In this document: piece by piece, positions 1 to 64,000 of the stretch | Layout of the letters: each line of letters starts with the position of its first letter | Numbering within the stretch: position 1 is the first letter of the stretch | Virus record (IMG/VR): IMGVR_UViG_3300023199_000127 | Location: 32,001 to 96,000 of that record | Direction: 5' to 3' (one strand) | Length of the DNA: 64,000 nt | Source: a virus | Made by a program: the position numbers and the translations under genes | The notes under the pieces: generated by a model | What the model was told of the DNA's origin: nothing | The model's database searches: none | What the model saw: the letters and a program-made list of their open reading frames with translations, nothing else

Positions 1-30
1 ACCCTCTCCCTCGCGAAGGAGTAATCCCAG

Positions 31-747
31 ATGACCGTCCAGCGCTCTGAGTTCACTCGCACCTACAACTCGTTCTCGGGTGTCGACATGTTCGCCATGT
101 TCGGCAGCATCCTGATTGGCGAGCTGCAGGGCATTTCATACACCATCACCCGTGAGAAGGCCCCGCTGTACACCATGGGTTCGGCCGATCCCCGGTCGTT
201 CTCCCGTGGTAAGCGAGGCATCGCGGGTTCCCTTATATTCCTGGTCTTCGACCGTAACGCCCTCCTCTCGAGTATGATCGGCACCAAGTCCGGTCAGTTC
301 CTTGCGAACGAGTACGAGACGGAGGAGAGCCGCCGTATCGAGGCTGCTCCCGACGTGAACAAGGAAGTCCAGGGTACTGGTTCTGTTGGTGCTGCAGCGG
401 TCGATGATGTAGACCGCAGCCAGCTGATCAATCAGGGCATCAACACCCGGAAGGTCATCGCGTCTGCAAAGTACCATGACCAGATCCTTCCGTTCGACGT
501 CGTTATCCTTGCCGGCAACGAGTATGGCCATTCGGCCAAGATGGTTATCCACAATGTGGAGATCATGAACTGTGGTTCCGGTATGTCGATCGATGACATC
601 ACTACGGATGAGTCGTGCACGTGGGTCGCTACGCAGATCACGCCCTGGCACGCCCAGACGTGGATCGAGCCGCGTACCGGCAAGCAGATCGACGTTGAGC
701 AGACTCCGCCCTGGATCACCAACGCTGCAGGCCGTTCGGCTCGCTAG
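31..747 (+). CDS. Probable major tail tube protein (238 aa)
   Basis: SD AAGGAG upstream. Motifs YNSFSG, REKAPLYTMGS, RGKRGIAGSLIF and DQILPFD..GNEYG..SIDD resemble contractile-tail tube proteins of large phages. Followed by a terminator and then chaperones and baseplate genes. Confidence 0.7.
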   Translation: MTVQRSEFTRTYNSFSGVDMFAMFGSILIGELQGISYTITREKAPLYTMGSADPRSFSRGKRGIAGSLIFLVFDRNALLSSMIGTKSGQFLANEYETEESRRIEAAPDVNKEVQGTGSVGAAAVDDVDRSQLINQGINTRKVIASAKYHDQILPFDVVILAGNEYGHSAKMVIHNVEIMNCGSGMSIDDITTDESCTWVATQITPWHAQTWIEPRTGKQIDVEQTPPWITNAAGRSAR

Positions 748-768
748 GTGATCTCTGTCTGATACAAT

Positions 769-799
769 AAGGGCTGGCCAGGACGGCTAGCCCTTTTTT
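769..799 (+). terminator. Rho-independent terminator
   Basis: AAGGGCTGGCC-AGGAC-GGCTAGCCCTT stem-loop followed by a T-run, directly after the 747 stop. Confidence 0.8.
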
Positions 800-807
800 G
801 TTCTACC

Positions 808-1656
808 ATGGCACTTCGACACCCTAGCATCCCTCGAAATCTGCCCAGGCGCGCTCATCCTAAGGGCGTGCTACAGGCCAAGCCCGGTGAAGGGGCACCC
901 GCAGCCGGCAACGCTCCTAGCGTATCCGGCGGCGGTATGTTCCGCCCCGTGCAATACAACTCGTACTCCGGTACGGACATGCTTGCAGTAATGCACATGC
1001 CTAAGACTAAGGATCGAGATCTGCTGGCAGCTGGTGCTACCGACGACGAGGTTCAGTCTTACCTCCAGAATCAGGCGACTCTAAGAACCTTCGCGGAGCT
1101 CGGTACCTTGTCCATCTCCTCGGCTAGGTCTGTACACCCTGTACGCCGGCTGGGGGAGTCTCATGTCTTTGCATACACACGTGGTGCCCGCACTGTGGCG
1201 GGAACGATGGTGTTCGCTATGTTGGACCGTGATGTGATGGCAGACTTCTACCGGGACAACCCGGATGAGATCCAGACCTCTGCCCCGTTCTTCGTGGATC
1301 AGATGCCTGAGTTCAATATCTACATTGCAGCCGCTAACGAGTACGGAGGTACTACCAGTGCAGGTCTGGTAGGTATCACTCTGACTAACTGGGGGCAGAC
1401 GCTCTCTGTGGATGACATCTATACAGAGGTCACGTATACGTTTGTGGCTAAGTTCTACCTTCCGTTCGTTCCTGACTATGCCTCCTTTAACAGGATGGTA
1501 CAGCTGCAGGACGCAGCCGAAGGCAGCATGCGTCCTGCATCTCGTATGCGCGACGTGGAGCGAGCCGGCGCCAATGGGCCCGAGGAGGATGAGCGGGCCA
1601 TCGATGAAGCTAACGACTATGCTCAGTCTCTCTTCGATAGGGCAGATGTGTTTTAA
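808..1656 (+). CDS. Tail tube paralog 2 / tube initiator-like (282 aa; true start may be later, near MFRPVQ)
   Basis: YNSYSGTDM, TRGARTVAGTMVF and DQMPEFNI..ANEYG..LSVDD align by eye with ORF 31..747. ATG 808 has no SD. Confidence 0.7.
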   Translation: MALRHPSIPRNLPRRAHPKGVLQAKPGEGAPAAGNAPSVSGGGMFRPVQYNSYSGTDMLAVMHMPKTKDRDLLAAGATDDEVQSYLQNQATLRTFAELGTLSISSARSVHPVRRLGESHVFAYTRGARTVAGTMVFAMLDRDVMADFYRDNPDEIQTSAPFFVDQMPEFNIYIAAANEYGGTTSAGLVGITLTNWGQTLSVDDIYTEVTYTFVAKFYLPFVPDYASFNRMVQLQDAAEGSMRPASRMRDVERAGANGPEEDERAIDEANDYAQSLFDRADVF

Positions 1657-2417
1657 TGCGTGACGGCAGTTATCCCACTCCCGCACAGACGTCTATCTTT
1701 GTAGACGACATCTGGATTGACGATGCATACCAGGTGAACTACGAAGAGGAGAACGCACGTATCCCGATCTATGGATACAACAGATCTGACTTTGGCATGG
1801 TCGCTGACGGAAAGGTCATCATCACGGGCAACATCGTGATCAACTTCCGTTATCCCGACTATCTGGGCCGTGCCATCAGGAACGCTCTTCGGTTTCGTAG
1901 CAATCAGAAGGAGCGTGCACAACGTAACCAGAATTTGCAGGACCCCTATGCCCCGTCGCCCCTGGCCAAGCCCAGGCTCGACCGAGCACAGATGAGAAGG
2001 TTGCTGCAAGATATTCGCACCGCCAGTCCCACGGATCGCATCAAAAAGATGGGTGAGGCTCTAGCCAAGGGCACCTTCGGCCAGGTTGCTGGCCTGTCCC
2101 GGTCCCTCTTTGGCCAGAGTGAGTCCGAGCGTATCATCGGTTCCCTACTGGATGATGCCAACCCCGTGCGAATGTCCTCCAGGGAGGGCGGTTTCAATAT
2201 CCAGCTGGTTTACGGCCATGCCTCTGGGAGAAGCGTGGTCGAAAAAATCGAAGAGTGCTATATCACTGGCCGCAGCAAGGTTCTTACCGCAGCTGCTGGT
2301 AGTGGTGGAAATTCGAGCGGGAATGTGGTCTACGAGGTCTACCCTTTTATTGCTAAGCGTGTACAATCAGACATCGTAGACCTGAGCCAGAGGGCTCAGG
2401 ACCCCACTGAGGAGTAA
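1656..2417 (+). CDS. Distant tail tube paralog 3 / baseplate-tube junction protein (253 aa)
   Basis: IPIYGYN..F..VADGKVIITGNIVINF and YEVYPFIAK match the tube fold pattern of the two upstream genes. TAATG coupling. Confidence 0.55.
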   Translation: MRDGSYPTPAQTSIFVDDIWIDDAYQVNYEEENARIPIYGYNRSDFGMVADGKVIITGNIVINFRYPDYLGRAIRNALRFRSNQKERAQRNQNLQDPYAPSPLAKPRLDRAQMRRLLQDIRTASPTDRIKKMGEALAKGTFGQVAGLSRSLFGQSESERIIGSLLDDANPVRMSSREGGFNIQLVYGHASGRSVVEKIEECYITGRSKVLTAAAGSGGNSSGNVVYEVYPFIAKRVQSDIVDLSQRAQDPTEE

Positions 2418-2419
2418 AC

Positions 2420-2917
2420 ATGAGCGACGAACAGCCCGTCAACACTGAACAGTCCCCTGTCGACCAGAGGAATCCCGAGGACAAGGTCCCGGGCCTCGAG
2501 CTGACCTGGGGCATGGTAGAAGCCATGGAGATGGATGAGGCCGAGGAGAAGAACTTCATTTCTGCAGCACAGCAGGCGAAGCAGTCCTTCCGTAGCCCTC
2601 AGTTCATCTTCCTCGCCGGCCGCCCGTACATCCATCGCACGGTGAACCGTCGCGAGATGTCCAAGCTGCGCACGGATGTGGCATTGCGTATCAACCAGCT
2701 TGCTGAGAACGCACCTGAGGGACTGGATCCCCAGCAGGCGCGCGCGCAGCTGATGAAGGACACCATGGAGGAAGCCCTGGTCGAGGCATGCAGCATCTAT
2801 CCGAAGTATGATCGAGTTTCGATCCGCGAAGAGGACGCTGGCATCATCACGAGCCTGCATGATTCCATCGTCGAAGCTTCGGGCTACAACCAGCCTGCAT
2901 CCCCCATTCGCCTGTAA
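2420..2917 (+). CDS. Tail assembly chaperone-like protein (165 aa)
   Basis: Acidic and helical, positioned after the tube genes. YIHRTVNRRE and AGIITSLHDSIVEASGY pattern. Confidence 0.6.
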   Translation: MSDEQPVNTEQSPVDQRNPEDKVPGLELTWGMVEAMEMDEAEEKNFISAAQQAKQSFRSPQFIFLAGRPYIHRTVNRREMSKLRTDVALRINQLAENAPEGLDPQQARAQLMKDTMEEALVEACSIYPKYDRVSIREEDAGIITSLHDSIVEASGYNQPASPIRL

Positions 2918-2928
2918 GGGGGAGATCG

Positions 2929-3705
2929 GTGATCCGATCTCCTTGGGACCTCCCCCGTGAAGTGAGGGAGCTGGTACCGCGACTCAAAAAGGACCATGAT
3001 GTCCTATACGTGGTGGAGCTCCAGAATGACACAGGGGAGGTCTATGCGATCTTCCGCCCAATGCGGAAGGAGGAGGTGCGTTACCTCGAAGAGAACGCAC
3101 CGTACCACGATGAGTGGTGGATGGAGGGATGGATTATCGGCCACACTTTGGTGTGGCCTGATCCACATGTTCTCGATGAATGGCTTGCTGGGACCGTTGA
3201 GTCGCTTGGTGACTCGATCATCGAGGCTTCCGGATGGTCTTCGGTCGAGGCAACCGTTGAGGGTATTCACCTCGCTAGGCAAGAGGCGACGTCACTGGAC
3301 TCTGCCATTCTCGCGTTTATCTGCAAGGCATTCCCGTCCATCCATCCGCGGGACCTCCAGAAAATGACCTTGCTCGAGACTCAGATCATGCTGGCCCGTG
3401 CAGAGATGATCCTGGGCCAGCCACTCGATCTGCAGATGTTCCTGGATCCGGAGGGGTACCAGAAGAGGCTGAAGCGCCAGCAGCGCTTCCAGCCGCCTGC
3501 CATGCTCCCGGATGATCCGGGTGCATTCGACACTCCGCCGGAGGCCATGCAGCGGCCTCGCCGGCCAACCCGCCCGCATCACAGCTATCTGCCCGATACT
3601 CCGATGGACGAGAAAGAAATGCTTTCTCCGGACGCAGCCACTAAACTTAGGAGTGGAGATTCCCTCCGAGATGAAATGGCTGCCCATCAGGACTTCCTTG
3701 GCTAA
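2929..3705 (+). CDS. Second tail assembly chaperone paralog (258 aa)
   Basis: GTG start with GGGGGAG SD. IFRPMRKEE and AGTVESLGDSIIEASGW parallel the upstream ORF. Confidence 0.55.
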   Translation: MIRSPWDLPREVRELVPRLKKDHDVLYVVELQNDTGEVYAIFRPMRKEEVRYLEENAPYHDEWWMEGWIIGHTLVWPDPHVLDEWLAGTVESLGDSIIEASGWSSVEATVEGIHLARQEATSLDSAILAFICKAFPSIHPRDLQKMTLLETQIMLARAEMILGQPLDLQMFLDPEGYQKRLKRQQRFQPPAMLPDDPGAFDTPPEAMQRPRRPTRPHHSYLPDTPMDEKEMLSPDAATKLRSGDSLRDEMAAHQDFLG

Positions 3706-6700
3706 TGGCGATTGAACGAGAGAACCTCCAGAACGAGCGCGGGTACAACCCGTATCGTGACCAGATCCTGGGCCAGCGAGGGACAGATGAGCGCCATCCC
3801 GCCGAGACTCTGCGGGAAAATGAGGCTCAGACCAAGGCTCTGGAGATCCAGAAGGCCCAGAATCCGCTACTCCAGCGGGTGGCCCAAGTCGCCTTCATCA
3901 CCTCTGGCGTCTATATGCTGGGCCGTACGAGGGCCAGAGATGCCCTCAGGAGCGCCTTGGATGCTCTGGGGTACGCTGGGAGGTCTGGGCTCCGTGTCGC
4001 CCGTGAGGGCGCCAGGAGCGCCGTCAGAGGGGCTGTAGGATCCTTCCCGGAGACCAGGAGCCTAGAGAGAGCCTTCCATGGGGTCGATGACCCGGAGATT
4101 CGCAACCTCGAGCTGATCGATACGCTGGAGGGAATACTTAACTTTAGGCGAACAGCTCTAGATGAGAATGGGTTCGCAAGAGGGCTCAGGGCTTCTCGGG
4201 CTGGTGGGCCTGCTGGATCAACCTTTGACCAGATCGCCACTGAGCATGTGGCAGCGCGGTACAACCTCGACTCTCTCGAGGATCTGCGCCATGTGACTGT
4301 CGGTGACGTCATGGAGAACGCCAATCTGCAGAGGCAGATCGGCGAACGTCAGTTCCGCACGCTCAGTGAAGCCTCGGAGCTCGGTCTCATCAATGAGCGC
4401 ACGGTCCTGCACCGTAACCGCAACGTCCGAGGGCTGTACACGACGCCTGAGGGTTTCATTCAGGACACTCGATGGGCTACCGCCGGCAACGCACTCCGGG
4501 GCCTGTACACAGCCACCAGGAACTTCTCTGTTGCTGGCTTCCGGCCCGTTGAGTTGTTCGCTGGTATGGGCAAGGCTTTCACTCAGGGTGAATTCTTCGG
4601 TGAGCTGGGCGTTGGTACTGTCATCGGTCGTGGGCGTAAGATCACGGCACAGGACGGTATTAGCTTTGCCATGGGTGGCAACATCTATCGTCAGCAGCGT
4701 GGTGGGTTCCAGCATGCCGGTAGTGGCTTCAAGCTCTTCAGCAGTAAGGAAGGTCAGTCTGCTGGTCTGATGGAGTCATTCCAGGCCATCATGGGCATGC
4801 ACCCGTTGCAGTCTCATCGTGTGGCTCAGATTAGCCAAGCGGAAGCAGACGCTCATCCGGTAAGAGATTTCTGGCAACAGCTTCAGGACCTGGTGGGTGT
4901 TGGTCCTGGGTTCAAGACCAGACCACATGTTGCTGAGACGTTCGTAGTTTATCCAATGCGCCGGCGCCAAGCCGGGCGCATGGGCGGCGGATATGTGCCT
5001 TACTCCGAAGCTGGTGGTGCGCTAGCAGGTCGACAGGGTGTCGGGTTCGGCTACGTGTCCAGACGTGATCAGAGGCGTGGCTTCTTCGAGAAGGTAGTAA
5101 ACCAGCTACAGGGTCTCAATGAGAGTGATGCTGTTGCTGCGCGTGCAGATGAATCTCGCGGATTCATGGATCGTGTTGCACGAACCATGGGCGTGGATTC
5201 TGGCGATGAGCTCTCCGCTCTTTACGGTAACCAGCAACGTGGGGCTTTCCTGAGCCCTGCAGGCATGGCCGAGTTCCGACGCAGCGGTACTATCCGCGGT
5301 CAGTCCTTGGTCGTCCAGCGTCCTACTACTGCAGCATCCTATGGAACAAGGCCCGCACGCTTCCATACTGGAGAGGTAGGCGAAGCCTCATATGGCCGCG
5401 CCACCGGTCGCACCACAGTAAGGAACTACGTTGTCCACGATGGCGGTGTGCTGGGTAATGTCAACTTGGTTGGTACCTACATGACGACGCGTCTCAACAA
5501 CCTGTTGAGCGCGACTCTGAACTACGGTATCCGTCCCGGCTCCGGCTCGTACGGCTGGGTTGGGAACATAGCCAAGATCTATGGTGGCTATCAGGCCATC
5601 AACATGGGCTTGGACTACCTGTCGTACGCCGACTATCTCATGGAGGAGTACACGGGTGTCAGTCCCAAGAAGTGGGGACTTAAGGGTTACATTGGTCTCC
5701 GCACTGGTCTCCAGAAGGCCCGCGAGGTGACAGGTGTGACCTCTGCGGCTGACTGGATTGAAGACACGATGCCGGGTTCCGTCGACAGCCCGTTGTCTCA
5801 GGCGTTGAGATTTGCTGGTCCCATGGCAGCTACGTTCCTTAGAGGACGTGGTCCAGGCCTGTCAGGGCTTGCTGCCGGTACCTTCCTTGGCTACGGTGAC
5901 ATCCAGAAGAGTTCTGAGGATGTCTATGATGAGCTGATTGGTGACAAGGATGTAGCGTATCGCCGTGGCAGGTGGTGGATGCTGGGCCGGCAGCCGTTCG
6001 GTGGAGGCCCGGTCGAATTCTATGGCAAGTCCTGGATTGCACGACAGCTGTCCGACTACCAGTACACGGACTCTCTGTATGGATCAAAGCAGGAGTATTG
6101 GCGTCATGTGAACAAGACTCCGACTCCCTCAAACCTCTTCAACTTGTTTGAGAGTCCTGAGGAATACCTGAGCCAGAAACACTACTATACGCGCCCCTAT
6201 CCGGTTGATGCAGACGGAAGTCCTGCACGTATGTCAGAAGCAATCTTCAATGAGCTCCCTGAGGAACGCGATGTGATCCCGGATGCTGGTGCGCGACTGG
6301 GCCTACAAGATGGTGGTACTCACCACGATAGACGTGCCATCGTTGGTCCGTACGGCGCTGGTGGGAAGCTTGGCTACTACGCTGATAAGATCTCTGAGCT
6401 GAGCGGCATCTACAAGTTTGCTCTGTGGGATCTGCCTGGCTTCTCCAACAACACCGATAATCGCCGGCTGGCATCGCCCGAGGCGATGGCCAGCAGGTCT
6501 CGAGAGTTCTACGACAACTCGATGGGTGGCATGCTTGGTCTCTCTGAGGCCTATCGCCGATTCCTGCCCGATGAGAAGTTCAATAAGGACTATAACCCGA
6601 TCCCCAACCAGATGCCGGATTGGCTACCTGGTATTCGGAGCTCCTTTGAGAAGGACCGGCGCTACTACATGGACTTCACTCTGGGTGATCCGTACACCAA

Positions 6701-8192
6701 GGTGAAGCAAGGTGAGGCTCGTCTACCTGGTGAAGGCTATGAGCGCATGCATCGCCTCCATTCGGGTGCCCACGGTACCTACGATGCCATGGATCGCTTT
6801 CTGATCCTTGCTGACGTCGCACCGTACTCGCAGTCGTATCAGCACTACAAGGCCATTGTGAGCTCGTGGGCTAAGGCCGGTGTGCTTGATTCCTATTGGT
6901 CAGAGAAGTTTGACACTGCTCAGAAGCAGGTCAAGGACAAGCTACAGCAGCACGATTTTACACACCGCCGTTTTACTGGACTGGTTACCGCACCCGAAGA
7001 GGAAATGGAGCGGGTAGAGCAGTGGAATCCCCTCCGACGTAGTGTTGCTGCAGCTTGGGAAGTTGCAACTCACGATGTAGTTTCGCGAGCTGCTGTGGCT
7101 GTTCCGTTTGCTGGTGGCATCCTTGGTAATAAGCTTGCTCCTACCAGATCTCCCATCGAGGCATATCAGAAGTGGGAGTTGTACGGTGAAGACTTCGCTG
7201 ATTGGCGCACACCGTACAAGAGTTTCATTCGTCCGATGGCCCATGAACTCACTGCATCAGATCCTGCCACTGCCACATTTGGTGGTGCTATGCTTGGTGT
7301 CTTTGGCGCCAACCCTCTTTCTCGTCTCGTGTTCTCTGGCGTAGGTGCAGCTCTGGCAGGGACCGCCAGCACGGCACGTGCTGTCGGTACCGGGGAGATG
7401 ACGGGTGGCTATATTCCCAGCCATCGCGAAGAGGAGCGTGAAGCCAAGGAGTATCTGGATAAGCTGAAGTACGTGAAGTATCGCCGTCTCCAGCAGATTG
7501 CTGACGCACAGGGCGACCGTACTCTGGCCTACCAGTACAAGAAGATGGCCGGCCGCACTTTGACTGGCATGGACTACTCTTTGCCTCAGGCACACTTCCA
7601 GGCTGCTGCTCGAGCAGCCATGGGTAAGCGTGAGCGTGGCTACTTTGATGCGTTCACCGAGGTGACGGATCCGGAATCCCGGAAGCGCATTCTAGAGATG
7701 GTGCCTGAGTATATGAAGCAGGTGTATGTAGCCGCGTGGTCCAAGCAGGGCGATCCCAGGATGAGGGCTGCCATGCGAGAGATGCAGCAGAGCGGAGATG
7801 CACGTGCCGCAGAATACTTCCGCAATGTGCGTAAGCCCGACAGCACGTGGGCTGGCTGGCACCCCTCGGTATCCCAGTCTGATATCGCCATCAGACTAGC
7901 AAATCAGGAGGCTTTGGATATTCATCGATTCAACCTCTGGGAGGAACAGGTCAGCGAGAGCGAAGCCAGATTCCCTGATCTGCACGTTCCGGTCGATCTG
8001 TCCGATATCCAGAGAACGCCCAGTATGCTGCGCCATGCCGCCCTGGACACCAGTAGGAAACAGTATCGGGCTGCTAGTTTCACTGGAGGCGGGTTTACTG
8101 CTGCAGGTTTGCACCCTGAGGGTATAGAATTGGATGTGATCCCTGACACTGTCACTGAAGCGTTGAGATACGCTGGGAGTCTATTGCAGTAA
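3705..8192 (+). CDS. Giant virion protein at the tape-measure position (1495 aa); possible tape measure/ejection protein
   Basis: Long ORF immediately after the chaperones. Several Gly/Ala-rich hydrophobic stretches (e.g. ATFGGAMLGVFGANPLSRLVFSGVGAALAG). TAATG coupling at both ends. Confidence 0.55.
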   Translation: MAIERENLQNERGYNPYRDQILGQRGTDERHPAETLRENEAQTKALEIQKAQNPLLQRVAQVAFITSGVYMLGRTRARDALRSALDALGYAGRSGLRVAREGARSAVRGAVGSFPETRSLERAFHGVDDPEIRNLELIDTLEGILNFRRTALDENGFARGLRASRAGGPAGSTFDQIATEHVAARYNLDSLEDLRHVTVGDVMENANLQRQIGERQFRTLSEASELGLINERTVLHRNRNVRGLYTTPEGFIQDTRWATAGNALRGLYTATRNFSVAGFRPVELFAGMGKAFTQGEFFGELGVGTVIGRGRKITAQDGISFAMGGNIYRQQRGGFQHAGSGFKLFSSKEGQSAGLMESFQAIMGMHPLQSHRVAQISQAEADAHPVRDFWQQLQDLVGVGPGFKTRPHVAETFVVYPMRRRQAGRMGGGYVPYSEAGGALAGRQGVGFGYVSRRDQRRGFFEKVVNQLQGLNESDAVAARADESRGFMDRVARTMGVDSGDELSALYGNQQRGAFLSPAGMAEFRRSGTIRGQSLVVQRPTTAASYGTRPARFHTGEVGEASYGRATGRTTVRNYVVHDGGVLGNVNLVGTYMTTRLNNLLSATLNYGIRPGSGSYGWVGNIAKIYGGYQAINMGLDYLSYADYLMEEYTGVSPKKWGLKGYIGLRTGLQKAREVTGVTSAADWIEDTMPGSVDSPLSQALRFAGPMAATFLRGRGPGLSGLAAGTFLGYGDIQKSSEDVYDELIGDKDVAYRRGRWWMLGRQPFGGGPVEFYGKSWIARQLSDYQYTDSLYGSKQEYWRHVNKTPTPSNLFNLFESPEEYLSQKHYYTRPYPVDADGSPARMSEAIFNELPEERDVIPDAGARLGLQDGGTHHDRRAIVGPYGAGGKLGYYADKISELSGIYKFALWDLPGFSNNTDNRRLASPEAMASRSREFYDNSMGGMLGLSEAYRRFLPDEKFNKDYNPIPNQMPDWLPGIRSSFEKDRRYYMDFTLGDPYTKVKQGEARLPGEGYERMHRLHSGAHGTYDAMDRFLILADVAPYSQSYQHYKAIVSSWAKAGVLDSYWSEKFDTAQKQVKDKLQQHDFTHRRFTGLVTAPEEEMERVEQWNPLRRSVAAAWEVATHDVVSRAAVAVPFAGGILGNKLAPTRSPIEAYQKWELYGEDFADWRTPYKSFIRPMAHELTASDPATATFGGAMLGVFGANPLSRLVFSGVGAALAGTASTARAVGTGEMTGGYIPSHREEEREAKEYLDKLKYVKYRRLQQIADAQGDRTLAYQYKKMAGRTLTGMDYSLPQAHFQAAARAAMGKRERGYFDAFTEVTDPESRKRILEMVPEYMKQVYVAAWSKQGDPRMRAAMREMQQSGDARAAEYFRNVRKPDSTWAGWHPSVSQSDIAIRLANQEALDIHRFNLWEEQVSESEARFPDLHVPVDLSDIQRTPSMLRHAALDTSRKQYRAASFTGGGFTAAGLHPEGIELDVIPDTVTEALRYAGSLLQ

Positions 8193-11100
8193 TGAGAGAC
8201 GCCGGCTACGGCTACTATTCCTCCAACCTTGCCAACTATCCCGGCCTCGTTGGTCTCCAGGAAGCAGTTCATTCCACCAACTATGCCCCTGTGCGTAGCA
8301 AGGGCGGTTTGAACATGCTGATTAAGAGACATCGTGAGCTCGGCATGGGCATGGGCGCAACCAAGAACGTTGTGCGTATTGTGAGGGCTCTCGAAGATGC
8401 TGGTGTCCACGATATTGGTATCTCCGTACATGCCAAGGGTGGTGTTAGCCTACGTCTACGACAGGGCCAGATTGCCATCCCGGTCTGGGATAAGGCTCGT
8501 GGTGTTGTGCATATGGGCGCAGATACCATGGCTGGCGCCATGCATCTGGTGCCCACAGGGTCCCGACTCAAGAAGATGGACGTGGCTGATGCATTCGTCC
8601 ATCGTTTCCTGAGCCGTATGCCTAGCACTAGCAAGAAGTATGGCGGTGGTGGATCCGTCAAGCTAGGTAGTGGTAACATGATACGCATTAAGGCGATGGA
8701 TCCTGTGCGTAGCGTAGACGCTCAGGTGAAGGTCCTACAGGACCTGAGCCGTACCGCAAAGACAGAATGGATGCAGACTCTGGCCACACAGAATGGTGAG
8801 AGCCAGCTATCCAAGGCCTACTATCTGCAGAACCGCATCCAGATGGATCTTACAGATATGCCCGAGCTGCAACAGCAGGCAGAGCGTATCGGTGATATGG
8901 TCGCGGCTTATCAGAAGGGTGGCGATCCCACAAAGAAGATTCTCCTGAACGACGAACTCGAGCGAAAGATCCATACGGAAATTCTCGCGTTCAAGAATCG
9001 TCTTCAGGAGGTAGCACCGGATGCGCAGCTGACTGGTATCAAGCCTGAGGCTTTCTTGCCCTTCCTGCGTGAGAATAAGACTGCCAACCGAGTGACCATG
9101 TCTACTCTGGGTCCGCAGATGATGGCCTCCATGTACGAGGAGGATGAGGTTCGTAAGAGCCTGCATCAGATGGTCCTGGCTCGAGTGATGCACCAGGACG
9201 ACATCATGCACGATCCGCAGGTGGCCATGGGCCGAGCAGTGGCTCGTGAATCACTGGGGCGCCGGCGCATCGTTCCTATCGTCACCGAGCATGGGTACAT
9301 GGATCAGATGCGCCAGATGGCAGAACTGCGTGCATTGCGTCAGGGACGCGCTGTGCGTCCTGGCGATATGTACCAGCTGACTACACGTATGCCCTTGACG
9401 GTTGGTCTGATGGATCCTGGCCAGTCGCAGATGGCATACAAGTTCCTTCGGGACCATATCGACGATTCTGGAGTTCTGCTTGGTTCTGAGACTGCACGTA
9501 CCGTGGCAGGCATGGAGTATCGGCACCAGAGCAAGGTGGGCAACGTTCAGACGTTTAAGGCCATTGGGCCTATGGCGGCCCACATCAACGCTTTGAGTGA
9601 AGACTCTCATCATCATATTGGCCTGATCGGATCGGACCTGGCTGCCGAAGGCATGCCGGTCCTCGGAACAGATGCCAGTAGGTTCGTGGGTACCCAGGGT
9701 GCGAAGTCTCTGCGTATGCGTGATCGTATCCTTTTGGGCATTGACCAGGAGACGGGTCGCCAGATCACTATGGGAGCTGGTGACCGTCTAGAGTCCATCA
9801 CTCGTAAGGGTGACCAGTACCACTTCAACATCAAGCGTGCACGTGGTGGCAGTGGTATGGGCGCCGGCTTGCTGGTGGACACACGTCGTGTAGGCGTTAC
9901 TGGCTTTATCAGTCCCGAGGTTGGGGTAGACATTGCGGGTGCTGCTGGAGACTTCGGGATGAAGTTTGGTAGCAATCGGGCCCACACATACCGTCAGTAT
10001 GTAGGTCACGTCTTCACCAGACTGGAGCGATCCGCTCTGGACCAGAAGATGCAGCGCAACGTGATGCGCCAAGTTGGCAAGGCTCTGGGAGCCGATGTCA
10101 ATTTCAAGCAGATCGGTAGCCGCGGCAGGGCATTCGTTACGCTTGCAGCCGGTATGCCTTCTATTGACCGGCTGGTCGAAGCAGCCATGTCCAATGACAG
10201 TAGTACTCTACTGAAGGACAAGGTTGTCATGGCAGCTCTGGCCGACAAGAGCATGACTGAGGCTCAGCGCCAGTCTGTAATCAATGCCTTCCGTGTCGAG
10301 AGTACGCCGATGTCCAAGGTCATGAGATCTATGGGCCATGCCGTGAGTGAGCAACAGGCTGCCGAACTAGAGCGTGCCGGTGCTCGCATGTACAAGTTTG
10401 AGGGCACCCCGGTCCAGTCTCGTCATGTGGATATGCCTTCGAAACAGATGGGCCGCTATGGCATGAACTATACGCTGGCTGATCTCAAACTGTTTGAGAC
10501 TCAGATGGCTGGCACTCAGGGTCATGTCGGTAGAGCGTATCGCACGCTCCATGACTTCCTGCGTCCTGATATCAAGACCTCCGGTGTGGGCTCAGATGCT
10601 TACCGCTTCCTCGGTCAGTTCTATGAGGGTATCGATGGTGCCCATGCAGGACTAATGAAGGCCGATACCTACTCACTGCAGCAGATCGCACAGATGAAGA
10701 ATGTGCCGATCCAGTCCACCGCACAGTATCCGGGTGGTGTGATCAAGGAGAGTGAGGTTGCCGGTTCGCTAATTAGCGGCACCGGCAACAACCTGCGTAA
10801 GGGTGGCTTCTATGTGAAGCTCAAGAAGGGCGATCATATGTCTATCGCTCTCATGGACAGGTTTGGAGCCGGCAAGGGTGGTGTGGCTGCAGTGCGGACT
10901 GATACCGTGTTCATTCCGGGCATGGAGTTCTTCCGCGGGTCAGCTGGACTTGAAGGTTTCAATGAGCTCATCATGCAGGGTGGTTCCAGGTTGGATGGCT
11001 CTGGTGGTATCGAGCGCAAGCTTTTCGGCGACTACATGAATGTAGTTAAGACACTGGAGGATTATGCATCTGGCTCTGCAGATGTGACTGCGCTACAGGA

Positions 11101-13087
11101 AAAGCTGAACCGCTTGTACCTCGGCATGTCCGAAGCTATGGTGGGCAAGGACTCTGTAATCAAGCGTTACTTTCAGCCTGACGATATGATCGGGATGACT
11201 GGGCGAACTGTCACCTCTCCCTTCTTCAACCAGAAGGCAGAGGTGGCTACGGTTGGTATCTATCGCGGCGCACTAAAGCGCGCTGCCAAGAACGGAGATC
11301 CCCGTGCTGTTCAGCTGTTGAAGCGAGCCAAGACCGGCAAGGATATCTACGGTACTGTGTTGGCTTATCCCGGTACCGATGCTGCGCACCACGCTGTGGT
11401 GCGTGTGAAGCTGATGGACAAGCAGCACATCGTTGGGAGTGACTTGGCCAAGCAGGTCGGCAATGAAGGTCTTGAGAACCTGATCTTTACCTCGCCCACG
11501 TTGCGTGCTGCCACCGAGCGAGACCTCGACTTCGACTGGAACTACTTCCGGTTCATCACAGGTGATGAAGCTTCACAGGCTGCATCAGTCGTGCATGGTG
11601 AAACAGTACGTCGACTGGACCCGCTACACGCCTTCATTAACGCTGCTCCTGGGGGTGCTACCCTACGTCAACAGGTCTCCGGCATGACACAGGCCCTCGA
11701 GGAACAGATCGGAAAGGATATCTCCGGCTTCAGTCTCGGTGAACTAGCACAGCGTGAGCAATCCCTCATTGAGGGCTCCGCTGTTCTACGCCAGAAGCTT
11801 AGCTCTCCGCTGACATACTCGTCGTTTGTCAGACAGCAGACTCTGGCTGCGTATATCGGCGAAGACCGTGGTGCCGACCTGGTGATGCGTGCACTGGGCG
11901 CAGCGGACAATAGTCCGACCGCCCAGGCTGTGACAGGCGTGAAGGAGATGCTTGCTGATCCCAAGTTCAGGGATACGTTCTCCAATGCCTGGACTGCCAC
12001 ATACTATGCCGCCCTGAAGAAGGGTGCCGCTGATGAGTCCATCGCCACTATGGTGGGTGATGTACGCAGGCTCACACAGGTTGCCTCCGAGGGCGGACGT
12101 GCTGGGCAGCGAGCACAGGGCCAGCTTGCTGAGAAGATGTTTGGGATCTTCCAGAGATCGACGCCTGGCGAGAATATCCTGATGCGTGTGCTCAATCAGT
12201 CCGGACTCACGGAGGGGGAGCACTACCACGTCGGAGCTGCCGGTGAGGCAGCCCAAGGCGCCATTGAACAGATTGGCGGCAAGGTGTATGTGACACAGCC
12301 TGGTCGTGATCTGCTGATGGAGAGATACTTCAACCCCATGGCAGAAATGCTGGGGAACCTGCAGCACATCGAAGATGCGACTAAGGAGACTGCTCTGTGG
12401 CACGCTCTTCGTCCTCTTGCTGGCCAGACTGCACCTGATTATTCACGCGCCCAGGAAACCATGGGTGTCCTCGACCTGTTGGGTCGAGGCATGAAGGATG
12501 GTGCTTCCGCGGAGCATGTTGGTGATGCCGCGCGTGATATGCAGGCCATGATGGATGCGCTTCAGGACACTGATCCCTTGCTGCACAGGGAAATGATGGA
12601 GACTGCAGCAGAGGCTGGTGGCTACCAGGCTATGGCGGATGGTGCCAGAGCAGCAGCCGGCCGCGGGAAGGATATTTTCAATCGCATCTGGAGCAGCAGG
12701 TGGGGCAAGATCGGGACGATCGGTGCCAGCGCTGTTCTGGGCCTTGAACTCTTCGGTGGCCTGGTGGGCGATGATACTCCCCCGCCTGTGATGGCCGGCA
12801 ATGGGGCTCCTATGCCTCCCACGCCTGCTCTACAGGGCGTTGCCCAGAAGCAGCATCCGCAGCCGTATATCCCTCCCAGGCCGGCACGCATCCAGCGTCC
12901 GGCCTCTATGAGGACCCATGTTTCTGCCACCATGAGGGACACAGCCCCCTCATATGGGCAGACCCGTGGGCACAATAGTTCCTTTCCCTCTCACGGACAA
13001 ATCGATTATCCTGAGAGGGACAGGGGCGAGGTTAACCCCTGGGTGATGCGGAATTATATGAGTCAGCGCATGGTGTCGAGCTACTAG
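8192..13087 (+). CDS. Single-chain two-barrel (DPBB) RNA-polymerase-like virion protein (1631 aa) with divergent active site
   Basis: Beta-like motifs: PLTVGLMD..IDDSGVLLGSETAR; HFNIKRAR..GAGLLVDTRRVGVTG..VDIAG. Beta-prime-like motifs: GMTGRTV..TVGIYRGAL..GTVLAYPGT..IFTSPTLRAATERDLDFDWN. All occur in the correct order. Aligned by eye only. Confidence 0.7.
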   Translation: MRDAGYGYYSSNLANYPGLVGLQEAVHSTNYAPVRSKGGLNMLIKRHRELGMGMGATKNVVRIVRALEDAGVHDIGISVHAKGGVSLRLRQGQIAIPVWDKARGVVHMGADTMAGAMHLVPTGSRLKKMDVADAFVHRFLSRMPSTSKKYGGGGSVKLGSGNMIRIKAMDPVRSVDAQVKVLQDLSRTAKTEWMQTLATQNGESQLSKAYYLQNRIQMDLTDMPELQQQAERIGDMVAAYQKGGDPTKKILLNDELERKIHTEILAFKNRLQEVAPDAQLTGIKPEAFLPFLRENKTANRVTMSTLGPQMMASMYEEDEVRKSLHQMVLARVMHQDDIMHDPQVAMGRAVARESLGRRRIVPIVTEHGYMDQMRQMAELRALRQGRAVRPGDMYQLTTRMPLTVGLMDPGQSQMAYKFLRDHIDDSGVLLGSETARTVAGMEYRHQSKVGNVQTFKAIGPMAAHINALSEDSHHHIGLIGSDLAAEGMPVLGTDASRFVGTQGAKSLRMRDRILLGIDQETGRQITMGAGDRLESITRKGDQYHFNIKRARGGSGMGAGLLVDTRRVGVTGFISPEVGVDIAGAAGDFGMKFGSNRAHTYRQYVGHVFTRLERSALDQKMQRNVMRQVGKALGADVNFKQIGSRGRAFVTLAAGMPSIDRLVEAAMSNDSSTLLKDKVVMAALADKSMTEAQRQSVINAFRVESTPMSKVMRSMGHAVSEQQAAELERAGARMYKFEGTPVQSRHVDMPSKQMGRYGMNYTLADLKLFETQMAGTQGHVGRAYRTLHDFLRPDIKTSGVGSDAYRFLGQFYEGIDGAHAGLMKADTYSLQQIAQMKNVPIQSTAQYPGGVIKESEVAGSLISGTGNNLRKGGFYVKLKKGDHMSIALMDRFGAGKGGVAAVRTDTVFIPGMEFFRGSAGLEGFNELIMQGGSRLDGSGGIERKLFGDYMNVVKTLEDYASGSADVTALQEKLNRLYLGMSEAMVGKDSVIKRYFQPDDMIGMTGRTVTSPFFNQKAEVATVGIYRGALKRAAKNGDPRAVQLLKRAKTGKDIYGTVLAYPGTDAAHHAVVRVKLMDKQHIVGSDLAKQVGNEGLENLIFTSPTLRAATERDLDFDWNYFRFITGDEASQAASVVHGETVRRLDPLHAFINAAPGGATLRQQVSGMTQALEEQIGKDISGFSLGELAQREQSLIEGSAVLRQKLSSPLTYSSFVRQQTLAAYIGEDRGADLVMRALGAADNSPTAQAVTGVKEMLADPKFRDTFSNAWTATYYAALKKGAADESIATMVGDVRRLTQVASEGGRAGQRAQGQLAEKMFGIFQRSTPGENILMRVLNQSGLTEGEHYHVGAAGEAAQGAIEQIGGKVYVTQPGRDLLMERYFNPMAEMLGNLQHIEDATKETALWHALRPLAGQTAPDYSRAQETMGVLDLLGRGMKDGASAEHVGDAARDMQAMMDALQDTDPLLHREMMETAAEAGGYQAMADGARAAAGRGKDIFNRIWSSRWGKIGTIGASAVLGLELFGGLVGDDTPPPVMAGNGAPMPPTPALQGVAQKQHPQPYIPPRPARIQRPASMRTHVSATMRDTAPSYGQTRGHNSSFPSHGQIDYPERDRGEVNPWVMRNYMSQRMVSSY

Positions 13088-16000
13088 ATGGCTAAGACGA
13101 TTAACGAGCGTCTAGGGTCCTTGTCTATCTTGGACCCGGAGACCGGGAATAGCATCCCGGTTAGCCTGGACCTGATCCAGCGGTATCTTCTGGATGAGGA
13201 CAACCTCATGGTCATCATTGGCAGAGCTAGAGCAGCAGCAGCTGCCAAGGAGCTCGCTGATATTGAGGCTGGCGTGGATCCCACGGCGGCTGCCAATGAG
13301 CTCAGAGCCAACCTGGACGCCCTGGATTCTGTGTCCGAAACTCTGTTCAACCGCAATCGCTCCATCAAGAATGATGAGACGCGCCGGCGTACAATCTCCG
13401 ACGCTGCCCGATCCTTTGAGGATCGTACCTATTCTTATGCCAAGCCTGCAGTCATGAGGATTGGCATGATTCCCCTTGAGGATGGTCTGGTCAAGAATGG
13501 CGCCCAGGCTATCGAAGTGGAAGACGATTACGATATTCGTCGAGTGGGATCGCTGCGCTCTGACACTGATGCAGTGGTTCGCGGCAAGTCCCAACACACG
13601 GAGATTCGGATCAGCCTGACCTTCCCTGATTTGGATTCTGTCAACACTGTGTTCCGTCCTCTACTGGCCCAGTGTCGTGCCGCGCCGGTTATCAGTATTG
13701 AGTCTGATCTCCTTGTTGATGTGCTCATTAACAAGTTCGCTACACCAGAGCTGCTGAATGCACTCCTACAGGTGGGTGCCGCCAAGACCAAGACGGATGA
13801 AGATGATCCGCTGGAGAAGCTTACCGAAGAGAGCCGTGAGAGCCTGGACAAGCTCAAGGATCTGCTCTCCTCTGGTGATTCCGCGACCATGTATGCTGTG
13901 GCACGTGCTCGACAGAAGGCCACACAGGAAGCCAGTAAGCCGAATGCTAATCCCACTGTGGAACAGGCACGTCCTTTCGACGTGCCGGATTATGGGATCG
14001 CCATTCCTGTGGCTCTCCGTGAGGTCCATGTGTCAACGAAGAAAAGCGGCACCCATGCCCTGGATGCCACCTTTATCTTTGTGCGCATCAACGAGTCTGC
14101 CTTTATGCAGTCTGGTCTTCGCTGGCGTGACTCCAACGGTTGGCCCACCTATGACGTGACCAAGTGCGATACTCTGTATCGGTACTTCCATAAGACCTAC
14201 CTGACCCCGTCAGACCAGAAGGATTCTCAAACCTATATGGCTCCCATCCCCAAGTCGGATGCGGAAGTCCAGGCCCCCATGATCCTGCGATGGGAGAACT
14301 ACCATACGGGGGAAGAGAAGAGTATTGATCTAAGCGACTTTGAGTGCGTGATCCATCAAATGAATGTTGGGTGGTCGAACAAGCTTTGCATGATGCCTCT
14401 CATCGGCCAGCACAATCCAGCTGTGCAGTATCTCGGTACTTCCAACGGAGTGGCCAAGGTACAGATCATTACCAAGGATAGACAGCTGGTGCGCACCCTG
14501 CACCAGCTGAAGGATGAACAAGACGAGATCTCTCGCCGGCACAGTGCACTGGATCGTGATGATCGGATTATCATCGAGAATGGTGTCCTAAACATGACTG
14601 GCATGCGTGAGTTTGTTATCCAGTCCTTGACCACAACGACTGATCCGCGCAGTCCTGAGCTTATCTACTTGAACATCACATTTGTGGAGTCCAAGTACAC
14701 CCTTCGTGAGCGTGAACAGGTTACGCTCTTCCAGGATCACTACGACAAGGATCATCTGAAGGCGTTGTGGAGGTTCATGTTCAAGACCATGAACGAGGCG
14801 ATGGACAAGACACTACGACGTCAGGAATGGAGCCAGACCGAGCGAGAGGTCATGTCCACTCTCTTTGGTAGCTCATTCCTTTACAGGAATGTGACTGGCG
14901 CAGCGGTGGACTTCTCCGCTGTGCGTGCCGACATTGAAAAGGGCACTGGATTTTTCGGCACAAGGCTGGAGAGCGGTAGGACCCCTGGTGAAGCCTACAG
15001 GCTCCAGGACTCCTTCCGGAAGGCAACAGCTCCCGATAACGGAATGCCTGGTATTCTTAACAACTCTGTGATGGCTGCAGCTATCTCCCACTTCATCACC
15101 TCTGGTGGAACCGACTCCAGTCGGATCCGCTGGTTGAAGAATAGAGAAAGAGAAGCAGAGAAGTCGGTCGAGGATCCTGCCAGTTGGTTGAGCTGGGTGA
15201 ATTTCACCAGGAACAACCAGGTCACTCGTGTGAAGAACGAGCTCCAGGAACAGGATCTGACCGTCATCAAATACATCTTTGACTGGCCGACCCAGGCAGA
15301 TCTTAATGGAGCTCGCGCCACCATGCTGGCCTGGCTTGACGAGCTGCAGACCCACGAGGTGGGTCCGGAGGTGGACAAGGGCTCCAGCATGCTGTTCCGC
15401 GTGTTCATGCTGGCCCGAGATCATCTACGGCTTGATGCCCCCGCATTCAAGCAGCAGTTCTGGGACTCTGTTCTAGAGGTGCTCTCCAACCGTCAGTCTG
15501 ATGCTGCTGTGCAGGGTAAGAAGTGGCTCTCTGAGGATCTCGCCCAGGCCCAGTCTCTTCTTATTGGTGTGCTTGCCAGTGGAGTGGCTGATAGGTGGGA
15601 GGGCTTTGACCAGAGCCGATTCTTGAGCCAGAAGAAGTTCAAGGCACTGGACGCCAACGGGCCGGACGAGCCGTCTGACAACTACCCGGACATGTATCTT
15701 CCGACCTATGCAGATCTGTTCAGTAACCCGCCCCTCGGGTTGGTACTTGGTCTGCCTATCCCGGTTGTACAACAGGTAGATGCCAGTCAGGCAAAGTATG
15801 CCCCGCTGCGGGGACAGAGTCGCAAGGGTGATCCGCAGGCTCTCTGGATCAACTTTGCTCCGCGATACAAGGATCTTGGTAAGCGCCCTCCGTTCGAGGT
15901 TCGGGCTGCCTTTGGAAAGCCGGAAGAGGCCAGCAATGCTATTGCTCGTACGATTAATGATCGCGTCGAGCCTGGGTTCTTCTACTGGAAGGGTTCCTGG

Positions 16001-19000
16001 AAGGATGAGCTGGGAGCGGTAGAGAAGTACCGCAATCAGATGGAGCAGATCCGCGATGAGGCCAAGAGCCACATCATCCAACTCGATCACAGTATCAGTG
16101 CCGACGGTGCTTTGCTCGAAGGATCGCTTCGTAACATGATCGACTACCTGATGGGAGAGGAGTACCCGAGTGCCAACTCGGGTACTGTGCAAGTCCTGAG
16201 TAACCGACAGCAGGCCAAGGATCTGATCCGTAAGCTGGATCGAGTCAATGCTGAGGTACCGGTTATCAACCTGATTGACTCGGAGGGTCGATTGGTTGCA
16301 TATCTGCGCCATGCTCCCCAGTCGAATGATCGTGGCAGGACGCGTCACTTCGAGCTTGTCTCCTTTAAGGGTGGTCCTCTGAAAATCCGCAACCCCTTCA
16401 ATAACTCTGTGTTGGACCACGATGAGATGTTGAAGCCGGGTCAGATCCAGGAAGTGGTTAACCAGATCAAGGATGACCACTTCTCCATGCAGCGTGCGTA
16501 CCCCACGTATCGCGTATACGCTATTGAGGAGGATCGGGAACAGCTCATCTACTCCGATGACTTCTATGGTGTGAATTGTGTTTCCAGCATTGAAATCCAC
16601 CACTCCAAGCGCAATGCATCTTTGGCAATCCTGAGGATTACGAACACCAGCGGTCAGTTTGAGAACGATCAATTCCTACCGTTCGCAGAAGAGGGTAACT
16701 ACGAGGTCAATGCTGACGACGAAGGCGAACGCTTCTTTAGGCGTTTCCGGTTCCGCTCTGGGACGCTGATCCAGATCCGCATGGGCTATACCGGCAAGCC
16801 CACCGAACTGGACATTGTCTTCTCTGGTCGTGTGGTCGAGGTACAGCATGGTCCTGTAATTCAACTGATCTGTCAGGGTCACCGTACCGATCTCCTCCAG
16901 GAGATCGAGTACGCCAATACCAATAAGGATCCCTACCGCATCCTGGAGGATTGTTTCAAGAAGATTGGCAATGCTCCCAGCCTGGGTCGTACGGTGAAGA
17001 TGGGCCATATTAACCGCACGATGATCAGAGACTTCCTTGGCGAAAGAGCGGCTAAGCAAGTGACCTGGTGGGGTAAATTGTGGCGTCACGAGGTCAACTC
17101 CCACTTGAGGAATGTCTATGTGCACTCCAACTCTCAGGTGGTTGGTGGCTGGTTTGATTTCATTGATCGTGGGATTACCGACCAGTATCTCGAGGGTATT
17201 GGGCAGAAGGTGGTGCGCTTCTTCAATGATGTTCCGGGTGTGGAGCTGTTGATCCCGGATGCTGCCTTCCCTGCATGGGTGGTACCGCTGCAGCCGTTCT
17301 GGGACATGATTCAGGAAATGGTTCGCCATCGTCCTGGCAATATCGCGTACGTGGTGCCGTGGGAGCAGGATGGGACTCTTTTCTTTGGGAAGCCCACAAC
17401 TCCTTATCTTGCAGAGAACCCTCCGACTGCAGAACGACGTGCATACAACCGCCTGGATCGGGTTGTGCGCAAACTGTCTCTGCAGGACATCTCTGCCATT
17501 ATCCTTGAGAGATTTCTCACCTCACGCTTCTATAAGAACCGTCCTCTGTTGATGGATGCACTCAGCAATCGTACGAAGCTTCGTGAGAAGAATGCCAGTG
17601 TCAATAGCTTGGCAGAGCTGGATCGTCTTACGTTCAGCTGCTATGGGCATATGACTTCGTTCTCGTCCCCGGGGCTCCGGGATGAGTCACTGCGTGGGAA
17701 TAATAGACTGCACTCTCTCGACTTCACCTCTGAGTGGGACTATCTCCTTAAGTGGAATCCCGGTCTGGTGAAGCTGGCCACCTCCTTCTTCTTCGGCATG
17801 GAGTGGCAGCCGGTCTGGCCCAATGGGTTTGAGGGGGACTGGAAGCTTTGTTTCCGTGGGCTCATGCCGCCCTTGCAGGCCGGCGGTAGCAAGGAGCTCT
17901 CTCGTTCTGCAGAAGACTGGAAGAGCCAGTGGGTAGACTCGGATAACTCCTCACTGAATGCGATGCGTGTACCGACCTCATTCCTCGATACGAAGGCTCA
18001 AGCTAACGCCATGATTCGAGTATTGGAGAAGCAGCAGATTGAGCTACAGGCTGCCCGAGACTCAATTAATGAGATGCGTAGTCAGGGTCGTATCCCTGCA
18101 AGGATCCTGGACCAGCTTGAAGAGCAGGTCCAGGAGCGCAGAGAGGTATTCGAGCAGTTTGGTGTGCTGACTGCTGAACAGCGTGCCGCACAGATCGCCC
18201 GAGTTAGAGATGCTTTGGGTGGCTTCTCGCTACCTGGTGCATCTGGTCGCCCTGACCACTATGAGGAGCTGGGGACGATCGTGGAGTTCCGTGCTAACCA
18301 TTATCGGATGTTCATCCATGCCCTGGCTAACTTCGTCAGGGACCAGATTGGCGGAGAGACTACTCTGGGCAGACAGATCCGCAAGGAGGCTGTTACTAAG
18401 GCCATGGATGATCATCGCAGCTACATGCTGCCGCCGGGGTGGAAGCAGTTCCGCGACTATCACGTTCTCACTTCTGAGAACGATATCATCGAGAACTCCA
18501 TTACTGCCTCCATGCAGCAGATGCACAACGTTGTGCTCATCCGCCATCCGGAGGCTGGCGTCGAGCTGGTTTCTGGAGATGAGCTACAGGAGGACTCGGA
18601 GGTCGAGGATCTAAATAACACCGATGGCCAGCTGGCTCGTAAGCGTGTCATGTTCCAGGAAGACACCACTTGGAATAGCTTCCCAAAGGATGGGGGACTT
18701 CCCTTCCGTCCTGCTCTCGGCAAGGAGCACCGCAAGCTTCTGGTGAAGGTGGAGAACAACGCCTTTGATCAGGAGTCGGCTTTCCGTTGCCTGATCTCTA
18801 ATATGCAGCAGGCGCTGCAGCCCATGTACCGTGGCTACATCACCTTCATTGGCCGCCACATGAAGCCGCACGATGTCATCCATATCAAGGATGACATCTC
18901 CGATATGATTGGTCCGGTGGAAGTGGATGAGATTACACACCACTTCACTCCTGAAGGTGGCTGGGTATCCTCAGTGGTGCCGCATGCTCTGGTCCATGCA

Positions 19001-19702
19001 AACGATATTGTTTCTCGTGTACAGCACAATGCTATCGTTAGCTGGTTTGGAGATGCAGCTTCCTGGTACGAAAAGAACTGGTGGTGGATTGAGCTCGGCA
19101 TGCTAGTGGCTGCACCGCTCACTGGCGGTGCTAGCGTGGTTGGTGGTGCTGCCCTGCGTGGCCTGGCAAAGGTTGGTATCAAGACCGGTCTGCGAAAGGG
19201 GCTACGTGGCACTGTCGCACGCATTGGAAACAGGACCCTGCGTCAGGCAATGATCAAGGCCATTACCCGTAAGGCCGTCAGGTCCAAGACTACGGTCGCC
19301 GGCGCCCTCAATGTTATGGCTCGTAACCCCCATACCCTATTCGGTACTATCGGAAGAACGATGGGTATGGGAGTGCGCACCGTGAACCGACTCAGTATCC
19401 CCGCCTATCTGGGAGCCGTCGGCTACAACACCTTCGTCAGTACGCCCCATATCAAGGCTAAGTTTGGTGATGTCGAAGTGCCGGTTGAGATTCAGCCGCT
19501 CATGCTCAAGGGGCGGCCGTACACCGCCGGCCTGGAGTATGGCTATGAAGATGTGTATTCCTTCTGGGAAAAGGGGCGTGGCTGGATCAAGGATGTCTGG
19601 TCTGATACCAAGGAGGTTGCCGAAAACCTCTTCAGATTCCGTGGGTATGAGCCTCGGAGTCTTGGTGAGTCTCTGTATAATCAGAGTCTAAAGAGTGACT
19701 AA
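13088..19702 (+). CDS. Giant baseplate hub protein (gp27/late-control-D-like C-terminal half; 2204 aa)
   Basis: IQIRMGYTG..VFSGRVVEVQHGPVIQLICQG and YRGYITFIG..KPHDVIHIKD..GPVEVDEITHHFTPEGGWVSSV are hub-type motifs. Lies upstream of the gp25 and J genes. Confidence 0.7.
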   Translation: MAKTINERLGSLSILDPETGNSIPVSLDLIQRYLLDEDNLMVIIGRARAAAAAKELADIEAGVDPTAAANELRANLDALDSVSETLFNRNRSIKNDETRRRTISDAARSFEDRTYSYAKPAVMRIGMIPLEDGLVKNGAQAIEVEDDYDIRRVGSLRSDTDAVVRGKSQHTEIRISLTFPDLDSVNTVFRPLLAQCRAAPVISIESDLLVDVLINKFATPELLNALLQVGAAKTKTDEDDPLEKLTEESRESLDKLKDLLSSGDSATMYAVARARQKATQEASKPNANPTVEQARPFDVPDYGIAIPVALREVHVSTKKSGTHALDATFIFVRINESAFMQSGLRWRDSNGWPTYDVTKCDTLYRYFHKTYLTPSDQKDSQTYMAPIPKSDAEVQAPMILRWENYHTGEEKSIDLSDFECVIHQMNVGWSNKLCMMPLIGQHNPAVQYLGTSNGVAKVQIITKDRQLVRTLHQLKDEQDEISRRHSALDRDDRIIIENGVLNMTGMREFVIQSLTTTTDPRSPELIYLNITFVESKYTLREREQVTLFQDHYDKDHLKALWRFMFKTMNEAMDKTLRRQEWSQTEREVMSTLFGSSFLYRNVTGAAVDFSAVRADIEKGTGFFGTRLESGRTPGEAYRLQDSFRKATAPDNGMPGILNNSVMAAAISHFITSGGTDSSRIRWLKNREREAEKSVEDPASWLSWVNFTRNNQVTRVKNELQEQDLTVIKYIFDWPTQADLNGARATMLAWLDELQTHEVGPEVDKGSSMLFRVFMLARDHLRLDAPAFKQQFWDSVLEVLSNRQSDAAVQGKKWLSEDLAQAQSLLIGVLASGVADRWEGFDQSRFLSQKKFKALDANGPDEPSDNYPDMYLPTYADLFSNPPLGLVLGLPIPVVQQVDASQAKYAPLRGQSRKGDPQALWINFAPRYKDLGKRPPFEVRAAFGKPEEASNAIARTINDRVEPGFFYWKGSWKDELGAVEKYRNQMEQIRDEAKSHIIQLDHSISADGALLEGSLRNMIDYLMGEEYPSANSGTVQVLSNRQQAKDLIRKLDRVNAEVPVINLIDSEGRLVAYLRHAPQSNDRGRTRHFELVSFKGGPLKIRNPFNNSVLDHDEMLKPGQIQEVVNQIKDDHFSMQRAYPTYRVYAIEEDREQLIYSDDFYGVNCVSSIEIHHSKRNASLAILRITNTSGQFENDQFLPFAEEGNYEVNADDEGERFFRRFRFRSGTLIQIRMGYTGKPTELDIVFSGRVVEVQHGPVIQLICQGHRTDLLQEIEYANTNKDPYRILEDCFKKIGNAPSLGRTVKMGHINRTMIRDFLGERAAKQVTWWGKLWRHEVNSHLRNVYVHSNSQVVGGWFDFIDRGITDQYLEGIGQKVVRFFNDVPGVELLIPDAAFPAWVVPLQPFWDMIQEMVRHRPGNIAYVVPWEQDGTLFFGKPTTPYLAENPPTAERRAYNRLDRVVRKLSLQDISAIILERFLTSRFYKNRPLLMDALSNRTKLREKNASVNSLAELDRLTFSCYGHMTSFSSPGLRDESLRGNNRLHSLDFTSEWDYLLKWNPGLVKLATSFFFGMEWQPVWPNGFEGDWKLCFRGLMPPLQAGGSKELSRSAEDWKSQWVDSDNSSLNAMRVPTSFLDTKAQANAMIRVLEKQQIELQAARDSINEMRSQGRIPARILDQLEEQVQERREVFEQFGVLTAEQRAAQIARVRDALGGFSLPGASGRPDHYEELGTIVEFRANHYRMFIHALANFVRDQIGGETTLGRQIRKEAVTKAMDDHRSYMLPPGWKQFRDYHVLTSENDIIENSITASMQQMHNVVLIRHPEAGVELVSGDELQEDSEVEDLNNTDGQLARKRVMFQEDTTWNSFPKDGGLPFRPALGKEHRKLLVKVENNAFDQESAFRCLISNMQQALQPMYRGYITFIGRHMKPHDVIHIKDDISDMIGPVEVDEITHHFTPEGGWVSSVVPHALVHANDIVSRVQHNAIVSWFGDAASWYEKNWWWIELGMLVAAPLTGGASVVGGAALRGLAKVGIKTGLRKGLRGTVARIGNRTLRQAMIKAITRKAVRSKTTVAGALNVMARNPHTLFGTIGRTMGMGVRTVNRLSIPAYLGAVGYNTFVSTPHIKAKFGDVEVPVEIQPLMLKGRPYTAGLEYGYEDVYSFWEKGRGWIKDVWSDTKEVAENLFRFRGYEPRSLGESLYNQSLKSD

Positions 19703-20571
19703 TGGATCCTATTAAGCGCACTGCCCATGATGAGGCCTCTAAAAGAGCATCGCGTCTGACGCGGTGTCGGGTGCTAAGCTTCAACCCCAATGGTGATGGA
19801 GGACCTGTGGCTTTTGTAGTGCCGTACACCAAGTGGGACAACTGGCGCCGGGAGTATGATGATCTCGAGGCTATGCTCTCTGAGCATGGCCTCAATATCA
19901 TTGTGCGGTTCCCCGAAGGTATCAAGTTCTACGTCGACCCAGACAAGTATGATGTGGTGCTATTTCAGGAGCCCATGTTTGCTACCGAGGGGTTTCCGAA
20001 ACCTCGTGCATCTGTCAGAGCTGCTGATGCTAGAGTAGCTCGTGGTTGGACCGAGGATGATGTGAACCTGATGACTCCTCAGCTGGACGCCCCTGATAAG
20101 CATCAGGTGCGCTGGAGAGCTCAGGCCGCTGTACGCGGCCATCGCATGTTCACACAATGCGAGGATACACCCCAGTTCACCCAGCCTGGAGACTTCTGGT
20201 TTGGTCCTCTGCGGATCTCTTCAGACGGCGCCCGGTTTGAGTTCTGGGGTCAGGGACACGACCAGATCATGGCCATGTCCCGGGCAGCCATGAATTTCAC
20301 CTCGGAGGCCCTGCGATTCCCTAAGACCCGGGGATTCAACGTATCCTGGCGTGGGAGGATTGAGAACCCCATGCAGGACCTGACAGGGTCTACTGCAGTC
20401 ACTCCCTACAAGCGCTTCATTTACACTCTCTTCGACCCTGGTATCATTGTAGGGGCCGTCCAGGCCATCCGGACGTTCTTCAAGGAGCTGGAGGGCGATT
20501 CAGGGTTCAAATTTGAGCGGATCGACCGCCATGAGGTGGTCGACTATGAGGTTGAGGTACCGATCTTCTAA
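19702..20571 (+). CDS. Probable baseplate spike/hub-associated protein (289 aa)
   Basis: Position between hub and gp25-like gene. N-terminal beta-rich segment TRCRVLSFNP. Confidence 0.4.
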   Translation: MDPIKRTAHDEASKRASRLTRCRVLSFNPNGDGGPVAFVVPYTKWDNWRREYDDLEAMLSEHGLNIIVRFPEGIKFYVDPDKYDVVLFQEPMFATEGFPKPRASVRAADARVARGWTEDDVNLMTPQLDAPDKHQVRWRAQAAVRGHRMFTQCEDTPQFTQPGDFWFGPLRISSDGARFEFWGQGHDQIMAMSRAAMNFTSEALRFPKTRGFNVSWRGRIENPMQDLTGSTAVTPYKRFIYTLFDPGIIVGAVQAIRTFFKELEGDSGFKFERIDRHEVVDYEVEVPIF

Positions 20572-21005
20572 TGTCTGTCTTTCTTCTCCAGGATATCGAG
20601 ACTGATGACGCCGGCGATGTGCAGGTCCAGAACGGGGACCTGAAGCTGGCGACTCCTCGTCGTACAGCCATCCAGATGCTGGATTGGCTGTTGAAGACTG
20701 ATTTGGCTGGGTACGATGGAGCTCCCCTGGTTGCAGCCAACTTCGGTGAGTTCCTTGGAGCACCCAACATCTCTCGCACCCACAATCTCATGAAGAAGAA
20801 CGCCTACGAGGGATTGAAGCAGCAGGGTGTGTTCCCGCCTGGTGATGTGGTCATTCACATCGAGCCCGTTGATGTAGACACTGCGGCTGTGTTCGCCCAG
20901 TGCTACAGCCAGTTTGCTTTCGAGGGTGAGCCCATCACCCTTGCGTATGAGTTCCCCTACCCGGATGGTACTATCACGGCTGTGGATCTCTCGGGGGTTA
21001 GCTAA
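20571..21005 (+). CDS. gp25-like baseplate wedge/sheath initiator (144 aa)
   Basis: GDLKLA..IQMLDWLLKT..G..P..ANFGEFLGAPN pattern, size, and position directly before baseplate J. Confidence 0.75.
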   Translation: MSVFLLQDIETDDAGDVQVQNGDLKLATPRRTAIQMLDWLLKTDLAGYDGAPLVAANFGEFLGAPNISRTHNLMKKNAYEGLKQQGVFPPGDVVIHIEPVDVDTAAVFAQCYSQFAFEGEPITLAYEFPYPDGTITAVDLSGVS

Positions 21006-22153
21006 TGGTTGTCAAGACGAAGACTGTTCATGAGCTGAACGAAGTCGCCTTCCAGCGACTCGTTCAGGATACGGATATCACAGCAATCAATCCCGGCTCC
21101 ATTGCCCGGGCTCTGGTTGAGTCTGTCAACCTAGGTATCCAGGATCTGTTCGAGGGTATTGAGCTGGCAGTCAGCCAGACGTTCATCAGTCAGGCCCAAG
21201 GCTTCTACTTGGACCTCATTGGTGAGCTCTTTAACGTGAGCCGGCGCACTGACGTGCGGGCGGCTACGTTCTCGGATGATCAGCAGATCCGCTTCTACGT
21301 TCGAGATGGTGCTCTAGGCGATAGGCTGGTCCACCCCACAGATGCCACCAAGGGTAGGATCCCGAACGGTACCCAGATCCAGAACTCCGACGGTTCTATC
21401 GTCTGGACCGTCAACGGCAACCACGACTTTGATCGAACTGCCAACCAGGTATATGTGGGTGCCCAGGCCAGCACTGCTGGTGTCCAGGGCAATGTGGGCG
21501 CCAAGACGCTGACGAGCCACAATCTGGGAGTGGACGGCGTTCTGGTCGAGAATGTCGAGGGGATCCAGACGGGCGTGGATGTGGAGCCTGACGAGCTCTT
21601 CCGGGTCAGGATTCAGAACTTCGCTCAGAGCTCACAGGGCTCCAATGAGACGGCTGTTCGCCTCGCGGTGCTCCAGGCACCGGGAGTGGCCAACGTGCTC
21701 CTCACGCCCAACGTGGCCGGCTCTGGTAGCTTCCAGGTCCTGGTCATCCCTGAGGGCAATCGTGTGTCCACCAATACGCTGCTCGAGGTCTCCTCCGCTA
21801 TGAGGGCTGCAGCTGCTTACGGTATCACCGTACTGGTGACGGAGCCGGAGTATCTACCCTTCTCCATCACCATCAAGCTGTCCTATCAAGGCACAGACGC
21901 GGGCTTCGCGTCTGTGCAGGAGTTGGTTGAGGCTGAGGTACGGGACTATTTTGCCAACCTCAACCCTGGAGACCCGCTGATTATCAACCGTTTGCGCCAG
22001 CTAGTGCTGGGTGCAGACCAGAGCATCGAGGACCTCAAGATCCTCGAGCTGTGCATCGATGGCCGTCCCCAGCTGGTGCAGAACTACCAGCTGGCCAACG
22101 ATGAGCTGTTCATTCCCGACGCAAATCTAGCCGACCCCATCAGGATTGTGTAA
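21005..22153 (+). CDS. Baseplate J-like wedge protein (382 aa)
   Basis: NPGSIARALVE, AQGFYLDLIGELFNVSR and G.DVEPDELFRVRI..GSNETAVRLAVLQAPGVANV are characteristic Baseplate_J motifs. Confidence 0.9.
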   Translation: MVVKTKTVHELNEVAFQRLVQDTDITAINPGSIARALVESVNLGIQDLFEGIELAVSQTFISQAQGFYLDLIGELFNVSRRTDVRAATFSDDQQIRFYVRDGALGDRLVHPTDATKGRIPNGTQIQNSDGSIVWTVNGNHDFDRTANQVYVGAQASTAGVQGNVGAKTLTSHNLGVDGVLVENVEGIQTGVDVEPDELFRVRIQNFAQSSQGSNETAVRLAVLQAPGVANVLLTPNVAGSGSFQVLVIPEGNRVSTNTLLEVSSAMRAAAAYGITVLVTEPEYLPFSITIKLSYQGTDAGFASVQELVEAEVRDYFANLNPGDPLIINRLRQLVLGADQSIEDLKILELCIDGRPQLVQNYQLANDELFIPDANLADPIRIV

Positions 22154-22647
22154 TGCTTGAAGGCGCTTTCTTTCAGGCCAGTAACTGGCCCACGGACACC
22201 GGGGAGACGAATGGCGGATCTATTAGCGCCACCGAGCTCACTGGTGGACTCAACAATATCTTTGATCTGGCCGAATCGGACTTTGCTGGTGGTAATGCAT
22301 GGCACCGATTCCGCAAGGTGTTCTGGAAGAACACCGGGGCGTCCGACGTTACCAGCGTCCGGGTCTTCCAGCAGAACGTCAAGTATCCCGGTTACATCCG
22401 GTTTGCCGTGGAGAAGAACACGGGCGACACGTCGGAGGGAATCGAGAGCATGCCGGATGGGTACAGTACCGGTGACTTTGCTGAGGCAGCCAGTATTGGT
22501 GACGCTCTAACCAAAGTGGCAGGTGGTGCCGATGTTGCATCCGGCGAGGACTTTGGGTTCTGGATCTGGCAGCAAGTTCCGGCCGGCCTTGAGGATGCTG
22601 AACCTAATGCACCCCTCCACATTCGTATCGCAGGCGTGACTAGCTAA
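22153..22647 (+). CDS. Virion structural protein (164 aa)
   Basis: LNNIFDL..RFRKVFWKNTG beta-sandwich pattern, coupled within the baseplate operon. Confidence 0.5.
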   Translation: MLEGAFFQASNWPTDTGETNGGSISATELTGGLNNIFDLAESDFAGGNAWHRFRKVFWKNTGASDVTSVRVFQQNVKYPGYIRFAVEKNTGDTSEGIESMPDGYSTGDFAEAASIGDALTKVAGGADVASGEDFGFWIWQQVPAGLEDAEPNAPLHIRIAGVTS

Positions 22648-24398
22648 TGCTCGACTACCAGGGGCTGGATACCGGATACTCCATCGCGATCTCCGCGATT
22701 GACGAGCTGGATGCGAACTACTCGTGGTCTCCGATTAACGGATCCACTGTGCCCCTGGATGGGTCGTATGCCTACTATCGAAAGAAGGGTGTACGGTGTG
22801 AAGCCCAGGTTGGGTGGTGGTCCCACTGGACCCAGGCGATCGCCAATGGGCTCCCCCTTTGGCATGCAGGGCGCAACAATGAGTTCTGCCGTACTCAGCG
22901 CCTGATCAACATCTTTGCTCAGGAGATCGAGGAGGCAGATCGTCTTTTGCAAGAAGAGCGCAGGAACCGATTCATTGGTACTGTCGATATCTTCCAGCCG
23001 GACAAGTCCTATCGTATTCCCATCACCGTCCCCTTGCGTGATCAGCCGCAGTATTCTGAGTCCAAGAACCTGGTGGCAAATTCCGACTTCTCGATCCCTG
23101 GCCTAGCTCGTTACAACGTTCCCTGGGGATGGACAGATCGGATGACGGCTACTACCGGTCTCGTTGAGCACTACACCGCCAATGCGCTCACGGGCACTGG
23201 CTGTGTACGTATGAAGGCCGATGCTGGCGAGGTGTGTTACCTCAGGCAGCTGGTGCATAGCACCCTGGGTGCTGAGGACTGTGTCACTGCAAGCGCATGG
23301 GTCAACGTACCCGTACCGGTCGATGCGCCTCGATCGACCGACTCCGCCAAGTATGCGCTTGTGCTGACAGTCCTGTATGCGGACGGTACGACTACCACCT
23401 CGCGAGTAGCCATCCCGGCGGCTACCGCCGGCGGGTGGCGCCGTATCGAGACCACTGTCAGTTGCGACCGTCGAGTATTCCGAGCGGACGTGATGTTCGT
23501 TGTGGACAATGAAGACGGAGACAGTACCTGGGAAGTGTTTGTGGATGGCGTGCAGCTCGAGGGAGCACCTGGTGCTACTAGTTACGAGCGACCGCTCACA
23601 GAGCTTCCGCACTGGCTGGAGAACCGGAACCGTTCTCTGTTCTATCTGCAGGCTGTTGGTGCTGCGACTGAGAGAACGGTGGAGCATGAATCTGGGTACC
23701 CCCTGACCTATAGCGAGTACCAGCACACCAAGGTGTGGATCACCCAGGACAAGTTCGACTGGTGGCTACAGGCCGTACCCACTCGCACAGGTTCAATCAC
23801 CGCAACCTCCGGCTTGTCTGGTACAACCCGTACCCGCTGGGGTTTCGAGGCAGAGAGCGAGACGAAGGTTCGCAGAAATGCCGCCTTCCAGATCGGTGAC
23901 AATCAGATCCAGTATGTGGTAGAGGATACACCTGCCGATATCCTCTTCTCCCACGACATCGCCGACCATTTCATGGACGGCGCGGATACTCTTCGAGACG
24001 AGTATGGCATCTACGCAGACGATGATGAGAGCTTTTCTGTCACCATAGAGGCACTGACTGTCCATAGAAATATGCTGTGGGTGGTGGTGAAAGAGACCTT
24101 CGAGGGATCCACAATTCGTGTGCTCAAGGTGCTCAGGCCGGCCCAGAGGCCGGATGTTCTGGCGGACGACGATCAGGACAATTTCCTGGAAACCATCCAG
24201 GATTTCAGACTGGATGATGCCGATGGTACTGTGACCTCCGTGGCCTTCGTAGAGGGCAACGACGCCAAGCTGGTGATGCAGAAGGGTGACGACCAGTACT
24301 CTCTTGATCTCTACTTTGACTACGCCTTTTGGACCACAGACCTGGTCACGGCGGCTCTGTTGCGGCATAATTACTCCGCGGAATTGGTGGTCAGCTAG
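22647..24398 (+). CDS. Baseplate protein with carbohydrate-binding-module-like jelly roll (583 aa)
   Basis: NLVANSDFS..GW and VFVDGVQLEG..ATSY bracket a CBM4/9-like domain. Confidence 0.6.
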   Translation: MLDYQGLDTGYSIAISAIDELDANYSWSPINGSTVPLDGSYAYYRKKGVRCEAQVGWWSHWTQAIANGLPLWHAGRNNEFCRTQRLINIFAQEIEEADRLLQEERRNRFIGTVDIFQPDKSYRIPITVPLRDQPQYSESKNLVANSDFSIPGLARYNVPWGWTDRMTATTGLVEHYTANALTGTGCVRMKADAGEVCYLRQLVHSTLGAEDCVTASAWVNVPVPVDAPRSTDSAKYALVLTVLYADGTTTTSRVAIPAATAGGWRRIETTVSCDRRVFRADVMFVVDNEDGDSTWEVFVDGVQLEGAPGATSYERPLTELPHWLENRNRSLFYLQAVGAATERTVEHESGYPLTYSEYQHTKVWITQDKFDWWLQAVPTRTGSITATSGLSGTTRTRWGFEAESETKVRRNAAFQIGDNQIQYVVEDTPADILFSHDIADHFMDGADTLRDEYGIYADDDESFSVTIEALTVHRNMLWVVVKETFEGSTIRVLKVLRPAQRPDVLADDDQDNFLETIQDFRLDDADGTVTSVAFVEGNDAKLVMQKGDDQYSLDLYFDYAFWTTDLVTAALLRHNYSAELVVS

Positions 24399-26459
24399 AT
24401 GTCCTACGAAACACTCACCTCCAGATCTCCCTCCTTCAAGGGGGATATCACGACCTCCCTGATCGACAGGGTAGAGAACAATCCGTTCCACCCCCTGGCC
24501 GAAACGACCAGATGGCCCCTGAAGTATGACGAGTTCGTCCGCAAGACGAACGAGGCTATGGGGGCGGTCATGGTCTCAGATGAGACGGGCTCTACCGCCG
24601 ACATCCTGACTGGACAGCTCAACGCCTATCACCTACAGCACATCCCGCAGTACGGTGGGACTGTTCAGGTGTCTGACGGTACTCTGGACACGAGCCTCAC
24701 CAACTACCAGCGGGGCATCGTGTACTTCGACACGCTGCCCTCCAGTGACACCTTTGTGTTCACCTATATGGCAGAGCCTGACCGTTACTTCGGTGAGTAT
24801 CTGACGGTTCTACAGGACTCTATACACCAGCTCCAGACATTCCTTGGTGCAGGCACTGAGCAGGGCGAGGGTGTGATGAACGCCAAGCTGGTGATGGGTA
24901 CGCGCAGCGCCGGCATTGCCAGCCGACTGCCGCACTCCATGCCCCTGGATGCTCTTGACGAGGGTCTGCTGGTCCAGTCCGATCCCGGTGGTGCAGGTAA
25001 GACGCACCGCTTTGGCGGTGCTCAGGACTCTCTCGAGCTCCGAGGTCAGCGCCTGGACGTCAAGGGCGACTCCAATGACATCGACATGTTCTTTGGCGCC
25101 AACAGCGGTGATGATGCGTTCTTCGCTGGCCAGGTGGTTATCACCGGCGACGTCACCATTCTTGGTGATCTGAATGTCACTGGAGCACGGGTGATCCAGG
25201 ACGGCACCACTACGGTCAATACCGAAGTGGCTCAGCTGAAGCTTATTGCTGAGTATGAGGCAATCCTCGGTGTCTCCTCCAGCGCCATGACCTACGTGGG
25301 TGGTGGCATGGATGTCACTGGTCGGTTCCGACACATTGGTGCTGGTAACCTGGATGCTCACTTCGATCGCGATATCCAGCTGCGTGACGGCGCTATCCGC
25401 GGTGTCACGCATGAGAGCAAGATCGATGGGATGAACCCGTCGACTGTAGAGAAGTTGCGGCCGTACTATGTGAACTACGATTGGAAGGCAGCTTCCCTCA
25501 ATGCTGGGCCTCGTCAGGGTATTCTGACTGGAGTTGCCACAAACACTGGTCTGGATTTCTTGGATATCACCGGAGGCATTACCGCACTCCGCTCTGCTGA
25601 TCCCCATGATTTCGGCAACAAGTACCAGGCCGGTGATTACTTTGTGACCTTTACCAGCTTCCCCAACTCGGATGCCGAGGTTGGAAAGAGCGTCCCTGTT
25701 ACCGACATGCTCACGGGTAGTGAGCGCATTGAGCTGTCGCGCGCACTGCGCGCTTCCCCCGAGGGTGCTAGCTTCGTGGTCCATCACCGCTACGCTCTGC
25801 CCAACATCATCAGCGATGGTGGTGGGCTGAGTGTGACGATCAATGCATCAACTGCACAAAAGATCGTTGGCAACAGACAGGGTCGCATGAAGGTGCGCGA
25901 GAGCTCCACTTCAGTGCTGAGTCTACCGGATGACAGCACGGCTTACATCTTCATGAAGGTCTCTGATGGTGTTGGAGACATTGAAGAGGATGAGCCCACG
26001 TTCTTCTATCGAGAGGGTAGTCCTCTGACGGGATCGAATCCCGAGGCCTGGGTTGAGTCTGATGAAGACGTACTCATCGGCAAGGTGGTTACTGCTGGTG
26101 GTGCCATCTCCTCCATCACCCACTTCCGGTACAACTATCGGTTCGACTCCGAGTGGCTGAAGGTTGGTGGTGGTTCGCCCATCTCTGATGGCGCACAGTT
26201 CCAGATCGACCATCTGTTTGGCAATGCACTGCGCATGCAGGACGTCTGGCCGTTTTCTGTCTCTGTGACTGACTCTACCGGCGACCTCCCCAATCTCTCT
26301 ACTATCCGTGTGGGGCATCTGACTGTGTCAGCTGCCGCAGCAGCTGTGGGTGAGTTCCAGCTCATCGACATCACTCCGGAACAAGCAACCGTTGATCTGC
26401 CTACTGCTGCCAATATAGGCCTTAGCACCCCGTTCTGGGTGCGCGTGAAGATGGGCTAA
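24399..26459 (+). CDS. Tail fibre-like protein (686 aa)
   Basis: Gly/Thr/Val-rich beta repeats (VVITGDVTILGDLNVTG). Fibre-type C-terminus IGKVVTAGGAISSI..Y. Confidence 0.6.
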   Translation: MSYETLTSRSPSFKGDITTSLIDRVENNPFHPLAETTRWPLKYDEFVRKTNEAMGAVMVSDETGSTADILTGQLNAYHLQHIPQYGGTVQVSDGTLDTSLTNYQRGIVYFDTLPSSDTFVFTYMAEPDRYFGEYLTVLQDSIHQLQTFLGAGTEQGEGVMNAKLVMGTRSAGIASRLPHSMPLDALDEGLLVQSDPGGAGKTHRFGGAQDSLELRGQRLDVKGDSNDIDMFFGANSGDDAFFAGQVVITGDVTILGDLNVTGARVIQDGTTTVNTEVAQLKLIAEYEAILGVSSSAMTYVGGGMDVTGRFRHIGAGNLDAHFDRDIQLRDGAIRGVTHESKIDGMNPSTVEKLRPYYVNYDWKAASLNAGPRQGILTGVATNTGLDFLDITGGITALRSADPHDFGNKYQAGDYFVTFTSFPNSDAEVGKSVPVTDMLTGSERIELSRALRASPEGASFVVHHRYALPNIISDGGGLSVTINASTAQKIVGNRQGRMKVRESSTSVLSLPDDSTAYIFMKVSDGVGDIEEDEPTFFYREGSPLTGSNPEAWVESDEDVLIGKVVTAGGAISSITHFRYNYRFDSEWLKVGGGSPISDGAQFQIDHLFGNALRMQDVWPFSVSVTDSTGDLPNLSTIRVGHLTVSAAAAAVGEFQLIDITPEQATVDLPTAANIGLSTPFWVRVKMG

Positions 26460-27388
26460 TGATTCCCTACGGTAAAGGATCCCGGACTGACCAGGGCAAC
26501 CTGGGCAATCTGTTGCTGTCGGAGTTCCGTCCGATGTACAACACCTCTTCATCGATTGTCTATGCGTTGAACGAGCCAATGACTAGTCGTGGGGTCAAGA
26601 GTGCCTGGTACGAAGGACCGACAACCCAGTTTGACTGGCATGGGATCTACCTGGCAAATTGCCACAGCGTTGCACCCTTTACGTCAGATAGAAAGATTTC
26701 CGTGGACGTTGGCATTGGGGATGTGGGCTCAGAGACAATGATCCTGGAGTCCATTACGTTTGATTACCCCAGCCACACTCGATGCGGGATTCATATGTAC
26801 ATTCCCCTCTTTGTCCCGAAGGGGGAAACTATTCATTTCCGCATGTGTTACTACGCGGACACTACGTCTGGTGATTGCCATTTCCGTCCCATTGCTAACC
26901 ATGGTTTTATGCGCGGGATTGATGGCCAAAGAATCTTCCGTCGCAGTGAAACGATCGGTATCGACACAGTGGCAGCACCTGTGGAGGGCAATTTGTATGG
27001 AGTCCTCCTCAATCCCTCAACAGCTAATACCTGGACATCTTGGGCAGAGATCGGTACCACTACGTTTGATTGGCATGCTTTCTATCCAATGTGGGGTAGG
27101 GGATTTGATGGTCTGGATCCTAGCTCCAACCCTAGTGCAGGACCGTACAATTTCCTGTATCAGATCGGAATCGGTGGATCTCAGGATGTAATTATTGATA
27201 GTGGGTTTATCGAGATGCCCGACACTGGCACTGGTAGGTCCGACTGGATTAATGGCGACCACAAACAAAACGAGCCTCTGGAGATGTACATTCCCTCTGG
27301 CACTACCTTCTATGCAAGAATGCGTAGTAGTGTGGTTGCTGATGTTGCCTCTAGATCCAAGGATCTCAAGATCGTGGGGTTTGGTTAA
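26459..27388 (+). CDS. Two-repeat beta-sandwich protein, putative fibre-associated/receptor-binding (309 aa)
   Basis: Internal repeat WYEGPTTQFDWHGIY / WAEIGTTTFDWHAFY, and PLFVPKGETI / MYIPSGTTF. Lower GC than the flanks. Confidence 0.5.
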   Translation: MIPYGKGSRTDQGNLGNLLLSEFRPMYNTSSSIVYALNEPMTSRGVKSAWYEGPTTQFDWHGIYLANCHSVAPFTSDRKISVDVGIGDVGSETMILESITFDYPSHTRCGIHMYIPLFVPKGETIHFRMCYYADTTSGDCHFRPIANHGFMRGIDGQRIFRRSETIGIDTVAAPVEGNLYGVLLNPSTANTWTSWAEIGTTTFDWHAFYPMWGRGFDGLDPSSNPSAGPYNFLYQIGIGGSQDVIIDSGFIEMPDTGTGRSDWINGDHKQNEPLEMYIPSGTTFYARMRSSVVADVASRSKDLKIVGFG

Positions 27389-28314
27389 TGCCTGACTGGA
27401 CTCTATTCGAGCAGCGACACTACGATGCTCTATGTGGCAGTTCCCTAGCAGACTCGCGACCGAGTCTGCTAATGAATAACAATGCCGGTAATTGGGTGGA
27501 AGTCACAGCGGCGGCAAGTCGAGACTACCAGGGCATATGGATCCAGAACCCGGCAGGTAGAGACGCCGGCGGGGGTGCATTCTGGCAGGGTAATTTCTTC
27601 CTTTACCTTGCAGTGGGTGCTGCAGGTTCTGAACAAATCATTATGGACGGGATACCGTTCCATGCGACTGATAACCGTCATGGCGATGGTGGACTGCATT
27701 GGCCATGCTACATTCCTAAGGGCAGCCGCATCGCTGTTAGCTGGATGAGTGCTTCTGGCAATCCTCCGGGCGATACATACATGCAGATATATGGCTACTA
27801 TGGGGGATGGCATGCAGATAAGCCTTGGACACGTCATTTGCGCCTAGGCACTGATTGGAACGATGACCATTTCGGGAATGGAGACCCTACAAGCTACGAC
27901 CACCAACTTGGATCTCTCATTGAGCTCCCGGCTGGGGGGTCTACGGATATTGTTACTGCTGAATGGCAAGAGCTGAATATCTACGCGCCCTTCGATATTA
28001 AGCACATCATCCCTGTTGGTATGCCCTCTCGCAGCACTGTGAATGAGATTGGTGATGGATTGGGTGCGGCGAACAGTGCTAATTTCTACTACTTCGAGAT
28101 TGGGCACGGCGCCGTTGGTTCTGAAGTTGGTGTTACGAGCCAGCTACACAAAACGGTCCACATTGCTAGCTCCTGGAATACAGAAGCTCCCTTTGTGCAT
28201 CCGGGCATGCCGTGCTATATTCCTAGGGGTAGTAGGATTGTGGCCCGGGGCGTGACAAACAACTCCGATGGGTCAGACAATGGAATGAGCGTATTCATGT
28301 ACGCTTTTGGTTAG
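27388..28314 (+). CDS. Paralogous two-repeat beta-sandwich protein (308 aa)
   Basis: PCYIPKGSRI / PCYIPRGSRI repeats. Ends YAFG, as the upstream paralog ends VGFG. Confidence 0.5.
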   Translation: MPDWTLFEQRHYDALCGSSLADSRPSLLMNNNAGNWVEVTAAASRDYQGIWIQNPAGRDAGGGAFWQGNFFLYLAVGAAGSEQIIMDGIPFHATDNRHGDGGLHWPCYIPKGSRIAVSWMSASGNPPGDTYMQIYGYYGGWHADKPWTRHLRLGTDWNDDHFGNGDPTSYDHQLGSLIELPAGGSTDIVTAEWQELNIYAPFDIKHIIPVGMPSRSTVNEIGDGLGAANSANFYYFEIGHGAVGSEVGVTSQLHKTVHIASSWNTEAPFVHPGMPCYIPRGSRIVARGVTNNSDGSDNGMSVFMYAFG

Positions 28315-28323
28315 GAGCAACTG

Positions 28324-28680
28324 ATGGCTACCGAGCATGCACAGGCAACCCTTTCTGCCGACGGCACCGAGCAGAATATTGGAGCTGCCATCTCTACAGC
28401 AGGAACCTTCCTGCTGTACGTGAATCTGGACAACCTTGCCAATGGTGACATCATCGAGCTCCGTGCCAAGGTTAAGCTCACCAGTGGCGGGGACTACATT
28501 ACGTTGTTCAGCCGCAGCTATGCCAATAACCATGGTGACCCGGATGACTCCGAGGTACTCCAAGTCTCTGTGCCCATTACCCATATCCATGGCATGAAGT
28601 TCACGCTTCACCAGGTGGCTGGGTCGAACAGGGATTTCCCCTACCAGATCATCCAGATCGACGCAGCTACGGAGTCGTAA
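28324..28680 (+). CDS. Small virion structural protein (118 aa)
   Basis: AGGAG SD. All-beta pattern ending FTLHQVAGSNRDFPY. Confidence 0.55.
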   Translation: MATEHAQATLSADGTEQNIGAAISTAGTFLLYVNLDNLANGDIIELRAKVKLTSGGDYITLFSRSYANNHGDPDDSEVLQVSVPITHIHGMKFTLHQVAGSNRDFPYQIIQIDAATES

Positions 28681-30780
28681 TTGTCCTACTATCGCTGGTA
28701 TGCCGCATGGGGCCCTAGCCTTCCTCCGCCCACGGAGGAAGTGGTCAGCAGTGAACCCCAGCTAACCACCTTTGACGGTGCTTACGAGCTCACAGAGCCG
28801 TATGGTGCTATCACTGTGAGTGGTGGCTGGGTTCTGCCTGCGCCCAAGATCCCCTCGGTATATGAGTCTGTTAACAAATTCGTTCGCAGTGAAAGCGATA
28901 GGACTTTCCGGTGGCAGGCTGTAGTAAGGCCGGCCAATATCCCGGTGGGTCTGGACTTCCGTGCAGCCTCTAGATATCAGCTGCAGATCACTCCTGATCT
29001 GGGCTACCAGAATCCGGATGAGCTGTTCCAGCCTTATGACATTGGAGCGCGCACTGGTAACTCCCGCCTGTTGATCATTGATGATCTTCAGCCGGGTGTG
29101 GATGTGGTTCAGACTCCGGACCACTTGACCTACACCATCAGTGAGTCGGTTTGGTCCAAGCTGATCAACCCCAGATTCCACCGCTATCTCTGGCGTGTGG
29201 TAGGCCTATCTGATGATGGTGTACCTGGGTTCCCTAGCGACTTCTTTACCTTCGAGGTTCTGACCGGCGTACCCAATGCCTACTGGGCTATTGACGATGT
29301 GCAACCCGCCAACGGCATCACACAGGTGATCACCGGTACGAAGAACTCTCGCGTGTCCTCGATTCAGGTACTGGGTCAGTCGCCGGCTGTTTCGTATCCG
29401 ACCCCCACAACCTGGCGCCTAGAGCTTCCGCTCTCCGGCGCCAAGCAGACCTTCTTCTTGCGCGCTGTGGACGAGGCCGATAATACCTCGGCATACCGTG
29501 CAATCACCATTGAACGTGAGACCGCAACGGCTCGTGACTGGAAGCTGTGGAACTCGCTGGACGAGCTCGGCCAGCTGGTTGCTACTCCTCGTCTCGATGG
29601 TGAATCGAACTCTGATTACCGAACTCGTCTTCTAGACGTTTACAAACACAGGGGCTCCCCGCGGTACCAGGGCCTGCGCAATGCTTTGACGCGCGACCTC
29701 GAACTACTTAGTCTCCAGGCCGATAGGGCTCTAACCATCACCCGCAACCTCCCGCTAGGCCAGGATCAAACCCCGACCCAGGTCGTTCGCATGATGATTG
29801 GACCTATTAAGGTTCATATCTGGGGCGACCAGCTTCGGAAGAAGCTGGAACGCCACATCGTGGATGGCCATACCTGGTCCATTACCCCGCAGTTCCCTAT
29901 AGAGGATGCTGAGCCCATCCTCGAGTGTCCGTTGGGGAGCCCTGTTTCTCCTACCCTGTTCAGTGTGAATAAGGGTCTCAACTCTATCCAGTTCAGAGAC
30001 TCCTCTCTAGCCGGCAAGGAGGTGTATGTCTCCTATCGGTATCGCAAGGAGATCCCCTACCTGGGTATGACTGTGCAGCAGCTGGCAGATGCCATGGAAG
30101 CTATTACGATTGATGGCGTCCAGGTCTTGAATGTGTCCGTGAATGCGGACGCAGCAGCTTCTGCAGCCGCTGGGCTGGACCAGATCCAACCCACGGCAGT
30201 ACTCAATGCTGAGCTTCCCGATGTCACTGGTACTCTGGTGGAGGGAGTGACGGTTCGCTGGTCCCCCATTCGTCTCTATTCCCTGACCGATCAGGAATAC
30301 GAGGAGAACTTCCTTAATGAGTGGGGACATCTGTTCAGCACCAACTACGATGGGTGGGCTGACCAGCTGCGTTCCTTGACCAAGCAGGACTGGGGGCACC
30401 TGGTTGCAGACAAGGCCTTCTTCCAGGACACCGATATCATCAAGGGTGGAGTGGGACTGCGTACCACCATGGATATCGCATATGGGTTCTACAAGAGCTC
30501 CTGTAACTCCACTAAATATGACATCGACCAGTTCATTGCCCTGGGTGGCATTTGTCCCCTGGATGGCTCCAGCTTGATCCTAGTCGGCGTCCCTGATACT
30601 CTTTTGAAGTCTGGCGTCGGGAGCCATGACGACTTGATTGTGCGTATCAAGAGTGTAAGCGGGACCCTTTCTGAGACGCCCGAGGTTCAGACCTCGGTCG
30701 TGCAGCTCCGTAGCGCGGAGCTGACCGACCTTGCTGAATCGCCGGAGGCTGGTCAGGATCTCGCCGTGGAGAACTACTAG
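28681..30780 (+). CDS. Baseplate wedge protein with Fn3/Ig-like domains (699 aa)
   Basis: TTG start. YLWRVVG and FFLRAVDEADNTS are Fn3/Ig-like. WNSLDELG..RLDGESNSDYRTRL..GLRNAL is a wedge (gpI/gp7-like) motif. Confidence 0.6.
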   Translation: MSYYRWYAAWGPSLPPPTEEVVSSEPQLTTFDGAYELTEPYGAITVSGGWVLPAPKIPSVYESVNKFVRSESDRTFRWQAVVRPANIPVGLDFRAASRYQLQITPDLGYQNPDELFQPYDIGARTGNSRLLIIDDLQPGVDVVQTPDHLTYTISESVWSKLINPRFHRYLWRVVGLSDDGVPGFPSDFFTFEVLTGVPNAYWAIDDVQPANGITQVITGTKNSRVSSIQVLGQSPAVSYPTPTTWRLELPLSGAKQTFFLRAVDEADNTSAYRAITIERETATARDWKLWNSLDELGQLVATPRLDGESNSDYRTRLLDVYKHRGSPRYQGLRNALTRDLELLSLQADRALTITRNLPLGQDQTPTQVVRMMIGPIKVHIWGDQLRKKLERHIVDGHTWSITPQFPIEDAEPILECPLGSPVSPTLFSVNKGLNSIQFRDSSLAGKEVYVSYRYRKEIPYLGMTVQQLADAMEAITIDGVQVLNVSVNADAAASAAAGLDQIQPTAVLNAELPDVTGTLVEGVTVRWSPIRLYSLTDQEYEENFLNEWGHLFSTNYDGWADQLRSLTKQDWGHLVADKAFFQDTDIIKGGVGLRTTMDIAYGFYKSSCNSTKYDIDQFIALGGICPLDGSSLILVGVPDTLLKSGVGSHDDLIVRIKSVSGTLSETPEVQTSVVQLRSAELTDLAESPEAGQDLAVENY

Positions 30781-33700
30781 TGGCGGGTCGTGGCCTTTAT
30801 CAAGTCGGACCGAGTCAGGAGTTTACCTCCCTCGGGGCAGCCGTATCCAAGCTCGTTGAAGAGCAGGGACATGGCGCCTTTACCGAAGCCCAGACTATCC
30901 GCGTGGTCGAGTCTGGAATCTATGAGCCTGTTCAGGTTCCGCCTGGCAGCCTGAATCCGATCGCACAGAAGCGCCTGGTGTTTGATACGGCCTCGGGGGT
31001 GGATGCGATCATTTCTGGTCGTGCAGCTCCTGAGCGTTCACACTACGGCTTCAGCCTCTCCAACATTCCCTACGTCAAGATTGATGGGTTTGAGATCCAG
31101 GATGTCCGTAAGGGCATTGTAATGAATAGCTGCTTCCAGGCGCAGGTATACCAGAATCGTATCCAGCGGTGTCTGAACGCTGGTATCTGGATCAACAACT
31201 CTCAGCAGACAATGGTGCTGAACAATGCGCTTGTAGACAACTGGATCGGTCTAAGCTTCACCAGGTCGATCAATGCAGCAGCGTTCTTCAACACGATCTA
31301 CCAGCGACAGGGTCGTACGGTTGGCTGCTTCTTCGATGTCACTTCGGAGCACATAGACTTCTACTCAAACATCGTGCATACAGTGGGTCATCCCTGTGTG
31401 CAGATCTACCGTAAGAATCTGGACAGGCTCCGCAGCAACTACAATGTGCTCTGGGCACCGGGTTCTGATATTGGCCAGATCATCGAGAAGATCGGTGACT
31501 CGGATGTGCTATACGAGCGGCTCCAGGACTACGAGCGCTGGTACAGCACGTTCCAACAGGACTATGCGTCTGTATCCACTGATCCTCAGTTTGTGAACCC
31601 GCAGCCGACGCGTACAGCACCTGCTATCGACGTACGTCTCAGGAAGTTGTCAGTTGCACTGTCTGCAGGTCTCCACCTGGATGCTGCCAACGTCCAGCCC
31701 TGGCCCTCGTGGTCGGAGGATGCTAAGAGTGTTGCCGACACCGATATCGATGGTGTTACTCGTCCTCTGATCACTGAGAAGCGTACTCAGATCGCTGATC
31801 GAGTTGCGATCATCGATCTGATTAACCCTGTGACTGTCGCCGGCGCCTATGCTACTGCAGTGGATGAATCCACGTTCATGGGTGATCCCGTGTTCGTGGG
31901 TGATCGGCCTCCGGCCACTACTAACCTGACCTCCACGCGCCCTGGTGTAATCGAGAGGGCTGCTGACTCCTATGCCAAGCACGTCGAGTGTTGGCATCCT
32001 AGAATCGGCAAGGGCTTCTTCTGGGTCCGCGATCGACAGTATTACCTTTATGCCAGCAAGAGCACTTGCACGCTTGGTGACATCCAGGAAACTCTGTTCG
32101 ATCTACCCATTAAGCTTCTGCCGAATTCCGTCACGGTGACGGTTCGCGGACAGTCGGCGCCGCTCACCTCCTGGGATCTCCATGGCAACACCCTAGTCAT
32201 CAAGCACAAGGACCTTGGAGTAGAGAGCCTGAACGATGAGGCTCAGGTGACCGGTGACTACTACGAGTGGCAGGAGGCTAGCCACAAGTTCATCACCAAG
32301 TCCATTACGGTTCGCTTCAAGTTCCGTGATGGCGAGAACCGCTGGGTCCTTCCCGAGGCTCCCAAGGATGCTGCCCCGATCGTTGTGACTGACGATACCA
32401 TTGGTCGTATGGACCGTCGCACGATGCTGCACCAGCAGTATCGTGTGCAGGGATCAACTACTCCCGGAGAGCCTGCTGTGCTGGAGTTCCTCCACCACAA
32501 CAAGCTGCTGAACCCGGACTTCCACTACGGCAGTGACACGGGAGCTGGTGACTGGGAGATCGGCGGTTCACCCATTGTCCAGCGGTTGAGCTACTACACG
32601 GACGAAGATGATCAGAAGATCTACCCGTTGCGGGGCGGGAAGCTGTGCCATTTGGCGGCTGCTGCAGTGCCAACTGGCAACTACATCGGCCAGCAGGTGC
32701 GCGTTGACTACCGTGAGCCTCACGTGTTTTCGGTATACGCAAAAGCACCTGAGAGTGATCCTGCATCTCTGCACCTCACCGTTGTGGAGTATGACGCCCT
32801 GAACAGGGAAATCACTGGTGGCACCTACGAAGCTTCCGTGCCCACTGGTGATTGGCAGAGATTCGGATTGAATCTGTGGCGTACCCCCAGTACCCAGACC
32901 AACCTGGGCGACGCTGATCTCGACTTCTTCTTCAGCGCCAATGCGCTGGAGCTCAATACTGGTACCGCTAGTGTGCTGCTGAAACTCTCATCTGACAGCG
33001 ATGGAGTCTTGGTTGACGCTGCTCAGCTGGAGGAGGGTTACCGTCCTACTCGATTCACCAATCTACCCCGCGGTAGCGATGGAACGGTGGAGTATGAGAC
33101 CAGTGATGCGCAGATGTACCAGGTAAACGATCTGCCAGTCACTCCTATCAGAAACCCGAACCATGCTGGGTTCCTGTACATTGGCGCTGTGCCGGCTCAG
33201 CAGCTGGATACTGGTGCGCCGGCCGATGCCACTACGCTGAGTGACTGGGCCTGGCCCCGAGGTCGCACTAACTACCTGCCTTGGGCCAAGCTCCACGGTG
33301 CCAATAAGATGCGCCGTGTTTCGGAGTGGGATCAGTACGATTCTCCCCAGCTGCCCAGAGAGATTTCTCCGGGCTTGCCTGTTCCTAATGCTGGCGACAT
33401 CAGCATGGATCCGGGTGAGGTTGTGGCTCGACAGGGTAACAGCGGCGAAGGCTTCGCTCTGGGTATCCTGGATGGGTACGGTAATCCGTTTGCCTTCGAG
33501 CGTGCACGTCTCGAGCTCTACTGCGACAACGGAGCCTTCCCCGGCTACCTACATATTCGCGAGTGGGGCCTCAGCACAAAGCTTGGACAGGACGTTACAA
33601 AGATCACTAACGAGAAGGGTGAGGTGGCGGCTCGGTGGATCCCGCCTGCATCGGAGGATGTCGAGTTTCGTGGCACTGCTCCGTCTGTGCAAGGCACGGT

Positions 33701-34286
33701 CAACACGGGTGAAAACCAGCCCCTCCCCTTCTCCTTTGTCGATGTCCGCTACCCGGTCAATGCCACCAACCATGGCAATGCATCAGTCCATCAGGATGAT
33801 GACACCCAGATCCTGCTGACGGGCGTTAGCTCGGCAGTCAGGATCATGCCTCGCAACCAGCAGGGCAAGTCGGTATATGAGCTGACTGGCCAGTATCCCA
33901 ACTACGGATCTGTCACTGTCCAGCTCGAGAGTATTACCGGCGGGCTCGGATACCCCCTGATCGAGACGCGTAATCCCATCGTTGCTGGTGGGGAATTCTA
34001 TGTGGACTATGAGCGTGGCCAGATTATGGTCGAGGGCACCACGCAGGCTCCTGCCCGCGTGGTCTTCACTCCTCGTACCACATGGAGAAACCCGGTATAC
34101 CCCCGTCGAATTTACTTCGACGCTCGCTATCTGGATACTCTCACCGGTGACTTGGTGGTCCGGTATGATGCTTTCGCGCGGCTGAAGGTGACTGCACAGG
34201 AGCCCACTGGTGTTACCCAGGGGGCGACTGCTGAGCGCGTATTCAGTACGCTGGTAGCACAGAATCCGAACAGGGGAGACTTCTAG
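30780..34286 (+). CDS. Tail appendage with N-terminal right-handed beta-helix (pectate-lyase-like) plus CBM-like domain (1168 aa)
   Basis: VGPSQEFTSLGAAV; IDGFEI..NRI..GIWINNS..NNALVDN..FNTIY Asn-ladder; SVSTDPQFV; later NKLLNPDFH..VLVDAAQLEEG CBM-like. Confidence 0.7.
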   Translation: MAGRGLYQVGPSQEFTSLGAAVSKLVEEQGHGAFTEAQTIRVVESGIYEPVQVPPGSLNPIAQKRLVFDTASGVDAIISGRAAPERSHYGFSLSNIPYVKIDGFEIQDVRKGIVMNSCFQAQVYQNRIQRCLNAGIWINNSQQTMVLNNALVDNWIGLSFTRSINAAAFFNTIYQRQGRTVGCFFDVTSEHIDFYSNIVHTVGHPCVQIYRKNLDRLRSNYNVLWAPGSDIGQIIEKIGDSDVLYERLQDYERWYSTFQQDYASVSTDPQFVNPQPTRTAPAIDVRLRKLSVALSAGLHLDAANVQPWPSWSEDAKSVADTDIDGVTRPLITEKRTQIADRVAIIDLINPVTVAGAYATAVDESTFMGDPVFVGDRPPATTNLTSTRPGVIERAADSYAKHVECWHPRIGKGFFWVRDRQYYLYASKSTCTLGDIQETLFDLPIKLLPNSVTVTVRGQSAPLTSWDLHGNTLVIKHKDLGVESLNDEAQVTGDYYEWQEASHKFITKSITVRFKFRDGENRWVLPEAPKDAAPIVVTDDTIGRMDRRTMLHQQYRVQGSTTPGEPAVLEFLHHNKLLNPDFHYGSDTGAGDWEIGGSPIVQRLSYYTDEDDQKIYPLRGGKLCHLAAAAVPTGNYIGQQVRVDYREPHVFSVYAKAPESDPASLHLTVVEYDALNREITGGTYEASVPTGDWQRFGLNLWRTPSTQTNLGDADLDFFFSANALELNTGTASVLLKLSSDSDGVLVDAAQLEEGYRPTRFTNLPRGSDGTVEYETSDAQMYQVNDLPVTPIRNPNHAGFLYIGAVPAQQLDTGAPADATTLSDWAWPRGRTNYLPWAKLHGANKMRRVSEWDQYDSPQLPREISPGLPVPNAGDISMDPGEVVARQGNSGEGFALGILDGYGNPFAFERARLELYCDNGAFPGYLHIREWGLSTKLGQDVTKITNEKGEVAARWIPPASEDVEFRGTAPSVQGTVNTGENQPLPFSFVDVRYPVNATNHGNASVHQDDDTQILLTGVSSAVRIMPRNQQGKSVYELTGQYPNYGSVTVQLESITGGLGYPLIETRNPIVAGGEFYVDYERGQIMVEGTTQAPARVVFTPRTTWRNPVYPRRIYFDARYLDTLTGDLVVRYDAFARLKVTAQEPTGVTQGATAERVFSTLVAQNPNRGDF

Positions 34287-36307
34287 TGGCAACGAGCAAA
34301 GTGACTCAGGTCCTGGCTCTGACCGATGAAAACGGCCAGAAGACCGGCAAGGTCGGTATCGAATTCGAGGTATCGAGCAGTGGTCTCTGGCGTTTCCTGA
34401 ACAACTCCCCTGCCATCTTTGTCGACCAGGCTGGTAATCGCGGCCGGATGACGCCGGCCGAGGATCACCCTCTCCACCTGCAGACTCCTGCCCTGGTCGC
34501 AACCAAGCGCAGCTTCTGGTACATCTGGGATGCCTTCAAGGATGGCATCAACATCGACCAGTTCGATGTGCTCACCTGGGGCTATCAGATCCCCATGGTC
34601 AACGTGCAACATGGACTTGCGGTTGGTAGATCTACCCCCACCAGGCATCCCTCGATCGCCAAGCTAGATGCTGATATCGGTGATGCCGATCTAGCAGAGA
34701 CTCCCTCCAAGCCCACCGTGGCACCCTCATTCTCCCAGGACCCCACCTGGGCGCCTGAGGCGGCCCAGGAGAGCCCCAAGTCTGGGACGACCGAGGATGC
34801 CTCTGGGCATACGATCGTCCGACCTGGAGCGCCTGGCGTGCCCAGAACAGCCCTTCCTACCCAGAGTAGCCCTGGTGAGCTGGCTCAGGAGCCCAATTAT
34901 GGGTTCCCGGAGAGCCCTATTAGCCAGCCTGGAGCTGATACTGAGGACTCTGATGGGGTTGTGACCGAGTCTGCTGAGACGCCTGCACTGGCTGAATTCC
35001 CGGTGCCGGTAGGGAGCCAGGAGGCTCCCGACCTCAAGAAGCTGCAACAAAAGCAGGGGATAGACGGAGTAGGCAATGAGCCTGATGAGCCGGTGAAGGT
35101 TGCTGGCCGCAAGGTGGATATCCCTAATCTGTCGTCCAGTACCGCTTCGCTGAAGCCCGTTCCTTTCCTGGACTATCAAGCAGGGACTGCAGGTGACTCA
35201 TATCACTCGAGTGCTGCCGTGGCCGGCGAGGCTGATGCATCTCTGACTGTCCTCATGGAGCCGCGTGTGATCCCGGTTGGTGAATATGCTGCAGTCTCCG
35301 TACTAGTAAAGAACAGACATCATGCTGGCATGCTCACCAACGTGGGTCTCTATCTCGAAGCTCGTACTTCTGACGGACAGAGGATTGTCATCGCCAATGG
35401 CTCCAAGGATATCACGCTTGGGCCTGGTGAAAGCGTATCGCAGGACTTCAGGTTCGAAGTCAGAGACTTGGCGATCGGCGATGCCATCGTGACTGGCGTC
35501 CTGTTTAGTGCAGGCGGAGCGCCCATGGCTAAGAAGACTATCGACTTCTTCATTGGGCCCTCGGACTACAGCGCACGCTCTATGGGTCGTTCAGCTCCTG
35601 AGCAATTTGTCAGAGACGAGAAGCTGCCTAGCGAAGTCGTGAGCATCATCAATGCGAGCGACGCTGGGTGTAACTGTATTTCCGCGGGAATGTATCGGTA
35701 TGGCCAGCCCTGGATTTATCAGTTCCAGGCTACGAAAACGAACATTGGCTTTGCCCTTCAGTTGAATGGTATGGCAGACGCAGCCAATGTACGTATGCGT
35801 ATGCGTGTGGGCCGTGGCACCAACTTTGATGACTATGTCGAAGTGACACAGCCGCTCCAGACCGGTTCTGTGGTGATCCATCCTGGCACCCAAGCCGGCG
35901 CCATCGGCCTCACAGAACTTCTTGGAACCTCCATTGCATCAGGCGATCAGCTCTGGGTGTCTGTGGAGCAGACTACCCCGCTCTATGATCCTAGCTATGT
36001 GTTCACCCTGCACGCCAATGGTGCCCAGCTCCTGTCCCAGACTTCTCTGTTGGATGTAGATGTGGATGGGAATCTGAGCGGAACGCTCAAGATTCCCTAC
36101 CTTGCTCAAGATGTAATCCTGGAAAACACCAGGACTCTTGAGGTGCTGCGGCTTCTGATGCCTGGTGGCCCCGCAGATATCCAGGAGAGAGCTTGGCCAA
36201 GTGGTAGTCTTCTCGCAGTGGTCGCGGGAGACCAGATCGCGGTTAGGCCTGGCGGGGTCTTCAACCGGTTCGCTGATGTCTACGAGACCTTGACGGTGCC
36301 TGCATAA
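34286..36307 (+). CDS. Virion protein with Pro/Ser/Glu/Thr-rich linker and Ig-like domains (673 aa)
   Basis: Low-complexity segment at about 34680-35110 separating beta-rich domains. Confidence 0.55.
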   Translation: MATSKVTQVLALTDENGQKTGKVGIEFEVSSSGLWRFLNNSPAIFVDQAGNRGRMTPAEDHPLHLQTPALVATKRSFWYIWDAFKDGINIDQFDVLTWGYQIPMVNVQHGLAVGRSTPTRHPSIAKLDADIGDADLAETPSKPTVAPSFSQDPTWAPEAAQESPKSGTTEDASGHTIVRPGAPGVPRTALPTQSSPGELAQEPNYGFPESPISQPGADTEDSDGVVTESAETPALAEFPVPVGSQEAPDLKKLQQKQGIDGVGNEPDEPVKVAGRKVDIPNLSSSTASLKPVPFLDYQAGTAGDSYHSSAAVAGEADASLTVLMEPRVIPVGEYAAVSVLVKNRHHAGMLTNVGLYLEARTSDGQRIVIANGSKDITLGPGESVSQDFRFEVRDLAIGDAIVTGVLFSAGGAPMAKKTIDFFIGPSDYSARSMGRSAPEQFVRDEKLPSEVVSIINASDAGCNCISAGMYRYGQPWIYQFQATKTNIGFALQLNGMADAANVRMRMRVGRGTNFDDYVEVTQPLQTGSVVIHPGTQAGAIGLTELLGTSIASGDQLWVSVEQTTPLYDPSYVFTLHANGAQLLSQTSLLDVDVDGNLSGTLKIPYLAQDVILENTRTLEVLRLLMPGGPADIQERAWPSGSLLAVVAGDQIAVRPGGVFNRFADVYETLTVPA

Positions 36308-36918
36308 TGCCTAGCTTGAAAGACATCCTCGAGTCCGGCCTTCCCGTTGGAAGCCCCGAAGGTACTTCAACTTACCCGGATAGCATTCCTACCCCTGAAG
36401 ATGCTGGTGTTCTGCGTCCTCCCGGACTGGGACTGGGTCTCGGTAATGAAGACAACTACCTGTCTCCTGATGATGTGGCACTGCTGGGCAATGGACTAGT
36501 AGCCAGTCGGGCGGCAACCGCCCGTGTGGCTACGGCTATTTCCTCCGGGACTGCAATTGATGATCTCTTGCAGGACCTGACAGGGATCATTCCCATGGCT
36601 CCATTTGTTGTGCGCTTTGATACTGTGGGTGACGGCAATATCTTTGGCTCTGATGTTAAGCCTTCCGTGATCCATCATCAGGTGGGTGTCGCACGTCGCA
36701 ATGCTGATGGCCACGAGCTCGGTGGCCTACAGTTCATCATCCAGCGGTACATCGGTACCCCCGATAACGTAGCTACGTTCCGCGACTGGACCACTTACGG
36801 GAACCTTCCTGGTAACGTGGCCTGGAACTTCTATGCTCGTCAAGATATCGAATATGGATATCGGATCAAGTGGAAGGGTTCTACGGAATCCAACTGGTCC
36901 TCCTGGAGTGTGGTGTAA
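36307..36918 (+). CDS. Hypothetical structural protein (203 aa), Fn3-like C-terminus
   Basis: TAATG coupling. Ends YGYRIKWKG..SNWSSW. Confidence 0.5.
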   Translation: MPSLKDILESGLPVGSPEGTSTYPDSIPTPEDAGVLRPPGLGLGLGNEDNYLSPDDVALLGNGLVASRAATARVATAISSGTAIDDLLQDLTGIIPMAPFVVRFDTVGDGNIFGSDVKPSVIHHQVGVARRNADGHELGGLQFIIQRYIGTPDNVATFRDWTTYGNLPGNVAWNFYARQDIEYGYRIKWKGSTESNWSSWSVV

Positions 36919-37712
36919 TGCCCTCTTCTATTGAGTTCGATAGCGTTTACGACTTTGCAGGCCTTAGAGTGCACTGCAATGCTGAGCGCCGGGCTCGGAA
37001 CGGCGCTACTGATGGTGCCGATGTCCTGAACGTCCTGAACAATGTAGATAGAGGTCCTGATTGGACAGACGCGAACACTCCTACATGGCATGACAATCAG
37101 CTGAATGGCGAGCCGATCTTTAGGTTTGGTTCAAATGAAGGATTCACTGAAGCACTGGGAGATGGCAATCGCCAAGAAGAGCTGCACCCTCTGGTAGATG
37201 ACTGGATCCAGTGGATGTATGAAGGCCCCATTCTGGTGATGACAGTGATGCGACAGACCGGGGACTTCTCCGTGCAGCGGAACTGGTTTGGTTTCGGGGC
37301 TAGTCTTGGTTCTGGCTGGAACCTGCAGACCAATACCTCCACCCAGTTTGTTGCTGAATGGAGTGATGGCTCTAGTGACTATACACAGGTTCTAACACCC
37401 ACCCCGGTACAGAATGACTGGTACATCTGCATGTGGTCATGGGATGGTGAGACGGACAGCCAATTCAGGATTGGGCTCAACTCCTTCTACGAAGATGCAG
37501 ATTTGGTGGACTTGAGCTCGCAAAACTTCTTGGCCGAGGGCGCTGGTGGATATCCCTACGGGCCGTGGCAATTTGGCCAAGCGTGGGCTAATAACATAGA
37601 TGCTGGTGAATGTGCTATGTGGGCTTTCTGGCGTGGTATTGAAGCTAATGAAAAGGCATGGGATGGCTTGCTGCGCTATGCTGGCACCAAGTACGACATC
37701 TCTCTTTCGTAA
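36918..37712 (+). CDS. LamG/concanavalin-like lectin-fold protein (start moved to ATG 36918)
   Basis: TAATG overlap with the previous stop. NQLNGEPIFRF and DWYICMWSWDG..GECAMW..YAGTKYDI pattern. Confidence 0.55.
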   Translation: MPSSIEFDSVYDFAGLRVHCNAERRARNGATDGADVLNVLNNVDRGPDWTDANTPTWHDNQLNGEPIFRFGSNEGFTEALGDGNRQEELHPLVDDWIQWMYEGPILVMTVMRQTGDFSVQRNWFGFGASLGSGWNLQTNTSTQFVAEWSDGSSDYTQVLTPTPVQNDWYICMWSWDGETDSQFRIGLNSFYEDADLVDLSSQNFLAEGAGGYPYGPWQFGQAWANNIDAGECAMWAFWRGIEANEKAWDGLLRYAGTKYDISLS

Positions 37713-37969
37713 TGATTATCGTCCAATTCAATGAACTCTTCCCCGAGGGTCATCCGCTTAGCCTAGTGGAACTGCCGGATCTTCGTGGAAAGTATATGCC
37801 GTTTGACAACGAAGGAGATCTGGCGCCCACTAAGGGCGCCGGCGCACATGTTGGGGGCTTTACAGGTTGCCCAAAATGTGGAGAATGGGTACTGATTACC
37901 CTCGAGCAACGCCACGGGCAGCCTATCAAGTGCTCTTGTGGTGAGGAGTTCAGCCTGAATGACCTTTAA
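37712..37969 (+). CDS. Small zinc-ribbon protein (85 aa)
   Basis: TAATG start. CPKC..KCSCG metal-binding motif. Confidence 0.55.
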   Translation: MIIVQFNELFPEGHPLSLVELPDLRGKYMPFDNEGDLAPTKGAGAHVGGFTGCPKCGEWVLITLEQRHGQPIKCSCGEEFSLNDL

Positions 37970-40900
37970 GCCCCCGGACGGGAAAACGTCCATTGAGAAG
38001 ATTGAAGACAGCCAGGTTCAAGGCTTTGTCTTCAGCGATCGCACCAAGCAGGGTGTGCAGGGCGGCTCCGTGCGCCTCCTCCCGCAGCTGACTGGTAACT
38101 TCCAGGCGATCGGGGCTAAGTGGCCGGTGGTCGCAAGCTGGGATCAGCAGGAAGAGTTCCCGGCTGACATCCCCAACTCCGTTGAGACCCGATGGGACGC
38201 GAACCATGATCCCGAGTTCGCAGTCTTCTCCGGCTACCTGAAACTGAACCCTACTGGACAGGCACTATTCCTCGAGCAGTCTGGGACCGGTGTCAATGGC
38301 ACCAAGTTCTCTGACGTAAGCCCCATCATTGGATACACCCTGCAGTTCAGGGCACAGGTTCTGAATCACGCTACTGGTGATGCCGTGCAGGGCGCTATGC
38401 TCCTGTTTGATGACGGATCCAAGCACGATGTGCTTCGACTGCGCAGTGATGGTGTGTACCTGGAATCCAATGAAGCTCTTGGCGTCGTGACGGATATGAA
38501 ATCCTCACCCAAGGATGTACGTCTCACTGTTCGTGGTGACGACTTCTGGTTGTGGGTCGAGGGTAACGACGGTGTATATGCAGAGAATGGATTGACTCAG
38601 GACTCCGCCACAGGAGCCACGAAGAAGCTTCTTCTTGGCTCCACTGGCGATGTGACTGCTGATCTGCGGATGGACTATCTGTATCAGAAGCACGAGGCCA
38701 TCACAGATGTGCCCGATTCGCTCGATACCGGGTTCGGATTCTCTACGGATTTGCAGAGCACGCGACTCCCGGCCTTCTATCCCAAGAGGTATGTGGATAG
38801 ATTCAACAAGGTTTTGGTGGACACGTCACATGGCGAGAGTGAGATCCAGTTTGAGTCCCCCTACCTCTTCAGTGAAGACTTCGACTCCAAGACGGACAAC
38901 ATAGACCTGCTCGTTATCGAGCCCACTATCTGGAGCGATGTCGCCGGTCCGAGTACAGGCAGTGGTGGCCTGAACGTTGACTTCGACGGGAGCGATGGTG
39001 TGCTGTGGTCTTCCAACCAGTATGTGCGATTCATCGGACATGTTGGAGAGTTGCGCGAGGACCATTATTTCCAGATCACCTATGGACGTGTGCGTACTGG
39101 TGACGGAAGCTTTATCGACAATGGCACCGATCGGTTCGCGAATAACATCCTTATGAAGGATGATGGATCCAGTCGCTACTACTATAGGATCGACTGGCAG
39201 GATCTGACTTCCTTTGCTGGTATCTCTCTGTTTATCTACAAGATTGACAGGACTACCAGCACTGCTTCGCTGAAGGCTTCGCAGTCCTGGACGTCTGGTG
39301 CTGATATTACTACCTACCGTCCGGACGATGGGAAGAAGATTCGTGTAGAGATCCGTGGTCGCGTGATCTCTGTGTACCTGGATGTCTTGGATGGGAATGG
39401 GCTGGTGAAACAGCTCGAATGGGAAGACACCGAGACTAGCACACTGCCGCCCAGCGATGGTGACCCTGGTCTATGGCTGGGGCCCCGACTGACAGGTGGT
39501 GGACAGTCCACGATTCGTGACCTGGAAGTTGGTAACTTCGAAGGAGGCGGTAGTAGTACCGTCACTGGCACTACAAGACTGAAGATCGAGAAGTCCACTG
39601 ACGGAGGCCAGACGTGGGGTCTCGCCAAGAGCGTCAGCATCACCTCCATTCCCCGGCAGGAAGTGAGCCTTAGCGATATTGCTATTGATGGTCTGGCAAA
39701 GGATGCACTGCGTTTCACGGTTGAGCAGTCCAGCCCCGGTGGCCTTGCAGAGGCCATCCGGGTAGACCAGCTCACCGTTAAGACGGATTTCAAGGAACCC
39801 TCCCTCGATGTCTTCCCGTGCTGGGGACCGAAGGTGGGAGGTACCAATGTGGCCCTCACGATCAAGGAAGGCGCCAAGGCACTATGTGCTACGCCTCCCA
39901 CAGAAAGTGATCACACCAAGATGTACACCGAGGACAGCACCGATACTGGTGTCGCCTCGATTTATGGTTCCAGTATGGCTGCCCCTCCTTACGGCAACGT
40001 GTACGGTTCGCCAACAGTTATTGGGGCACCTTCTCTTGGCCTCAGTACTGTAGAGGTGCCCATCGCAGACGAGGCTGGATATAGCAGCAAGTCTGCTCAG
40101 GAAGTCTGGGGCAACTCCGGTGATGGTGTCACCTATACCCTGAGTCCTCCGGGCTCTGGTAACCAGCTGTTGCGTGGGTACCTGGAGGTACTGAAGGGTG
40201 CTGCGTATCTGCAGGCCAACACTGGCCAGCAGCATGTGTTCCGCAACGACACCTACCAAGACACCCGACGAGTTGGCCTGGTGTTCTCTGGTGGCTCACT
40301 CGAGCTCATTGCTGCAGCATTCGAAGCTGACTCGCACTTCCGTCTGCACCTCGAGAACATGGCTGAGCTTACGCTCACCGGCACCTCTACTGGTGCCGCT
40401 GATGCACACCGTAGCCTGGAGACCTGGACCATTGTCGACGGTCTCAATACGGAGGGAGATACCTTGCTCTTGTCCACCAAGAGCACTGGTGAAGGACTTC
40501 AGCTGGGTCTAAATGCCGATGGTAGGCCGTTCATTCGCGTCTCGGATGGCACCACGGAAGAGGCACTGACTGGTGAGTTCCCTCTGACTATGGGGGATCT
40601 ACACCATGTGGCCGGCGGCATCGTGCAGTATCCTGATAGAGACGCACTAGAAATTTTGCTGAATGGAGAGATCTGTGGCCAAAAAGAATCCCAAGTCCAA
40701 TTCGCAGCGTACGGCGACGGGGAACAAGTCCAAGTCGCGCAAGGGGCCGACCCCGGATCAGCTGATTCCGCGGGAGCGGTCCGACTTGCGGAAGGACGGA
40801 CCCGGGCACAAGCTCCCGACTCGGAACGAAGGGTAGTCGAGCTTGGTATTGCTGACCCGTTCTTCGGGTTGGATACCAACTGGCCCCTACGCGATAGCAC

Positions 40901-42443
40901 CCGACTCCTTGCTCACATGGATGCCCAGCAGGGCTCCATTGTGGACAAGTCCCTGTACGGCCACTACCCGGTCGTCCTAGAGTCCAAGCGACGCAACACT
41001 GTCCGCGGTGCCGATGGGTACTTCGGGCGCTCTCTGTACGTCGTTGGCGCCCAGGGTGGAGCTCAGATCGCCCAGAAGGGCGAGCTGGAGCCTAACACCG
41101 GCATCACTATCTCCTTCTTCACCAAGGCCTATGCCAACCCCAGTGCTGACTCCAGTGTCTGGGCCCATGGCACCGGCCTGGATGTCGCTATCGACACTGA
41201 GGGCCAGCTCAAGGTCACGGTGCCGGGCGGTGAACATATCCATACCGGGCAGCTGCTGGGCGTCAACAAGTGGCGTCCTGCCTGGGTGCAGCTGGACGTC
41301 ACGGGCAACCTCGTTCGGACCAGGGTCGGTACTGGCGCCTGGGAAGAGAGCTCCATGTCGCTGGGTATCCCGGATCTCAGCGACCTGCCGGTGGAGCTCG
41401 GCTTCGGCCTCTGGGGTCTTCTGGATGAGGTTGCCTTCCATCGTGAGCTTCTGGATACCGGCCTGTACGATAGCCTAACCAGTCTCACAGGCGTCAAGAG
41501 CGACCCGAATGAAAATGTGATCTGGGGTGGCAGCTCGTTGGCAGCAGCCAACGTGCGCCACACCTATGTGAATCGCAAGCACATTCTGACGCCCACCGGA
41601 GCTGTTGGGGGTGTCTCGGTTGGCGTGGAGGTATATGGAAAGACCTGGCCGGCGGAGTGTGCGTTCAAGTACACCGATATCTACAGTCGGGAAATCGACG
41701 CATCGAAGTATGAGAGCCAGGCATGTAAGACCAAGGGCCCCTTCCGGATTGGTAATCGAGTCCCGGATGGCGGTGTGAACCTGGCGTTGCTGGGCGCTCC
41801 CCCGATGAGCGTGCCCAATAACGTGTCCCTAACGGACATGTCTGACCGTGAGGCAGCGAACATCGCCTTCTATAACCAGGGACGATTCATTCAGACGGAT
41901 CCGACGATTACTGGTCAGAACAGCGGCGAGTTCTACTACTCGCCTCAGTTCGATACCAAGGAGGTCTACATCTCGAACCGCTCGGTCATGCGCCGGCAGT
42001 TCAAGCAGCCCGTGCCGCTCTTCTTCAAGTACCTTGTTGGTCGCGGGCGGTTCTATGTCTACCAGCCCGATGCGACCGATGCTACTGATGCCGATCTCAT
42101 CAGGAAATCCATCCAGGTGCAGGACAGACAGGGTCGAACCATCCCGCTCGAGGTTTTCCCCTGGGACATTACCGTCTCCAGGCTGGACTACTACGGTTCG
42201 ACTCTGCCTACCAACACCTTCTCGGTCGTTTTGTATACCGAGCGTATTCCTCTCGGTGAGACTCGATTCGTGGTCTACAATGGTGCTGATGCCCAGGACA
42301 GCTTCAAGACTGTCCCGGGCAAGCGAGAGGTAATCAACCCGGTCCCGATCTTCGAGCTCGATGAGAGCGGGGATCTGACCCGTTTCGAGTTTGATATGAA
42401 TCTGGATACTGGAGGCTTTTATGACCTCCGCATCGTGAGGTAA
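37959..42443 (+). CDS. Large multidomain tail/baseplate appendage with LamG-like domains (1494 aa)
   Basis: LHHVAGGI..ILLNG, DKSLYGH, ITISFF and GLLDEVAFH..L are LamG-like signatures. Asp-box-like IEKSTDGGQTW. Confidence 0.65.
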   Translation: MTFKPPDGKTSIEKIEDSQVQGFVFSDRTKQGVQGGSVRLLPQLTGNFQAIGAKWPVVASWDQQEEFPADIPNSVETRWDANHDPEFAVFSGYLKLNPTGQALFLEQSGTGVNGTKFSDVSPIIGYTLQFRAQVLNHATGDAVQGAMLLFDDGSKHDVLRLRSDGVYLESNEALGVVTDMKSSPKDVRLTVRGDDFWLWVEGNDGVYAENGLTQDSATGATKKLLLGSTGDVTADLRMDYLYQKHEAITDVPDSLDTGFGFSTDLQSTRLPAFYPKRYVDRFNKVLVDTSHGESEIQFESPYLFSEDFDSKTDNIDLLVIEPTIWSDVAGPSTGSGGLNVDFDGSDGVLWSSNQYVRFIGHVGELREDHYFQITYGRVRTGDGSFIDNGTDRFANNILMKDDGSSRYYYRIDWQDLTSFAGISLFIYKIDRTTSTASLKASQSWTSGADITTYRPDDGKKIRVEIRGRVISVYLDVLDGNGLVKQLEWEDTETSTLPPSDGDPGLWLGPRLTGGGQSTIRDLEVGNFEGGGSSTVTGTTRLKIEKSTDGGQTWGLAKSVSITSIPRQEVSLSDIAIDGLAKDALRFTVEQSSPGGLAEAIRVDQLTVKTDFKEPSLDVFPCWGPKVGGTNVALTIKEGAKALCATPPTESDHTKMYTEDSTDTGVASIYGSSMAAPPYGNVYGSPTVIGAPSLGLSTVEVPIADEAGYSSKSAQEVWGNSGDGVTYTLSPPGSGNQLLRGYLEVLKGAAYLQANTGQQHVFRNDTYQDTRRVGLVFSGGSLELIAAAFEADSHFRLHLENMAELTLTGTSTGAADAHRSLETWTIVDGLNTEGDTLLLSTKSTGEGLQLGLNADGRPFIRVSDGTTEEALTGEFPLTMGDLHHVAGGIVQYPDRDALEILLNGEICGQKESQVQFAAYGDGEQVQVAQGADPGSADSAGAVRLAEGRTRAQAPDSERRVVELGIADPFFGLDTNWPLRDSTRLLAHMDAQQGSIVDKSLYGHYPVVLESKRRNTVRGADGYFGRSLYVVGAQGGAQIAQKGELEPNTGITISFFTKAYANPSADSSVWAHGTGLDVAIDTEGQLKVTVPGGEHIHTGQLLGVNKWRPAWVQLDVTGNLVRTRVGTGAWEESSMSLGIPDLSDLPVELGFGLWGLLDEVAFHRELLDTGLYDSLTSLTGVKSDPNENVIWGGSSLAAANVRHTYVNRKHILTPTGAVGGVSVGVEVYGKTWPAECAFKYTDIYSREIDASKYESQACKTKGPFRIGNRVPDGGVNLALLGAPPMSVPNNVSLTDMSDREAANIAFYNQGRFIQTDPTITGQNSGEFYYSPQFDTKEVYISNRSVMRRQFKQPVPLFFKYLVGRGRFYVYQPDATDATDADLIRKSIQVQDRQGRTIPLEVFPWDITVSRLDYYGSTLPTNTFSVVLYTERIPLGETRFVVYNGADAQDSFKTVPGKREVINPVPIFELDESGDLTRFEFDMNLDTGGFYDLRIVR

Positions 42444-42445
42444 TC

Positions 42446-43012
42446 ATGGCTGAAACTCTTCGTACATATGCGCAGATGCTGACAGTTCTCGCCGACAACT
42501 CTGCCGGCGAGATCTCTGCTGCTGATCTGCGCTCGTCGCTGGCTAGCTTGACTCAGCTATGGGGCAGCTTCAGCATGTATCAGAGGACGAACTTTAGCCT
42601 CATCTCTGGTGAGGCCATCGTGACCTACGACCTCAAGACTGCCAGTGCTGCGCCCAGTGGTGTATTGTCTGGCACCGCAGGGACTGGAAGATGGACTGTC
42701 CCCACTAACGGGAATGGCTACTATCGCATTTCCTACGGTGGTGCATTGGAGCCTGGTAGATGGTCTGGGGATGGGCAGTATAGCCTCAGCATCTACAGGA
42801 ACGGTTCAGTGCTACTCAACGCACCTAGCCTGTATATGTCGGTCCATGAGAGTCTTGGGGGTATCGACTCCACTAACTCTGTTGCAGGCGAAGTCTTTGT
42901 CTTGTGCTCGGATGGCGACATCATTGACATGCGCCTCGACAAGGTCGACGGTAGCTCCGACTCCACGGTAGACATGAACACTGCCTTCTTGCTCATGCAG
43001 CGCATGCAGTAA
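42446..43012 (+). CDS. Fibre-like protein with C1q/TNF-like C-terminal domain (188 aa)
   Basis: LADNSAGEISAADLR N-terminus. GRWTVPTNGNGYYRISY..LSIYRNG..GDIIDMR is C1q-like. Confidence 0.5.
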   Translation: MAETLRTYAQMLTVLADNSAGEISAADLRSSLASLTQLWGSFSMYQRTNFSLISGEAIVTYDLKTASAAPSGVLSGTAGTGRWTVPTNGNGYYRISYGGALEPGRWSGDGQYSLSIYRNGSVLLNAPSLYMSVHESLGGIDSTNSVAGEVFVLCSDGDIIDMRLDKVDGSSDSTVDMNTAFLLMQRMQ

Positions 43013-43018
43013 ACACCA

Positions 43019-44437
43019 ATGGTTGCCGAGTACAATAGCGCCTTTAACGAGGACTTCTTCATTGAGACCGCTGGCTCCGGATCAGGAGGTGGTGCAGGTG
43101 GTGCAGGTGGTGACTCAGGCTCTGAAGAGGCACCGTCCTCAGGTGGGTCAATTAGTGGTGGTAGCACGCCGGCCGTCGGAAGTACACCCACTGGCTTCGT
43201 CCCCGACTTTCTGCTGGAAAGTCCTGCCTTCAACCGTGCTCCTGCACTCGCGATCTACACGCCCAACGACGATATCCAGACTACAGATATCGTCTTGACC
43301 TCCGCTAAGGTGCGCCTCTGGGAGAGTCCTACCTGGCATGAGGTTAACTATGTCGGGCGCTCCATCAAAGAGGTAGTGGAAGAGATTAACCAGAGCTCAC
43401 AGCGATACTTCGCTGTCGAGCTCAATCAGTTGCCTGAGCTGGTCAGTAACGATTTGTTCCTGAATGATGGGGACTTCTCCCCCGACCTTGGTGCTATCGT
43501 TCGACTCAATGGTCACTCGTTCTCCTACCAGACCCAGACTCGCCTCAGGCTTCTGGCCCCGTATGAGGATGATCGTAGAAAGCCGTGGTATGGACGTGTG
43601 TCTGTGGGCGAGGTGGTGAAGGTCTTGAATGGAGTCCGACATGTGTTCCGTGTGCCGGAATACACTGACCAGCCCTGGTCTCACTACTACGGTAAGCCCT
43701 ACGTGGATATTCAGGATGTGCGTCCGGTGTTTGTGGACGGCAGGACTCTACGAGCTCCGCGCCGGCCTCTCTACTGGCTCCACAACAATATCGTCGTCCG
43801 TGTCAATGGCATCGCCCAGCCCTCCAGCATTATCGAGGATGTTGATGTTGAGAACGGCTTCATTTTCCTGGCCACAGAACTAGATCCTGGTGACCCCACG
43901 CTCCTTTCCTTTACCTACAAGGAAACGAGCCTGGTGTACAAGGGAATCAATGTCAATCCTTCGGTGGATCAACTACCTCAGTTCATTGGGCAGCATATCG
44001 TCTACTTCCTACGGCCTCAGGGTGATTCCCTCGGCCGTACCTGGGAGGAGTGTGTTTTCCATAGCGTGGCTCCTACGCTGGATGGTGCTATCTCTCAGAT
44101 CGAGGTCAGCGATGATGAGCCGGTGCTCCTCCTGGGAGCACTACAGGTTCGTCAGGCCAATGTGGTCGATGACGTGAGCATTACGGACACTAGGACAGTG
44201 GGCGGTGGTCTCAAGGATGATGAGCTCGAGCGAAGCAAGAAGCTCAATCGAGCCATGCAGGCTGTTACCGATCTTGGTAATCTGGATGGGGTCCCGTATC
44301 CTGGGAACGCGGTTGTCCTCGTGGATCTACCGGACTCCGTTCGTACTGCTATGACTAAAGACGAGCTCATGGAACGCATTAAGCGACACATCGCCTTCGG
44401 CGTGGTGCCGCTGGTGAACTTCAGGAGGGCAGACTAG
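43019..44437 (+). CDS. Virion structural protein with Gly/Ser-rich N-terminal linker (472 aa)
   Basis: Long coupled ORF in the operon, with a GSGSGGGAGGAGG linker. Confidence 0.55.
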   Translation: MVAEYNSAFNEDFFIETAGSGSGGGAGGAGGDSGSEEAPSSGGSISGGSTPAVGSTPTGFVPDFLLESPAFNRAPALAIYTPNDDIQTTDIVLTSAKVRLWESPTWHEVNYVGRSIKEVVEEINQSSQRYFAVELNQLPELVSNDLFLNDGDFSPDLGAIVRLNGHSFSYQTQTRLRLLAPYEDDRRKPWYGRVSVGEVVKVLNGVRHVFRVPEYTDQPWSHYYGKPYVDIQDVRPVFVDGRTLRAPRRPLYWLHNNIVVRVNGIAQPSSIIEDVDVENGFIFLATELDPGDPTLLSFTYKETSLVYKGINVNPSVDQLPQFIGQHIVYFLRPQGDSLGRTWEECVFHSVAPTLDGAISQIEVSDDEPVLLLGALQVRQANVVDDVSITDTRTVGGGLKDDELERSKKLNRAMQAVTDLGNLDGVPYPGNAVVLVDLPDSVRTAMTKDELMERIKRHIAFGVVPLVNFRRAD

Positions 44438-47013
44438 TGCCCCTGCTCGATGCACTTCTTGACACCCTCCCCGGCGCACAGCGTAATGCCATTGATGCAT
44501 TGCTAGAGCAGCTACAGGAGCGTGGAAACACCACAGATCTACGTAAGCTGTCTAGAGAGGTGTCAGAGAAGGTAAACGAGGACCCCCGAGGTCCGACGTT
44601 CTTCCCCATCAAGGTTACGCCTGTCGCACGAGTTTCGTCACAGCTGTGGAACGATATCCAGCAGCGCATCTATCTGGACATGGTTACCATGTACACCCAG
44701 GTGCGTGCAATCGATCAGCAGGTGAAGAGCCAGGGTCAGATTACACAGAACGAGCTCATTAGAGCTCGTTCTGCACTGCACAAGATCATCCAGCAGGTAC
44801 GGGTTTACCAGTTCCTGCAGGAAAACCCCGAGTACCAGGATGTCCGCTTTGTGGACTTCATCGATGGTCGCAATGAGGCTGACCGTCCTCCGCGCGCTAA
44901 GGTGGACACAAGTGTCCAAAGACTGGAGCTCCCTGCCCGCCGACGCGCCCGCCTTGAGGGACGGAATGTGAATTTGAAACAGACTACGGTGACCACTGAG
45001 AATGTGGGCGGTGGCGTGGCTGGCGGGATGATTAAGGACTTTAAGCCCGAGAACATGCTCGACGGTGATCCGGATACGTTCTGGGCGGAGATGGTCTTGG
45101 CAGACGGCGTGATTCTCCAGGACTATAGCGCTTCGTGGGGCGTGCGCCGCTCACAAGGTGCGATCGGTGAGGTCAAGCTCAAGCTGAGCCAGACGTCGCG
45201 TATCAACAATGTCCGGATCCTGCCCTTTGGGCAGTTCCCGGTCAAGATCGTCGATGTGGCATACAAGACGTCAGAGACCGATGATCACTGGGAGACAATC
45301 CCGGACTTCGCGGTTACTGAGTCCACCCTAGGATGGCTCGAGTTCGATTTCTCTCCTCGTATGATGTCCGAGATCATCATTGTTATTGAGCAGCCCAATT
45401 ACACTCGGAACATCTACCATCTTCCCAGGAAGACTGCAGCGAACCATGTGTTCTGGGAGCAGGTGCTGGACTCTAAGTTCGATAGCACGATTCATACGAT
45501 CCGACTCGATACTGAAGGCGCCGGCAAGGTGGAGGCAGATCCCTCCAAGCTCGCGCACCTGAACGCACTGGAGCTTGTGAATGAGGAGCTTGCCGATATG
45601 GCACTCCGCGAGGAGCGTACTAAGCGCTACGAGCTCTCCTCTAAGCTCCTGGACGCTCAGGGCAAGGTGTTCTCCGAGACTGATCCCTCCAAGCAGGGAG
45701 AAGTGAAGGAACCTGTGGATGGAACACAGGTTCCGGATAACAACGACGTGCTGGATGTGCGTAAGTATGAGTACATGTATGGCATTCGCCAGATCGCACT
45801 CAACCAAGTGCTGTATGAGCCCTTCGCCTTCTACTCGTCTCCGAAGATGAACCCTGGTGCTACTGTGCTTTCCGTGGAGCTTGATACCAACGAGGAGCAT
45901 GTGACCTATCGGGACCCTCACGGCATCTATCGTCGTACCTCCGTAGAGTACGAAATTGCCGTGGCTGACAACCAGTCCTTCCCCATTCTGCCGGCTAACG
46001 TAGCCAACAGGACGGTGCAGGATGAGTACATCTTCGTTGATCGTCGCACCAGAACCGGATGGACCCGCTTCCCTGTGGATAGCCTTGGTGCAGTGGTGAG
46101 GCGCAATGGTGTGCGCCTCTTGTTCTCCGAGTACACACTAACGGTGGACTCTACGAAGAATGGCCGCGCTAAGTTGGTGGTGGTGCCCGGTGCTTACGAC
46201 CCCAATGCGGTATACACCATCACCTATCCGGCGACCATTGGGTCGACGAAGCTGGATCTAGATGCCAATGTGGTATCCACCCCGCTCTCTGATGCTGACG
46301 AGTTCAGCGAAACGGATAGGAATTCCAGCATCTTGCTAAGTGCCTATCCGTATATCGAGCGTGAGATCCTCAATTCGTCCCAGTGGCTCCAGGACGACGA
46401 GAACGACGCACGCTGGCGCTTCTCCCCGAGCCAGACAGATATCACCTCGGCCGACGGATCCACCGTCGAACTCACTGATGGGTCCCCGATTGTGATTGGT
46501 ACGGGGACTGACTTCACCCAACTCGACGCCGACAAGATCAACGTCTTCAGGGCGAAGGGTGATAGCGTGGTCTACAAGATTGCGTCAATTGACTCTGCTG
46601 TGCAGATCACGCTGGAAAAGAATTACGTCGGCAGCGGAACCGGTATCGGTTACGCAGCCGGCGAGGGTGTGGAGATTGATGGAGTCCTTTATGGCCTCAA
46701 CTCCAACATCTATGAGCCGGTCCAGGTATTCGTCAACGACCAGAAGGCCTTCAATCTGACCAACTATCTAACCCTGGAACATCAGGCATTTACCCCTATC
46801 CAGGAGAGTGGTAGAAGGTTCCAATTCATCCACGCTGGTAGGCGTTTGTACTTCAATACGCCTATTCAGGGTGCTAAGATCGAGGTATTCTACAGCTGGA
46901 GAGCTCAGTACCTGCAGTTGAAAGCGGTCCTCCGTAGCAACATCCCCGTGCTCACGGAGGTTACCCCTAAGCTGGTGGACTACAAGCTCAAGCTAAAGAC
47001 TACAAGCCTGTAA
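44437..47013 (+). CDS. Structural paralog A: N-terminal helical region, discoidin(F5/8C)-like domain, TPKL..YKL C-terminus (858 aa)
   Basis: GTG start. NMLDGDPDTFW; YEYMYGIRQI; VTPKLVDYKLK. Confidence 0.6.
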   Translation: MPLLDALLDTLPGAQRNAIDALLEQLQERGNTTDLRKLSREVSEKVNEDPRGPTFFPIKVTPVARVSSQLWNDIQQRIYLDMVTMYTQVRAIDQQVKSQGQITQNELIRARSALHKIIQQVRVYQFLQENPEYQDVRFVDFIDGRNEADRPPRAKVDTSVQRLELPARRRARLEGRNVNLKQTTVTTENVGGGVAGGMIKDFKPENMLDGDPDTFWAEMVLADGVILQDYSASWGVRRSQGAIGEVKLKLSQTSRINNVRILPFGQFPVKIVDVAYKTSETDDHWETIPDFAVTESTLGWLEFDFSPRMMSEIIIVIEQPNYTRNIYHLPRKTAANHVFWEQVLDSKFDSTIHTIRLDTEGAGKVEADPSKLAHLNALELVNEELADMALREERTKRYELSSKLLDAQGKVFSETDPSKQGEVKEPVDGTQVPDNNDVLDVRKYEYMYGIRQIALNQVLYEPFAFYSSPKMNPGATVLSVELDTNEEHVTYRDPHGIYRRTSVEYEIAVADNQSFPILPANVANRTVQDEYIFVDRRTRTGWTRFPVDSLGAVVRRNGVRLLFSEYTLTVDSTKNGRAKLVVVPGAYDPNAVYTITYPATIGSTKLDLDANVVSTPLSDADEFSETDRNSSILLSAYPYIEREILNSSQWLQDDENDARWRFSPSQTDITSADGSTVELTDGSPIVIGTGTDFTQLDADKINVFRAKGDSVVYKIASIDSAVQITLEKNYVGSGTGIGYAAGEGVEIDGVLYGLNSNIYEPVQVFVNDQKAFNLTNYLTLEHQAFTPIQESGRRFQFIHAGRRLYFNTPIQGAKIEVFYSWRAQYLQLKAVLRSNIPVLTEVTPKLVDYKLKLKTTSL

Positions 47014-47022
47014 GGAGATCCA

Positions 47023-47190
47023 ATGCCCGAACCGAAAAGACGTCAGAAAATGCCCGCGCGAGACAATCGCGACAAGACGAAAATCGTCCGCGAAGCTCAG
47101 AAGGAGTATCGCGAGGGCAAGCAGGACAGAAAAGAATGGCCCGGTGGCCCCAGTCGGGCTCCTGGTGCCCCCGAACCGAAGGGTGGTTAA
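47023..47190 (+). CDS. Small basic protein (55 aa, MPEPKRRQKMPARDNRDK...)
   Basis: Strong SD AAGGAG. Translated by hand; below the ORF-track cutoff. Confidence 0.65.
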   Translation: MPEPKRRQKMPARDNRDKTKIVREAQKEYREGKQDRKEWPGGPSRAPGAPEPKGG

Positions 47191-47191
47191 T

Positions 47192-47257
47192 ATGGCCAAG
47201 AAGAAGGACCGACCCAAGAAAAAGCCCTCCAAGAAGGGCAAGAAGAAGGGCTACTAA
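47192..47257 (+). CDS. Tiny Lys-rich peptide (21 aa, MAKKKDRPKKKPSKKGKKKGY)
   Basis: ATG 1 nt after the previous stop, TAATG overlap with the next ORF, GGTGG SD. Confidence 0.5.
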   Translation: MAKKKDRPKKKPSKKGKKKGY

Positions 47258-47394
47258 TGCCCAAGGGCAGCAAGGTCGACAAGATCTACCGTGCTCTGCG
47301 CGAAGAGGGTATGTCTCGTGAAAAGGCTGCCCGTATCGCGCAGGACAGAAGTGGTCAGTCACTAAAGACCGGCAAGAAGCCCAAGAAGAAGTAG
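47257..47394 (+). CDS. Small basic helical protein (45 aa, MPKGSKVDKIYRALREEGMSREKAARIAQ...)
   Basis: Y.ALR.EG.S.EKAARIA resembles a small basic protein family of bacteria and phages. Coupled at both ends. Confidence 0.65.
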   Translation: MPKGSKVDKIYRALREEGMSREKAARIAQDRSGQSLKTGKKPKKK

Positions 47395-48984
47395 ATGTTC
47401 AAGCTCCGCAATCCCAACCAGTCCCGCCTGGCTAACGCACGTCTAGGTATGTTCATGCAGCGCCTCCGTGAGAGCCTCACGGAGAGCGCCGACCTTTCTA
47501 CCCTCAGGCAGAAGATGGCTGAACTGTTCAAGCAGTTCTTTCAGTCTGGTGGGACCACTAACATCGATCTTGATAGAGTCCTGCTCAGTAAGACAGCACT
47601 TCCCTCTGTCCGTGAGTGGAACGAGCTCATGGACATGATCGAGAACGATATCACTGCTGGCTTCCAGGAGCTCGAGGCCCTGAACGAGATGGCTGTTGCC
47701 GCCAGCAATATGGGATCTGTGCTGGTTAATGACCTGCGCGAGCGAGTCTCCGTTGCGGCTTCCAAGGTCATTGATGTCAGGCTCAAGAGTGGACAGTTGA
47801 ACGAGCAGCTGATTGTAGCCGGCGACGACTTCAATGATCTGTCACTGGTGGATGTGAACTTCGCCCTCCAGAACCCTCAGGCACAGGTTATTACTGGTCA
47901 GGGTGCAGTGACGCTAGCCAGAGCAGAAGCGCTCAATCTGATCAACCCGGATAATGTCCAGGTGCAGGTCAAGCCGCTGAATCAGAACATCACCACAGGG
48001 CCTACTCCCGACAACACCAACCGTTTCTATGAGGGGAACTTCTTCGACTTCCTTGGCAAGGCTCGCCCTGAAGGTGGTCAGTTCCACCTCGAGGAGAAAG
48101 CGAAGCCCGGCGTAGCTCGTCAGGGTGACGGTGGTATTCGTGTCCTGGACCTCGAGCAAGGTGGTTTCTTCGATCAGGTAGGGGATCTGCGACGTCTCAA
48201 CGAAGACGTTAACAGAGACGGCCTGCCCTATAAGCCCGAAGACATCCTGGTCATTGATCGTGGGGCCACTCAGGAAGAGAAAGCCGAACAGCGTCGTAAG
48301 ATGCTGGACGGCAACCCCGATACCTTCTGGGAGTGTGAAGTGGTGCAGCGTGCTGAGGAGCTCAGCCGGCTTGCACGCGGCAATCCCATCGAAGGCACCA
48401 ACGGCAACCCGGATGACCGATACTTCATTCAGGAGTATGCCAAGGGCGCTATAGACGCCCTTCTGCCTAACTCGGCACAGCCTAGCTCCTCGAATGTCCT
48501 TCGGGAGCCGGAACCCCTGGATGATCCTGCCACTCCCGACACACTGAGGGCTAAGGCAGCTTCCGCAGAGATCGATAGATTCGATCTTGAGATCGAGATC
48601 CAGCTCAGACTGCCGTCTCCTCAGCCACTGAACTTCCTGACGCTGAATCCATACAACTTCGACGAGACTGCATGGCTGGAAGTCTTCGAAATCTCCACTT
48701 CTCCCGATGAGAGCTCGGCCTTTGAGCTGATCGAGGGGTTCGCGACCAACCAGTTCGAGAACACCCTAACCGATGAGGCCAATGAAGAGCTGTCCCCGGA
48801 AGAGGCCAAGGTGGTCCTGTCTCCCAACCGATATGCCTACAGGGGCCAGGGTTTCTGGAGCTTCCCGGTACGTACCGTGCGACTGATCAAGTTCAAGATC
48901 CGGCAGAGAACGCCAGTCCCTAACCCGTACCAGCGCGTGATTGTTCAGCTTCGTCGACAGTTGACGAAGACCGTGAGTAAGTAA
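47395..48984 (+). CDS. Structural paralog B, N-terminal part (529 aa)
   Basis: KMLDGNPDTFW matches paralog A. Ends before the Y..GI..I strand that completes the domain in A. Confidence 0.6.
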   Translation: MFKLRNPNQSRLANARLGMFMQRLRESLTESADLSTLRQKMAELFKQFFQSGGTTNIDLDRVLLSKTALPSVREWNELMDMIENDITAGFQELEALNEMAVAASNMGSVLVNDLRERVSVAASKVIDVRLKSGQLNEQLIVAGDDFNDLSLVDVNFALQNPQAQVITGQGAVTLARAEALNLINPDNVQVQVKPLNQNITTGPTPDNTNRFYEGNFFDFLGKARPEGGQFHLEEKAKPGVARQGDGGIRVLDLEQGGFFDQVGDLRRLNEDVNRDGLPYKPEDILVIDRGATQEEKAEQRRKMLDGNPDTFWECEVVQRAEELSRLARGNPIEGTNGNPDDRYFIQEYAKGAIDALLPNSAQPSSSNVLREPEPLDDPATPDTLRAKAASAEIDRFDLEIEIQLRLPSPQPLNFLTLNPYNFDETAWLEVFEISTSPDESSAFELIEGFATNQFENTLTDEANEELSPEEAKVVLSPNRYAYRGQGFWSFPVRTVRLIKFKIRQRTPVPNPYQRVIVQLRRQLTKTVSK

Positions 48985-49003
48985 TTCTGGGTAGAAATGT
49001 TGA

Positions 49004-49035
49004 GATCCTTTCTGACTCCGGGTTAGGATAGGATC
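49004..49035 (+). other. Stem-loop within the insert that splits paralog B
   Basis: GATCCT/AGGATC plus TTCTGAC/GTTAGGA pairing with one bulge. Confidence 0.5.
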
Positions 49036-49049
49036 CAAGGTAGACGTAG

Positions 49050-49241
49050 ATGGCAATCAAGAAGATCACCTTCGCAGCCCGCGGGACCAATTTCCTGCGC
49101 GTGACTGAGACCCTCGATACATACGAGATCGCGTATGTAAGCGATGGCCCCGTCATTCAACTGCACCATGATCCGGACACCATCACTCGTCTGCTTGCCG
49201 ATATTCATATTGAAGGCTGGCAGGTGAGAGATGGGGACTAA
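49050..49241 (+). CDS. Small hypothetical protein inside the insert (63 aa)
   Basis: AAGG SD. Its stop overlaps the start of 49231. Confidence 0.55.
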   Translation: MAIKKITFAARGTNFLRVTETLDTYEIAYVSDGPVIQLHHDPDTITRLLADIHIEGWQVRDGD

Positions 49242-49968
49242 GACCTACTTCCAGTCCCTCACTCGAGAAGTCCGGTTCTCGTATCTCCAGACGTTGCAGC
49301 TGGTCTCCGACCAGGTCAACGCTGGAGAGCTTGCTGGTGAGACGCAGGGTTTCTCGCTAAGCGCCAACCGCACTAAGGGTGGGCGTTCCGGGTTCCTGGG
49401 CATTGGCGCCAAAGGCGCATCTTCCTCCTCCGTTTCCGTAGATGATTCAGGATGGATCATCTCTCGTACATGGCAGGAGACCTTCTACGATCGCATTCGG
49501 TACTCCATCGGCATTCGTGACATCGGTGCCTTCTCGTACCGCTTCGAGCCGAGCTCAGAACTCGTCTCTCTGCCTTTCCGTTCACCCAGGGAGCTCCTTA
49601 AGATAGAGCTCAGGGTGGATGAGTTCATCCCCAGTGTCCTGCCGAACAACCGTAGGTGGATCGAGTACTACGTATCCATTGATAACGGACAGGACTGGAT
49701 CAGGATGAATCCGCTGGATCATCCGACGCTCTTCAACGACGCCGGCAATATCGTCCCGCGGACCCTTACTCTCAATCTTGATGACGGTGGTCCGCAAGGT
49801 GATGCCGTCACCGCAATGAAGACGGAGCGGCCTGTGTACGAAGCCAGGTTCCGGGCTGTCTTCTTTAATGATCCCACGTTGCCGGACGGGGATCGCTTCA
49901 GCCCGGTACTAAAGGGGTATCGACTGTTGATGCTGCCGAGAGGTGGCCTTAGTGATGCCGGCATCTAA
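49231..49968 (+). CDS. Structural paralog B, C-terminal part (245 aa)
   Basis: Same frame as 47395. RYSIGIRDIG..FEP..IELRVDE..IEYYVSIDNG..FSPVLKGYRL matches the C-terminal half of paralog A. Confidence 0.6.
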   Translation: MGTKTYFQSLTREVRFSYLQTLQLVSDQVNAGELAGETQGFSLSANRTKGGRSGFLGIGAKGASSSSVSVDDSGWIISRTWQETFYDRIRYSIGIRDIGAFSYRFEPSSELVSLPFRSPRELLKIELRVDEFIPSVLPNNRRWIEYYVSIDNGQDWIRMNPLDHPTLFNDAGNIVPRTLTLNLDDGGPQGDAVTAMKTERPVYEARFRAVFFNDPTLPDGDRFSPVLKGYRLLMLPRGGLSDAGI

Positions 49969-49977
49969 GGGGTAGAT

Positions 49978-51129
49978 ATGGACAAGCGTACGCGTAAGGC
50001 ACTCGCAAAGAAATTCCCGGAGGAGATGAAGCGTAGCTTCCTCTGCACTTCGGGAGATGAGGAGAAGTTGGCTCTTCTCCAGTTCCGGGACAAGAACGAG
50101 ATTCCGGAACCCTCTCCCAAGGAGAGGGTGCAGACTGACATCCAGATGCGCACCCTCGAGCAGAAAAACAAGAAGCTCTCGAAGCACAACCGTGATCTGG
50201 TGGACCAGTTCCGGGAAATGCAGGAGCAGATGGATGTGATGTCTATGCTGCCTAAGCCCCAGCGGGTGAAGACCGGCATTAAGTCGCGTCATGGCGCAGG
50301 TGTGGATGAGGCAGTCGCAGTCTTCGTGACTAGCGACTGGCACATCGAAGAGCAGGTTGATCCCTCTACGATCAGCGGCATGAACGAGTACACTCCTGAG
50401 ATCGCCGGAAAGCGTCTCACCAAGATGTGGGAGAGCGCTCTCCGCTGTGTTGATAAGGAGCGTAGTATCTCCAAGATCGACACCATGGTTTGCGCTGTCA
50501 TCGGAGACCTTATCACCGGCTTCATTCATGATGAGCTGGTGGAGAGTAACTGGCTGCACCCGCTCGAGGCTCTCGAGCTGGCACAGAACCATTTGATCGA
50601 TGGACTGTCCTTCCTTGCTGATCACGGCAAGTTCAAGGAAATCGTGGTTCCCTGCTGTTTCGGCAACCATGGTCGTACTACGACCAAGCGCCGCGTCTCT
50701 ACGGCTGCGAAGAACAACTACGAGTGGTTCATGTACCGACAGGTCGCGAAGTACTTCGAGGGAGACAAGCGCTTCCGCTTCCTCCTGACGGATGGCTACT
50801 TCATCACCGAGGACATCATGGACACTCGTGTCCGGTTCCACCACGGAGATAACGTGCGCTACTACGGTGGAGTTGGTGGTCTCACCATTCCCCTGAACAA
50901 GTCGATCCAGCAGTGGAACAAGAACAACCCGCGTCCTGCAGACTATGATGTGCTGGGGCATTACCACCAGCTACAGTTCACGCCGGACGCAATGATCAAT
51001 GGCAGTGTCGTTGGATACAACCCGTACGCCCTGTCTATCAAGGCACGCTACGAGCCGCCCCAACAGGGTCTGTTCCTCGTGGCCAAGGATCATGGCCCCA
51101 CGTGCTTTAACCGCGTGTGGGTGGAGTAG
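49978..51129 (+). CDS. Calcineurin-like metallophosphoesterase with N-terminal coiled coil (383 aa)
   Basis: SDWH, GDLITG, GNHG, HHGD and GHYH metal-binding motifs, all in order. Confidence 0.85.
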   Translation: MDKRTRKALAKKFPEEMKRSFLCTSGDEEKLALLQFRDKNEIPEPSPKERVQTDIQMRTLEQKNKKLSKHNRDLVDQFREMQEQMDVMSMLPKPQRVKTGIKSRHGAGVDEAVAVFVTSDWHIEEQVDPSTISGMNEYTPEIAGKRLTKMWESALRCVDKERSISKIDTMVCAVIGDLITGFIHDELVESNWLHPLEALELAQNHLIDGLSFLADHGKFKEIVVPCCFGNHGRTTTKRRVSTAAKNNYEWFMYRQVAKYFEGDKRFRFLLTDGYFITEDIMDTRVRFHHGDNVRYYGGVGGLTIPLNKSIQQWNKNNPRPADYDVLGHYHQLQFTPDAMINGSVVGYNPYALSIKARYEPPQQGLFLVAKDHGPTCFNRVWVE

Positions 51130-51135
51130 GTAAAC

Positions 51136-51220
51136 TGATGCCCTCTACGGAGGGTATCACGCCATCTACCCCCAGCTGCAGGCCCCCGGGGGTGGTCCCC
51201 GGGGTGCCTGTCAGCGCTGG
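51136..51220 (+). promoter_or_regulatory. Tandem intergenic RNA hairpins
   Basis: TGATGCCCTC-TACG-GAGGGTATCA (cUACGg tetraloop), then a long GC stem at about 51172-51220. No U-tract. Confidence 0.5.
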
Positions 51221-51228
51221 AGAAGAGA

Positions 51229-51575
51229 TGAACGAAGAAACTGAATTCAACCCTGAGCCCAACGAAGATCGCATCAAGCTAGCCGACAAAGCTCGTGAAG
51301 AGTTCGAGGCCATGCTTGCTCTCATTTCTGACGAGCATCTTGATGCCATGGTGAACACTCTCGAAAAGGCCACGTTGGACTTTGCTAGGCACAACATACT
51401 CGCTTACGCCCTACTTGAGCGGAATGGGCTCGACAATATGGGCATGGCCCTAGGCCATATCATCGCCAGCTTCCAGGATCTGGGGGCAAGAATGATCAAC
51501 GATCTGGATACCGACGAGGAGACCTACGATCCTACTTGGCGTGGACGTCCTCGATCCACTCACCGTGAGGCGTAG
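51229..51575 (+). CDS. Acidic hypothetical protein (start moved to ATG 51229, MNEETEF)
   Basis: GGAGAAGAG SD before ATG 51229. The ORF track's longer N-terminus runs through the hairpins. Confidence 0.55.
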
Positions 51576-51584
51576 AATTACAGC

Positions 51585-54467
51585 ATGGGAATCGCGAAGC
51601 GGCAGTTCGACACTCTGACGGCTGATGGCGTCCTGGAGGCACTCCAGGCCGGCCGTATGCCCTCTCTCCGTGAGCTGGCTGCGGGAGTCTCCAAGCTGAC
51701 AGAACGCCCTGACGGGCCTGGTATGCCCCTTATGAGGGTGCGTCCGCAGGCTCGCCGGCGCCAATGGGACGTGGAGGGGTTCAATAAGACCCTCACGGAG
51801 CTCGAATTCGACCTGTCCCTCTTCTTCGAGGAAACCCTAGCGCTGGGTAATGAGATCCTGGCACGTCACAATTTCCAGATGGCGTCCTATAGATCCCAGA
51901 GCCGGCAGCTAGAAAAGCTGCTCGGCTCACTGGACAACTTGCTGTTTGTCACGAAGAATGCTGACGATCGGTTCTTTGGATTGTTCGACAACTTCGCAGA
52001 TCTCAGCAAGCTTAACCTGGATCTGACTACAAAGGACTGCATCGATCTAGATGAGCAGGTGGCTCTACTGCCTGCTGGATTGCAGTCTGCTAGGAAACTG
52101 GAGATGACCCATCTGTTCTCCAAGGCTACCTGGGGTGTGACCCCGTCGGTGACCGAGGGAGTCCGGGTGCTCAATAACAAGGCGGGAGCGGATGCACCGT
52201 TTGGTAACGCGTTCCAGGACCTCGTGAATGTCTGGCGTCAAGACGTGGTGGTGGACCGGCCTGTGCCGGTGACTATAGAGTTCACTGTTCCCATTTCCGG
52301 GATCAAGACTCAGCAGGTGTCGATTACGCGGGTAAAGCTCGCTCCGCATCTGACCCGGCCAATGAAGGTACAGGTTTTGACCAGTACTGATGGCGTCAAC
52401 TTCCTCAGTCTCGGGGAGGCTATGGTTCTGAAGCGTACTGATCGTGTGAGAAACCTCGACGTCCCGAGCACCCGGGTTCGCTTGGTCCGATTCAAGTGTA
52501 CACTGGATACACCTGACGAGCAGCTAGAGGATGGAAACTATCGGTACTCGTTTGGCTTCCAGCATATTGGCTTCTACACAATGGGGCGTGCTACACAAGC
52601 TGAGCTAGTGTCTGTAGCCGACAGGCCGCAGAACATGTCTGGACCCATCTCCAAGGTGTCTCTGGTGGCTGAGGAAGATATCCCTGCTGGATGCCAGATC
52701 GACTACTTTGTAGCCAGGGCGAACGCTGATGGCGATCGCCTGGATGACTGGCGTCCTATCTCTCCACAGAATCGTGGTGTTGCAGAACATCCTTTGGTTA
52801 TCGAGTTTGCCCAGGCTAATACTGTGCGTCGGCTCATCAGAGCCGATAGCGCACAGGTACATAGCACCCGTAAGAGTGCTAGTTTCTATAGGCTGGAGCC
52901 CGACAGTCTTCTGACTGAGGACATCATCTTTGGATCTGCCAAGCTCCTGCGTGGCAGGAATGCATGGGTGCGTAATACCCGACGGGATCGCATTCTTCGA
53001 TCCGTGAACGATGCCTACATCTCATTTAATGACGGAAACACGCAGAACATCTATGCGGTAGTCAAGGAAGTCGCCTCAATCTCCGCGAAGGACTACAACG
53101 ATGAAGCTGTGAGCTGGCTTGAGATCGACCAGGTTGTAGACTACAACGCTGCTCTGATGGATCTCATCCCTGGTGACAACGTCGACGTGAATACGGATCA
53201 GACTCCGAACTATGCGGTCTACTCTGTAAAGCGATTCCGTCAGACCATGTCTATCTCCAATGAGGAGATTACTCTGACTGGTCTTGCCCTGCAGAGCCTG
53301 GCTCATCCCAAGATCATTCGCACTGGTGCCTCCGCACCAGTGGTTACGAATGATGCAAGTACTGTCACGTACACAGAGGGTGTTGACTATGTCTTCCAAG
53401 AAGATGCGAATGGTGCAATCCAGATCAAGCGTGCATCTGGAACCACCATTAGCTCCGGTGCTACGGTCAAGGTGTCATACACCATTGACCCCGACATCAC
53501 CTCGCTAGTCGAGGCGGTTTACCAGAACAACGTGATTCTTAAGGTGAACTTGGAGGCTGAGGACGATGAGCGCTTCGAGGTCCAGTACCGCTTTGTTCCG
53601 ACGGGCGCCAATGAAATCGTGAAGAGCACCATTAAGGTGACTGAAAAGTATGGCCCCGACTCTGGCAAGCAGTACAACGAAGGCCCCGACTACGCTATTG
53701 ATCTCATCAACGGCAAGATCACTCGTGTCCCCCAAGGTGATATCCAGGGTGCTGGTGCAGACGCGGATGCCCAGATTGCTGCCTATGTAGACTTCAAGTA
53801 CATCGAGACTCCGAAGGTCCTAGACACTTTCTCGGCCTGGGTGTATGTAGAGAGCTCTACTCCTGTACAGTTTGAATTCAGCTCGCTCAGCCTCGACACC
53901 GAGGCCGGTGAGCGTGTGACCATTCTAACTGGTGGGGAAACCCAGGACATCTCGGAGCTCACAGAGAGCCCCGAGTTGCCCAATGGGTGGCACCAGGTCA
54001 TCGTCAAGTCCAAGGATCCCGACTCGTTCTCTGATGCCGCGATCCGCAAGATCACTGCTCTCTTCGACACGGACAATAACCCCGTGTTCTTGGCTGGTGG
54101 CAGATACTTCAGCCGGCTTACTGCTGAAAGACAGCCGATGCGTCAGGTCACCATCGAGTTCCTGCGTACTGCAGTGCTCCCTCAGGACCACACAGCTTTT
54201 GCCATCGACAATGATGGCTCTGTGGTGGTCAATTTCGAACCTGGTGCAACCAGCGACTTGTTTCTCTATGGTCTCCGCTACTCTCCTTCTACTGAAACCT
54301 ATGCTGCAGGTACTTTCGATGAAGAGTTCGATCTGGAATACAGATACCGGATCACCAACGCAGAGACTACGCAAAATATCATGTTCCGAGCCCTTCTCTC
54401 CCGTCGATCCAGTGCGGACAACGGGCTAACCCCGAAGCTTCGTCAGTACGCCCTAAGGATCGGGTAG
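51585..54467 (+). CDS. Structural paralog C (960 aa)
   Basis: Helical N-terminus; VQVLTSTDGVNF..VRLVRFK..YRYSFGFQHIG discoidin-like; ends LTPKLRQYAL. Confidence 0.6.
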   Translation: MGIAKRQFDTLTADGVLEALQAGRMPSLRELAAGVSKLTERPDGPGMPLMRVRPQARRRQWDVEGFNKTLTELEFDLSLFFEETLALGNEILARHNFQMASYRSQSRQLEKLLGSLDNLLFVTKNADDRFFGLFDNFADLSKLNLDLTTKDCIDLDEQVALLPAGLQSARKLEMTHLFSKATWGVTPSVTEGVRVLNNKAGADAPFGNAFQDLVNVWRQDVVVDRPVPVTIEFTVPISGIKTQQVSITRVKLAPHLTRPMKVQVLTSTDGVNFLSLGEAMVLKRTDRVRNLDVPSTRVRLVRFKCTLDTPDEQLEDGNYRYSFGFQHIGFYTMGRATQAELVSVADRPQNMSGPISKVSLVAEEDIPAGCQIDYFVARANADGDRLDDWRPISPQNRGVAEHPLVIEFAQANTVRRLIRADSAQVHSTRKSASFYRLEPDSLLTEDIIFGSAKLLRGRNAWVRNTRRDRILRSVNDAYISFNDGNTQNIYAVVKEVASISAKDYNDEAVSWLEIDQVVDYNAALMDLIPGDNVDVNTDQTPNYAVYSVKRFRQTMSISNEEITLTGLALQSLAHPKIIRTGASAPVVTNDASTVTYTEGVDYVFQEDANGAIQIKRASGTTISSGATVKVSYTIDPDITSLVEAVYQNNVILKVNLEAEDDERFEVQYRFVPTGANEIVKSTIKVTEKYGPDSGKQYNEGPDYAIDLINGKITRVPQGDIQGAGADADAQIAAYVDFKYIETPKVLDTFSAWVYVESSTPVQFEFSSLSLDTEAGERVTILTGGETQDISELTESPELPNGWHQVIVKSKDPDSFSDAAIRKITALFDTDNNPVFLAGGRYFSRLTAERQPMRQVTIEFLRTAVLPQDHTAFAIDNDGSVVVNFEPGATSDLFLYGLRYSPSTETYAAGTFDEEFDLEYRYRITNAETTQNIMFRALLSRRSSADNGLTPKLRQYALRIG

Positions 54468-54479
54468 ACTGGAGTCCCA

Positions 54480-55820
54480 ATGAGCAATCCGAGCGATATC
54501 GAGCTGTTCTTTACGCCCTCCATTGAGCGGGCTCGTTTCCCCTACCAGGGAACGATCCATTCCAAGGTTCTTGATGGCCTGGCAGAGCAGGCAGGCAATG
54601 ACCTAATTGGTCTTGGCGCTCTCCACAATGCTCTGGTGAGCCGCGTGTCCGCACAGGACGCCGCGGCACACCGTGACGTGAAGTTCCTCGCCAAGCAAGT
54701 GAGTGACCTCATGGAGGAGCTCAAGTACCAGCGACAGGTGCGTTCCGAAAATGGTGTTCGTATCACCAACTGGCACACCTTCCGTGACACTGGCCCCATC
54801 AGCTTCCTCTCCGGCACCCCTTTGAGCCGGCGAGCAATGGTGGACGGTTTGTTCGGGGAGGCTACGGTGCCCCTGAACGCTATCCAGTCCAAGTTCTACA
54901 GCACCAGCCCTCGCACGGGTCGAATCATCCCCGATGATGACTTGTCGATCGATGTGACTGGCTCGTTCGATAAACAGGATGGCGATGGTGTAGTTGATCG
55001 GGAATACACCAGCCAGCAGACGCGGTTGGACGAGGGCACCCCGTCATACGCCTTCAATGGCACTAACCTTGACCGGTGGGTCCGTCGGATCGAGTTCGAT
55101 CTCGACTCCGACGTGGACTCAGTGGAGACTCAGATCACCGTTCGTGTGCCCCCGAGCCAGAACCCGGAGTCCAACGTCCTGACCATCAACCCGCATCCGG
55201 TGGGCTGCATCGACATCCTTGGTCTGTTCACCGCCCCGGACCTCTCGGACTCATTCACACAGGTTTCCAGCTTCTCTTCAGTGGAGAGTACGTGGGCCCG
55301 TAGATGGTTCTTCCCTGCAGCGCAGGTGCAGCAGATCCGTATCTGGCTGCGCCAGCGCAACTGGGTGGAAGAGAACGGTAAGAAGGTCTTCTACATTGGC
55401 GCCGAAGAGATCGGTCTCTTCCTTGCTGACTGGGACAAGACCTATGAGGCCGCTGGTGAGCTCACGGACAATCACTCTGTGGTCACGCGCGTCGACGCTC
55501 CCTCTGGCTACCGATTTGCCACTCTGCACAACTTCCGCACGGATCCCTTCTTCACTCTCGAAGACGATGGTAGCCGGCATCTGCACTTCCAGATTGCTAC
55601 TGACGAAGCATTCACCAACGTGGTATGGGATTCCGACTCAGACGCCCTGCCCCAGACCCTGTCCCAGGGCCTGGCACTGGGCGGCACCTCTGGTGTTCTC
55701 TATGTACTCAGCACCCTGAACTGGGTGCAGTCGAGCGGTGGGGTCAGCTCCCCGTTCGAGGTCAACACTCCGCCGTACCTCCGAGGCTTCGGTCTCGAGA
55801 CGTCGGTGGTGGAGGAGTAA
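54480..55820 (+). CDS. Structural paralog D (446 aa)
   Basis: GGAG SD. YAFNG..RW; VQQIRIWLRQ..FYIGAEEIG; ends TPPYLRGFGL. Confidence 0.55.
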   Translation: MSNPSDIELFFTPSIERARFPYQGTIHSKVLDGLAEQAGNDLIGLGALHNALVSRVSAQDAAAHRDVKFLAKQVSDLMEELKYQRQVRSENGVRITNWHTFRDTGPISFLSGTPLSRRAMVDGLFGEATVPLNAIQSKFYSTSPRTGRIIPDDDLSIDVTGSFDKQDGDGVVDREYTSQQTRLDEGTPSYAFNGTNLDRWVRRIEFDLDSDVDSVETQITVRVPPSQNPESNVLTINPHPVGCIDILGLFTAPDLSDSFTQVSSFSSVESTWARRWFFPAAQVQQIRIWLRQRNWVEENGKKVFYIGAEEIGLFLADWDKTYEAAGELTDNHSVVTRVDAPSGYRFATLHNFRTDPFFTLEDDGSRHLHFQIATDEAFTNVVWDSDSDALPQTLSQGLALGGTSGVLYVLSTLNWVQSSGGVSSPFEVNTPPYLRGFGLETSVVEE

Positions 55821-55821
55821 T

Positions 55822-56052
55822 ATGCCCCTAATCCCCGACGATGAAGCTGCCGACCTGCTCGCACGTCACCAGCAGCTCGAGACTATCGTAGCTAGCATGA
55901 TGAAGACTGCAGCTGCTACGACCCAGATCAGCAACGTGTCCACAGAGATCGCCACGGAGGCCGCCAAGCTGGACGCGCTACGTGTGCGGCTCAATGCCGC
56001 ACTCGAGCGCCAGAATGACCACGAGGATCGCCTGGCTGCACTGGAAGCATAA
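55822..56052 (+). CDS. Small coiled-coil protein (76 aa)
   Basis: GGAGGAG SD before ATG 55822. Heptad pattern ending RLAALEA. Confidence 0.6.
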   Translation: MPLIPDDEAADLLARHQQLETIVASMMKTAAATTQISNVSTEIATEAAKLDALRVRLNAALERQNDHEDRLAALEA

Positions 56053-56264
56053 TGAGTGCTGCAGCAATCCGTGCTATCCAAACCACCGCACGTAAGACGT
56101 GGGGGACCTACCTGCAACAGCAGGACCTCCGCGATGTACTGCGGCGCAAGCGCCGCACACTGGAGGACATTCGTGAAAAGCGACGAGAGCTCGAAAAAGC
56201 AGTTGACCGACTCGAAAAGAGACTCGAGTCCGCAGACGCACGAATCACGGCACTCGAGCCTTAG
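56052..56264 (+). CDS. Small coiled-coil protein (70 aa)
   Basis: TAATG coupling. Ends RITALEP. Confidence 0.6.
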   Translation: MSAAAIRAIQTTARKTWGTYLQQQDLRDVLRRKRRTLEDIREKRRELEKAVDRLEKRLESADARITALEP

Positions 56265-56514
56265 GCTCCCGCCGGCTTCAGATGAGATTGACTGGGGCCT
56301 GGTCTCTACCAGGGAGCTCATCAAGGCTCTGAAGAAGCGCTGTGACGGCCTGATCCTCATCACGTACGAGCACAACAATGGTGAGGACTACGAGGGTGAC
56401 TTCAGCTATCACGGGTCTAAGACGATCCTGAGAGGCCTCAGGGACACCCTGATGGACGACCTCGCCCGGTTCTTCGGTGAGCTGCCTTCATACGACGACG
56501 AGGAGACGGCCTAG
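56173..56514 (+). CDS. Hypothetical protein; start uncertain (GTG 56173 overlapping the previous gene)
   Basis: C-terminal DEIDWGLVSTRELIKAL... looks protein-like. GGAGG lies 6 nt before GTG 56173. Confidence 0.4.
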   Translation: MKSDESSKKQLTDSKRDSSPQTHESRHSSLRLPPASDEIDWGLVSTRELIKALKKRCDGLILITYEHNNGEDYEGDFSYHGSKTILRGLRDTLMDDLARFFGELPSYDDEETA

Positions 56515-56680
56515 GCTCGCTTTGTCGGCCTTTACCCCCTCGTGGTACCTGTTCGGGTGAAATGCTCTCACAAAGCCTTCTAGAGGGTCTGGTAGTACCG
56601 AACTGATCCCTAACATATTGTGCCTGCAGGCATGTTAGTAAAGGAAAGGCACCCTCTCCTTTCATAAGCCGGCCGCTATG

Positions 56681-56914
56681 TTAGCTATCCTTCTTTAGCA
56701 TGAAGACGAAGGAGCCCTTGTACTCTCCTTCAATCTTGATGCGACCGCGCACTCCTCCATCGACTGGCTCCACTCTGATATCCCCCTGCTCTGCTTGGAA
56801 GTACTCATTGAGATACTGACCCAGAGCATGGATGAAGGTGTTGAGTGCCTCGACATTGGCATTAGGAGAACCCGCTTTAATGGTCTCTTGGAAGGTTTTG
56901 GAATCATGAATCAT
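56681..56914 (-). CDS. Hypothetical protein (77 aa)
   Basis: ATGA overlap with the upstream gene. Plausible composition. Confidence 0.55.
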   Translation of the reverse strand: MIHDSKTFQETIKAGSPNANVEALNTFIHALGQYLNEYFQAEQGDIRVEPVDGGVRGRIKIEGEYKGSFVFMLKKDS

Positions 56915-57207
56915 GAGGAAGAGTCAGGCGACTCGCCATCCCCATTGGGATGGCGAGTGCTTTGATTGTTGATAGTATGAATGGCCCGGGATCGGTGATA
57001 ATCTTCTGCTCGGGCCTCCCTTGCCTTCGTCACCGCAATAGATATCATCACCTGTTGTACCACCCTGCCCAAGATGTAGGGCAACCAGATCATGATGAAG
57101 CACCAGGCAGTAACGCTCGGCTTATAGCCCCCAGACATCCAGAGGGCAACGATCAGCAAGATCGTGCCCTCTACCAGGGCCCAGAGGAACTGGCGTTGTC
57201 TATCCAT
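56911..57207 (-). CDS. Two-TM membrane protein (start MDRQRQF at 57207)
   Basis: Two hydrophobic stretches (FLWALVEGTILLIVALWM; VTAWCFIMIWLPYILG) and a polar tail. Overlaps the clpP stop. Confidence 0.55.
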   Translation of the reverse strand: MDRQRQFLWALVEGTILLIVALWMSGGYKPSVTAWCFIMIWLPYILGRVVQQVMISIAVTKAREARAEDYHRSRAIHTINNQSTRHPNGDGESPDSSS

Positions 57208-57793
57208 AGCGCTTAATCTTTCCACCAGGGAGGATGATGCCATCCACTAGGCCCCATTCTAGCACCTCTTCAGCCAGGGCGTAGGTGTCCAGTCCCTTGC
57301 CGCGGCGATTGGCCTGGCCGAACCACCACAGGTAGTTCTTGTTCGTCCGCTCAGCCATAGCCTTGGCATAGAGCTTCTCCATCTTCTCGTAGTGCTCCAT
57401 GGTGACCTTGGCGTTATTGTGCCGCTCCTCCAGTCCATAGCTCTCTTCGTGGAACATGAACTGGGTGTGGGGATAGCAGAAGCGCTCGTCGCCGGCCGCA
57501 AGGACGAGCGGCGCAGCGCTCATGATCTTGCCAATGGCAGTGACACGGATCGTGTGCTGGTGGGAGCTGCGGATAGCATCATATGCAGCCCACATCTCGT
57601 ACTGGTCACCCCCACAGGAGCTCAAAACCACGTCGATAGGGTCATTTCCATGAGACTTCAGGATCTCAAGACCCATGACGAACTGGCTGATGCTGTCCTC
57701 GTCGACATCGCCCCACAAAAACAGCCTCCTGTCCCGAAAATTCAGGCCATAGGAGAAATAGTTGTCGATGTAATCGGGTGCTAGTCGCGCCAT
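57200..57793 (-). CDS. clpP: ClpP-family serine protease subunit (197 aa)
   Basis: RRLFLWGDVD, SSCGG, IMSAA (Ser), FMFHE (His), LDTY (Asp), EWGLVD. SD GAGGAGG. Confidence 0.85.
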   Translation of the reverse strand: MARLAPDYIDNYFSYGLNFRDRRLFLWGDVDEDSISQFVMGLEILKSHGNDPIDVVLSSCGGDQYEMWAAYDAIRSSHQHTIRVTAIGKIMSAAPLVLAAGDERFCYPHTQFMFHEESYGLEERHNNAKVTMEHYEKMEKLYAKAMAERTNKNYLWWFGQANRRGKGLDTYALAEEVLEWGLVDGIILPGGKIKRYG

Positions 57794-57811
57794 TGGATCC
57801 TCCTCGGATCT

Positions 57812-57820
57812 AGTGTACCA
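57812..57820 (-). promoter_or_regulatory. Putative extended -10 promoter for the clpP operon
   Basis: TGGTACACT (TGnTAnnnT) on the - strand just upstream of the clpP SD. No clear -35. Confidence 0.4.
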
Positions 57821-58110
57821 TCAGAGGGGGTGAAAAAAGATAAGTGGTTACACGACAATGGTTTACGCCATTTCTGTGTCTTATCTGAGATGCGGAGCCG
57901 AAATAGAGTGTGAGGTGCCCATGGAAAGGCTACAATGGAGATGTGCGGCATTTTACCGCATTATGGGTCCAGAGGACGAGGAACAGATCGTACTACATAG
58001 AAATCTCTACGTATATACCTGTGGTAACCCAGATCCAGCTTCATTGATCTGCAACGGTTCCATCAGAGTACCGTTAGCTGCTCACATGAGAAGGCTAAGG
58101 TGAGTTCCTA

Positions 58111-58497
58111 ATGGCAAAAATTACCTCTCTACCCACACTGAGACTCAGTGTCGTACGAGGCATCACGTTCTTCCTGGAACATCCTGTCACCAATGATGAT
58201 GCTGTAGGCGAAGTCTACTTGCCGGAAGAACTCGTGATAGATGAATTGCGCGCAGTTGTGCGCGACGGCATTACCCCGTCCGTCACCTTTACCCTACGCT
58301 TTGCATCAGACAGAAATGCTGCCGGCATAGAAGTGGTTACAGGCGGAAGCATTATCACGAGCCAGCAGGGCCAGAGTATCTCTCTGCTAGACAACGACAC
58401 GATCCCAGCGGGATCGTGGGTCTGGCTTGAGATCATTAACGCCACCACTGGTGTTGACCTTCCCGAATCCTTCAGCGTTACTATCGTAGGCCAATAA
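58111..58497 (+). CDS. Small beta-sandwich virion-type protein (128 aa)
   Basis: AAGGTGAG SD. DTIPAGSWVWLEI pattern seen in fibre accessory domains. Confidence 0.55.
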   Translation: MAKITSLPTLRLSVVRGITFFLEHPVTNDDAVGEVYLPEELVIDELRAVVRDGITPSVTFTLRFASDRNAAGIEVVTGGSIITSQQGQSISLLDNDTIPAGSWVWLEIINATTGVDLPESFSVTIVGQ

Positions 58498-58499
58498 CC

Positions 58500-59666
58500 A
58501 TGGCTACGATACTCACTAATGGGATCATTGCCCGTGCAGAGGCTGACACATGGGCTCATGCATTTCAAAGTCCCAACATCACGCCCTACCAAGACCCCAG
58601 TCTGATCATGGGCAACTTCTTCATTGGCCTGCAATCGACCATATTCTGGAAGTTCACAGGGCACGGCATTCCTCGAGGTGCTCAGATAGAATCTGCTCTC
58701 ATCGACATGGATGCCGCATTCACTAGTGGTGTCGGCACCAAAGCATCTCGCTTTACTATCTCAGACATGTCTGGCCATAGATCAGAGGCGTTGCTCGATA
58801 ACACCTTTGGTCCCGCCTGGAGAGCAATGCTATGGGGAAGGTTTAAGGTCATTCTGCGTAACAGCCCATCCTCTATTATCACTGACACTCTGCCATCTAT
58901 CGCTACGAATGGCGCCTGGGCCATTCGCTGGCAGAACAACTCTGCCGGTGGTGTCATGAACGACCAAATGGCTCAGCGTATCACGCTTGGAGCCTCTCCG
59001 GGTGTCCTTGGATCTGCTCAGCTCCAGCTCAACAGAGTTGGAGCTCCGGCAGGCAACATGCAGGTGCAGATTGCTGCTGTGACGACTGTAAATGGACTCA
59101 CGGTCCCAGGGTCTATCCTGGCAAGCTCCAACACCATCACAGCTTCCAGTATTCCCCTGACGCCAGGCCTTGTGACCTTCAACTTCTCTGGGGCCAACCA
59201 GATCTCGTTGCCGGCGAACACTGATGTGTTCTTGATCCTTCGGTCTACGCTACCCTACAACGTGGACGGAACGAACTTCATTAACTGGCACCAGCAACGA
59301 GCATTCTTTGGAGCGGGTGGTGGCCGACACTATGGCACCGGCGTGGACTTTGACTTCCAGAACTTCCCTGGTGCAGCTGATGTCTACCAGGTGCAATCTG
59401 TAGAAGGCCTTACCCCAACAGTGCCCTGGGATACGCCCCCATTCACGGCTGGCAATACCTACCAAAGCCCTGACCTAACTGCATTGGTTCAACACGCGGT
59501 TAGTAGACCCACATACAACGATGGGGGACCCATCGTTGTATCGTGGATACCAACCAACACGAATAATTTGAACAGACGGATCGCATCATTCAACCACCCA
59601 ACATTGAACTCTGCTGAATTGGTAGTGACCTATCGCCAGCGCCGCATATGGACGATGATCTCATGA
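58500..59666 (+). CDS. Fibre/adhesin-like protein: DNRLRE/CBM-like domain with an inserted second beta-sandwich (388 aa)
   Basis: FTGHGIPRGAQIESA..; YQSPDLTALVQHAVSR..RRIASF..AELVVTY. Insert AQRITL..AQLQL..GNMQVQI..VTFNF..L..NT...ILR. Confidence 0.5.
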   Translation: MATILTNGIIARAEADTWAHAFQSPNITPYQDPSLIMGNFFIGLQSTIFWKFTGHGIPRGAQIESALIDMDAAFTSGVGTKASRFTISDMSGHRSEALLDNTFGPAWRAMLWGRFKVILRNSPSSIITDTLPSIATNGAWAIRWQNNSAGGVMNDQMAQRITLGASPGVLGSAQLQLNRVGAPAGNMQVQIAAVTTVNGLTVPGSILASSNTITASSIPLTPGLVTFNFSGANQISLPANTDVFLILRSTLPYNVDGTNFINWHQQRAFFGAGGGRHYGTGVDFDFQNFPGAADVYQVQSVEGLTPTVPWDTPPFTAGNTYQSPDLTALVQHAVSRPTYNDGGPIVVSWIPTNTNNLNRRIASFNHPTLNSAELVVTYRQRRIWTMIS

Positions 59667-60226
59667 GCGTACTCCACGCATTCAAAACCAGCACGACATT
59701 TCACCTATCCCTGCTCATTGAAACCCTAGGTGAAGGAGGCGTAGCCGGAGCTACGCCGACGGTAGGCATTAGGGAAAGCGATACCGACGACTTGTACCTG
59801 GACTGGGATGATATGACGTTCAAGACAAGTGGCTGGGGTACCCAGTATGCCGCCATGGAAGATCATGGAAACGGGTACTACAGACGATTGCTGAACTTCT
59901 CAGCAATCACCAATCTAACCACAGATCCAACAAAAATGTTGGTGGCGGAGTATACAGCTCCTGCCCACGGCGTCGCACAGGACCTGATACAGATGAACCC
60001 GGTGATGCTCGAGGAGATCAGGGACGGTGTCATAGGCACCGGATTCATTGATGTGGCCTCGGATCCCAACGGATGGCAGGAGCTGCGATATCAACGAGGT
60101 ACAAACACTGTAGTGGCGCGCTTTGAGCTCTATGATCAGGATAGTGTGCGAATCACACAGCAACGCAACCCTCTAAACACTCCCGGGATTCTCATCTCGG
60201 AACGCAGGTGGATTGGAGACACCTAG
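59663..60226 (+). CDS. Hypothetical structural protein (start ATG 59663)
   Basis: ATGA overlap with the previous gene. YLDWDDMTFKTSGW..MEDHGNGYY. Confidence 0.55.
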   Translation: MSVLHAFKTSTTFHLSLLIETLGEGGVAGATPTVGIRESDTDDLYLDWDDMTFKTSGWGTQYAAMEDHGNGYYRRLLNFSAITNLTTDPTKMLVAEYTAPAHGVAQDLIQMNPVMLEEIRDGVIGTGFIDVASDPNGWQELRYQRGTNTVVARFELYDQDSVRITQQRNPLNTPGILISERRWIGDT

Positions 60227-60432
60227 TGCCGTTTGGATCACCGGCCTCCAAGGGCATACAGCCGCTAAACCCCTCGTTCTCTAGTACTAGCACTCAGACT
60301 AACGAGCGGATTGTGGCTATACACATTACAGAGGGCATACTGGGAACGTGCAGTCTGATTGCACCTCCTGCACCCACTCCTACTAGCACTAGGTCATATC
60401 GAACCATGCCAATAGGTTACTGCAACGCTCCG

Positions 60433-60660
60433 CTATGTAGCATGCCATCTCAGCCATCCTCGTAGATGTACCAATGTGAAGAGGATCTGAGAGAACCACA
60501 CGGCCGGAGATGCCATCAAGATGCCGGCGGCGATCCATAGGAGATCGCCGACGCCTTGGAATACCCAGCCCGTGATACACCTGTTTCCAAGCCGGGTATA
60601 CCCATAGAGAAGCAGACCAGTACCTAGAATGCCCAGAAGCTCAGGAAGCAAATCCATCAC
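60433..60660 (-). CDS. Small membrane protein, PnuC-fragment-like (75 aa)
   Basis: Three hydrophobic helices with a GW..G..LW..F..G..RW pattern. Confidence 0.45.
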   Translation of the reverse strand: MMDLLPELLGILGTGLLLYGYTRLGNRCITGWVFQGVGDLLWIAAGILMASPAVWFSQILFTLVHLRGWLRWHAT

Positions 60661-61036
60661 AGGGATCCCCGACGGTCAGATTGAATCTCTTGCGAAGCTG
60701 TTGAGCACTTTCCTCGAGATACACAATCTTGTTTTTGACACGCTCGAGAGCCTCAGCTTCAGCCTCCTCACGAGTCTCAAAGCTGTCATCGCCCTCCAGG
60801 CTGTCCCAGCCATCGGCACTACGACCTAGGGGAGAAAACTCTTTGTCAGGCCCATAGCGCTGCTCAACCGCCCAGTGATTTTCAAAATCTGCACCGGGAG
60901 AACCAGAATCGAACTGGCCCCACGGATGATCCACCCATTTCACACAAGTCTCATAGAAAGTAGCTCGGTACTCTACGATTTGATAATCGTGTGAAATCCT
61001 ATACCAGTAGCGTGTGGCCAAATGTCGCTCGCTCAT
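60641..61036 (-). CDS. Hypothetical protein (131 aa)
   Basis: GGAG SD. Overlaps the downstream gene. Confidence 0.55.
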   Translation of the reverse strand: MSERHLATRYWYRISHDYQIVEYRATFYETCVKWVDHPWGQFDSGSPGADFENHWAVEQRYGPDKEFSPLGRSADGWDSLEGDDSFETREEAEAEALERVKNKIVYLEESAQQLRKRFNLTVGDPCDGFAS

Positions 61037-61054
61037 GCTTACTCCGTATAGGCG

Positions 61055-61282
61055 CTACTGGCAACGCTTCTCATGCTCTCGACCAGCTTCAAAGGCCTGC
61101 ATGGCCTTCACACGAAGTCCAGGCGGGACATCTGTCCACACCCCGTCATACCCAAGCTGATAGGCCATATCGATTTTGGCATCAGACATCAGGGAACCAG
61201 GGTTAGCTTGATGACTGGCGCCAAACTCACGACAGGCATTCTCTCCCTCGAACTCTTCTACGTCTTTGTGTAGTCTGTCCAT
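61055..61282 (-). CDS. Hypothetical protein (start MDRLHKD, TGATG overlap)
   Basis: GAGGA SD and coupling with the stop of the upstream ORF. Confidence 0.55.
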   Translation of the reverse strand: MDRLHKDVEEFEGENACREFGASHQANPGSLMSDAKIDMAYQLGYDGVWTDVPPGLRVKAMQAFEAGREHEKRCQ

Positions 61283-61587
61283 CACGCTTTCCTCTTCGGG
61301 CAAGGGGTCTGGGAGCCAGGAACCTTGCCCGCCGGCCCATTGCGTTCCACGATCATGATAGCCATGTTGTGACTCTCATCCGTATCACGCAGGAGCCAAT
61401 AGCGCCTGCGTGTCGGAGAATCAATGAGCTGACAAATCTGATCAATCTGACGATCATCAAGCTCATGACCCGGCCCAACAGTCGGCGGGCTATCACAGTG
61501 AAAGCACCCCTTAGCAGGCACATCATTGGACCTGATCGGGAGAAAACACTTGCAGCAAGGTCGATACTTAGGCATTGGCGAATTCAT
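61282..61587 (-). CDS. Hypothetical zinc-finger protein (101 aa)
   Basis: CCKC..CFHC motif. Confidence 0.5.
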   Translation of the reverse strand: MNSPMPKYRPCCKCFLPIRSNDVPAKGCFHCDSPPTVGPGHELDDRQIDQICQLIDSPTRRRYWLLRDTDESHNMAIMIVERNGPAGKVPGSQTPCPKRKA

Positions 61588-61849
61588 TCATTCGTCTGTA
61601 CTGAGACCAAGTCATCCCAGACTCCATCAGGCGCCACTCGTTCAAAGCTATGACGATGGACAACTTATGGGAGTCACCATGCTGACGATGGTCCATGTAC
61701 ACGTGGTAATTCATAAGCGGAGACCTCTCCAGCTCTTTGCGCTCCTCGGGACTAAGCCGGGGCTCAATGAGTAGACCAGCTCCGTCCTCTCTCGACTCTA
61801 CTCTAGGAGACTGGGTGGATTTCGTGGAGGACTTGGACATCATGATCAC
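61568..61849 (-). CDS. Hypothetical protein (93 aa)
   Basis: Fills the gap in the coupled - strand operon. Confidence 0.45.
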   Translation of the reverse strand: MIMMSKSSTKSTQSPRVESREDGAGLLIEPRLSPEERKELERSPLMNYHVYMDHRQHGDSHKLSIVIALNEWRLMESGMTWSQYRRMNEFANA

Positions 61850-62456
61850 TCACTAGTTGTACCGTACGACCCATGAAGGTACGCGGTAGAGACGAGAAGT
61901 ATTCCTGGTGCAGGTGTCCAAACACCAGGTGCTCAATCTTAGTCATATCCAGAGAGTCTTTCCAGATTTCCTTGGCTACCTGATTAGAGAAAAACGGGAA
62001 ATGGGACATGAGAATGTGGGCATCACCAGCAGTGATGGCCATAAGCTGAGCATGCTGGCCCTCTTGCTCACGAGTCAAAGTGTCATGGTGGTGAGACCAG
62101 GGAAGTGAGCCATAATTACCACCCTCCAGAAGAGCAACGTCTGGTATCGGCTTCTGCTGATAGTAGTGCTTCTCACTGAGAAGAGACTTCTTCATCCAGC
62201 TTTGCCACCAGTCATTGTTCCCAGGCACGAACGTGACTTCGTATGCACTAAGGGCATTACTGAGTCTGCGGTCTGCTTTCTCCCAGTCCTGTACAGGGTC
62301 GATGATATCGCCCAGTAGGACGATACGAGACCCGATGGGAATATCACGCAGTTCCTCATGGAACCGCTCCTCAGTCTCGCTGATTGTGCCTACCAGGTGT
62401 AGGCACGAAGTCGCGAACAGCTTCGTGGTCTCGGATTGCGCCGAGGATTCGCTCAA
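61803..62456 (-). CDS. Metallophosphoesterase with atypical motifs (217 aa)
   Basis: TSCLH (in place of SDLH), GDIID, PGNND, SHFP, FGHLH. Confidence 0.75.
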   Translation of the reverse strand: MSESSAQSETTKLFATSCLHLVGTISETEERFHEELRDIPIGSRIVLLGDIIDPVQDWEKADRRLSNALSAYEVTFVPGNNDWWQSWMKKSLLSEKHYYQQKPIPDVALLEGGNYGSLPWSHHHDTLTREQEGQHAQLMAITAGDAHILMSHFPFFSNQVAKEIWKDSLDMTKIEHLVFGHLHQEYFSSLPRTFMGRTVQLVSDHDVQVLHEIHPVS

Positions 62457-63030
62457 TTGTTACCTCTTCCGGATTCTTCACAGCACAGAGACGACAGCCT
62501 GCCTCTAGGCAGGCTCTCTGACCATTGATGTTGTCTTCAACTACTAGAACCTCAGCCGGCTCAAGCTCCAACCTACGGCAGGCCTCGAGGTAAATGTCCG
62601 GATGGGGCTTTGGGTTATCGACATCCTCATTAGAAAGAGTGAATTCCATGAATGGCATAGCACCAACACCAGTGACCATCAGATCAACAGACTGACGAAT
62701 GGAATTGGAGGCACAGCCCAGTTTGTACCCACGGTCACGGAGGCCCTGCAATAGGGCCACCGTGCCGGTATCAATTCGCACAACCTCAGCAAGCATTTCT
62801 GAAGTACAGTCCTGCTTAAGCTGCCAGATGCGCGTTGCCTCTTTTCCCTCGATACCAAGCATCTTCATCTTCACATTGGTCGGCAGTCCATCAAACTTAC
62901 CCTTATGGTCTCCACGACTAATAGGGTCATGTCCTGCTCTTTCCAGAGCCTTATTCAAGGCCTGGTAGTGCAGGTCACATGCATCGAACAGGACGCCATC
63001 CAAATCGAATACGACAGCCCGGATCTTCAT
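62371..63030 (-). CDS. HAD-superfamily phosphatase (beta-PGM-like; 219 aa)
   Basis: FDLDGVL (motif I), CASNS (II), KPHPDIY (III), VVEDNING (IV). Confidence 0.9.
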   Translation of the reverse strand: MKIRAVVFDLDGVLFDACDLHYQALNKALERAGHDPISRGDHKGKFDGLPTNVKMKMLGIEGKEATRIWQLKQDCTSEMLAEVVRIDTGTVALLQGLRDRGYKLGCASNSIRQSVDLMVTGVGAMPFMEFTLSNEDVDNPKPHPDIYLEACRRLELEPAEVLVVEDNINGQRACLEAGCRLCAVKNPEEVTIERILGAIRDHEAVRDFVPTPGRHNQRD

Positions 63031-63040
63031 GCTACTTACC

Positions 63041-63868
63041 CTAGCCTGTATCCTTCATACCAAAGGGCGTAGCACTTTGCTTAGGATATACACTAATATC
63101 GCAGCTTGAGAACTTCTCCACATCCTCCGGCGTGCCAATGCCTCGCATTACACACGACAGAGTTTGGCCAATGAACTTCTTGCGAATCAAATAGTTCAAA
63201 GAAGGGGCAATGTAAAACTCCCCATTCACCATATCACCCACACGCATCATTTCCTCAATGGCTTTATCAGCCATCGAGGTTGAAGCATACACAAAGATAC
63301 CAACAATCGCCTCGGAACACGCCGGCTTCACAACCGGCTTCTCCACACAGGCAGCAATGTACTTTGTTTTGTCCTCAACACATGCAAAACTCCACTTACT
63401 CTCGTCTGCTGAGAACGTGGGAACCATGAAATCCACATCTCCCGCTAGAACCTGATACAGCTTAGCCCAACCTCTATTACCCAAAGGTTTCACCCATTGA
63501 TCACAGTTGGCAATCATGAGAGGGCTTTTCTTGTCGATGGAAATCGCTTCAGCAATCCCCACACGGGCACTACTAGCTTGGCCACGAGGATCCGGATCAA
63601 TAACCGCCTGAAACTCCGTCCGCGGATACTGATCACGCATCTGATGTACTGCTCTGCGAATCTGCTGGTCATTCTCACGATTCGTAACCAAGATACAGTT
63701 CTTCACAAGCTCCATCGGAAGACCGTCCAGCGACCACTGCAATAGCGTCTTGGAATCACCAGTAACACCGTTCTCGACAACGATCAGAGGCTTGGGAATG
63801 CTGGCATCATACCCGGCTTCCATAAACCGACTGCCTTGACCGGCCACGGGAATGACAAGATTGAACAC
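63041..63868 (-). CDS. Sugar-phosphate nucleotidyltransferase (GT-A/NTP-transferase fold; 275 aa)
   Basis: LVIPVAGQGSRF..PKPLI, IANCD, VEKP, VNGEFYIAPSLN, GIGTPEDV. AAGGAGAGG SD, GTG start. Confidence 0.85.
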   Translation of the reverse strand: MFNLVIPVAGQGSRFMEAGYDASIPKPLIVVENGVTGDSKTLLQWSLDGLPMELVKNCILVTNRENDQQIRRAVHQMRDQYPRTEFQAVIDPDPRGQASSARVGIAEAISIDKKSPLMIANCDQWVKPLGNRGWAKLYQVLAGDVDFMVPTFSADESKWSFACVEDKTKYIAACVEKPVVKPACSEAIVGIFVYASTSMADKAIEEMMRVGDMVNGEFYIAPSLNYLIRKKFIGQTLSCVMRGIGTPEDVEKFSSCDISVYPKQSATPFGMKDTG

Positions 63869-64000
63869 TTACCTCTCCTTGCGGGCTTCGCCCACTCTTT
63901 CATTGTACACATGCTCAATATGGCGCCAAAGTAGCCAATGATCCTGCTCCAGGAATCCAGTATGAGCTACAGCATCTTTGTAGGTCTGGGACTGCGGGCC
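63869..64000 (-). CDS. 3' end of an upstream - strand gene (partial)
   Basis: Open frame GPQSQTYK...RKER* running from the window edge, abutting the GTG of the next gene. Confidence 0.5.
   Translation of the reverse strand, partial: GPQSQTYKDAVAHTGFLEQDHWLLWRHIEHVYNERVGEARKER

What the first reader, a model, noticed from the sequence alone, without database searches (positions are those of the whole stretch)
2420..19702. Candidate tail-delivered transcription/ejection system: chaperone pair + two giants + giant hub
Three consecutive tightly coupled genes total about 5300 aa (1495+1631+2204), and each has Gly-rich membrane-type segments. One has an RNAP fold. Hypothesis: unfolded cargo is loaded into the tail tube by dedicated chaperones, ejected on sheath contraction, and forms a membrane conduit plus a polymerase-like motor that transcribes or pulls in the genome. 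Precedent: transcription-driven entry in T7 and N4.
Basis: inference. Interest (0 to 1): 0.78.

Follow-up and report, generated by a model that had tools for sequence, protein, structure and literature searches.

The report
RNA-polymerase-like giant in a phage tail module
The tail genes of an uncultured 181-kb contractile-tailed phage include a 1631-residue protein with an RNA-polymerase catalytic core and intact metal-binding residues, which the phage probably injects through its tail to start transcription; dozens of related phages, some cultured, carry the same unrecognised protein.

Summary
Five tightly coupled genes (165, 258, 1495, 1631 and 2204 aa) lie between the tail tube genes and the baseplate. 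They are syntenic with Bacillus phage 0305phi8-36 gp143-gp147.

The middle giant, G2, is a very divergent homolog of the RNA polymerase beta-prime (largest) subunit:
- A 61-sequence profile hits only beta-prime/Rpb1 chains in the PDB (best E 5.6e-6).
- 50 of 51 non-redundant homologs keep a DxDxD triad at the same relative position.

A second, beta-type barrel could not be found. G2's own subclade has lost the Arg of the NRAP motif, so activity is not shown.

The same protein family occurs in the cultured phages ME3 and WH1. The phage also encodes a separate small beta/beta-prime RNAP outside the window.

The closest published precedent is Thermus phage P23-45 gp96, a tape-measure-fused virion RNAP, rather than T7 or N4. 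"Unfolded cargo", "membrane conduit" and "motor" remain inference.

This scan has already reported the same kind of tail-module RNAP on other DNA (51 notes in at least 43 genomes). I found no publication describing it for contractile-tailed phages.

The parts
31..747 (+). Tail tube protein (238 aa)
   Evidence: BLASTP to 0305phi8-36 gp140 (GenBank note 'tail tube') E 1.6e-36 and to WH1 gp101 E 3e-54. phrog_9206 E 1.3e-44; its 'major head protein' label is a mis-annotation.
808..1656 (+). Tail tube paralog (282 aa)
   Evidence: BLASTP to 0305phi8-36 gp141 ('tail tube paralog') E 9e-16. phrog_9206.
1656..2417 (+). 253-aa protein, counterpart of 0305phi8-36 gp142 / WH1 gp099
   Evidence: BLASTP to WH1 gp099 E 1e-8 and to gp142 E 5e-5. 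gp142 is a virion protein by mass spectrometry according to the GenBank note.
2420..2917 (+). Tail assembly chaperone A (165 aa), lambda G-like
   Evidence: BLASTP to ME3 gp033 E 4e-9, WH1 gp098 E 1e-6 and 0305phi8-36 gp143 E 2e-6. Residues 116-157 match B258 residues 65-104 (E 9e-6).
2929..3705 (+). Tail assembly chaperone B (258 aa), lambda GT-like without a frameshift
   Evidence: BLASTP to 0305phi8-36 gp144 E 2e-6. Shares a domain with A165. The two-gene arrangement is described in PMC2147016.
3705..8192 (+). G1 (1495 aa): gp145-family virion giant. Conserved C-terminal half (about 635-1495) of unknown fold, with a Gly/Ala-rich segment at 1185-1228.
   Evidence: tblastn to 0305phi8-36 gp145 (virion protein by MS), WH1 gp096, ME3 gp035 and MTATph1 CDS26. 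36 clusters in the 5.8-billion-protein set. 142 confirmed IMG/VR relatives, 80 loci kept. No PDB sequence match with the family profile.
8192..13087 (+). G2 (1631 aa): middle giant, a beta-prime-type RNA-polymerase-like protein in the tape-measure slot
10739..11638 (+). G2 residues 850-1149: region homologous to the N-terminal ~450 residues of beta-prime/Rpb1 (clamp core, 'GK..GR' element, RxP..H strand and double-psi beta-barrel A)
11522..11536 (+). Catalytic-type Asp triad D1111-L-D1113-F-D1115, preceded by R1110
   Evidence: Invariant in the 6-sequence alignment A1 and the 61-sequence alignment A4. A DxDxD is present in 50 of 51 non-redundant middle giants, against about 13 chance occurrences expected.
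12698..12772 (+). G2 residues 1503-1527: Gly/Ala-rich hydrophobic segment, followed by a proline-rich stretch (GAPMPP)
   Evidence: Kyte-Doolittle 1.68. Conserved in all aligned middle giants, including ME3 gp036 and WH1 gp095.
13088..19702 (+). G3 (2204 aa): giant baseplate hub of the gp147 type. Uncharged Gly/Ala-rich run at residues 2003-2023 (window 19094-19156).
   Evidence: phrog_20474 E 1.4e-34. tblastn/BLASTP to WH1 gp094, MTATph1 CDS32, ME3 gp037 and 0305phi8-36 gp147. gp147 contains a T4 gp27-like hub domain according to PMC2147016. Run statistics.
19702..21005 (+). Two small coupled genes (289 and 144 aa) at the position of the spike and small baseplate proteins
   Evidence: Position only. 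No family hit and no BLAST match to gp148 or ME3 gp038-040.
21005..22153 (+). Baseplate wedge subunit (382 aa), T4 gp6 / P2 gpJ-like
   Evidence: phrog_6 E 3.7e-40.

Best explanation
The region is the tail-lumen and hub part of a 0305phi8-36-like contractile-tail module. A two-gene G/GT-type chaperone pair (A165, B258) assists assembly of two giants in the tape-measure slot (G1, G2) onto a giant gp27-type hub (G3).

Shown: G2 is a very divergent member of the two-barrel RNA polymerase superfamily. Residues 850-1149 correspond to the N-terminal clamp core and the catalytic double-psi beta-barrel of the beta-prime/Rpb1 subunit, with an intact DxDxD metal-binding triad.

Inferred mechanism: G2 is built into the virion inside or at the base of the tail tube, as P23-45 gp96 is. 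On sheath contraction it is expelled with G1. Its conserved C-terminal hydrophobic, proline-rich end holds it at the cell envelope, and its polymerase core transcribes the first genes of the incoming DNA. In this phage those could include the separate small beta/beta-prime RNAP encoded in the early arm, which would then take over. Whether G1 or G2, or both, set the tail length is open.
For: Module identity: synteny and sequence homology with 0305phi8-36 gp140-gp147, ME3 gp030-gp037 and WH1 gp094-gp101. A gp6/J-like wedge lies downstream.

RNAP homology of G2:
- The 61-sequence core profile A4 hits 113 PDB sequences. The 60 shown are all beta-prime/Rpb1/gamma/AR9 beta-prime, best E 5.6e-6. The alignment runs through GKQGRFR...SGRSV, NRAPTLH and NADFDGD.
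- The AF2 model (pLDDT 69, pTM 0.63) gives 21 Foldseek PDB hits at E<=1e-3, and the top 50 are all RNAP largest subunits.
- hhalign to the phage's own beta-prime-like ORF gives 95.8% probability.

Selection on the active site: P1060 and D1111/D1113/D1115 are the only invariant columns among 61 sequences that share 11% mean column identity. 50 of 51 middle giants carry a DxDxD at 0.6-0.8 of their length, while the neighbouring G1 proteins show no enrichment.

Virion and tail location:
- The gene lies between the chaperones and the hub and is translationally coupled to both neighbours.
- It has a conserved TMP-like C-terminal hydrophobic segment.
- The positional counterpart gp146 and the G1 homolog gp145 were found in 0305phi8-36 virions by mass spectrometry, according to GenBank notes.
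- WH1 gp095, a family member at E 1e-37, is annotated as a virion structural protein.

Precedent: P23-45 gp96 is an active TMP-fused vRNAP that transcribes pre-early genes, including the nvRNAP gene (PMC10770324).

Second RNAP in this genome: a beta-like ORF (PF00562, 8.8e-22) and a beta-prime-like ORF with DCDGD.
Against: - No beta-type second barrel was found in G2 or G1 by hhalign or by profile-to-PDB search. Without it the active site would be incomplete.
- G2 and its closest relatives have Ala/His/Gly where 69% of the family, and beta-prime, have the NRAP Arg/Lys. The residues at the N and G positions of NADFDGD are E and F.
- The model is of medium confidence. TM-scores are low because only about 300 of 911 residues align.
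- 0305phi8-36 gp146 and MTATph1 CDS27 occupy the same slot without any DxDxD and are not recognised by the family profile. So the slot's core role may be structural.
- A second RNAP accompanies the middle giant in only 3 of 10 motif-bearing genomes checked: this phage plus 2 of 6 IMG/VR relatives, and not ME3, WH1 or the other four.
- No virion proteomics or expression data exist for this phage.
Confidence: 0.5

Rival explanations
1. G2 is an exapted, catalytically dead RNA-polymerase relic. It now serves only as a structural tail-lumen protein: a tape measure, a plug or a membrane-insertion protein.
For: The NRAP arginine is lost and the residues flanking the triad are non-canonical in G2's subclade. 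No second barrel was detected. Slot-mates in 0305phi8-36 and MTATph1 lack the motif altogether but are retained. gp146 was assigned as the tape measure from its length (PMC2147016).
Against: The three aspartates and the RxP proline are the only invariant columns across 61 extremely diverged sequences. A DxDxD is kept in 50 of 51 lineages. That pattern is hard to explain without selection on metal binding.
Confidence: 0.15
2. G2 uses the beta-prime-type barrel and Asp triad for a different metal-dependent reaction on the entering genome. Examples are a DNA-pulling translocase, a primase or DNA polymerase (as in two-barrel PolD), or a nucleotidyl transferase or nuclease.
For: The ribose-discriminating positions are altered: A1058 for R, E1109 for N. 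The two-barrel fold also supports DNA synthesis in archaeal PolD (PMC10770324). No recognisable beta-type barrel, bridge helix or trigger loop was found by sequence.
Against: All significant sequence and structure matches are to RNA polymerases, not PolD. Other family members keep near-canonical AGDFDGD / KADYDGD loops and the RxP arginine.
Confidence: 0.15
3. G2 is a genuine phage RNA polymerase, but it is not carried in the tail lumen. Either it is packaged in the capsid like phiKZ, N4 and crAss-like virion RNAPs, or it is not in the virion at all and is simply encoded in the late tail operon.
For: Apart from P23-45, all well-studied virion RNAPs are capsid-internal (established knowledge; PMC7824862). 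Gene position does not prove location. The beta-prime-like N-terminal clamp-core region is present, whereas P23-45 gp96 is clampless, which its authors suggested is an adaptation to the narrow tube.
Against: G2 is translationally coupled between the G1 tape-measure-slot gene and the hub, directly after the tail chaperones. This arrangement holds in every homolog context examined, with conserved gene order. The C-terminal hydrophobic, proline-rich end resembles tape-measure C-termini.
Confidence: 0.15

Closest known systems
Thermus phage P23-45 gp96 (also P74-26, G20c, TSP4): virion two-barrel RNAP fused to the tail tape measure protein (PMC10770324; PDB 8h2n)
   Different: P23-45 is a non-contractile siphovirus. 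Its RNAP is the N-terminus of one 5002-aa TMP that also carries a metallopeptidase. Here the tail is contractile and G2 is a separate 1631-aa gene behind another giant (G1). The RNAP part is central and matches the beta-prime subunits of multisubunit RNAPs better than it matches gp96. A clamp-core-like region is present. No second barrel is shown, and activity is untested.
Bacillus phage 0305phi8-36 gp143-gp147 tail module (PMC2147016)
   Same: The gene order is the same (tube, tube paralog, gp142-like, two-gene chaperonin, three giants, baseplate). There is detectable homology for the tube, the chaperones, G1 (gp145) and G3 (gp147).
   Different: gp146, the slot-mate of G2, was called the tape measure. 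It has no DxDxD and is not matched by the G2 family profile. 0305phi8-36 instead has a YonO/RdRP-type RNAP, orf99, which this phage lacks.
Acinetobacter phage vB_AbaM_ME3 gp036 and Bacillus phage vB_BceM_WH1 gp095 (both unannotated, or labelled 'virion structural protein')
   Same: They belong to the same protein family. The A4 profile gives E 9e-9 and 1e-37. Foldseek against BFVD hits the ME3 protein at E 1.5e-5 over 852 columns. They occupy the same slot, carry DHDQD and DHDGD at the same relative position, and have the same C-terminal hydrophobic segment.
   Different: There is no pairwise BLAST similarity to G2. They keep the RxP arginine that G2 lacks. Neither genome has a Pfam-detectable second RNAP.
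Multisubunit RNAP beta-prime subunits of phages AR9 and phiKZ (PDB 7s00/7s01, 7ogp)
   Different: Those enzymes have identified beta-type partner subunits, and their virion forms are capsid-packaged. They are not encoded in the tail module and have no TMP-like C-terminus.

Membership tests
Two-barrel (DPBB) RNA polymerase superfamily, beta-prime/Rpb1-type catalytic module | Double-psi beta-barrel A carrying a DxDxD metal-binding loop | tested here: met
Two-barrel (DPBB) RNA polymerase superfamily, beta-prime/Rpb1-type catalytic module | Beta-prime conserved elements upstream of the triad (GKxGRFR...SGRSV; NRxPxLH strand) | tested here: inconclusive
   G985-K986, G1004-R1005, P1060 and H1066 are present and aligned. 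The Arg of NRAP is Ala1058 in G2, although it is K/R in 69% of the family.
Two-barrel (DPBB) RNA polymerase superfamily, beta-prime/Rpb1-type catalytic module | Second barrel (beta/Rpb2-type DPBB-B) supplying basic residues to the active site, on the same chain or on a partner | tested here: inconclusive
   There is no signal by hhalign of A1, A4 or A3 against the phage's own beta-like ORF, nor by the upstream profile A5 against the PDB. VIA-align matches to the single-chain enzymes (QDE-1, gp62, gp66, gp96) start at model residue ~93, which hints at an upstream element. The upstream region was not folded on its own.
Two-barrel (DPBB) RNA polymerase superfamily, beta-prime/Rpb1-type catalytic module | Templated RNA synthesis | not testable with these tools
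   Needs recombinant protein and an in vitro transcription assay.
Tape-measure-fused virion RNAP (P23-45 gp96 type) | RNAP core on a protein encoded in the tape-measure slot, between the tail chaperones and the hub/tip | tested here: met
   The gene order is chaperones, G1, G2, hub. It is conserved in all contexts examined. A second giant, G1, lies between the chaperones and G2.
Tape-measure-fused virion RNAP (P23-45 gp96 type) | Specific relatedness to gp96 (flat, clampless architecture; metallopeptidase in the TMP part) | tested here: inconclusive
Tape-measure-fused virion RNAP (P23-45 gp96 type) | Presence in the virion and ejection into the host | not testable with these tools
   The evidence is only indirect: MS detection of gp145 and gp146 in 0305phi8-36, and the 'virion structural protein' label on WH1 gp095.
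Tail tape measure protein | Long, largely helical protein whose length scales with tail length, with C-terminal hydrophobic segments | tested here: inconclusive
   G2 1125-1500 is predicted to be helical, but at low confidence. A conserved hydrophobic segment lies at 1503-1527. The tail length of this uncultured phage is unknown.
Lambda G/GT-type tail assembly chaperones, two-gene form (0305phi8-36 gp143/gp144) | Two adjacent genes upstream of the tape-measure slot that share a common domain (C-terminus of the first, N-terminus of the second) | tested here: met
   A165 residues 116-157 match B258 residues 65-104 at E 9e-6. Both are homologous to gp143/gp144, ME3 gp033 and WH1 gp097/098.
T4 gp27-type baseplate hub, 'hyperplastic' gp147 form | Homology to the gp147 core that contains the gp27 domain, and a position before the baseplate wedge genes | tested here: met
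   G3 residues 1134-1292 and 1786-1973 align to gp147 residues 849-1034 and 1194-1415. phrog_20474 E 1.4e-34. The wedge gene lies 1.3 kb downstream. The gp27 fold itself was not modelled here.

The most novel reading that the evidence does not exclude
G1, G2 and the hub G3 form an obligate ejected assembly in which G2 supplies only the beta-prime half of a polymerase. The missing beta-equivalent would be an unrecognisable fold in G2's first 850 residues or in G1's strongly conserved C-terminal half. This would be a new split virion RNA polymerase that also acts as the tail-length ruler and envelope-spanning conduit of contractile-tailed jumbo phages, coupling DNA entry to first transcription.
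Probability: 0.15. Interest if true: 0.85.

Novelty: new variant of a known kind. Interest (0 to 1): 0.7.

Why it matters
Only one published case, P23-45 and its close relatives (all siphoviruses), links a cellular-type RNA polymerase to the tail tape-measure slot. This work shows that a whole lineage of large contractile-tailed phages carries a beta-prime-like protein with a conserved catalytic triad in that slot. The lineage has at least 50 non-redundant members in IMG/VR and includes the cultured phages ME3 and WH1, and probably Microcystis phage MaMV-DC.

The protein has been annotated as 'hypothetical' or 'virion structural'. Its motif-less slot-mate in 0305phi8-36 was annotated 'tape measure'.

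If the protein is active, these phages inject their own transcription enzyme through the tail. That would explain how they start infection independently of the host RNAP. It would also change how the tail-lumen content of myoviruses is viewed. The idea can be tested directly in cultured phages.

Tried and rejected
Single-sequence searches of the giants found nothing useful:
- Pfam found no family.
- phmmer of G1, G2 and G3 against the PDB found nothing.
- megablast and tblastn of G2 against 50,697 phage records found nothing.
- The ESM atlas gave nothing usable for G2 or G1.

Comparisons within the slot also failed:
- Pairwise BLAST of G2 against ME3 gp036 and 0305phi8-36 gp146 was not significant.
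- hhalign of the 6-sequence profile against ME3 gp036 gave no hit.
- The 6-sequence profile against the PDB gave no hit.

The first AF2 model, from a 7-sequence MSA, was too poor to use (pLDDT 52). Even so, about 47 of its top 50 weak Foldseek hits were already beta-prime chains.

A 1081-aa ORF with DLDID was considered as a non-virion RNAP. It is DNA polymerase III alpha.

YonO/RdRP-type and T7-type RNAPs were not found in this genome. The T7 search had no positive control.

G1 as the beta subunit of a split RNAP has no support. A beta-type barrel in G2 upstream of residue 850 has no sequence support. The conserved glycines G633 and G645 form a hairpin with no conserved basic residues, so they are not diagnostic.

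The idea that every phage with a DxDxD middle giant also has a second RNAP is rejected. It holds in only 3 of 10 motif-bearing genomes checked.

The Chaban et al. survey table does not list ME3, WH1 or 0305phi8-36.
Full report
**1. The observation**

The window is part of a 180,792-bp IMG/VR virus record estimated at 93% complete; the window covers positions 32001-96000. All five ORFs are at the stated coordinates on the + strand: 165, 258, 1495, 1631 and 2204 aa. From 1656 to 22153 every gene junction is an overlap of 1 nt or a gap of at most 11 nt. The three giants total 5330 aa. Pfam finds nothing in any of them, and single-sequence PDB searches find nothing.

**2. What the module is**

- The two ORFs upstream (31-747 and 808-1656) are the tail tube and its paralog. 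They match 0305phi8-36 gp140 at E 1.6e-36 and gp141 at E 9e-16. The 'major head protein' label of phrog_9206 comes from a mis-annotated GenBank product whose note says 'tail tube'.
- The 382-aa ORF at 21005-22153 is a gp6/gpJ-type baseplate wedge subunit (phrog_6, E 3.7e-40).
- G1 matches the virion protein gp145 of Bacillus phage 0305phi8-36, WH1 gp096, ME3 gp035 and MTATph1 CDS26.
- G3 matches gp147, WH1 gp094 and ME3 gp037. Hardies et al. showed that gp147 contains a T4 gp27-like hub domain (PMC2147016).
- A165 and B258 match the annotated tail chaperonins gp143 and gp144. A165's C-terminus is homologous to B258's N-terminus (E 9e-6). This is the frameshift-free two-gene version of lambda G/GT described for 0305phi8-36.
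- Gene order is identical in 0305phi8-36, ME3 and WH1. It is also identical in every metagenomic context of a G1 or G2 homolog that I fetched.

**3. The middle giant is RNA-polymerase-like**

G2 has a DLDFD at residues 1111-1115. An exhaustive phmmer search of G2 301-1500 against 1.84 billion cluster representatives found only 7 proteins. In their alignment R1110, D1111, D1113, D1115, Y1059, P1060 and H1066 are invariant.

G1 is much better conserved than G2, with 36 clusters, so I used it as an anchor. That gave 80 IMG/VR loci, plus five more loci fetched by exact protein look-up. The giant immediately downstream of G1 carries a DxDxD in 50 of 51 non-redundant complete cases, clustered at 0.7-0.8 of its length. 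About 13 chance occurrences would be expected in the whole set. The adjacent G1 proteins show no enrichment: 10 of 51, against 14.5 expected. Many loops are near-canonical, for example AGDFDGD, KADYDGD and GADFDDDQ.

The evidence from the 61-sequence motif-anchored alignment (A4, with G2 490-1400 as first sequence) is as follows:
- Its only invariant columns are P1060 and the three aspartates, at 11% mean column identity.
- Its profile hits 113 PDB sequences. The 60 shown are all beta-prime, Rpb1, cyanobacterial gamma or phage AR9 beta-prime, with best E 5.6e-6. The alignment runs through GKQGRFR...SGRSV, NRAPTLH and NADFDGD.
- AlphaFold2 on this alignment gave pLDDT 69 and pTM 0.63, with the barrel blocks at 85-95.
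- Foldseek against the PDB gave 21 hits at E<=1e-3. The top 50 are all RNAP largest subunits, led by AR9 beta-prime at 2.1e-4.
- hhalign of A4 against the phage's own beta-prime-like ORF gives 95.8% probability (E 6.7e-9). G2 850-1124 aligns to its residues 25-230.
- The same profile recovers WH1 gp095 (E 1e-37) and ME3 gp036 (E 9e-9).
- Foldseek against BFVD hits the ME3 protein (E 1.5e-5), a 'minor tail protein' of an uncultured phage and a Microcystis phage MaMV-DC protein, ahead of ordinary viral RNAP subunits.

**4. What is not shown**

I could not find the second, beta-type barrel. It did not appear in G2's upstream 850 residues or in G1. The only hint is that structural matches to single-chain two-barrel enzymes start about 400 residues upstream of the beta-prime-like part.

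G2 and its closest relatives have Ala/His/Gly where 69% of the family has the NRAP Arg/Lys. From established knowledge of beta-prime, that residue contacts the substrate ribose. So catalysis by G2 itself is uncertain, even though the triad is invariant in its subclade.

0305phi8-36 gp146 and MTATph1 CDS27 sit in the same slot with no DxDxD and no profile match. Whatever the slot does structurally can therefore be done without the motif.

The 'Gly-rich membrane-type segments' are conserved, but only G3's is a clean uncharged run.

**5. Genome context**

Outside the window, this phage encodes a compact beta-like ORF (590 aa; PF00562, 8.8e-22) and an adjacent beta-prime-like ORF (561 aa, with DCDGD; PDB hits to Pol V, 7e-6). 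They lie on the opposite strand in the replication arm. This gives a two-polymerase layout like that of P23-45, where the virion enzyme transcribes the gene of the non-virion enzyme.

The pairing is not general. A Pfam-detectable second RNAP is present in 2 of 6 other near-complete IMG/VR relatives. It is absent from ME3, WH1 and MTATph1. 0305phi8-36 has the YonO type instead.

**6. Mechanism and comparison**

The best-supported reading is that G2 is a tail-module, probably tail-lumen, RNA-polymerase-like protein. It would be expelled on contraction, held at the envelope by its C-terminal hydrophobic, proline-rich end, and would transcribe the first genes.

What is shown: the homology, the conserved triad, the slot, and the conserved C-terminus. 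What is inferred: virion and tube location, ejection, activity, and any conduit or motor role.

Compared with gp96:
- This is a contractile-tailed lineage.
- G2 is a separate gene behind another giant.
- It is closer to multisubunit beta-prime subunits than to gp96.
- It has a clamp-core-like region.

For these reasons I rate it a new variant of a known kind.

In the searchable literature I found only the P23-45 paper. Its survey table does not list ME3, WH1 or 0305phi8-36. This scan has already noted the same kind of object on other DNA: 51 notes in at least 43 genomes, with 8 follow-up reports shown that agree. It also noted this very gene in overlapping windows.

**7. Verdict**

My confidence in the RNAP homology is about 0.95. 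My confidence in the full tail-delivered active-polymerase mechanism is about 0.5.

Noticed in passing
outside the window: genome G000 150923-152695 (-) and 153015-154700 (-); loci L096:1291-3063 and L098:532-2217: A compact two-subunit RNA polymerase in the replication arm. It has a 590-aa beta-like ORF (PF00562, 8.8e-22) and a 561-aa beta-prime-like ORF with DCDGD at residue 217, with a 135-aa ORF between them. It is a candidate non-virion RNAP.
   Followed up: partly
outside the window: genome G000 142157-145402 (-); locus L003:3158-6403: A full-length DNA polymerase III alpha (DnaE) with PHP, NTPase, finger and HhH domains, next to an SF2 helicase. This is the same replicase type as in 0305phi8-36.
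   Followed up: yes
window 3705-8192, residues ~635-1495 of G1: G1's C-terminal half is far better conserved than G2. Its family shares invariant blocks such as NPIPNxMPxWLPG and LHRLHSGxPGVYDAMDRF, yet it matches no Pfam family, PDB sequence or atlas cluster. Two distant homologs (P0035, P0039) carry intein domains PF14528/PF14890.
   Followed up: partly
L009 (Moorella phage MTATph1) 18235-25591: The middle-giant slot appears to be interrupted by a transposase gene (22261-23748). CDS27 (1309 aa) lies upstream. CDS31 (313 aa) lies downstream and matches the C-terminus of WH1 gp095.
   Followed up: no
L006 14761-21762: The G3 (hub) homolog of the closest relative carries a staphylococcal-nuclease domain (PF00565) that G3 of this window lacks. 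This is an example of the exchangeable domains on the giant hub.
   Followed up: no
L001 (0305phi8-36) 18161-25774, and record positions 209484-211547: gp146, annotated as the tape measure, has no DxDxD and no match to the middle-giant profile. This phage is also the only one checked that has a YonO/RdRP-type RNAP. The two facts may be a case of replacement.
   Followed up: partly
window 31-1656: PHROG family 9206 is labelled 'major head protein', but its founding members are tail tube proteins.
   Followed up: yes

Follow-up and report, generated by a model that had tools for sequence, protein, structure and literature searches.

A diverged one-chain relative of cellular RNA polymerase encoded in the contractile-tail module of a large phage

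The 1631-residue phage protein P0001 is a very diverged one-chain relative of cellular RNA polymerase (RNAP). The reading we prefer, with a probability of about 0.7, is that P0001 is a virion RNAP attached to the tail through its C-terminal module: it would be stored in an extended form, ejected on contraction and refolded, and would then transcribe the first-entering genes. The gene lies in a window of 64,000 nt, the whole stretch analysed here, which comprises bases 32001–96000 of the 180.8-kb contig IMGVR_UViG_3300023199_000127 (181 kb in rounded form for the phage). The first 30 bases of the contig are repeated 151 bases before its end, so the contig is probably a complete circular phage genome.

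The open reading frame (ORF) of P0001 is real, and all motifs quoted in an earlier sequence-only reading of this DNA lie where that reading placed them, including GMTGRTV at aa 1001 and DLDFD at aa 1111–1115 (nt 11522–11536). A fusion created by assembly artefact was rejected as the origin of the gene, because four independent full-length homologs each consist of one ORF. Searches of Pfam and PHROG and a single-sequence search of the PDB gave no useful match for P0001, tblastn against cultured phages gave no match, pattern scans using P0001 or its clade alignment recovered no loci, and a search of the ESM Atlas gave no usable match. One match to CsrA was discarded as tag-like and due to chance. 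The features of P0001 and the surrounding genes are collected in Table 1.

Table 1. Features of P0001 and of the neighbouring tail genes, in window coordinates
Feature	Position (nt)	Strand	Basis
Tail sheath gene, end (contig 30603–32024)	1–24	+	phrog_16991 tail sheath, E 1.3e-33
Three tail-tube-type genes, gp140/141/142 slots	31–747, 808–1656, 1656–2417	+	tblastn; third by position only
Two small genes, gp143/gp144 tail-chaperone slots	2420–3705	+	synteny only
1495-aa gp145 homolog, alternative tape-measure candidate	3705–8192	+	BLASTP to gp145, E 7e-25
P0001, single-chain RNAP-like protein in 0305phi8-36 gp146 slot	8192–13087	+	1631-aa ORF, homologs, profile
N-terminal region, aa 1–385	8192–9346	+	conserved within clade; low pLDDT where modelled
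Putative beta-like region, aa 400–770, barrel unconfirmed	9389–10501	+	conservation, HHalign to slot proteins
Beta-prime N-terminal clamp core and switch region, aa 800–997, including G985-K986	10589–11182	+	profile, VIA
Catalytic double-psi beta-barrel (DPBB-A), aa 998–1146	11183–11629	+	VIA, Foldseek
A1058-Y1059-P1060, beta-prime RxP motif with R425-equivalent changed to Ala	11363–11371	+	alignment
R1110 and triad D1111/D1113/D1115, fourth position Phe not Gly	11519–11536	+	clade conservation, register
Putative bridge helix (~aa 1190–1225) and trigger-loop region (~aa 1262–1280)	11759–12031	+	alignment by eye, inferred
C-terminal slot module, aa 1449–1631	12536–13084	+	profile, E 1.6e-8 for P0001 and 5.8e-12 for gp146; hydropathy
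2204-aa gp147-like baseplate hub	13088–19702	+	phrog_20474, E 1e-34; BLASTP to gp147, E 5e-12
Baseplate wedge (J-like)	21005–22153	+	phrog_6, E 3.7e-40

The beta-prime-like half

The sequence-only reading had proposed a series of beta-prime-like motifs that includes an Asp triad. The pattern DxDxD is expected 0.31 times by chance in a protein of the composition of P0001, and the motif therefore needed outside support. This support comes from invariance in homologs, from a leave-out profile in register, and from the double-psi beta-barrel (DPBB) fold, which together make the triad significant. Specifically, P0001 has five close homologs at 25–39% identity, four of them full-length and syntenic and one partial, and residues D1111, D1113, D1115, R1110, Y1059, P1060 and H1066 are invariant in P0001 and all five. 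K1276 and K1277 in the putative trigger-loop region are invariant as well. A profile was made from 57 other proteins of the same gene slot, with the P0001 clade left out; P0001 scores E 2e-17 against it with its triad in register, and none of the shuffled decoys used as control scored. Furthermore, a 54-sequence family profile matches bacterial beta-prime (E 5.8e-8) over a stretch that starts at the clamp coiled-coil and includes the catalytic loop, its positions 481–705 aligning with beta-prime 270–539, and the triad of P0001 is in register with the DxDGD of the lineage and with that of beta-prime.

In the predicted models, aa 998–1146 form a DPBB that carries the DxDxD triad in its loop, as the sequence-only reading expected of a polymerase. 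In VIA comparisons, this segment aligns with the largest-subunit barrel of Pol I/II with Z 10.0–10.8 and 2.5–2.8 Å root-mean-square deviation (rmsd) over 108–114 residues, and the best 50 Foldseek matches of the predicted models are all RNAP structures, in particular chains of the beta-prime/largest-subunit type. The ranges matched by VIA begin at residues 11–33 of RNAP largest subunits, and aa 807–997 match the clamp part at the N-terminus of these subunits but are placed at a different angle, giving an overall rmsd of ~14 Å. P23-45 gp96 and QDE-1 reach only Z 5.4 and 5.8, respectively, against the barrel of P0001, and the similarity to QDE-1 is restricted to the barrel level, whereas subunits of multisubunit enzymes reach Z ~10. 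Fold similarity over the whole region, with 980 columns and E 1.7e-8, is found to a viral model and an ME3 protein. On the combined grounds of sequence profiles and predicted models, we regard the beta-prime half of P0001, comprising clamp core, DPBB-A and Asp triad, as confirmed.

Tail module, slot orthologs and a second polymerase

Judged from the genes flanking P0001, the phage is a 0305phi8-36-like myophage. Sheath, tube, hub and wedge genes surround the ORF, which bears out the contractile-tail position claimed for it. By tblastn, the first two tube genes match the tail tube of KLEB27-3 and ORF140 of 0305phi8-36, for which the record notes the same role; PHROG 9206 calls the tube genes in 31–1656 'major head protein', a family label that looks wrong beside the tail-tube note of the 0305phi8-36 record. 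The hub assignment of gp147 comes from PMC2147016. The product of gp145 is a virion protein in 0305phi8-36, and the stop codon of its homolog overlaps the start of P0001 by 1 nt, while the gap between P0001 and the next gene is 0 nt. P0001 is part of a late structural operon.

The C-terminal module of P0001 consists of a Gly/Ala-rich hydrophobic helix (aa 1507–1525, ~125 aa from the end), a Pro-rich linker and a terminal helix. It is common to RNAP-less slot proteins and to 0305phi8-36 gp146, whose GenBank note records its detection in the virion by mass spectrometry, and this homology establishes orthology rather than shared position alone. The module is a probable virion or baseplate anchor.

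With gp145 as anchor, 120 loci were fetched, and in every locus seen the slot gene is flanked by the tube and chaperone genes on one side and by the hub gene on the other. The DxDxD triad is present in most of ~60 slot orthologs, 370–590 aa from the C-terminus. Triad-bearing orthologs of cultured phages are ME3 gp36 (YP_009595868), WH1 gp095 (BCO16148), Edson 0920 and KLEB27-3 gp034 (UNY39803), all annotated merely as hypothetical or structural. Complete orthologs without the triad are 0305phi8-36 gp146, that of MTATph1, and those of loci L028, L073, L074, L076, L078, L085 and L089. The RNAP is thus dispensable in part of the lineage, which argues that it is cargo on a conserved virion anchor and not an essential part. 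The slot proteins of the seven numbered loci measure 540–1100 aa and keep the C-terminal module; that of L089 still matches the RNAP profile weakly and in part, and is remnant-like. In Moorella phage MTATph1 (L008:15513-22869), a transposase apparently splits the slot gene, and the C-terminal module has a 313-aa ORF to itself. The Paenibacillus sp. EC2-1 'plasmid pla' (L138, 206 kb), probably a phage or phage-plasmid, has this tail module too, and its slot protein of 2611 aa is RNAP-less.

The genome of P0001 also encodes a separate RNAP related to the slot family, as is the case for gp96-type systems. This split non-virion RNAP (contig 150923–154700, minus strand; L013:10924-14701) comprises a 590-aa beta-like and a 561-aa beta-prime-like gene, with Pfam matches to Rpb2_6 at 150923–152695 (E 9e-22) and to Rpb1_2 at 153015–154700 (E 1e-4). 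A DCDGD motif occurs in this RNAP, and its beta-prime is also found by the slot profile, at E ~1e-6 to 1e-8. A sigma-70-like factor with Pfam regions r1.2, r2 and r4 is encoded upstream of the packaging genes (contig 5453–6205; L014:454-1206). Virion RNAPs of gp96 type go with a repeated promoter motif ahead of the pre-early genes; for the phage of P0001, an exact k-mer scan yielded no dispersed motif that stood out.

Several other features of the genome were recorded. A 905-aa ORF (contig 7551–10268; L014:2552-5269) combines a motif of DEDD-exonuclease type with a hydrophobic segment and a motif resembling PD-(D/E)XK. In the slot proteins of KLEB27-3, 0305phi8-36 and others, DEDD-like motifs form an N-terminal fusion; in the genome of P0001, the module is a gene of its own. 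A putative large terminase with an intein-like insertion was recognised by eye (contig 12937–16122; L014:7938-11123). Four tandem 22-bp repeats, possible origin iterons, lie between listed ORFs (contig ~175228–175318; L016:15229-15319). From window position 59648 to 64000 and beyond, there is a strand switch with lower GC near 60 kb, and the minus-strand run past ~60 kb contains glycosyltransferase-like genes by eye.

The sequence-only reading had assigned P0001 to the tape-measure position. P0001 does occupy the slot that Hardies et al. gave to the tape measure, gp146, mainly on length (PMC2147016), but the canonical tape-measure position, immediately behind the chaperones, is taken by the gp145 homolog. 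The lengths of slot protein and gp145 are correlated (rho 0.65, n=48, uncorrected for kinship). An alternative to tail storage is that P0001 travels in the head, as an ejection protein in the style of crAss gp66 or N4. It would then be an active virion RNAP whose gene lies among tail genes although the product is no part of the tail lumen or the ruler, and gp145 would be the true tape measure. The position of gp145 behind the chaperone pair and the length-based naming of gp146 speak for this alternative, as do the clamp elements that P0001 retains, unlike the flat gp96 (PMC10770324), and the fact that just ~340 aa follow the putative trigger loop. We nevertheless consider it unlikely, given that the C-terminal module is retained even in RNAP-less slot proteins, that the gene keeps its place before the hub in every locus seen, and that the two lengths co-vary.

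Active-site substitutions and the beta-like region

In the P0001 clade, the equivalent of beta-prime R425 appears to have moved from the RxP motif to just before the first Asp of the triad. We aligned 64 sequences, comprising 63 slot proteins and the non-virion beta-prime of the same genome. The canonical RxP Arg is present in 52 of the 64, never together with an Arg before the first Asp, and is absent from the remaining 12, P0001 included, where an Arg always stands just before the first Asp. The mutual exclusivity has no exception either way and suggests selection on function; it overstates the number of independent events, since the swap requires two changes on the tree, of which strong branches force only one, and may represent one or two events rather than twelve. 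The simplest reading of the alignment is compensation, in which R1110 would replace the lost R425-equivalent. The non-Gly residue at the fourth position of the Asp motif is compatible with activity, because crAss gp66 is active with a non-Gly residue at this position, where it is tied to a self-inhibited conformation (10.1101/2020.03.07.982082).

Beta-like motifs had likewise been proposed, at aa 401–583. They are present and partly conserved, but their resemblance to beta stays at chance level, with E 0.078 for the best HHalign of the region and E 0.059 for a reversed control; HHalign and iterative HMM searches of aa 390–800 for a beta barrel gave scores at control level. In other slot proteins, the corresponding region is homologous to P0001 aa 400–770 (HHalign probability 74, E 2.7e-5). 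The features of this region are D425, a flap-like insertion, R565/R566, G605-H606, R744 and K751, among which D425, R565 and R566 are invariant in five full-length homologs, and R744 and K751 are invariant as well. D425 is a candidate equivalent of beta D814. For the P0001 clade and the Firmicutes-phage group alike, the best non-significant alignments to beta fall in the register drawn by eye in the sequence-only reading; in that register, the equivalents of the catalytic beta residues K1065 and K1073 are replaced, and the Arg pair R565/R566 lies beside the second.

The two AlphaFold models of P0001 (pTM 0.31 and 0.52) bear on the expected pair of DPBBs in part: both barrels had been looked for, DPBB-A with its triad is present, and a confident second barrel was not obtained, aa 400–770 being of low confidence in both models. 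There is no beta-subunit chain among the listed fold matches, which is not evidence of absence, because a single domain fills the lists. The proposal of a single-chain two-barrel RNAP thus stands as regards the beta-prime half and the single ORF, while the second barrel is assigned by motif order and is unconfirmed; aa 400–770 plausibly supply it. The N-terminal aa 1–385 are possibly beta lobe-like.

The substitutions raise the question of whether the enzyme of this clade is catalytically eroded or repurposed and no transcriptase, either serving as a structural protein of the tail or surviving as a relic that binds metal or nucleic acid and perhaps helps to draw DNA in. Such a relic would account for the loss of the R425-equivalent, of the Gly of DxDGD and of the beta lysines, and it would fit the existence of RNAP-less orthologs and the partial remnant in L089. 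It is made quite unlikely by the invariance, at 25–39% identity, of the triad, R1110, Y1059-P1060, H1066, D425 and R565/R566, by the presence of the new Arg exactly where the canonical one is lost, and by the activity of crAss gp66 without the Gly (10.1101/2020.03.07.982082). That P0001 is a beta-prime-like half only, whose activity would need a partner such as the separate beta-like subunit of the phage, would explain why aa 390–800 have no significant profile match to beta, but is very improbable in view of the order and spacing of the beta-like motifs, of the conservation of D425, and of the register of the top alignments to beta, which, though non-significant, is the expected one for both groups. 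To our knowledge, every two-barrel polymerase requires both barrels.

Proposed function and relation to known phage polymerases

A virion RNAP, our preferred reading, is favoured by the late structural operon, the gp146-homologous C-terminal module and the second, split RNAP in the genome; against a two-barrel RNAP stand the unconfirmed second barrel, the substituted beta lysines and R425-equivalent, and the triad-less orthologs. As a virion RNAP, P0001 would draw its second barrel from aa 400–770 and would be tied into the tail or baseplate by the C-terminal module. A folded RNAP is too large for a tail lumen of ~4 nm, so the chain would be kept extended inside the tail tube. Contraction would then eject P0001, with the hydrophobic helix 1507–1525 crossing or anchoring in the membrane, and the protein would refold at the inner membrane face and transcribe whichever genes enter first, which would include those of the split non-virion RNAP, in the manner of P23-45. 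At the active site, R1110 would stand in for the lost R425-equivalent and R565/R566 for the beta lysines. A bolder proposal, which we hold only tentatively and rate as rather doubtful, is that a lineage of large myophages uses a clamp-bearing, multisubunit-derived RNAP as an unfolded tail ruler chain that is injected and refolded, and that the P0001 clade has moved the ribose-sensing Arg into the Asp loop and exchanged the beta lysines for an Arg pair.

The arrangement had been taken as undescribed. A virion two-barrel RNAP fused to a tape-measure protein, gp96, is known from the Thermus siphovirus P23-45 (PMC10770324; PDB 8h2m), gp96-type virion RNAPs also occur in P74-26, G20c and TSP4, and gp64 is a non-virion RNAP related to gp96 (PMC10770324). 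A tape-measure-linked RNAP is therefore not unprecedented, but our literature search found no paper on a contractile-tail version. ME3, WH1 and KLEB27-3 are absent from the supplementary files of PMC10770324, and the only enzyme that Iyer et al. name for 0305phi8-36 is the YonO-like one (PMC7824862).

By analogy, the best reading is that P0001 works like P23-45 gp96 but stands outside that family. In both, a single chain carries the RNAP ahead of a C-terminal part that is tail-related and contains a hydrophobic segment, the genome encodes a further, non-virion RNAP related to the first, and relatives without the RNAP domain exist. The phage of P0001 has a contractile tail with sheath and baseplate wedge, in contrast to the long non-contractile siphoviral tail of P23-45, and its non-virion RNAP, unlike that of P23-45, has two subunits. 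P0001 is far shorter, with 1631 aa and ~340 aa after the RNAP core against 5002 aa in gp96; it retains the beta-prime clamp core and switch (beta-prime 270–539), whereas gp96 is clamp-less and flat; and it is closer to multisubunit RNAPs (VIA Z ~10) than to gp96 (5.4). The motif of P0001 is DLDFD with a relocated Arg, that of gp96 DFDGD, and the C-terminal module of P0001 is homologous to gp146, itself just a hypothetical tape measure (PMC2147016).

Other phage polymerases resemble P0001 in part. Like crAss phi14:2 gp66 (10.1101/2020.03.07.982082), P0001 is a single chain with a non-Gly fourth position in its Asp motif, and virion delivery is inferred for P0001; gp66 is a QDE-1-like podovirus enzyme with a cleft-blocking domain, whereas P0001 best matches multisubunit beta-prime/Rpb1 and is encoded in a contractile tail operon. 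Like 0305phi8-36 gp146 (PMC2147016; YP_001429637), P0001 lies between gp145 and the gp147 hub and has the homologous C-terminal module, but gp146 has a DEDD-exonuclease-like motif in place of DxDxD, and the YonO-like RNAP of 0305phi8-36 is gp99, encoded elsewhere. The slot proteins of ME3, WH1, Edson and KLEB27-3 share with P0001 the slot, the C-terminal module and DxDxD in the same barrel context, and keep the canonical RxP Arg, unlike P0001; the three of them that come from Bacillus phages, also unlike P0001, keep DxDGD and have long N-terminal extensions. P0001 would belong with the YonO-like and phiKZ/AR9 RNAPs to the phage two-barrel class, the AR9 non-virion beta-prime being among its top fold matches, but YonO is a non-virion enzyme, the virion RNAPs of phiKZ type are multisubunit, and neither is encoded in the gp146 slot.

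P0001 would extend tail-linked virion RNAPs from one Thermus siphovirus group to a wide contractile-tailed lineage, by a route that apparently is independent of that of P23-45 and starts from a clamp-bearing enzyme akin to the non-virion RNAP of the same phage. The cultured phages ME3, WH1, Edson and KLEB27-3 carry orthologs, so that a place in the virion, early transcription resistant to rifampicin and a role as ruler are testable. The Arg swap, if true, would mean that nature has found a second way to make a contact that is among the most conserved in RNAP.

Follow-up and report, generated by a model that had tools for sequence, protein, structure and literature searches.

A putative single-chain two-barrel polymerase with a derived active site in the tail module of a large uncultured phage

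Two-barrel RNA polymerases (RNAPs) have been described as sharing eight residues invariant in all of them, including the ribose-sensing arginine, R425 of E. coli beta' and R446 of yeast Rpb1 (PMC2919709). In E. coli RNAP, sugar selection depends chiefly on R425, and both R425K and R425L lose discrimination; in T7-type RNAPs, sensing of the 2'-OH is done by a tyrosine (PMC7862312). Changing a basic-loop lysine to arginine is deleterious in E. coli and yeast, and arginine for lysine is thus not trivially neutral, while QDE-1 has an arginine at one of the two lysine positions (PMC2919709). Among phage enzymes, the full set of eight is reportedly retained in YonO-like proteins (PMC2919709). The crAss-like phage protein gp66 is active with the acidic motif DFDID, and a residue other than glycine at its fourth position is therefore compatible with activity (bioRxiv 10.1101/2020.03.07.982082). 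Finally, gp96 of phage P23-45 is a two-barrel virion RNAP that is fused to the tape measure, reaches the cell through the tail and has membrane-type segments behind it (PMC10770324).

We analysed a 64,000-nt stretch of viral DNA (positions 32,001 to 96,000 of IMG/VR record IMGVR_UViG_3300023199_000127), hereafter the window, that belongs to an uncultured phage of 181 kb. Its open reading frame P0001 is a giant of the tail gene block (Table 1). The start of P0001 overlaps the stop of the upstream gene (TAATG), its stop abuts the next ATG, and its start is coupled to the flanking genes. The same gene order recurs in four other contigs: sheath, tube, several small ORFs, a giant of about 1500 residues, a P0001-type gene and a giant of more than 2000 residues with a lysin or nuclease domain. 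The phage separately encodes a minimal pair of beta' (561 aa) and beta (590 aa), as well as a DnaE-type replicase. The upstream giant was considered as a beta-like partner of P0001 and ruled out: its best hhalign alignment, at E 0.45, missed every beta motif, and DxDxD is absent.

Table 1 Features of P0001 and its neighbours, in coordinates of the window.
Feature	Position (nt)	Strand	Description
Upstream giant, 1495 aa	3705..8192	+	Tape-measure position; matches no known family; not detectably beta-like
P0001, 1631 aa	8192..13087	+	Predicted fused beta/beta'-like two-barrel polymerase homologue
Candidate first part of beta-like barrel, aa 398-441	9383..9514	+	PLTVGLMDPGQS ... DDSGVLL; D425 invariant, proposed by motif only to equal E. 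coli beta D814 (FEDS)
Beta-rich insert, aa 442-550	9515..9841	+	Barrel-sandwich-hybrid, beta-flap-like fold; AF2 pLDDT about 80-87
Candidate basic loop and VDI...MKFG segment, aa 551-600	9842..9991	+	R551 and R565 invariant; R566 invariant in subfamily
Homology to beta' N-terminal block, aa 868-1033	10793..11290	+	RKGGFYVKL, IPGME, FGDYMNV, GKDSVIKRYF, TGRTV; hhalign
Beta'-like double-psi beta-barrel with catalytic loop, aa 1001-1125	11192..11566	+	VIA fold matches and hhalign
A1058-Y1059-P1060, replacing R-A-P of NRAP	11363..11371	+	Tyr invariant in subfamily; Pro in 7/7
Acidic motif, E1109-R1110-D-L-D-F-D1115	11516..11536	+	Three Asp invariant in 7/7; R1110 invariant in subfamily, Ala in distant orthologue (QADFDSD)
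K1276-K1277 (LKKG)	12017..12022	+	Invariant in 7/7 sequences
Hydrophobic segment, aa 1500-1524	12689..12763	+	Single segment, then Pro-rich stretch and conserved C-terminal tail ending SSF/SSY
Downstream giant, 2204 aa	13088..19702	+	Lysin-type domain at aa 1786-1972

Homologues of P0001 are rare: only six were found among 1.8 billion representative proteins, all of them placed at the same position of the tail module. Identities across the resulting family of seven sequences range from 18 to 39%. It consists of a six-member subfamily, P0001 included, and one distant orthologue, 18% identical, from a 193-kb phage with direct terminal repeats (DTR). The family escapes standard sequence searches. 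No relevant family was retrieved from Pfam or PHROGs with P0001 or with any other member, and nothing relevant from the PDB with either the single sequence or the family profile. A tblastn search of 50,697 phage records gave zero matches for P0001 and zero for the phage's own beta; a word-indexed homologue search with P0001 returned only itself. Pattern scans of viral and metagenome contigs detected no relatives of P0001, and the scan with the distant orthologue hit its own contig only. In the ESM Atlas there was no usable match for P0001 or the upstream giant, and Foldseek found nothing at E <= 0.001.

Profile-profile comparison gave a clear result on the beta' side. We compared the P0001 family alignment with 31 homologues of the phage's own beta'-N subunit using hhalign. 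The whole protein matched at E 1e-5 and residues 840-1140 at E 1.9e-7. The latter alignment scored 61.3; across 100 column shuffles the mean was 16.1 and the highest score 26.8, which puts it about 16 standard deviations (SD) above the shuffles. With the distant orthologue added, the two profiles stay collinear across the catalytic loop, xYP corresponding to NRAP and RDLDFD to ADFDGD. In E. coli numbering, for which we relied on published residue numbers and on where the motifs fall in rpoB and rpoC, E1109 pairs with N458, R1110 with A459, D1111, D1113 and D1115 with D460, D462 and D464, and F1114 with G463; the triad also aligns to ADCDGD of the phage's own beta' family. Both DLDFD (aa 1111-1115, nt 11522-11536) and TGRTV (aa 1003-1007) are literally present. 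This register bears out what the initial annotation had read from the sequence here: that the Asp triad and the Gly-Arg of SGRSV are retained, and that phenylalanine has replaced the glycine of DGD.

Fold recognition agrees, with every Z-score below 6, a range that the tool flags as often non-specific. For residues 1001-1110, VIA listed a designed double-psi beta-barrel (DPBB; 7dww, Z 4.8), Cdc48-N, Pex1/6-N and Pol IV (7eu0_A, residues 322-475), within a Z range of 4.2-4.8. Matches to the catalytic barrel included E. coli beta' 351-484 (Z 4.3) and human Rpb1 363-520 (Z 4.5); taken together, DPBB and RNAP largest-subunit matches span residues 1001-1162 (Z 4.2-4.8). In a second VIA search, largest subunits of RNAP filled 49 of the 50 top rows (Z 4.1-4.5), over ranges collinear with E. 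coli beta' 25-485. Two AF2 models were poor, with mean pLDDT of 52 and 56 and values below 50 in the catalytic and basic loops.

Could the DxDxD and the other motifs have arisen by chance in a large structural protein that is no relative of polymerases? Searches of Pfam, PHROG, NCBI phage and PDB sequences found no match, and DxDxD occurs in 25% of P0001 shuffles, so that the motif alone proves nothing. Such an origin is nonetheless extremely improbable and strongly disfavoured, given the distance of the profile-profile score from its shuffles, a second fold-match list made up almost uniformly of RNAPs, an acidic motif invariant in seven sequences, and a distant orthologue that reads QADFDSD and KRDP at the expected places. 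Judged from these alignments, P0001 is genuinely, if very remotely, related to cellular RNA polymerase and is of the two-barrel type.

The same register places A1058 on the Arg of NRAP, Y1059 on the following Ala/Asp and P1060 on the Pro. The arginine is indeed replaced, as had been proposed from the AYP at residue 1058: the six subfamily members have A/H/H/G/A/T at this position, none has Arg, and only the distant orthologue keeps it (KRDP). No register shift puts an arginine back at NRAP. As to whether relatives retain DFDGD and the basic residues, a point raised by the initial annotation, the family is divided. The distant orthologue is near-canonical, with KRDP, QADFDSD and HKTGR; the six closer sequences share xYP, RR and Q/E-R-DxDxD. 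Because it is the most distant orthologue that keeps the near-canonical residues, the changes seen in the window are derived, and the alignments suggest an active site that was rebuilt rather than one that is decaying.

On the beta side, the assignment is a candidate one. The literal motifs are DD (424-425), GAG (557-559), RR (565-566) and RVG (566-568), and the equivalences GDK to GAG and NKG to RVG are suggested by motif reading, by local conservation and by the flap-like fold that separates D425 from R551 (Z 4.2-4.6). The VIA matches for that insert were all weak: DUF2118 (Z 5.2), a NusG insert (Z 4.9) and, for the beta-flap, E. coli 3tbi_B (Z 4.6, 71 aa aligned), T. thermophilus 3woe_A (Z 4.2) and plastid beta 8w9z_c (Z 4.2). 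Comparison with two beta alignments by hhalign gave no signal for residues 380-660 or for the whole family, and the score of hand-concatenated core blocks, 10.1, was no better than that of shuffles (mean 11.4, maximum 17.1).

Read by motif, lysine is absent at G559 (the register of the initial annotation), at G555 (reached through a lysine of the orthologue) and at V567. The earlier statement that both beta lysines are lost overstates the loss of positive charge, because each of the six sequences covering the loop has R551 and R565, and five have R566. R551 lies upstream, while R565 and R566 stand one to two residues from the position equivalent to K1073. A register shift that restores canonical basic residues, which the initial annotation named as counting against its reading, is thus approached only in part: near the K1073 position, but not at NRAP.

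These data also bear on a different placement of the second barrel, either in P0001 itself (residues 1-400) or outside it, in the 1495-aa giant upstream or, in trans, in the 590-aa beta. In that case the missing lysines would be an alignment artefact, and the loss of the NRAP arginine would stand. The silence of hhalign over residues 380-660, even with hand-picked cores, is consistent with this placement, as are pLDDT values below 50 at aa 390-442 and 552-596, where the putative barrel strands lie, and a gene order, giant then P0001, that mimics rpoB-rpoC. We grant it a small but real chance. The upstream giant shows neither beta nor beta' signal and has no DxDxD; D425, R551 and R565 flank the flap-like insert in the order of D814, flap and K1065/K1073 in beta; the strand and helix order predicted in the AF2 model fits the barrel of the beta subunit; and barrel B is N-terminal of barrel A in all known single-chain two-barrel enzymes (PMC10770324).

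The pattern of invariance across the family is selective. Of the 94 aspartates in P0001, just five do not vary across the family: the four residues predicted to bind metal (D425, D1111, D1113 and D1115) and one other. Likewise, a mere seven of its 196 Arg and Lys residues are invariant, R551, R565, K1276 and K1277 among them. Kept or nearly kept in homologues of 18-39% identity are the four predicted metal-binding aspartates, the Pro of NRAP, a switch-2-like GK and the LKKG pair. The latter possibly represents the funnel Lys/Arg (yeast Rpb1 K752); residues 1120-1320, which follow the catalytic loop, gave no significant hhalign match to the bridge and funnel region of beta'. Mean pairwise identity is 35% in the candidate basic loop, 32% in the beta'-homology block, 32% in aa 398-441 and 26% over the whole of P0001, which ranks the loop among the best-conserved stretches. 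The replacement residues Y1059, R566 and R1110 are themselves fixed in the six-member subfamily.

A pseudo-enzyme normally loses its metal ligands first. Were P0001 a dead polymerase domain, it might persist within a protein of the tail lumen or of ejection, in a structural role or in association with DNA or membrane, its acidic loop being conserved for DNA binding or metal-dependent folding rather than for catalysis. Of the eight 'universal' residues, three are out of place in P0001, the gene sits between two tail-module giants, and its C-terminal hydrophobic segment resembles those of tape-measure and ejection proteins. All the same, the four metal aspartates are invariant while 89 of the 90 others vary, the replacements are fixed, the GK and LKKG are kept, and the distant orthologue is near-canonical. 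Because D425, D1111/D1113/D1115, P1060, R551, R565 and K1276/K1277 are invariant across homologues, a decaying or dead active site appears unlikely. The word 'eroded', used by the initial annotation in the sense of decay, does not fit a site with these features and a well-conserved basic loop, the more so since gp66 is active with DFDID.

We favour instead, at about even chances, a competent single-chain two-barrel polymerase, probably a DNA-dependent RNAP, that would be delivered by the tail and would work with a derived active site. P0001 would be made late together with the tail proteins, enter the cell with them and begin transcribing phage genes at a time when the minimal beta/beta' enzyme encoded by the phage has yet to be made. 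Its two-metal centre, D425 with D1111/D1113/D1115, would be intact, and the charge of the beta-type basic loop would be carried by R551, R565 and R566 in place of the two lysines. The role of the lost ribose-sensing arginine may have passed to Y1059, in the same loop, and/or to R1110, directly before the first aspartate; the pattern behind this proposed compensation for R425 comes from one evolutionary split, with six sequences on one side and one on the other.

The same substitutions would also suit an active enzyme with altered chemistry, either with relaxed or inverted sugar selectivity (incorporating dNTPs, or making mixed or DNA primers) or with template-independent activity. The major discriminator between NTPs and dNTPs, R425, is lost, N458 has become Gln/Glu and an arginine has been gained directly before the acidic motif; the R425K and R425L enzymes of E. 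coli, cited above, no longer discriminate (PMC7862312). The comparison is with PolD, the archaeal family D DNA polymerase and a two-barrel enzyme, which has GLAPHT for RxPxLH and PolD-specific arginines N-terminal of NxDGD, where the P0001 subfamily has xYP and Q/E-R-DxDxD, and tyrosine is a classical steric-gate residue of other DNA polymerase families (PMC7708050). Set against this, the PHT steric-gate motif of PolD is absent and the tyrosine of P0001 stands at P-1, not P+1; in a genuine RNAP a tyrosine could equally well sense the 2'-OH, as T7-type enzymes do; a DnaE-type replicase is already encoded by the genome; and a near-canonical orthologue in the same tail-module slot points to one conserved role, for which early transcription is a known precedent. 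Altered chemistry of either kind is thus quite unlikely, and its narrower form, a subfamily that re-tuned sugar selection, partly as in PolD, into a tail-injected enzyme accepting dNTPs or making DNA or mixed primers, is very unlikely. If true, it would be the first natural switch of sugar selectivity within the beta/beta' lineage outside Archaea.

On the preferred reading of a competent, tail-delivered polymerase, P0001 would extend the idea of a tail-delivered two-barrel virion RNAP, known from P23-45, to contractile-tailed large phages that encode RNAPs of their own. Its six-member subfamily has kept the metal centre and dropped the supposedly universal R425, under evident selection, and apparently has arginines where the basic-loop lysines would stand. 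The near-canonical sister lineage in the same genomic slot amounts to a natural experiment on rebuilding the ribose sensor and the basic loop, with Y1059, R1110 and R565/R566 as candidate substitutes in P0001.

Among known systems, PolD DP2 has a two-barrel core like the one predicted for P0001, and resembles P0001 in lacking the Arg of RxPxLH and in an arginine directly N-terminal of the acidic motif (PMC7708050). It differs by NxDGD, by a PHT motif that is invariant and supplies a histidine as steric gate, and by keeping the basic-motif lysines, where P0001 has RDLDFD and AYPGTD. Homology of P0001 to PolD beyond the shared superfamily was considered and rejected, NxDGD and PHT being absent; the likeness lies in the arginine lost from the sugar-selection motif and in the one gained before the acidic motif.

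YonO of the Bacillus prophage SPbeta is likened to P0001 by description: it is a single chain whose homology to multisubunit RNAPs is confined to a few residues, and yet an active DNA-dependent RNAP that needs its Asp triad (PMC5467207). However, it measures about 100 kDa, is not associated with virion or tail and transcribes late genes. Also by description only, P0001 is comparable to gp66 of crAss-like phage phi14:2 (PDB 6VR4), a giant virion-delivered two-barrel RNAP whose Gly-less DFDID is active and needs all three aspartates (bioRxiv 10.1101/2020.03.07.982082). In contrast to P0001, gp66 belongs to a QDE-1-like clade and to podovirus-type virions, and its remaining strictly conserved active-site residues are, according to its authors, mostly canonical.

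With gp96 of P23-45, P0001 shares the layout of a single-chain two-barrel polymerase with a membrane-type part behind it, in the tail module of a phage that has a second, non-virion two-barrel RNAP; in the case of P0001, the second barrel and delivery are presumed. The tape-measure polypeptide itself includes gp96, whereas P0001 has an ORF of its own in a contractile-tail phage, between a giant in tape-measure position and a lysin-bearing one. Furthermore, gp96 keeps RNP, DFDGD and GLKG, unlike P0001. The two show no sequence kinship in hhalign of P0001 against gp96 1-1200, the part with structures in the PDB (E 0.45, on an irrelevant segment), P0001 aligning instead with the canonical beta' N-terminal blocks.

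Those collinear beta' N-terminal motifs are common to P0001, to the split RNAPs of jumbo phages (phiKZ, AR9) and to the beta'/beta pair of its own phage. The split enzymes, the phage's own pair included, consist of several polypeptides and keep GRDP, ADCDGD and GDK...TKG, whereas P0001 would unite both barrels in one chain with a non-canonical basic set. The phage of P0001, if the protein indeed acts from the virion, would follow the same two-polymerase logic as the jumbo phages: one enzyme in the virion and another outside it.

P0001 belongs to a structural gene block whose genes all run in the same direction, in an IMG/VR virus record of 180,792 bp (54% GC, CheckV 93% complete), of which the window covers bases 32001-96000. 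Its start overlaps the stop of the upstream gene (TAATG), and its stop abuts the following ATG. Every readable contig shows the same synteny: sheath, tube, several small ORFs, a ~1400-1500-aa giant, the P0001 homolog and a giant of >1400-2300 aa. Baseplate-wedge and fibre-type genes come after the 2204-aa giant.

Features of the P0001 locus and its relatives, and beta' equivalents of P0001 residues in the profile alignment (Ec, E. coli numbering)
Feature	Coordinates or equivalent	Length	Remark
Tube	window 31-747		after sheath gene, before tube paralog and three small ORFs
Tube paralog	window 808-1656		adjacent to tube
Giant in tape-measure position	window 3705-8192	1495 aa	directly upstream of P0001
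P0001	window 8192-13087, +	1631 aa	ORF
C-terminal module	window 12689-13087		end of P0001
Giant with lysin-type domain	window 13088-19702	2204 aa	directly downstream of P0001
Counterpart of downstream giant	L005:14761-21762	2333 aa	related contig
Beta'/beta pair	G000:C1:150923-154700	561 and 590 aa	outside the window; loci L001, L003, L024
Distant ortholog	L013 (G001:C1:55000-74999), ORF 11059-15723	1554 aa	IMGVR_UViG_3300037882_002341, complete DTR phage
A1058	Arg of NRAP (Ec R425)
Y1059	Ala/Asp
P1060	Pro427
E1109	N458
R1110	A459
D1111, D1113, D1115	D460, D462, D464
F1114	G463

The tube and its paralog, immediately behind a sheath-sized gene, both match phrog_9206 (annotated 'major head protein'), a label that is probably misleading for this lineage's tube-position paralogs. 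The lysin-type domain of the downstream giant is phrog_20474 (aa 1786-1972), and its 2333-aa counterpart has a staphylococcal-nuclease match (PF00565); its enzymatic cargo therefore seems to differ from relative to relative. No known family matches the 1495-aa giant, which lacks a hydrophobic segment and, at 33-55% identity among four phages, exceeds P0001 in conservation. At aa ~750-1200 its invariant polar and aromatic residues are densely packed (e.g. GDP, PG.GYE, LHS, ILAD.AP, AWE..THD), a block that looks enzymatic rather than ruler-like. Support for this protein as a beta partner was sought and not found.

P0001 has no match in Pfam, PHROG, PDB sequences or GenBank phages, and a non-exhaustive literature search found no publication on its family. 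Searched in full with HMMER, 1.84 billion representative proteins yielded only five homologs, at 25-39% identity. A sixth (18%) was located by searching a 192,957-bp DTR phage contig, which has the phage's beta' gene in common, and completes an alignment of seven sequences. The tail-module layout of that phage matches the window's. Because its active-site motifs are near-canonical (HKTGR, KRDP, QADFDSD), this distant ortholog is the natural comparator for P0001.

P0001 is an RNAP relative on the beta' side. We compared its family, profile to profile, with 31 homologs collected for the beta'-N subunit (561 aa) that the phage itself encodes. The whole alignment matched over aa 868-1033 (E 1e-5, probability 82%), and aa 840-1140 reached E 1.9e-7, probability 94% and a score of 61.3, against 16.1 +/- 2.7 (max 26.8) for 100 column shuffles and 21.2 for the reversed alignment. 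RKGGFYVKL (clamp-core position), IPGME, FGDYMNV, GKDSVIKRYF (switch-2 GK) and TGRTV (SGRSV) align with classical beta' blocks. Adding the distant ortholog carries the alignment on across the catalytic barrel, to 194-205 columns (E 2e-5 to 3.9e-4).

For aa 340-1340 AF2 gave a poor model (pLDDT 52, pTM 0.32). Its aa 1001-1110 match double-psi barrels (designed DPBB 7dww, Z 4.8; Cdc48-N; Pex1/6-N) and RNAP largest subunits, which fill 49 of the best 50 rows of a second-look structure search. The ranges found there are collinear with the profile alignment, e.g. aa 1002-1162 with E. coli beta' 351-484 (Z 4.3, rmsd 5.5, 94 aligned); all fold Z-scores of P0001 are below 6 and singly non-diagnostic, their worth being agreement with the sequence result.

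The initial annotation covered aa 414-1118 (9431-11545), and all strings it quoted are found: DD 424-425, GAG 557-559, RR 565-566, RVG 566-568, TGRTV 1003-1007, AYP 1058-1060 and DLDFD 1111-1115. A lone DxDxD is weak evidence, occurring in one quarter of P0001 shuffles. The register of the profile alignment shows the annotation's beta'-side statements to be correct: the Asp triad is kept, and the Arg of NRAP and the Gly of DGD are replaced.

Placement of the beta side is more tentative. Profiles built from the beta that the phage itself encodes, from four relatives in its lineage (on contigs adjoining beta' homologs), from three further phage contigs and from E. coli gave no statistical support when compared with P0001, even with hand-picked concatenated cores. 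D425 (DDSGVLL vs FEDSILV), R551 and R565 are invariant, and R566 occurs in 5/6 sequences. A second AF2 model folds confidently only at aa 443-493 and 509-551 (pLDDT 80-87), a barrel-sandwich-hybrid domain whose place between D425 and R551 mirrors that of the flap between D814 and K1065. It matches DUF2118 (Z 5.2) and the NusG insert (Z 4.9). Further matches are the beta-flap domains of E. coli (3tbi_B, Z 4.6 over 71 aligned residues), T. thermophilus (3woe_A, Z 4.2) and plastid RNAP; all of these lie at Z < 6. Mean pairwise identity is 32% at aa 398-441 and 35% at aa 551-600, both among the best-conserved stretches (26% overall). We also read putative collinear motif parallels with beta: VDI...MKFG with VDI...SRMN, and [WY]R[LM][ST]E..L[FW] with QRFGEMEVW. 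Invariant residues, flap-like insert, local conservation and parallels speak for the candidate placement first proposed.

Eight residues are listed as universal in two-barrel RNA polymerases: four Asp, the Pro and Arg of RxP, and two basic-loop Lys (Ruprich-Robert and Thuriaux, PMC2919709). The four Asp, predicted metal ligands, and the Pro are invariant in the P0001 family; the Arg is lost from 6/6 subfamily members and present in the distant ortholog. In the motif-aligned candidate register no Lys occupies the basic-loop positions; R565 (with R566) falls 1-2 residues from that of K1073, and R551 upstream. QDE-1 naturally carries Arg at one of the two (PMC2919709).

The distant ortholog's motifs differ little from the textbook forms GDKxxGR, NRAP and NADFDGD. 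In the six closer sequences the three basic residues of these motifs are gone, and Y1059, R566 and R1110 are fixed instead, down to about 25% identity; any compensation depends on one phylogenetic split. Only 5/94 Asp are invariant, four of them predicted metal ligands, and 7/196 Arg/Lys, of which four belong to the predicted site. The constellation had been called partly eroded; a near-canonical ortholog, fixed replacements and invariant predicted ligands are rather, in these alignments, the signature of a site selected and remodelled, derived and not decaying.

Known enzymes suggest how such a site might work. A Tyr senses the 2'-OH in T7-type RNAPs (PMC7862312), and PolD, missing the RxPxLH Arg, carries Arg residues immediately ahead of its acidic motif, where they may contact nucleotide phosphates (PMC7708050). 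Since R425 is the main anti-dNTP determinant of E. coli RNAP (PMC7862312), altered sugar selectivity is on the table. The crAss-like gp66, active with the motif DFDID and requiring all three Asp, is a functional precedent for the Gly-to-Phe change.

The phage also encodes a DnaE-type replicase and adjacent minimal beta' and beta genes, besides which its genome has no Rpb1/Rpb2 Pfam matches. The beta'-like protein carries GRDP and ADCDGD, the beta-like protein GDKVTTRFGTKG; the latter has no GenBank phage match. In relatives the pair adjoins DnaE-type polymerase or helicase genes.

We infer that a polymerase co-expressed with tail genes would make sense only if packaged, as are the virion RNAPs of N4, crAss-like, phiKZ-like and P23-45 phages. 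The C-terminal module, shared by the P0001 family, combines a single hydrophobic segment (WGKIG...LFGG) with a Pro-rich stretch (GAPMPP.P) and a conserved end (W.M..Y...R..SSF/Y), a layout resembling membrane-inserting tape-measure or ejection proteins; of all 50-aa windows in P0001, the one in the hydrophobic part is the best conserved (39% identity). The two-barrel RNAP of P23-45 can travel through the tail as a tape-measure part (PMC10770324). From tail-gene context, this precedent and the C-terminal layout, we propose that P0001 would be delivered via the tail and then carry out early transcription. P23-45 gp96 retains RNP, DFDGD and GLKG and has no detectable similarity to P0001; the P0001 family is therefore a separate one.
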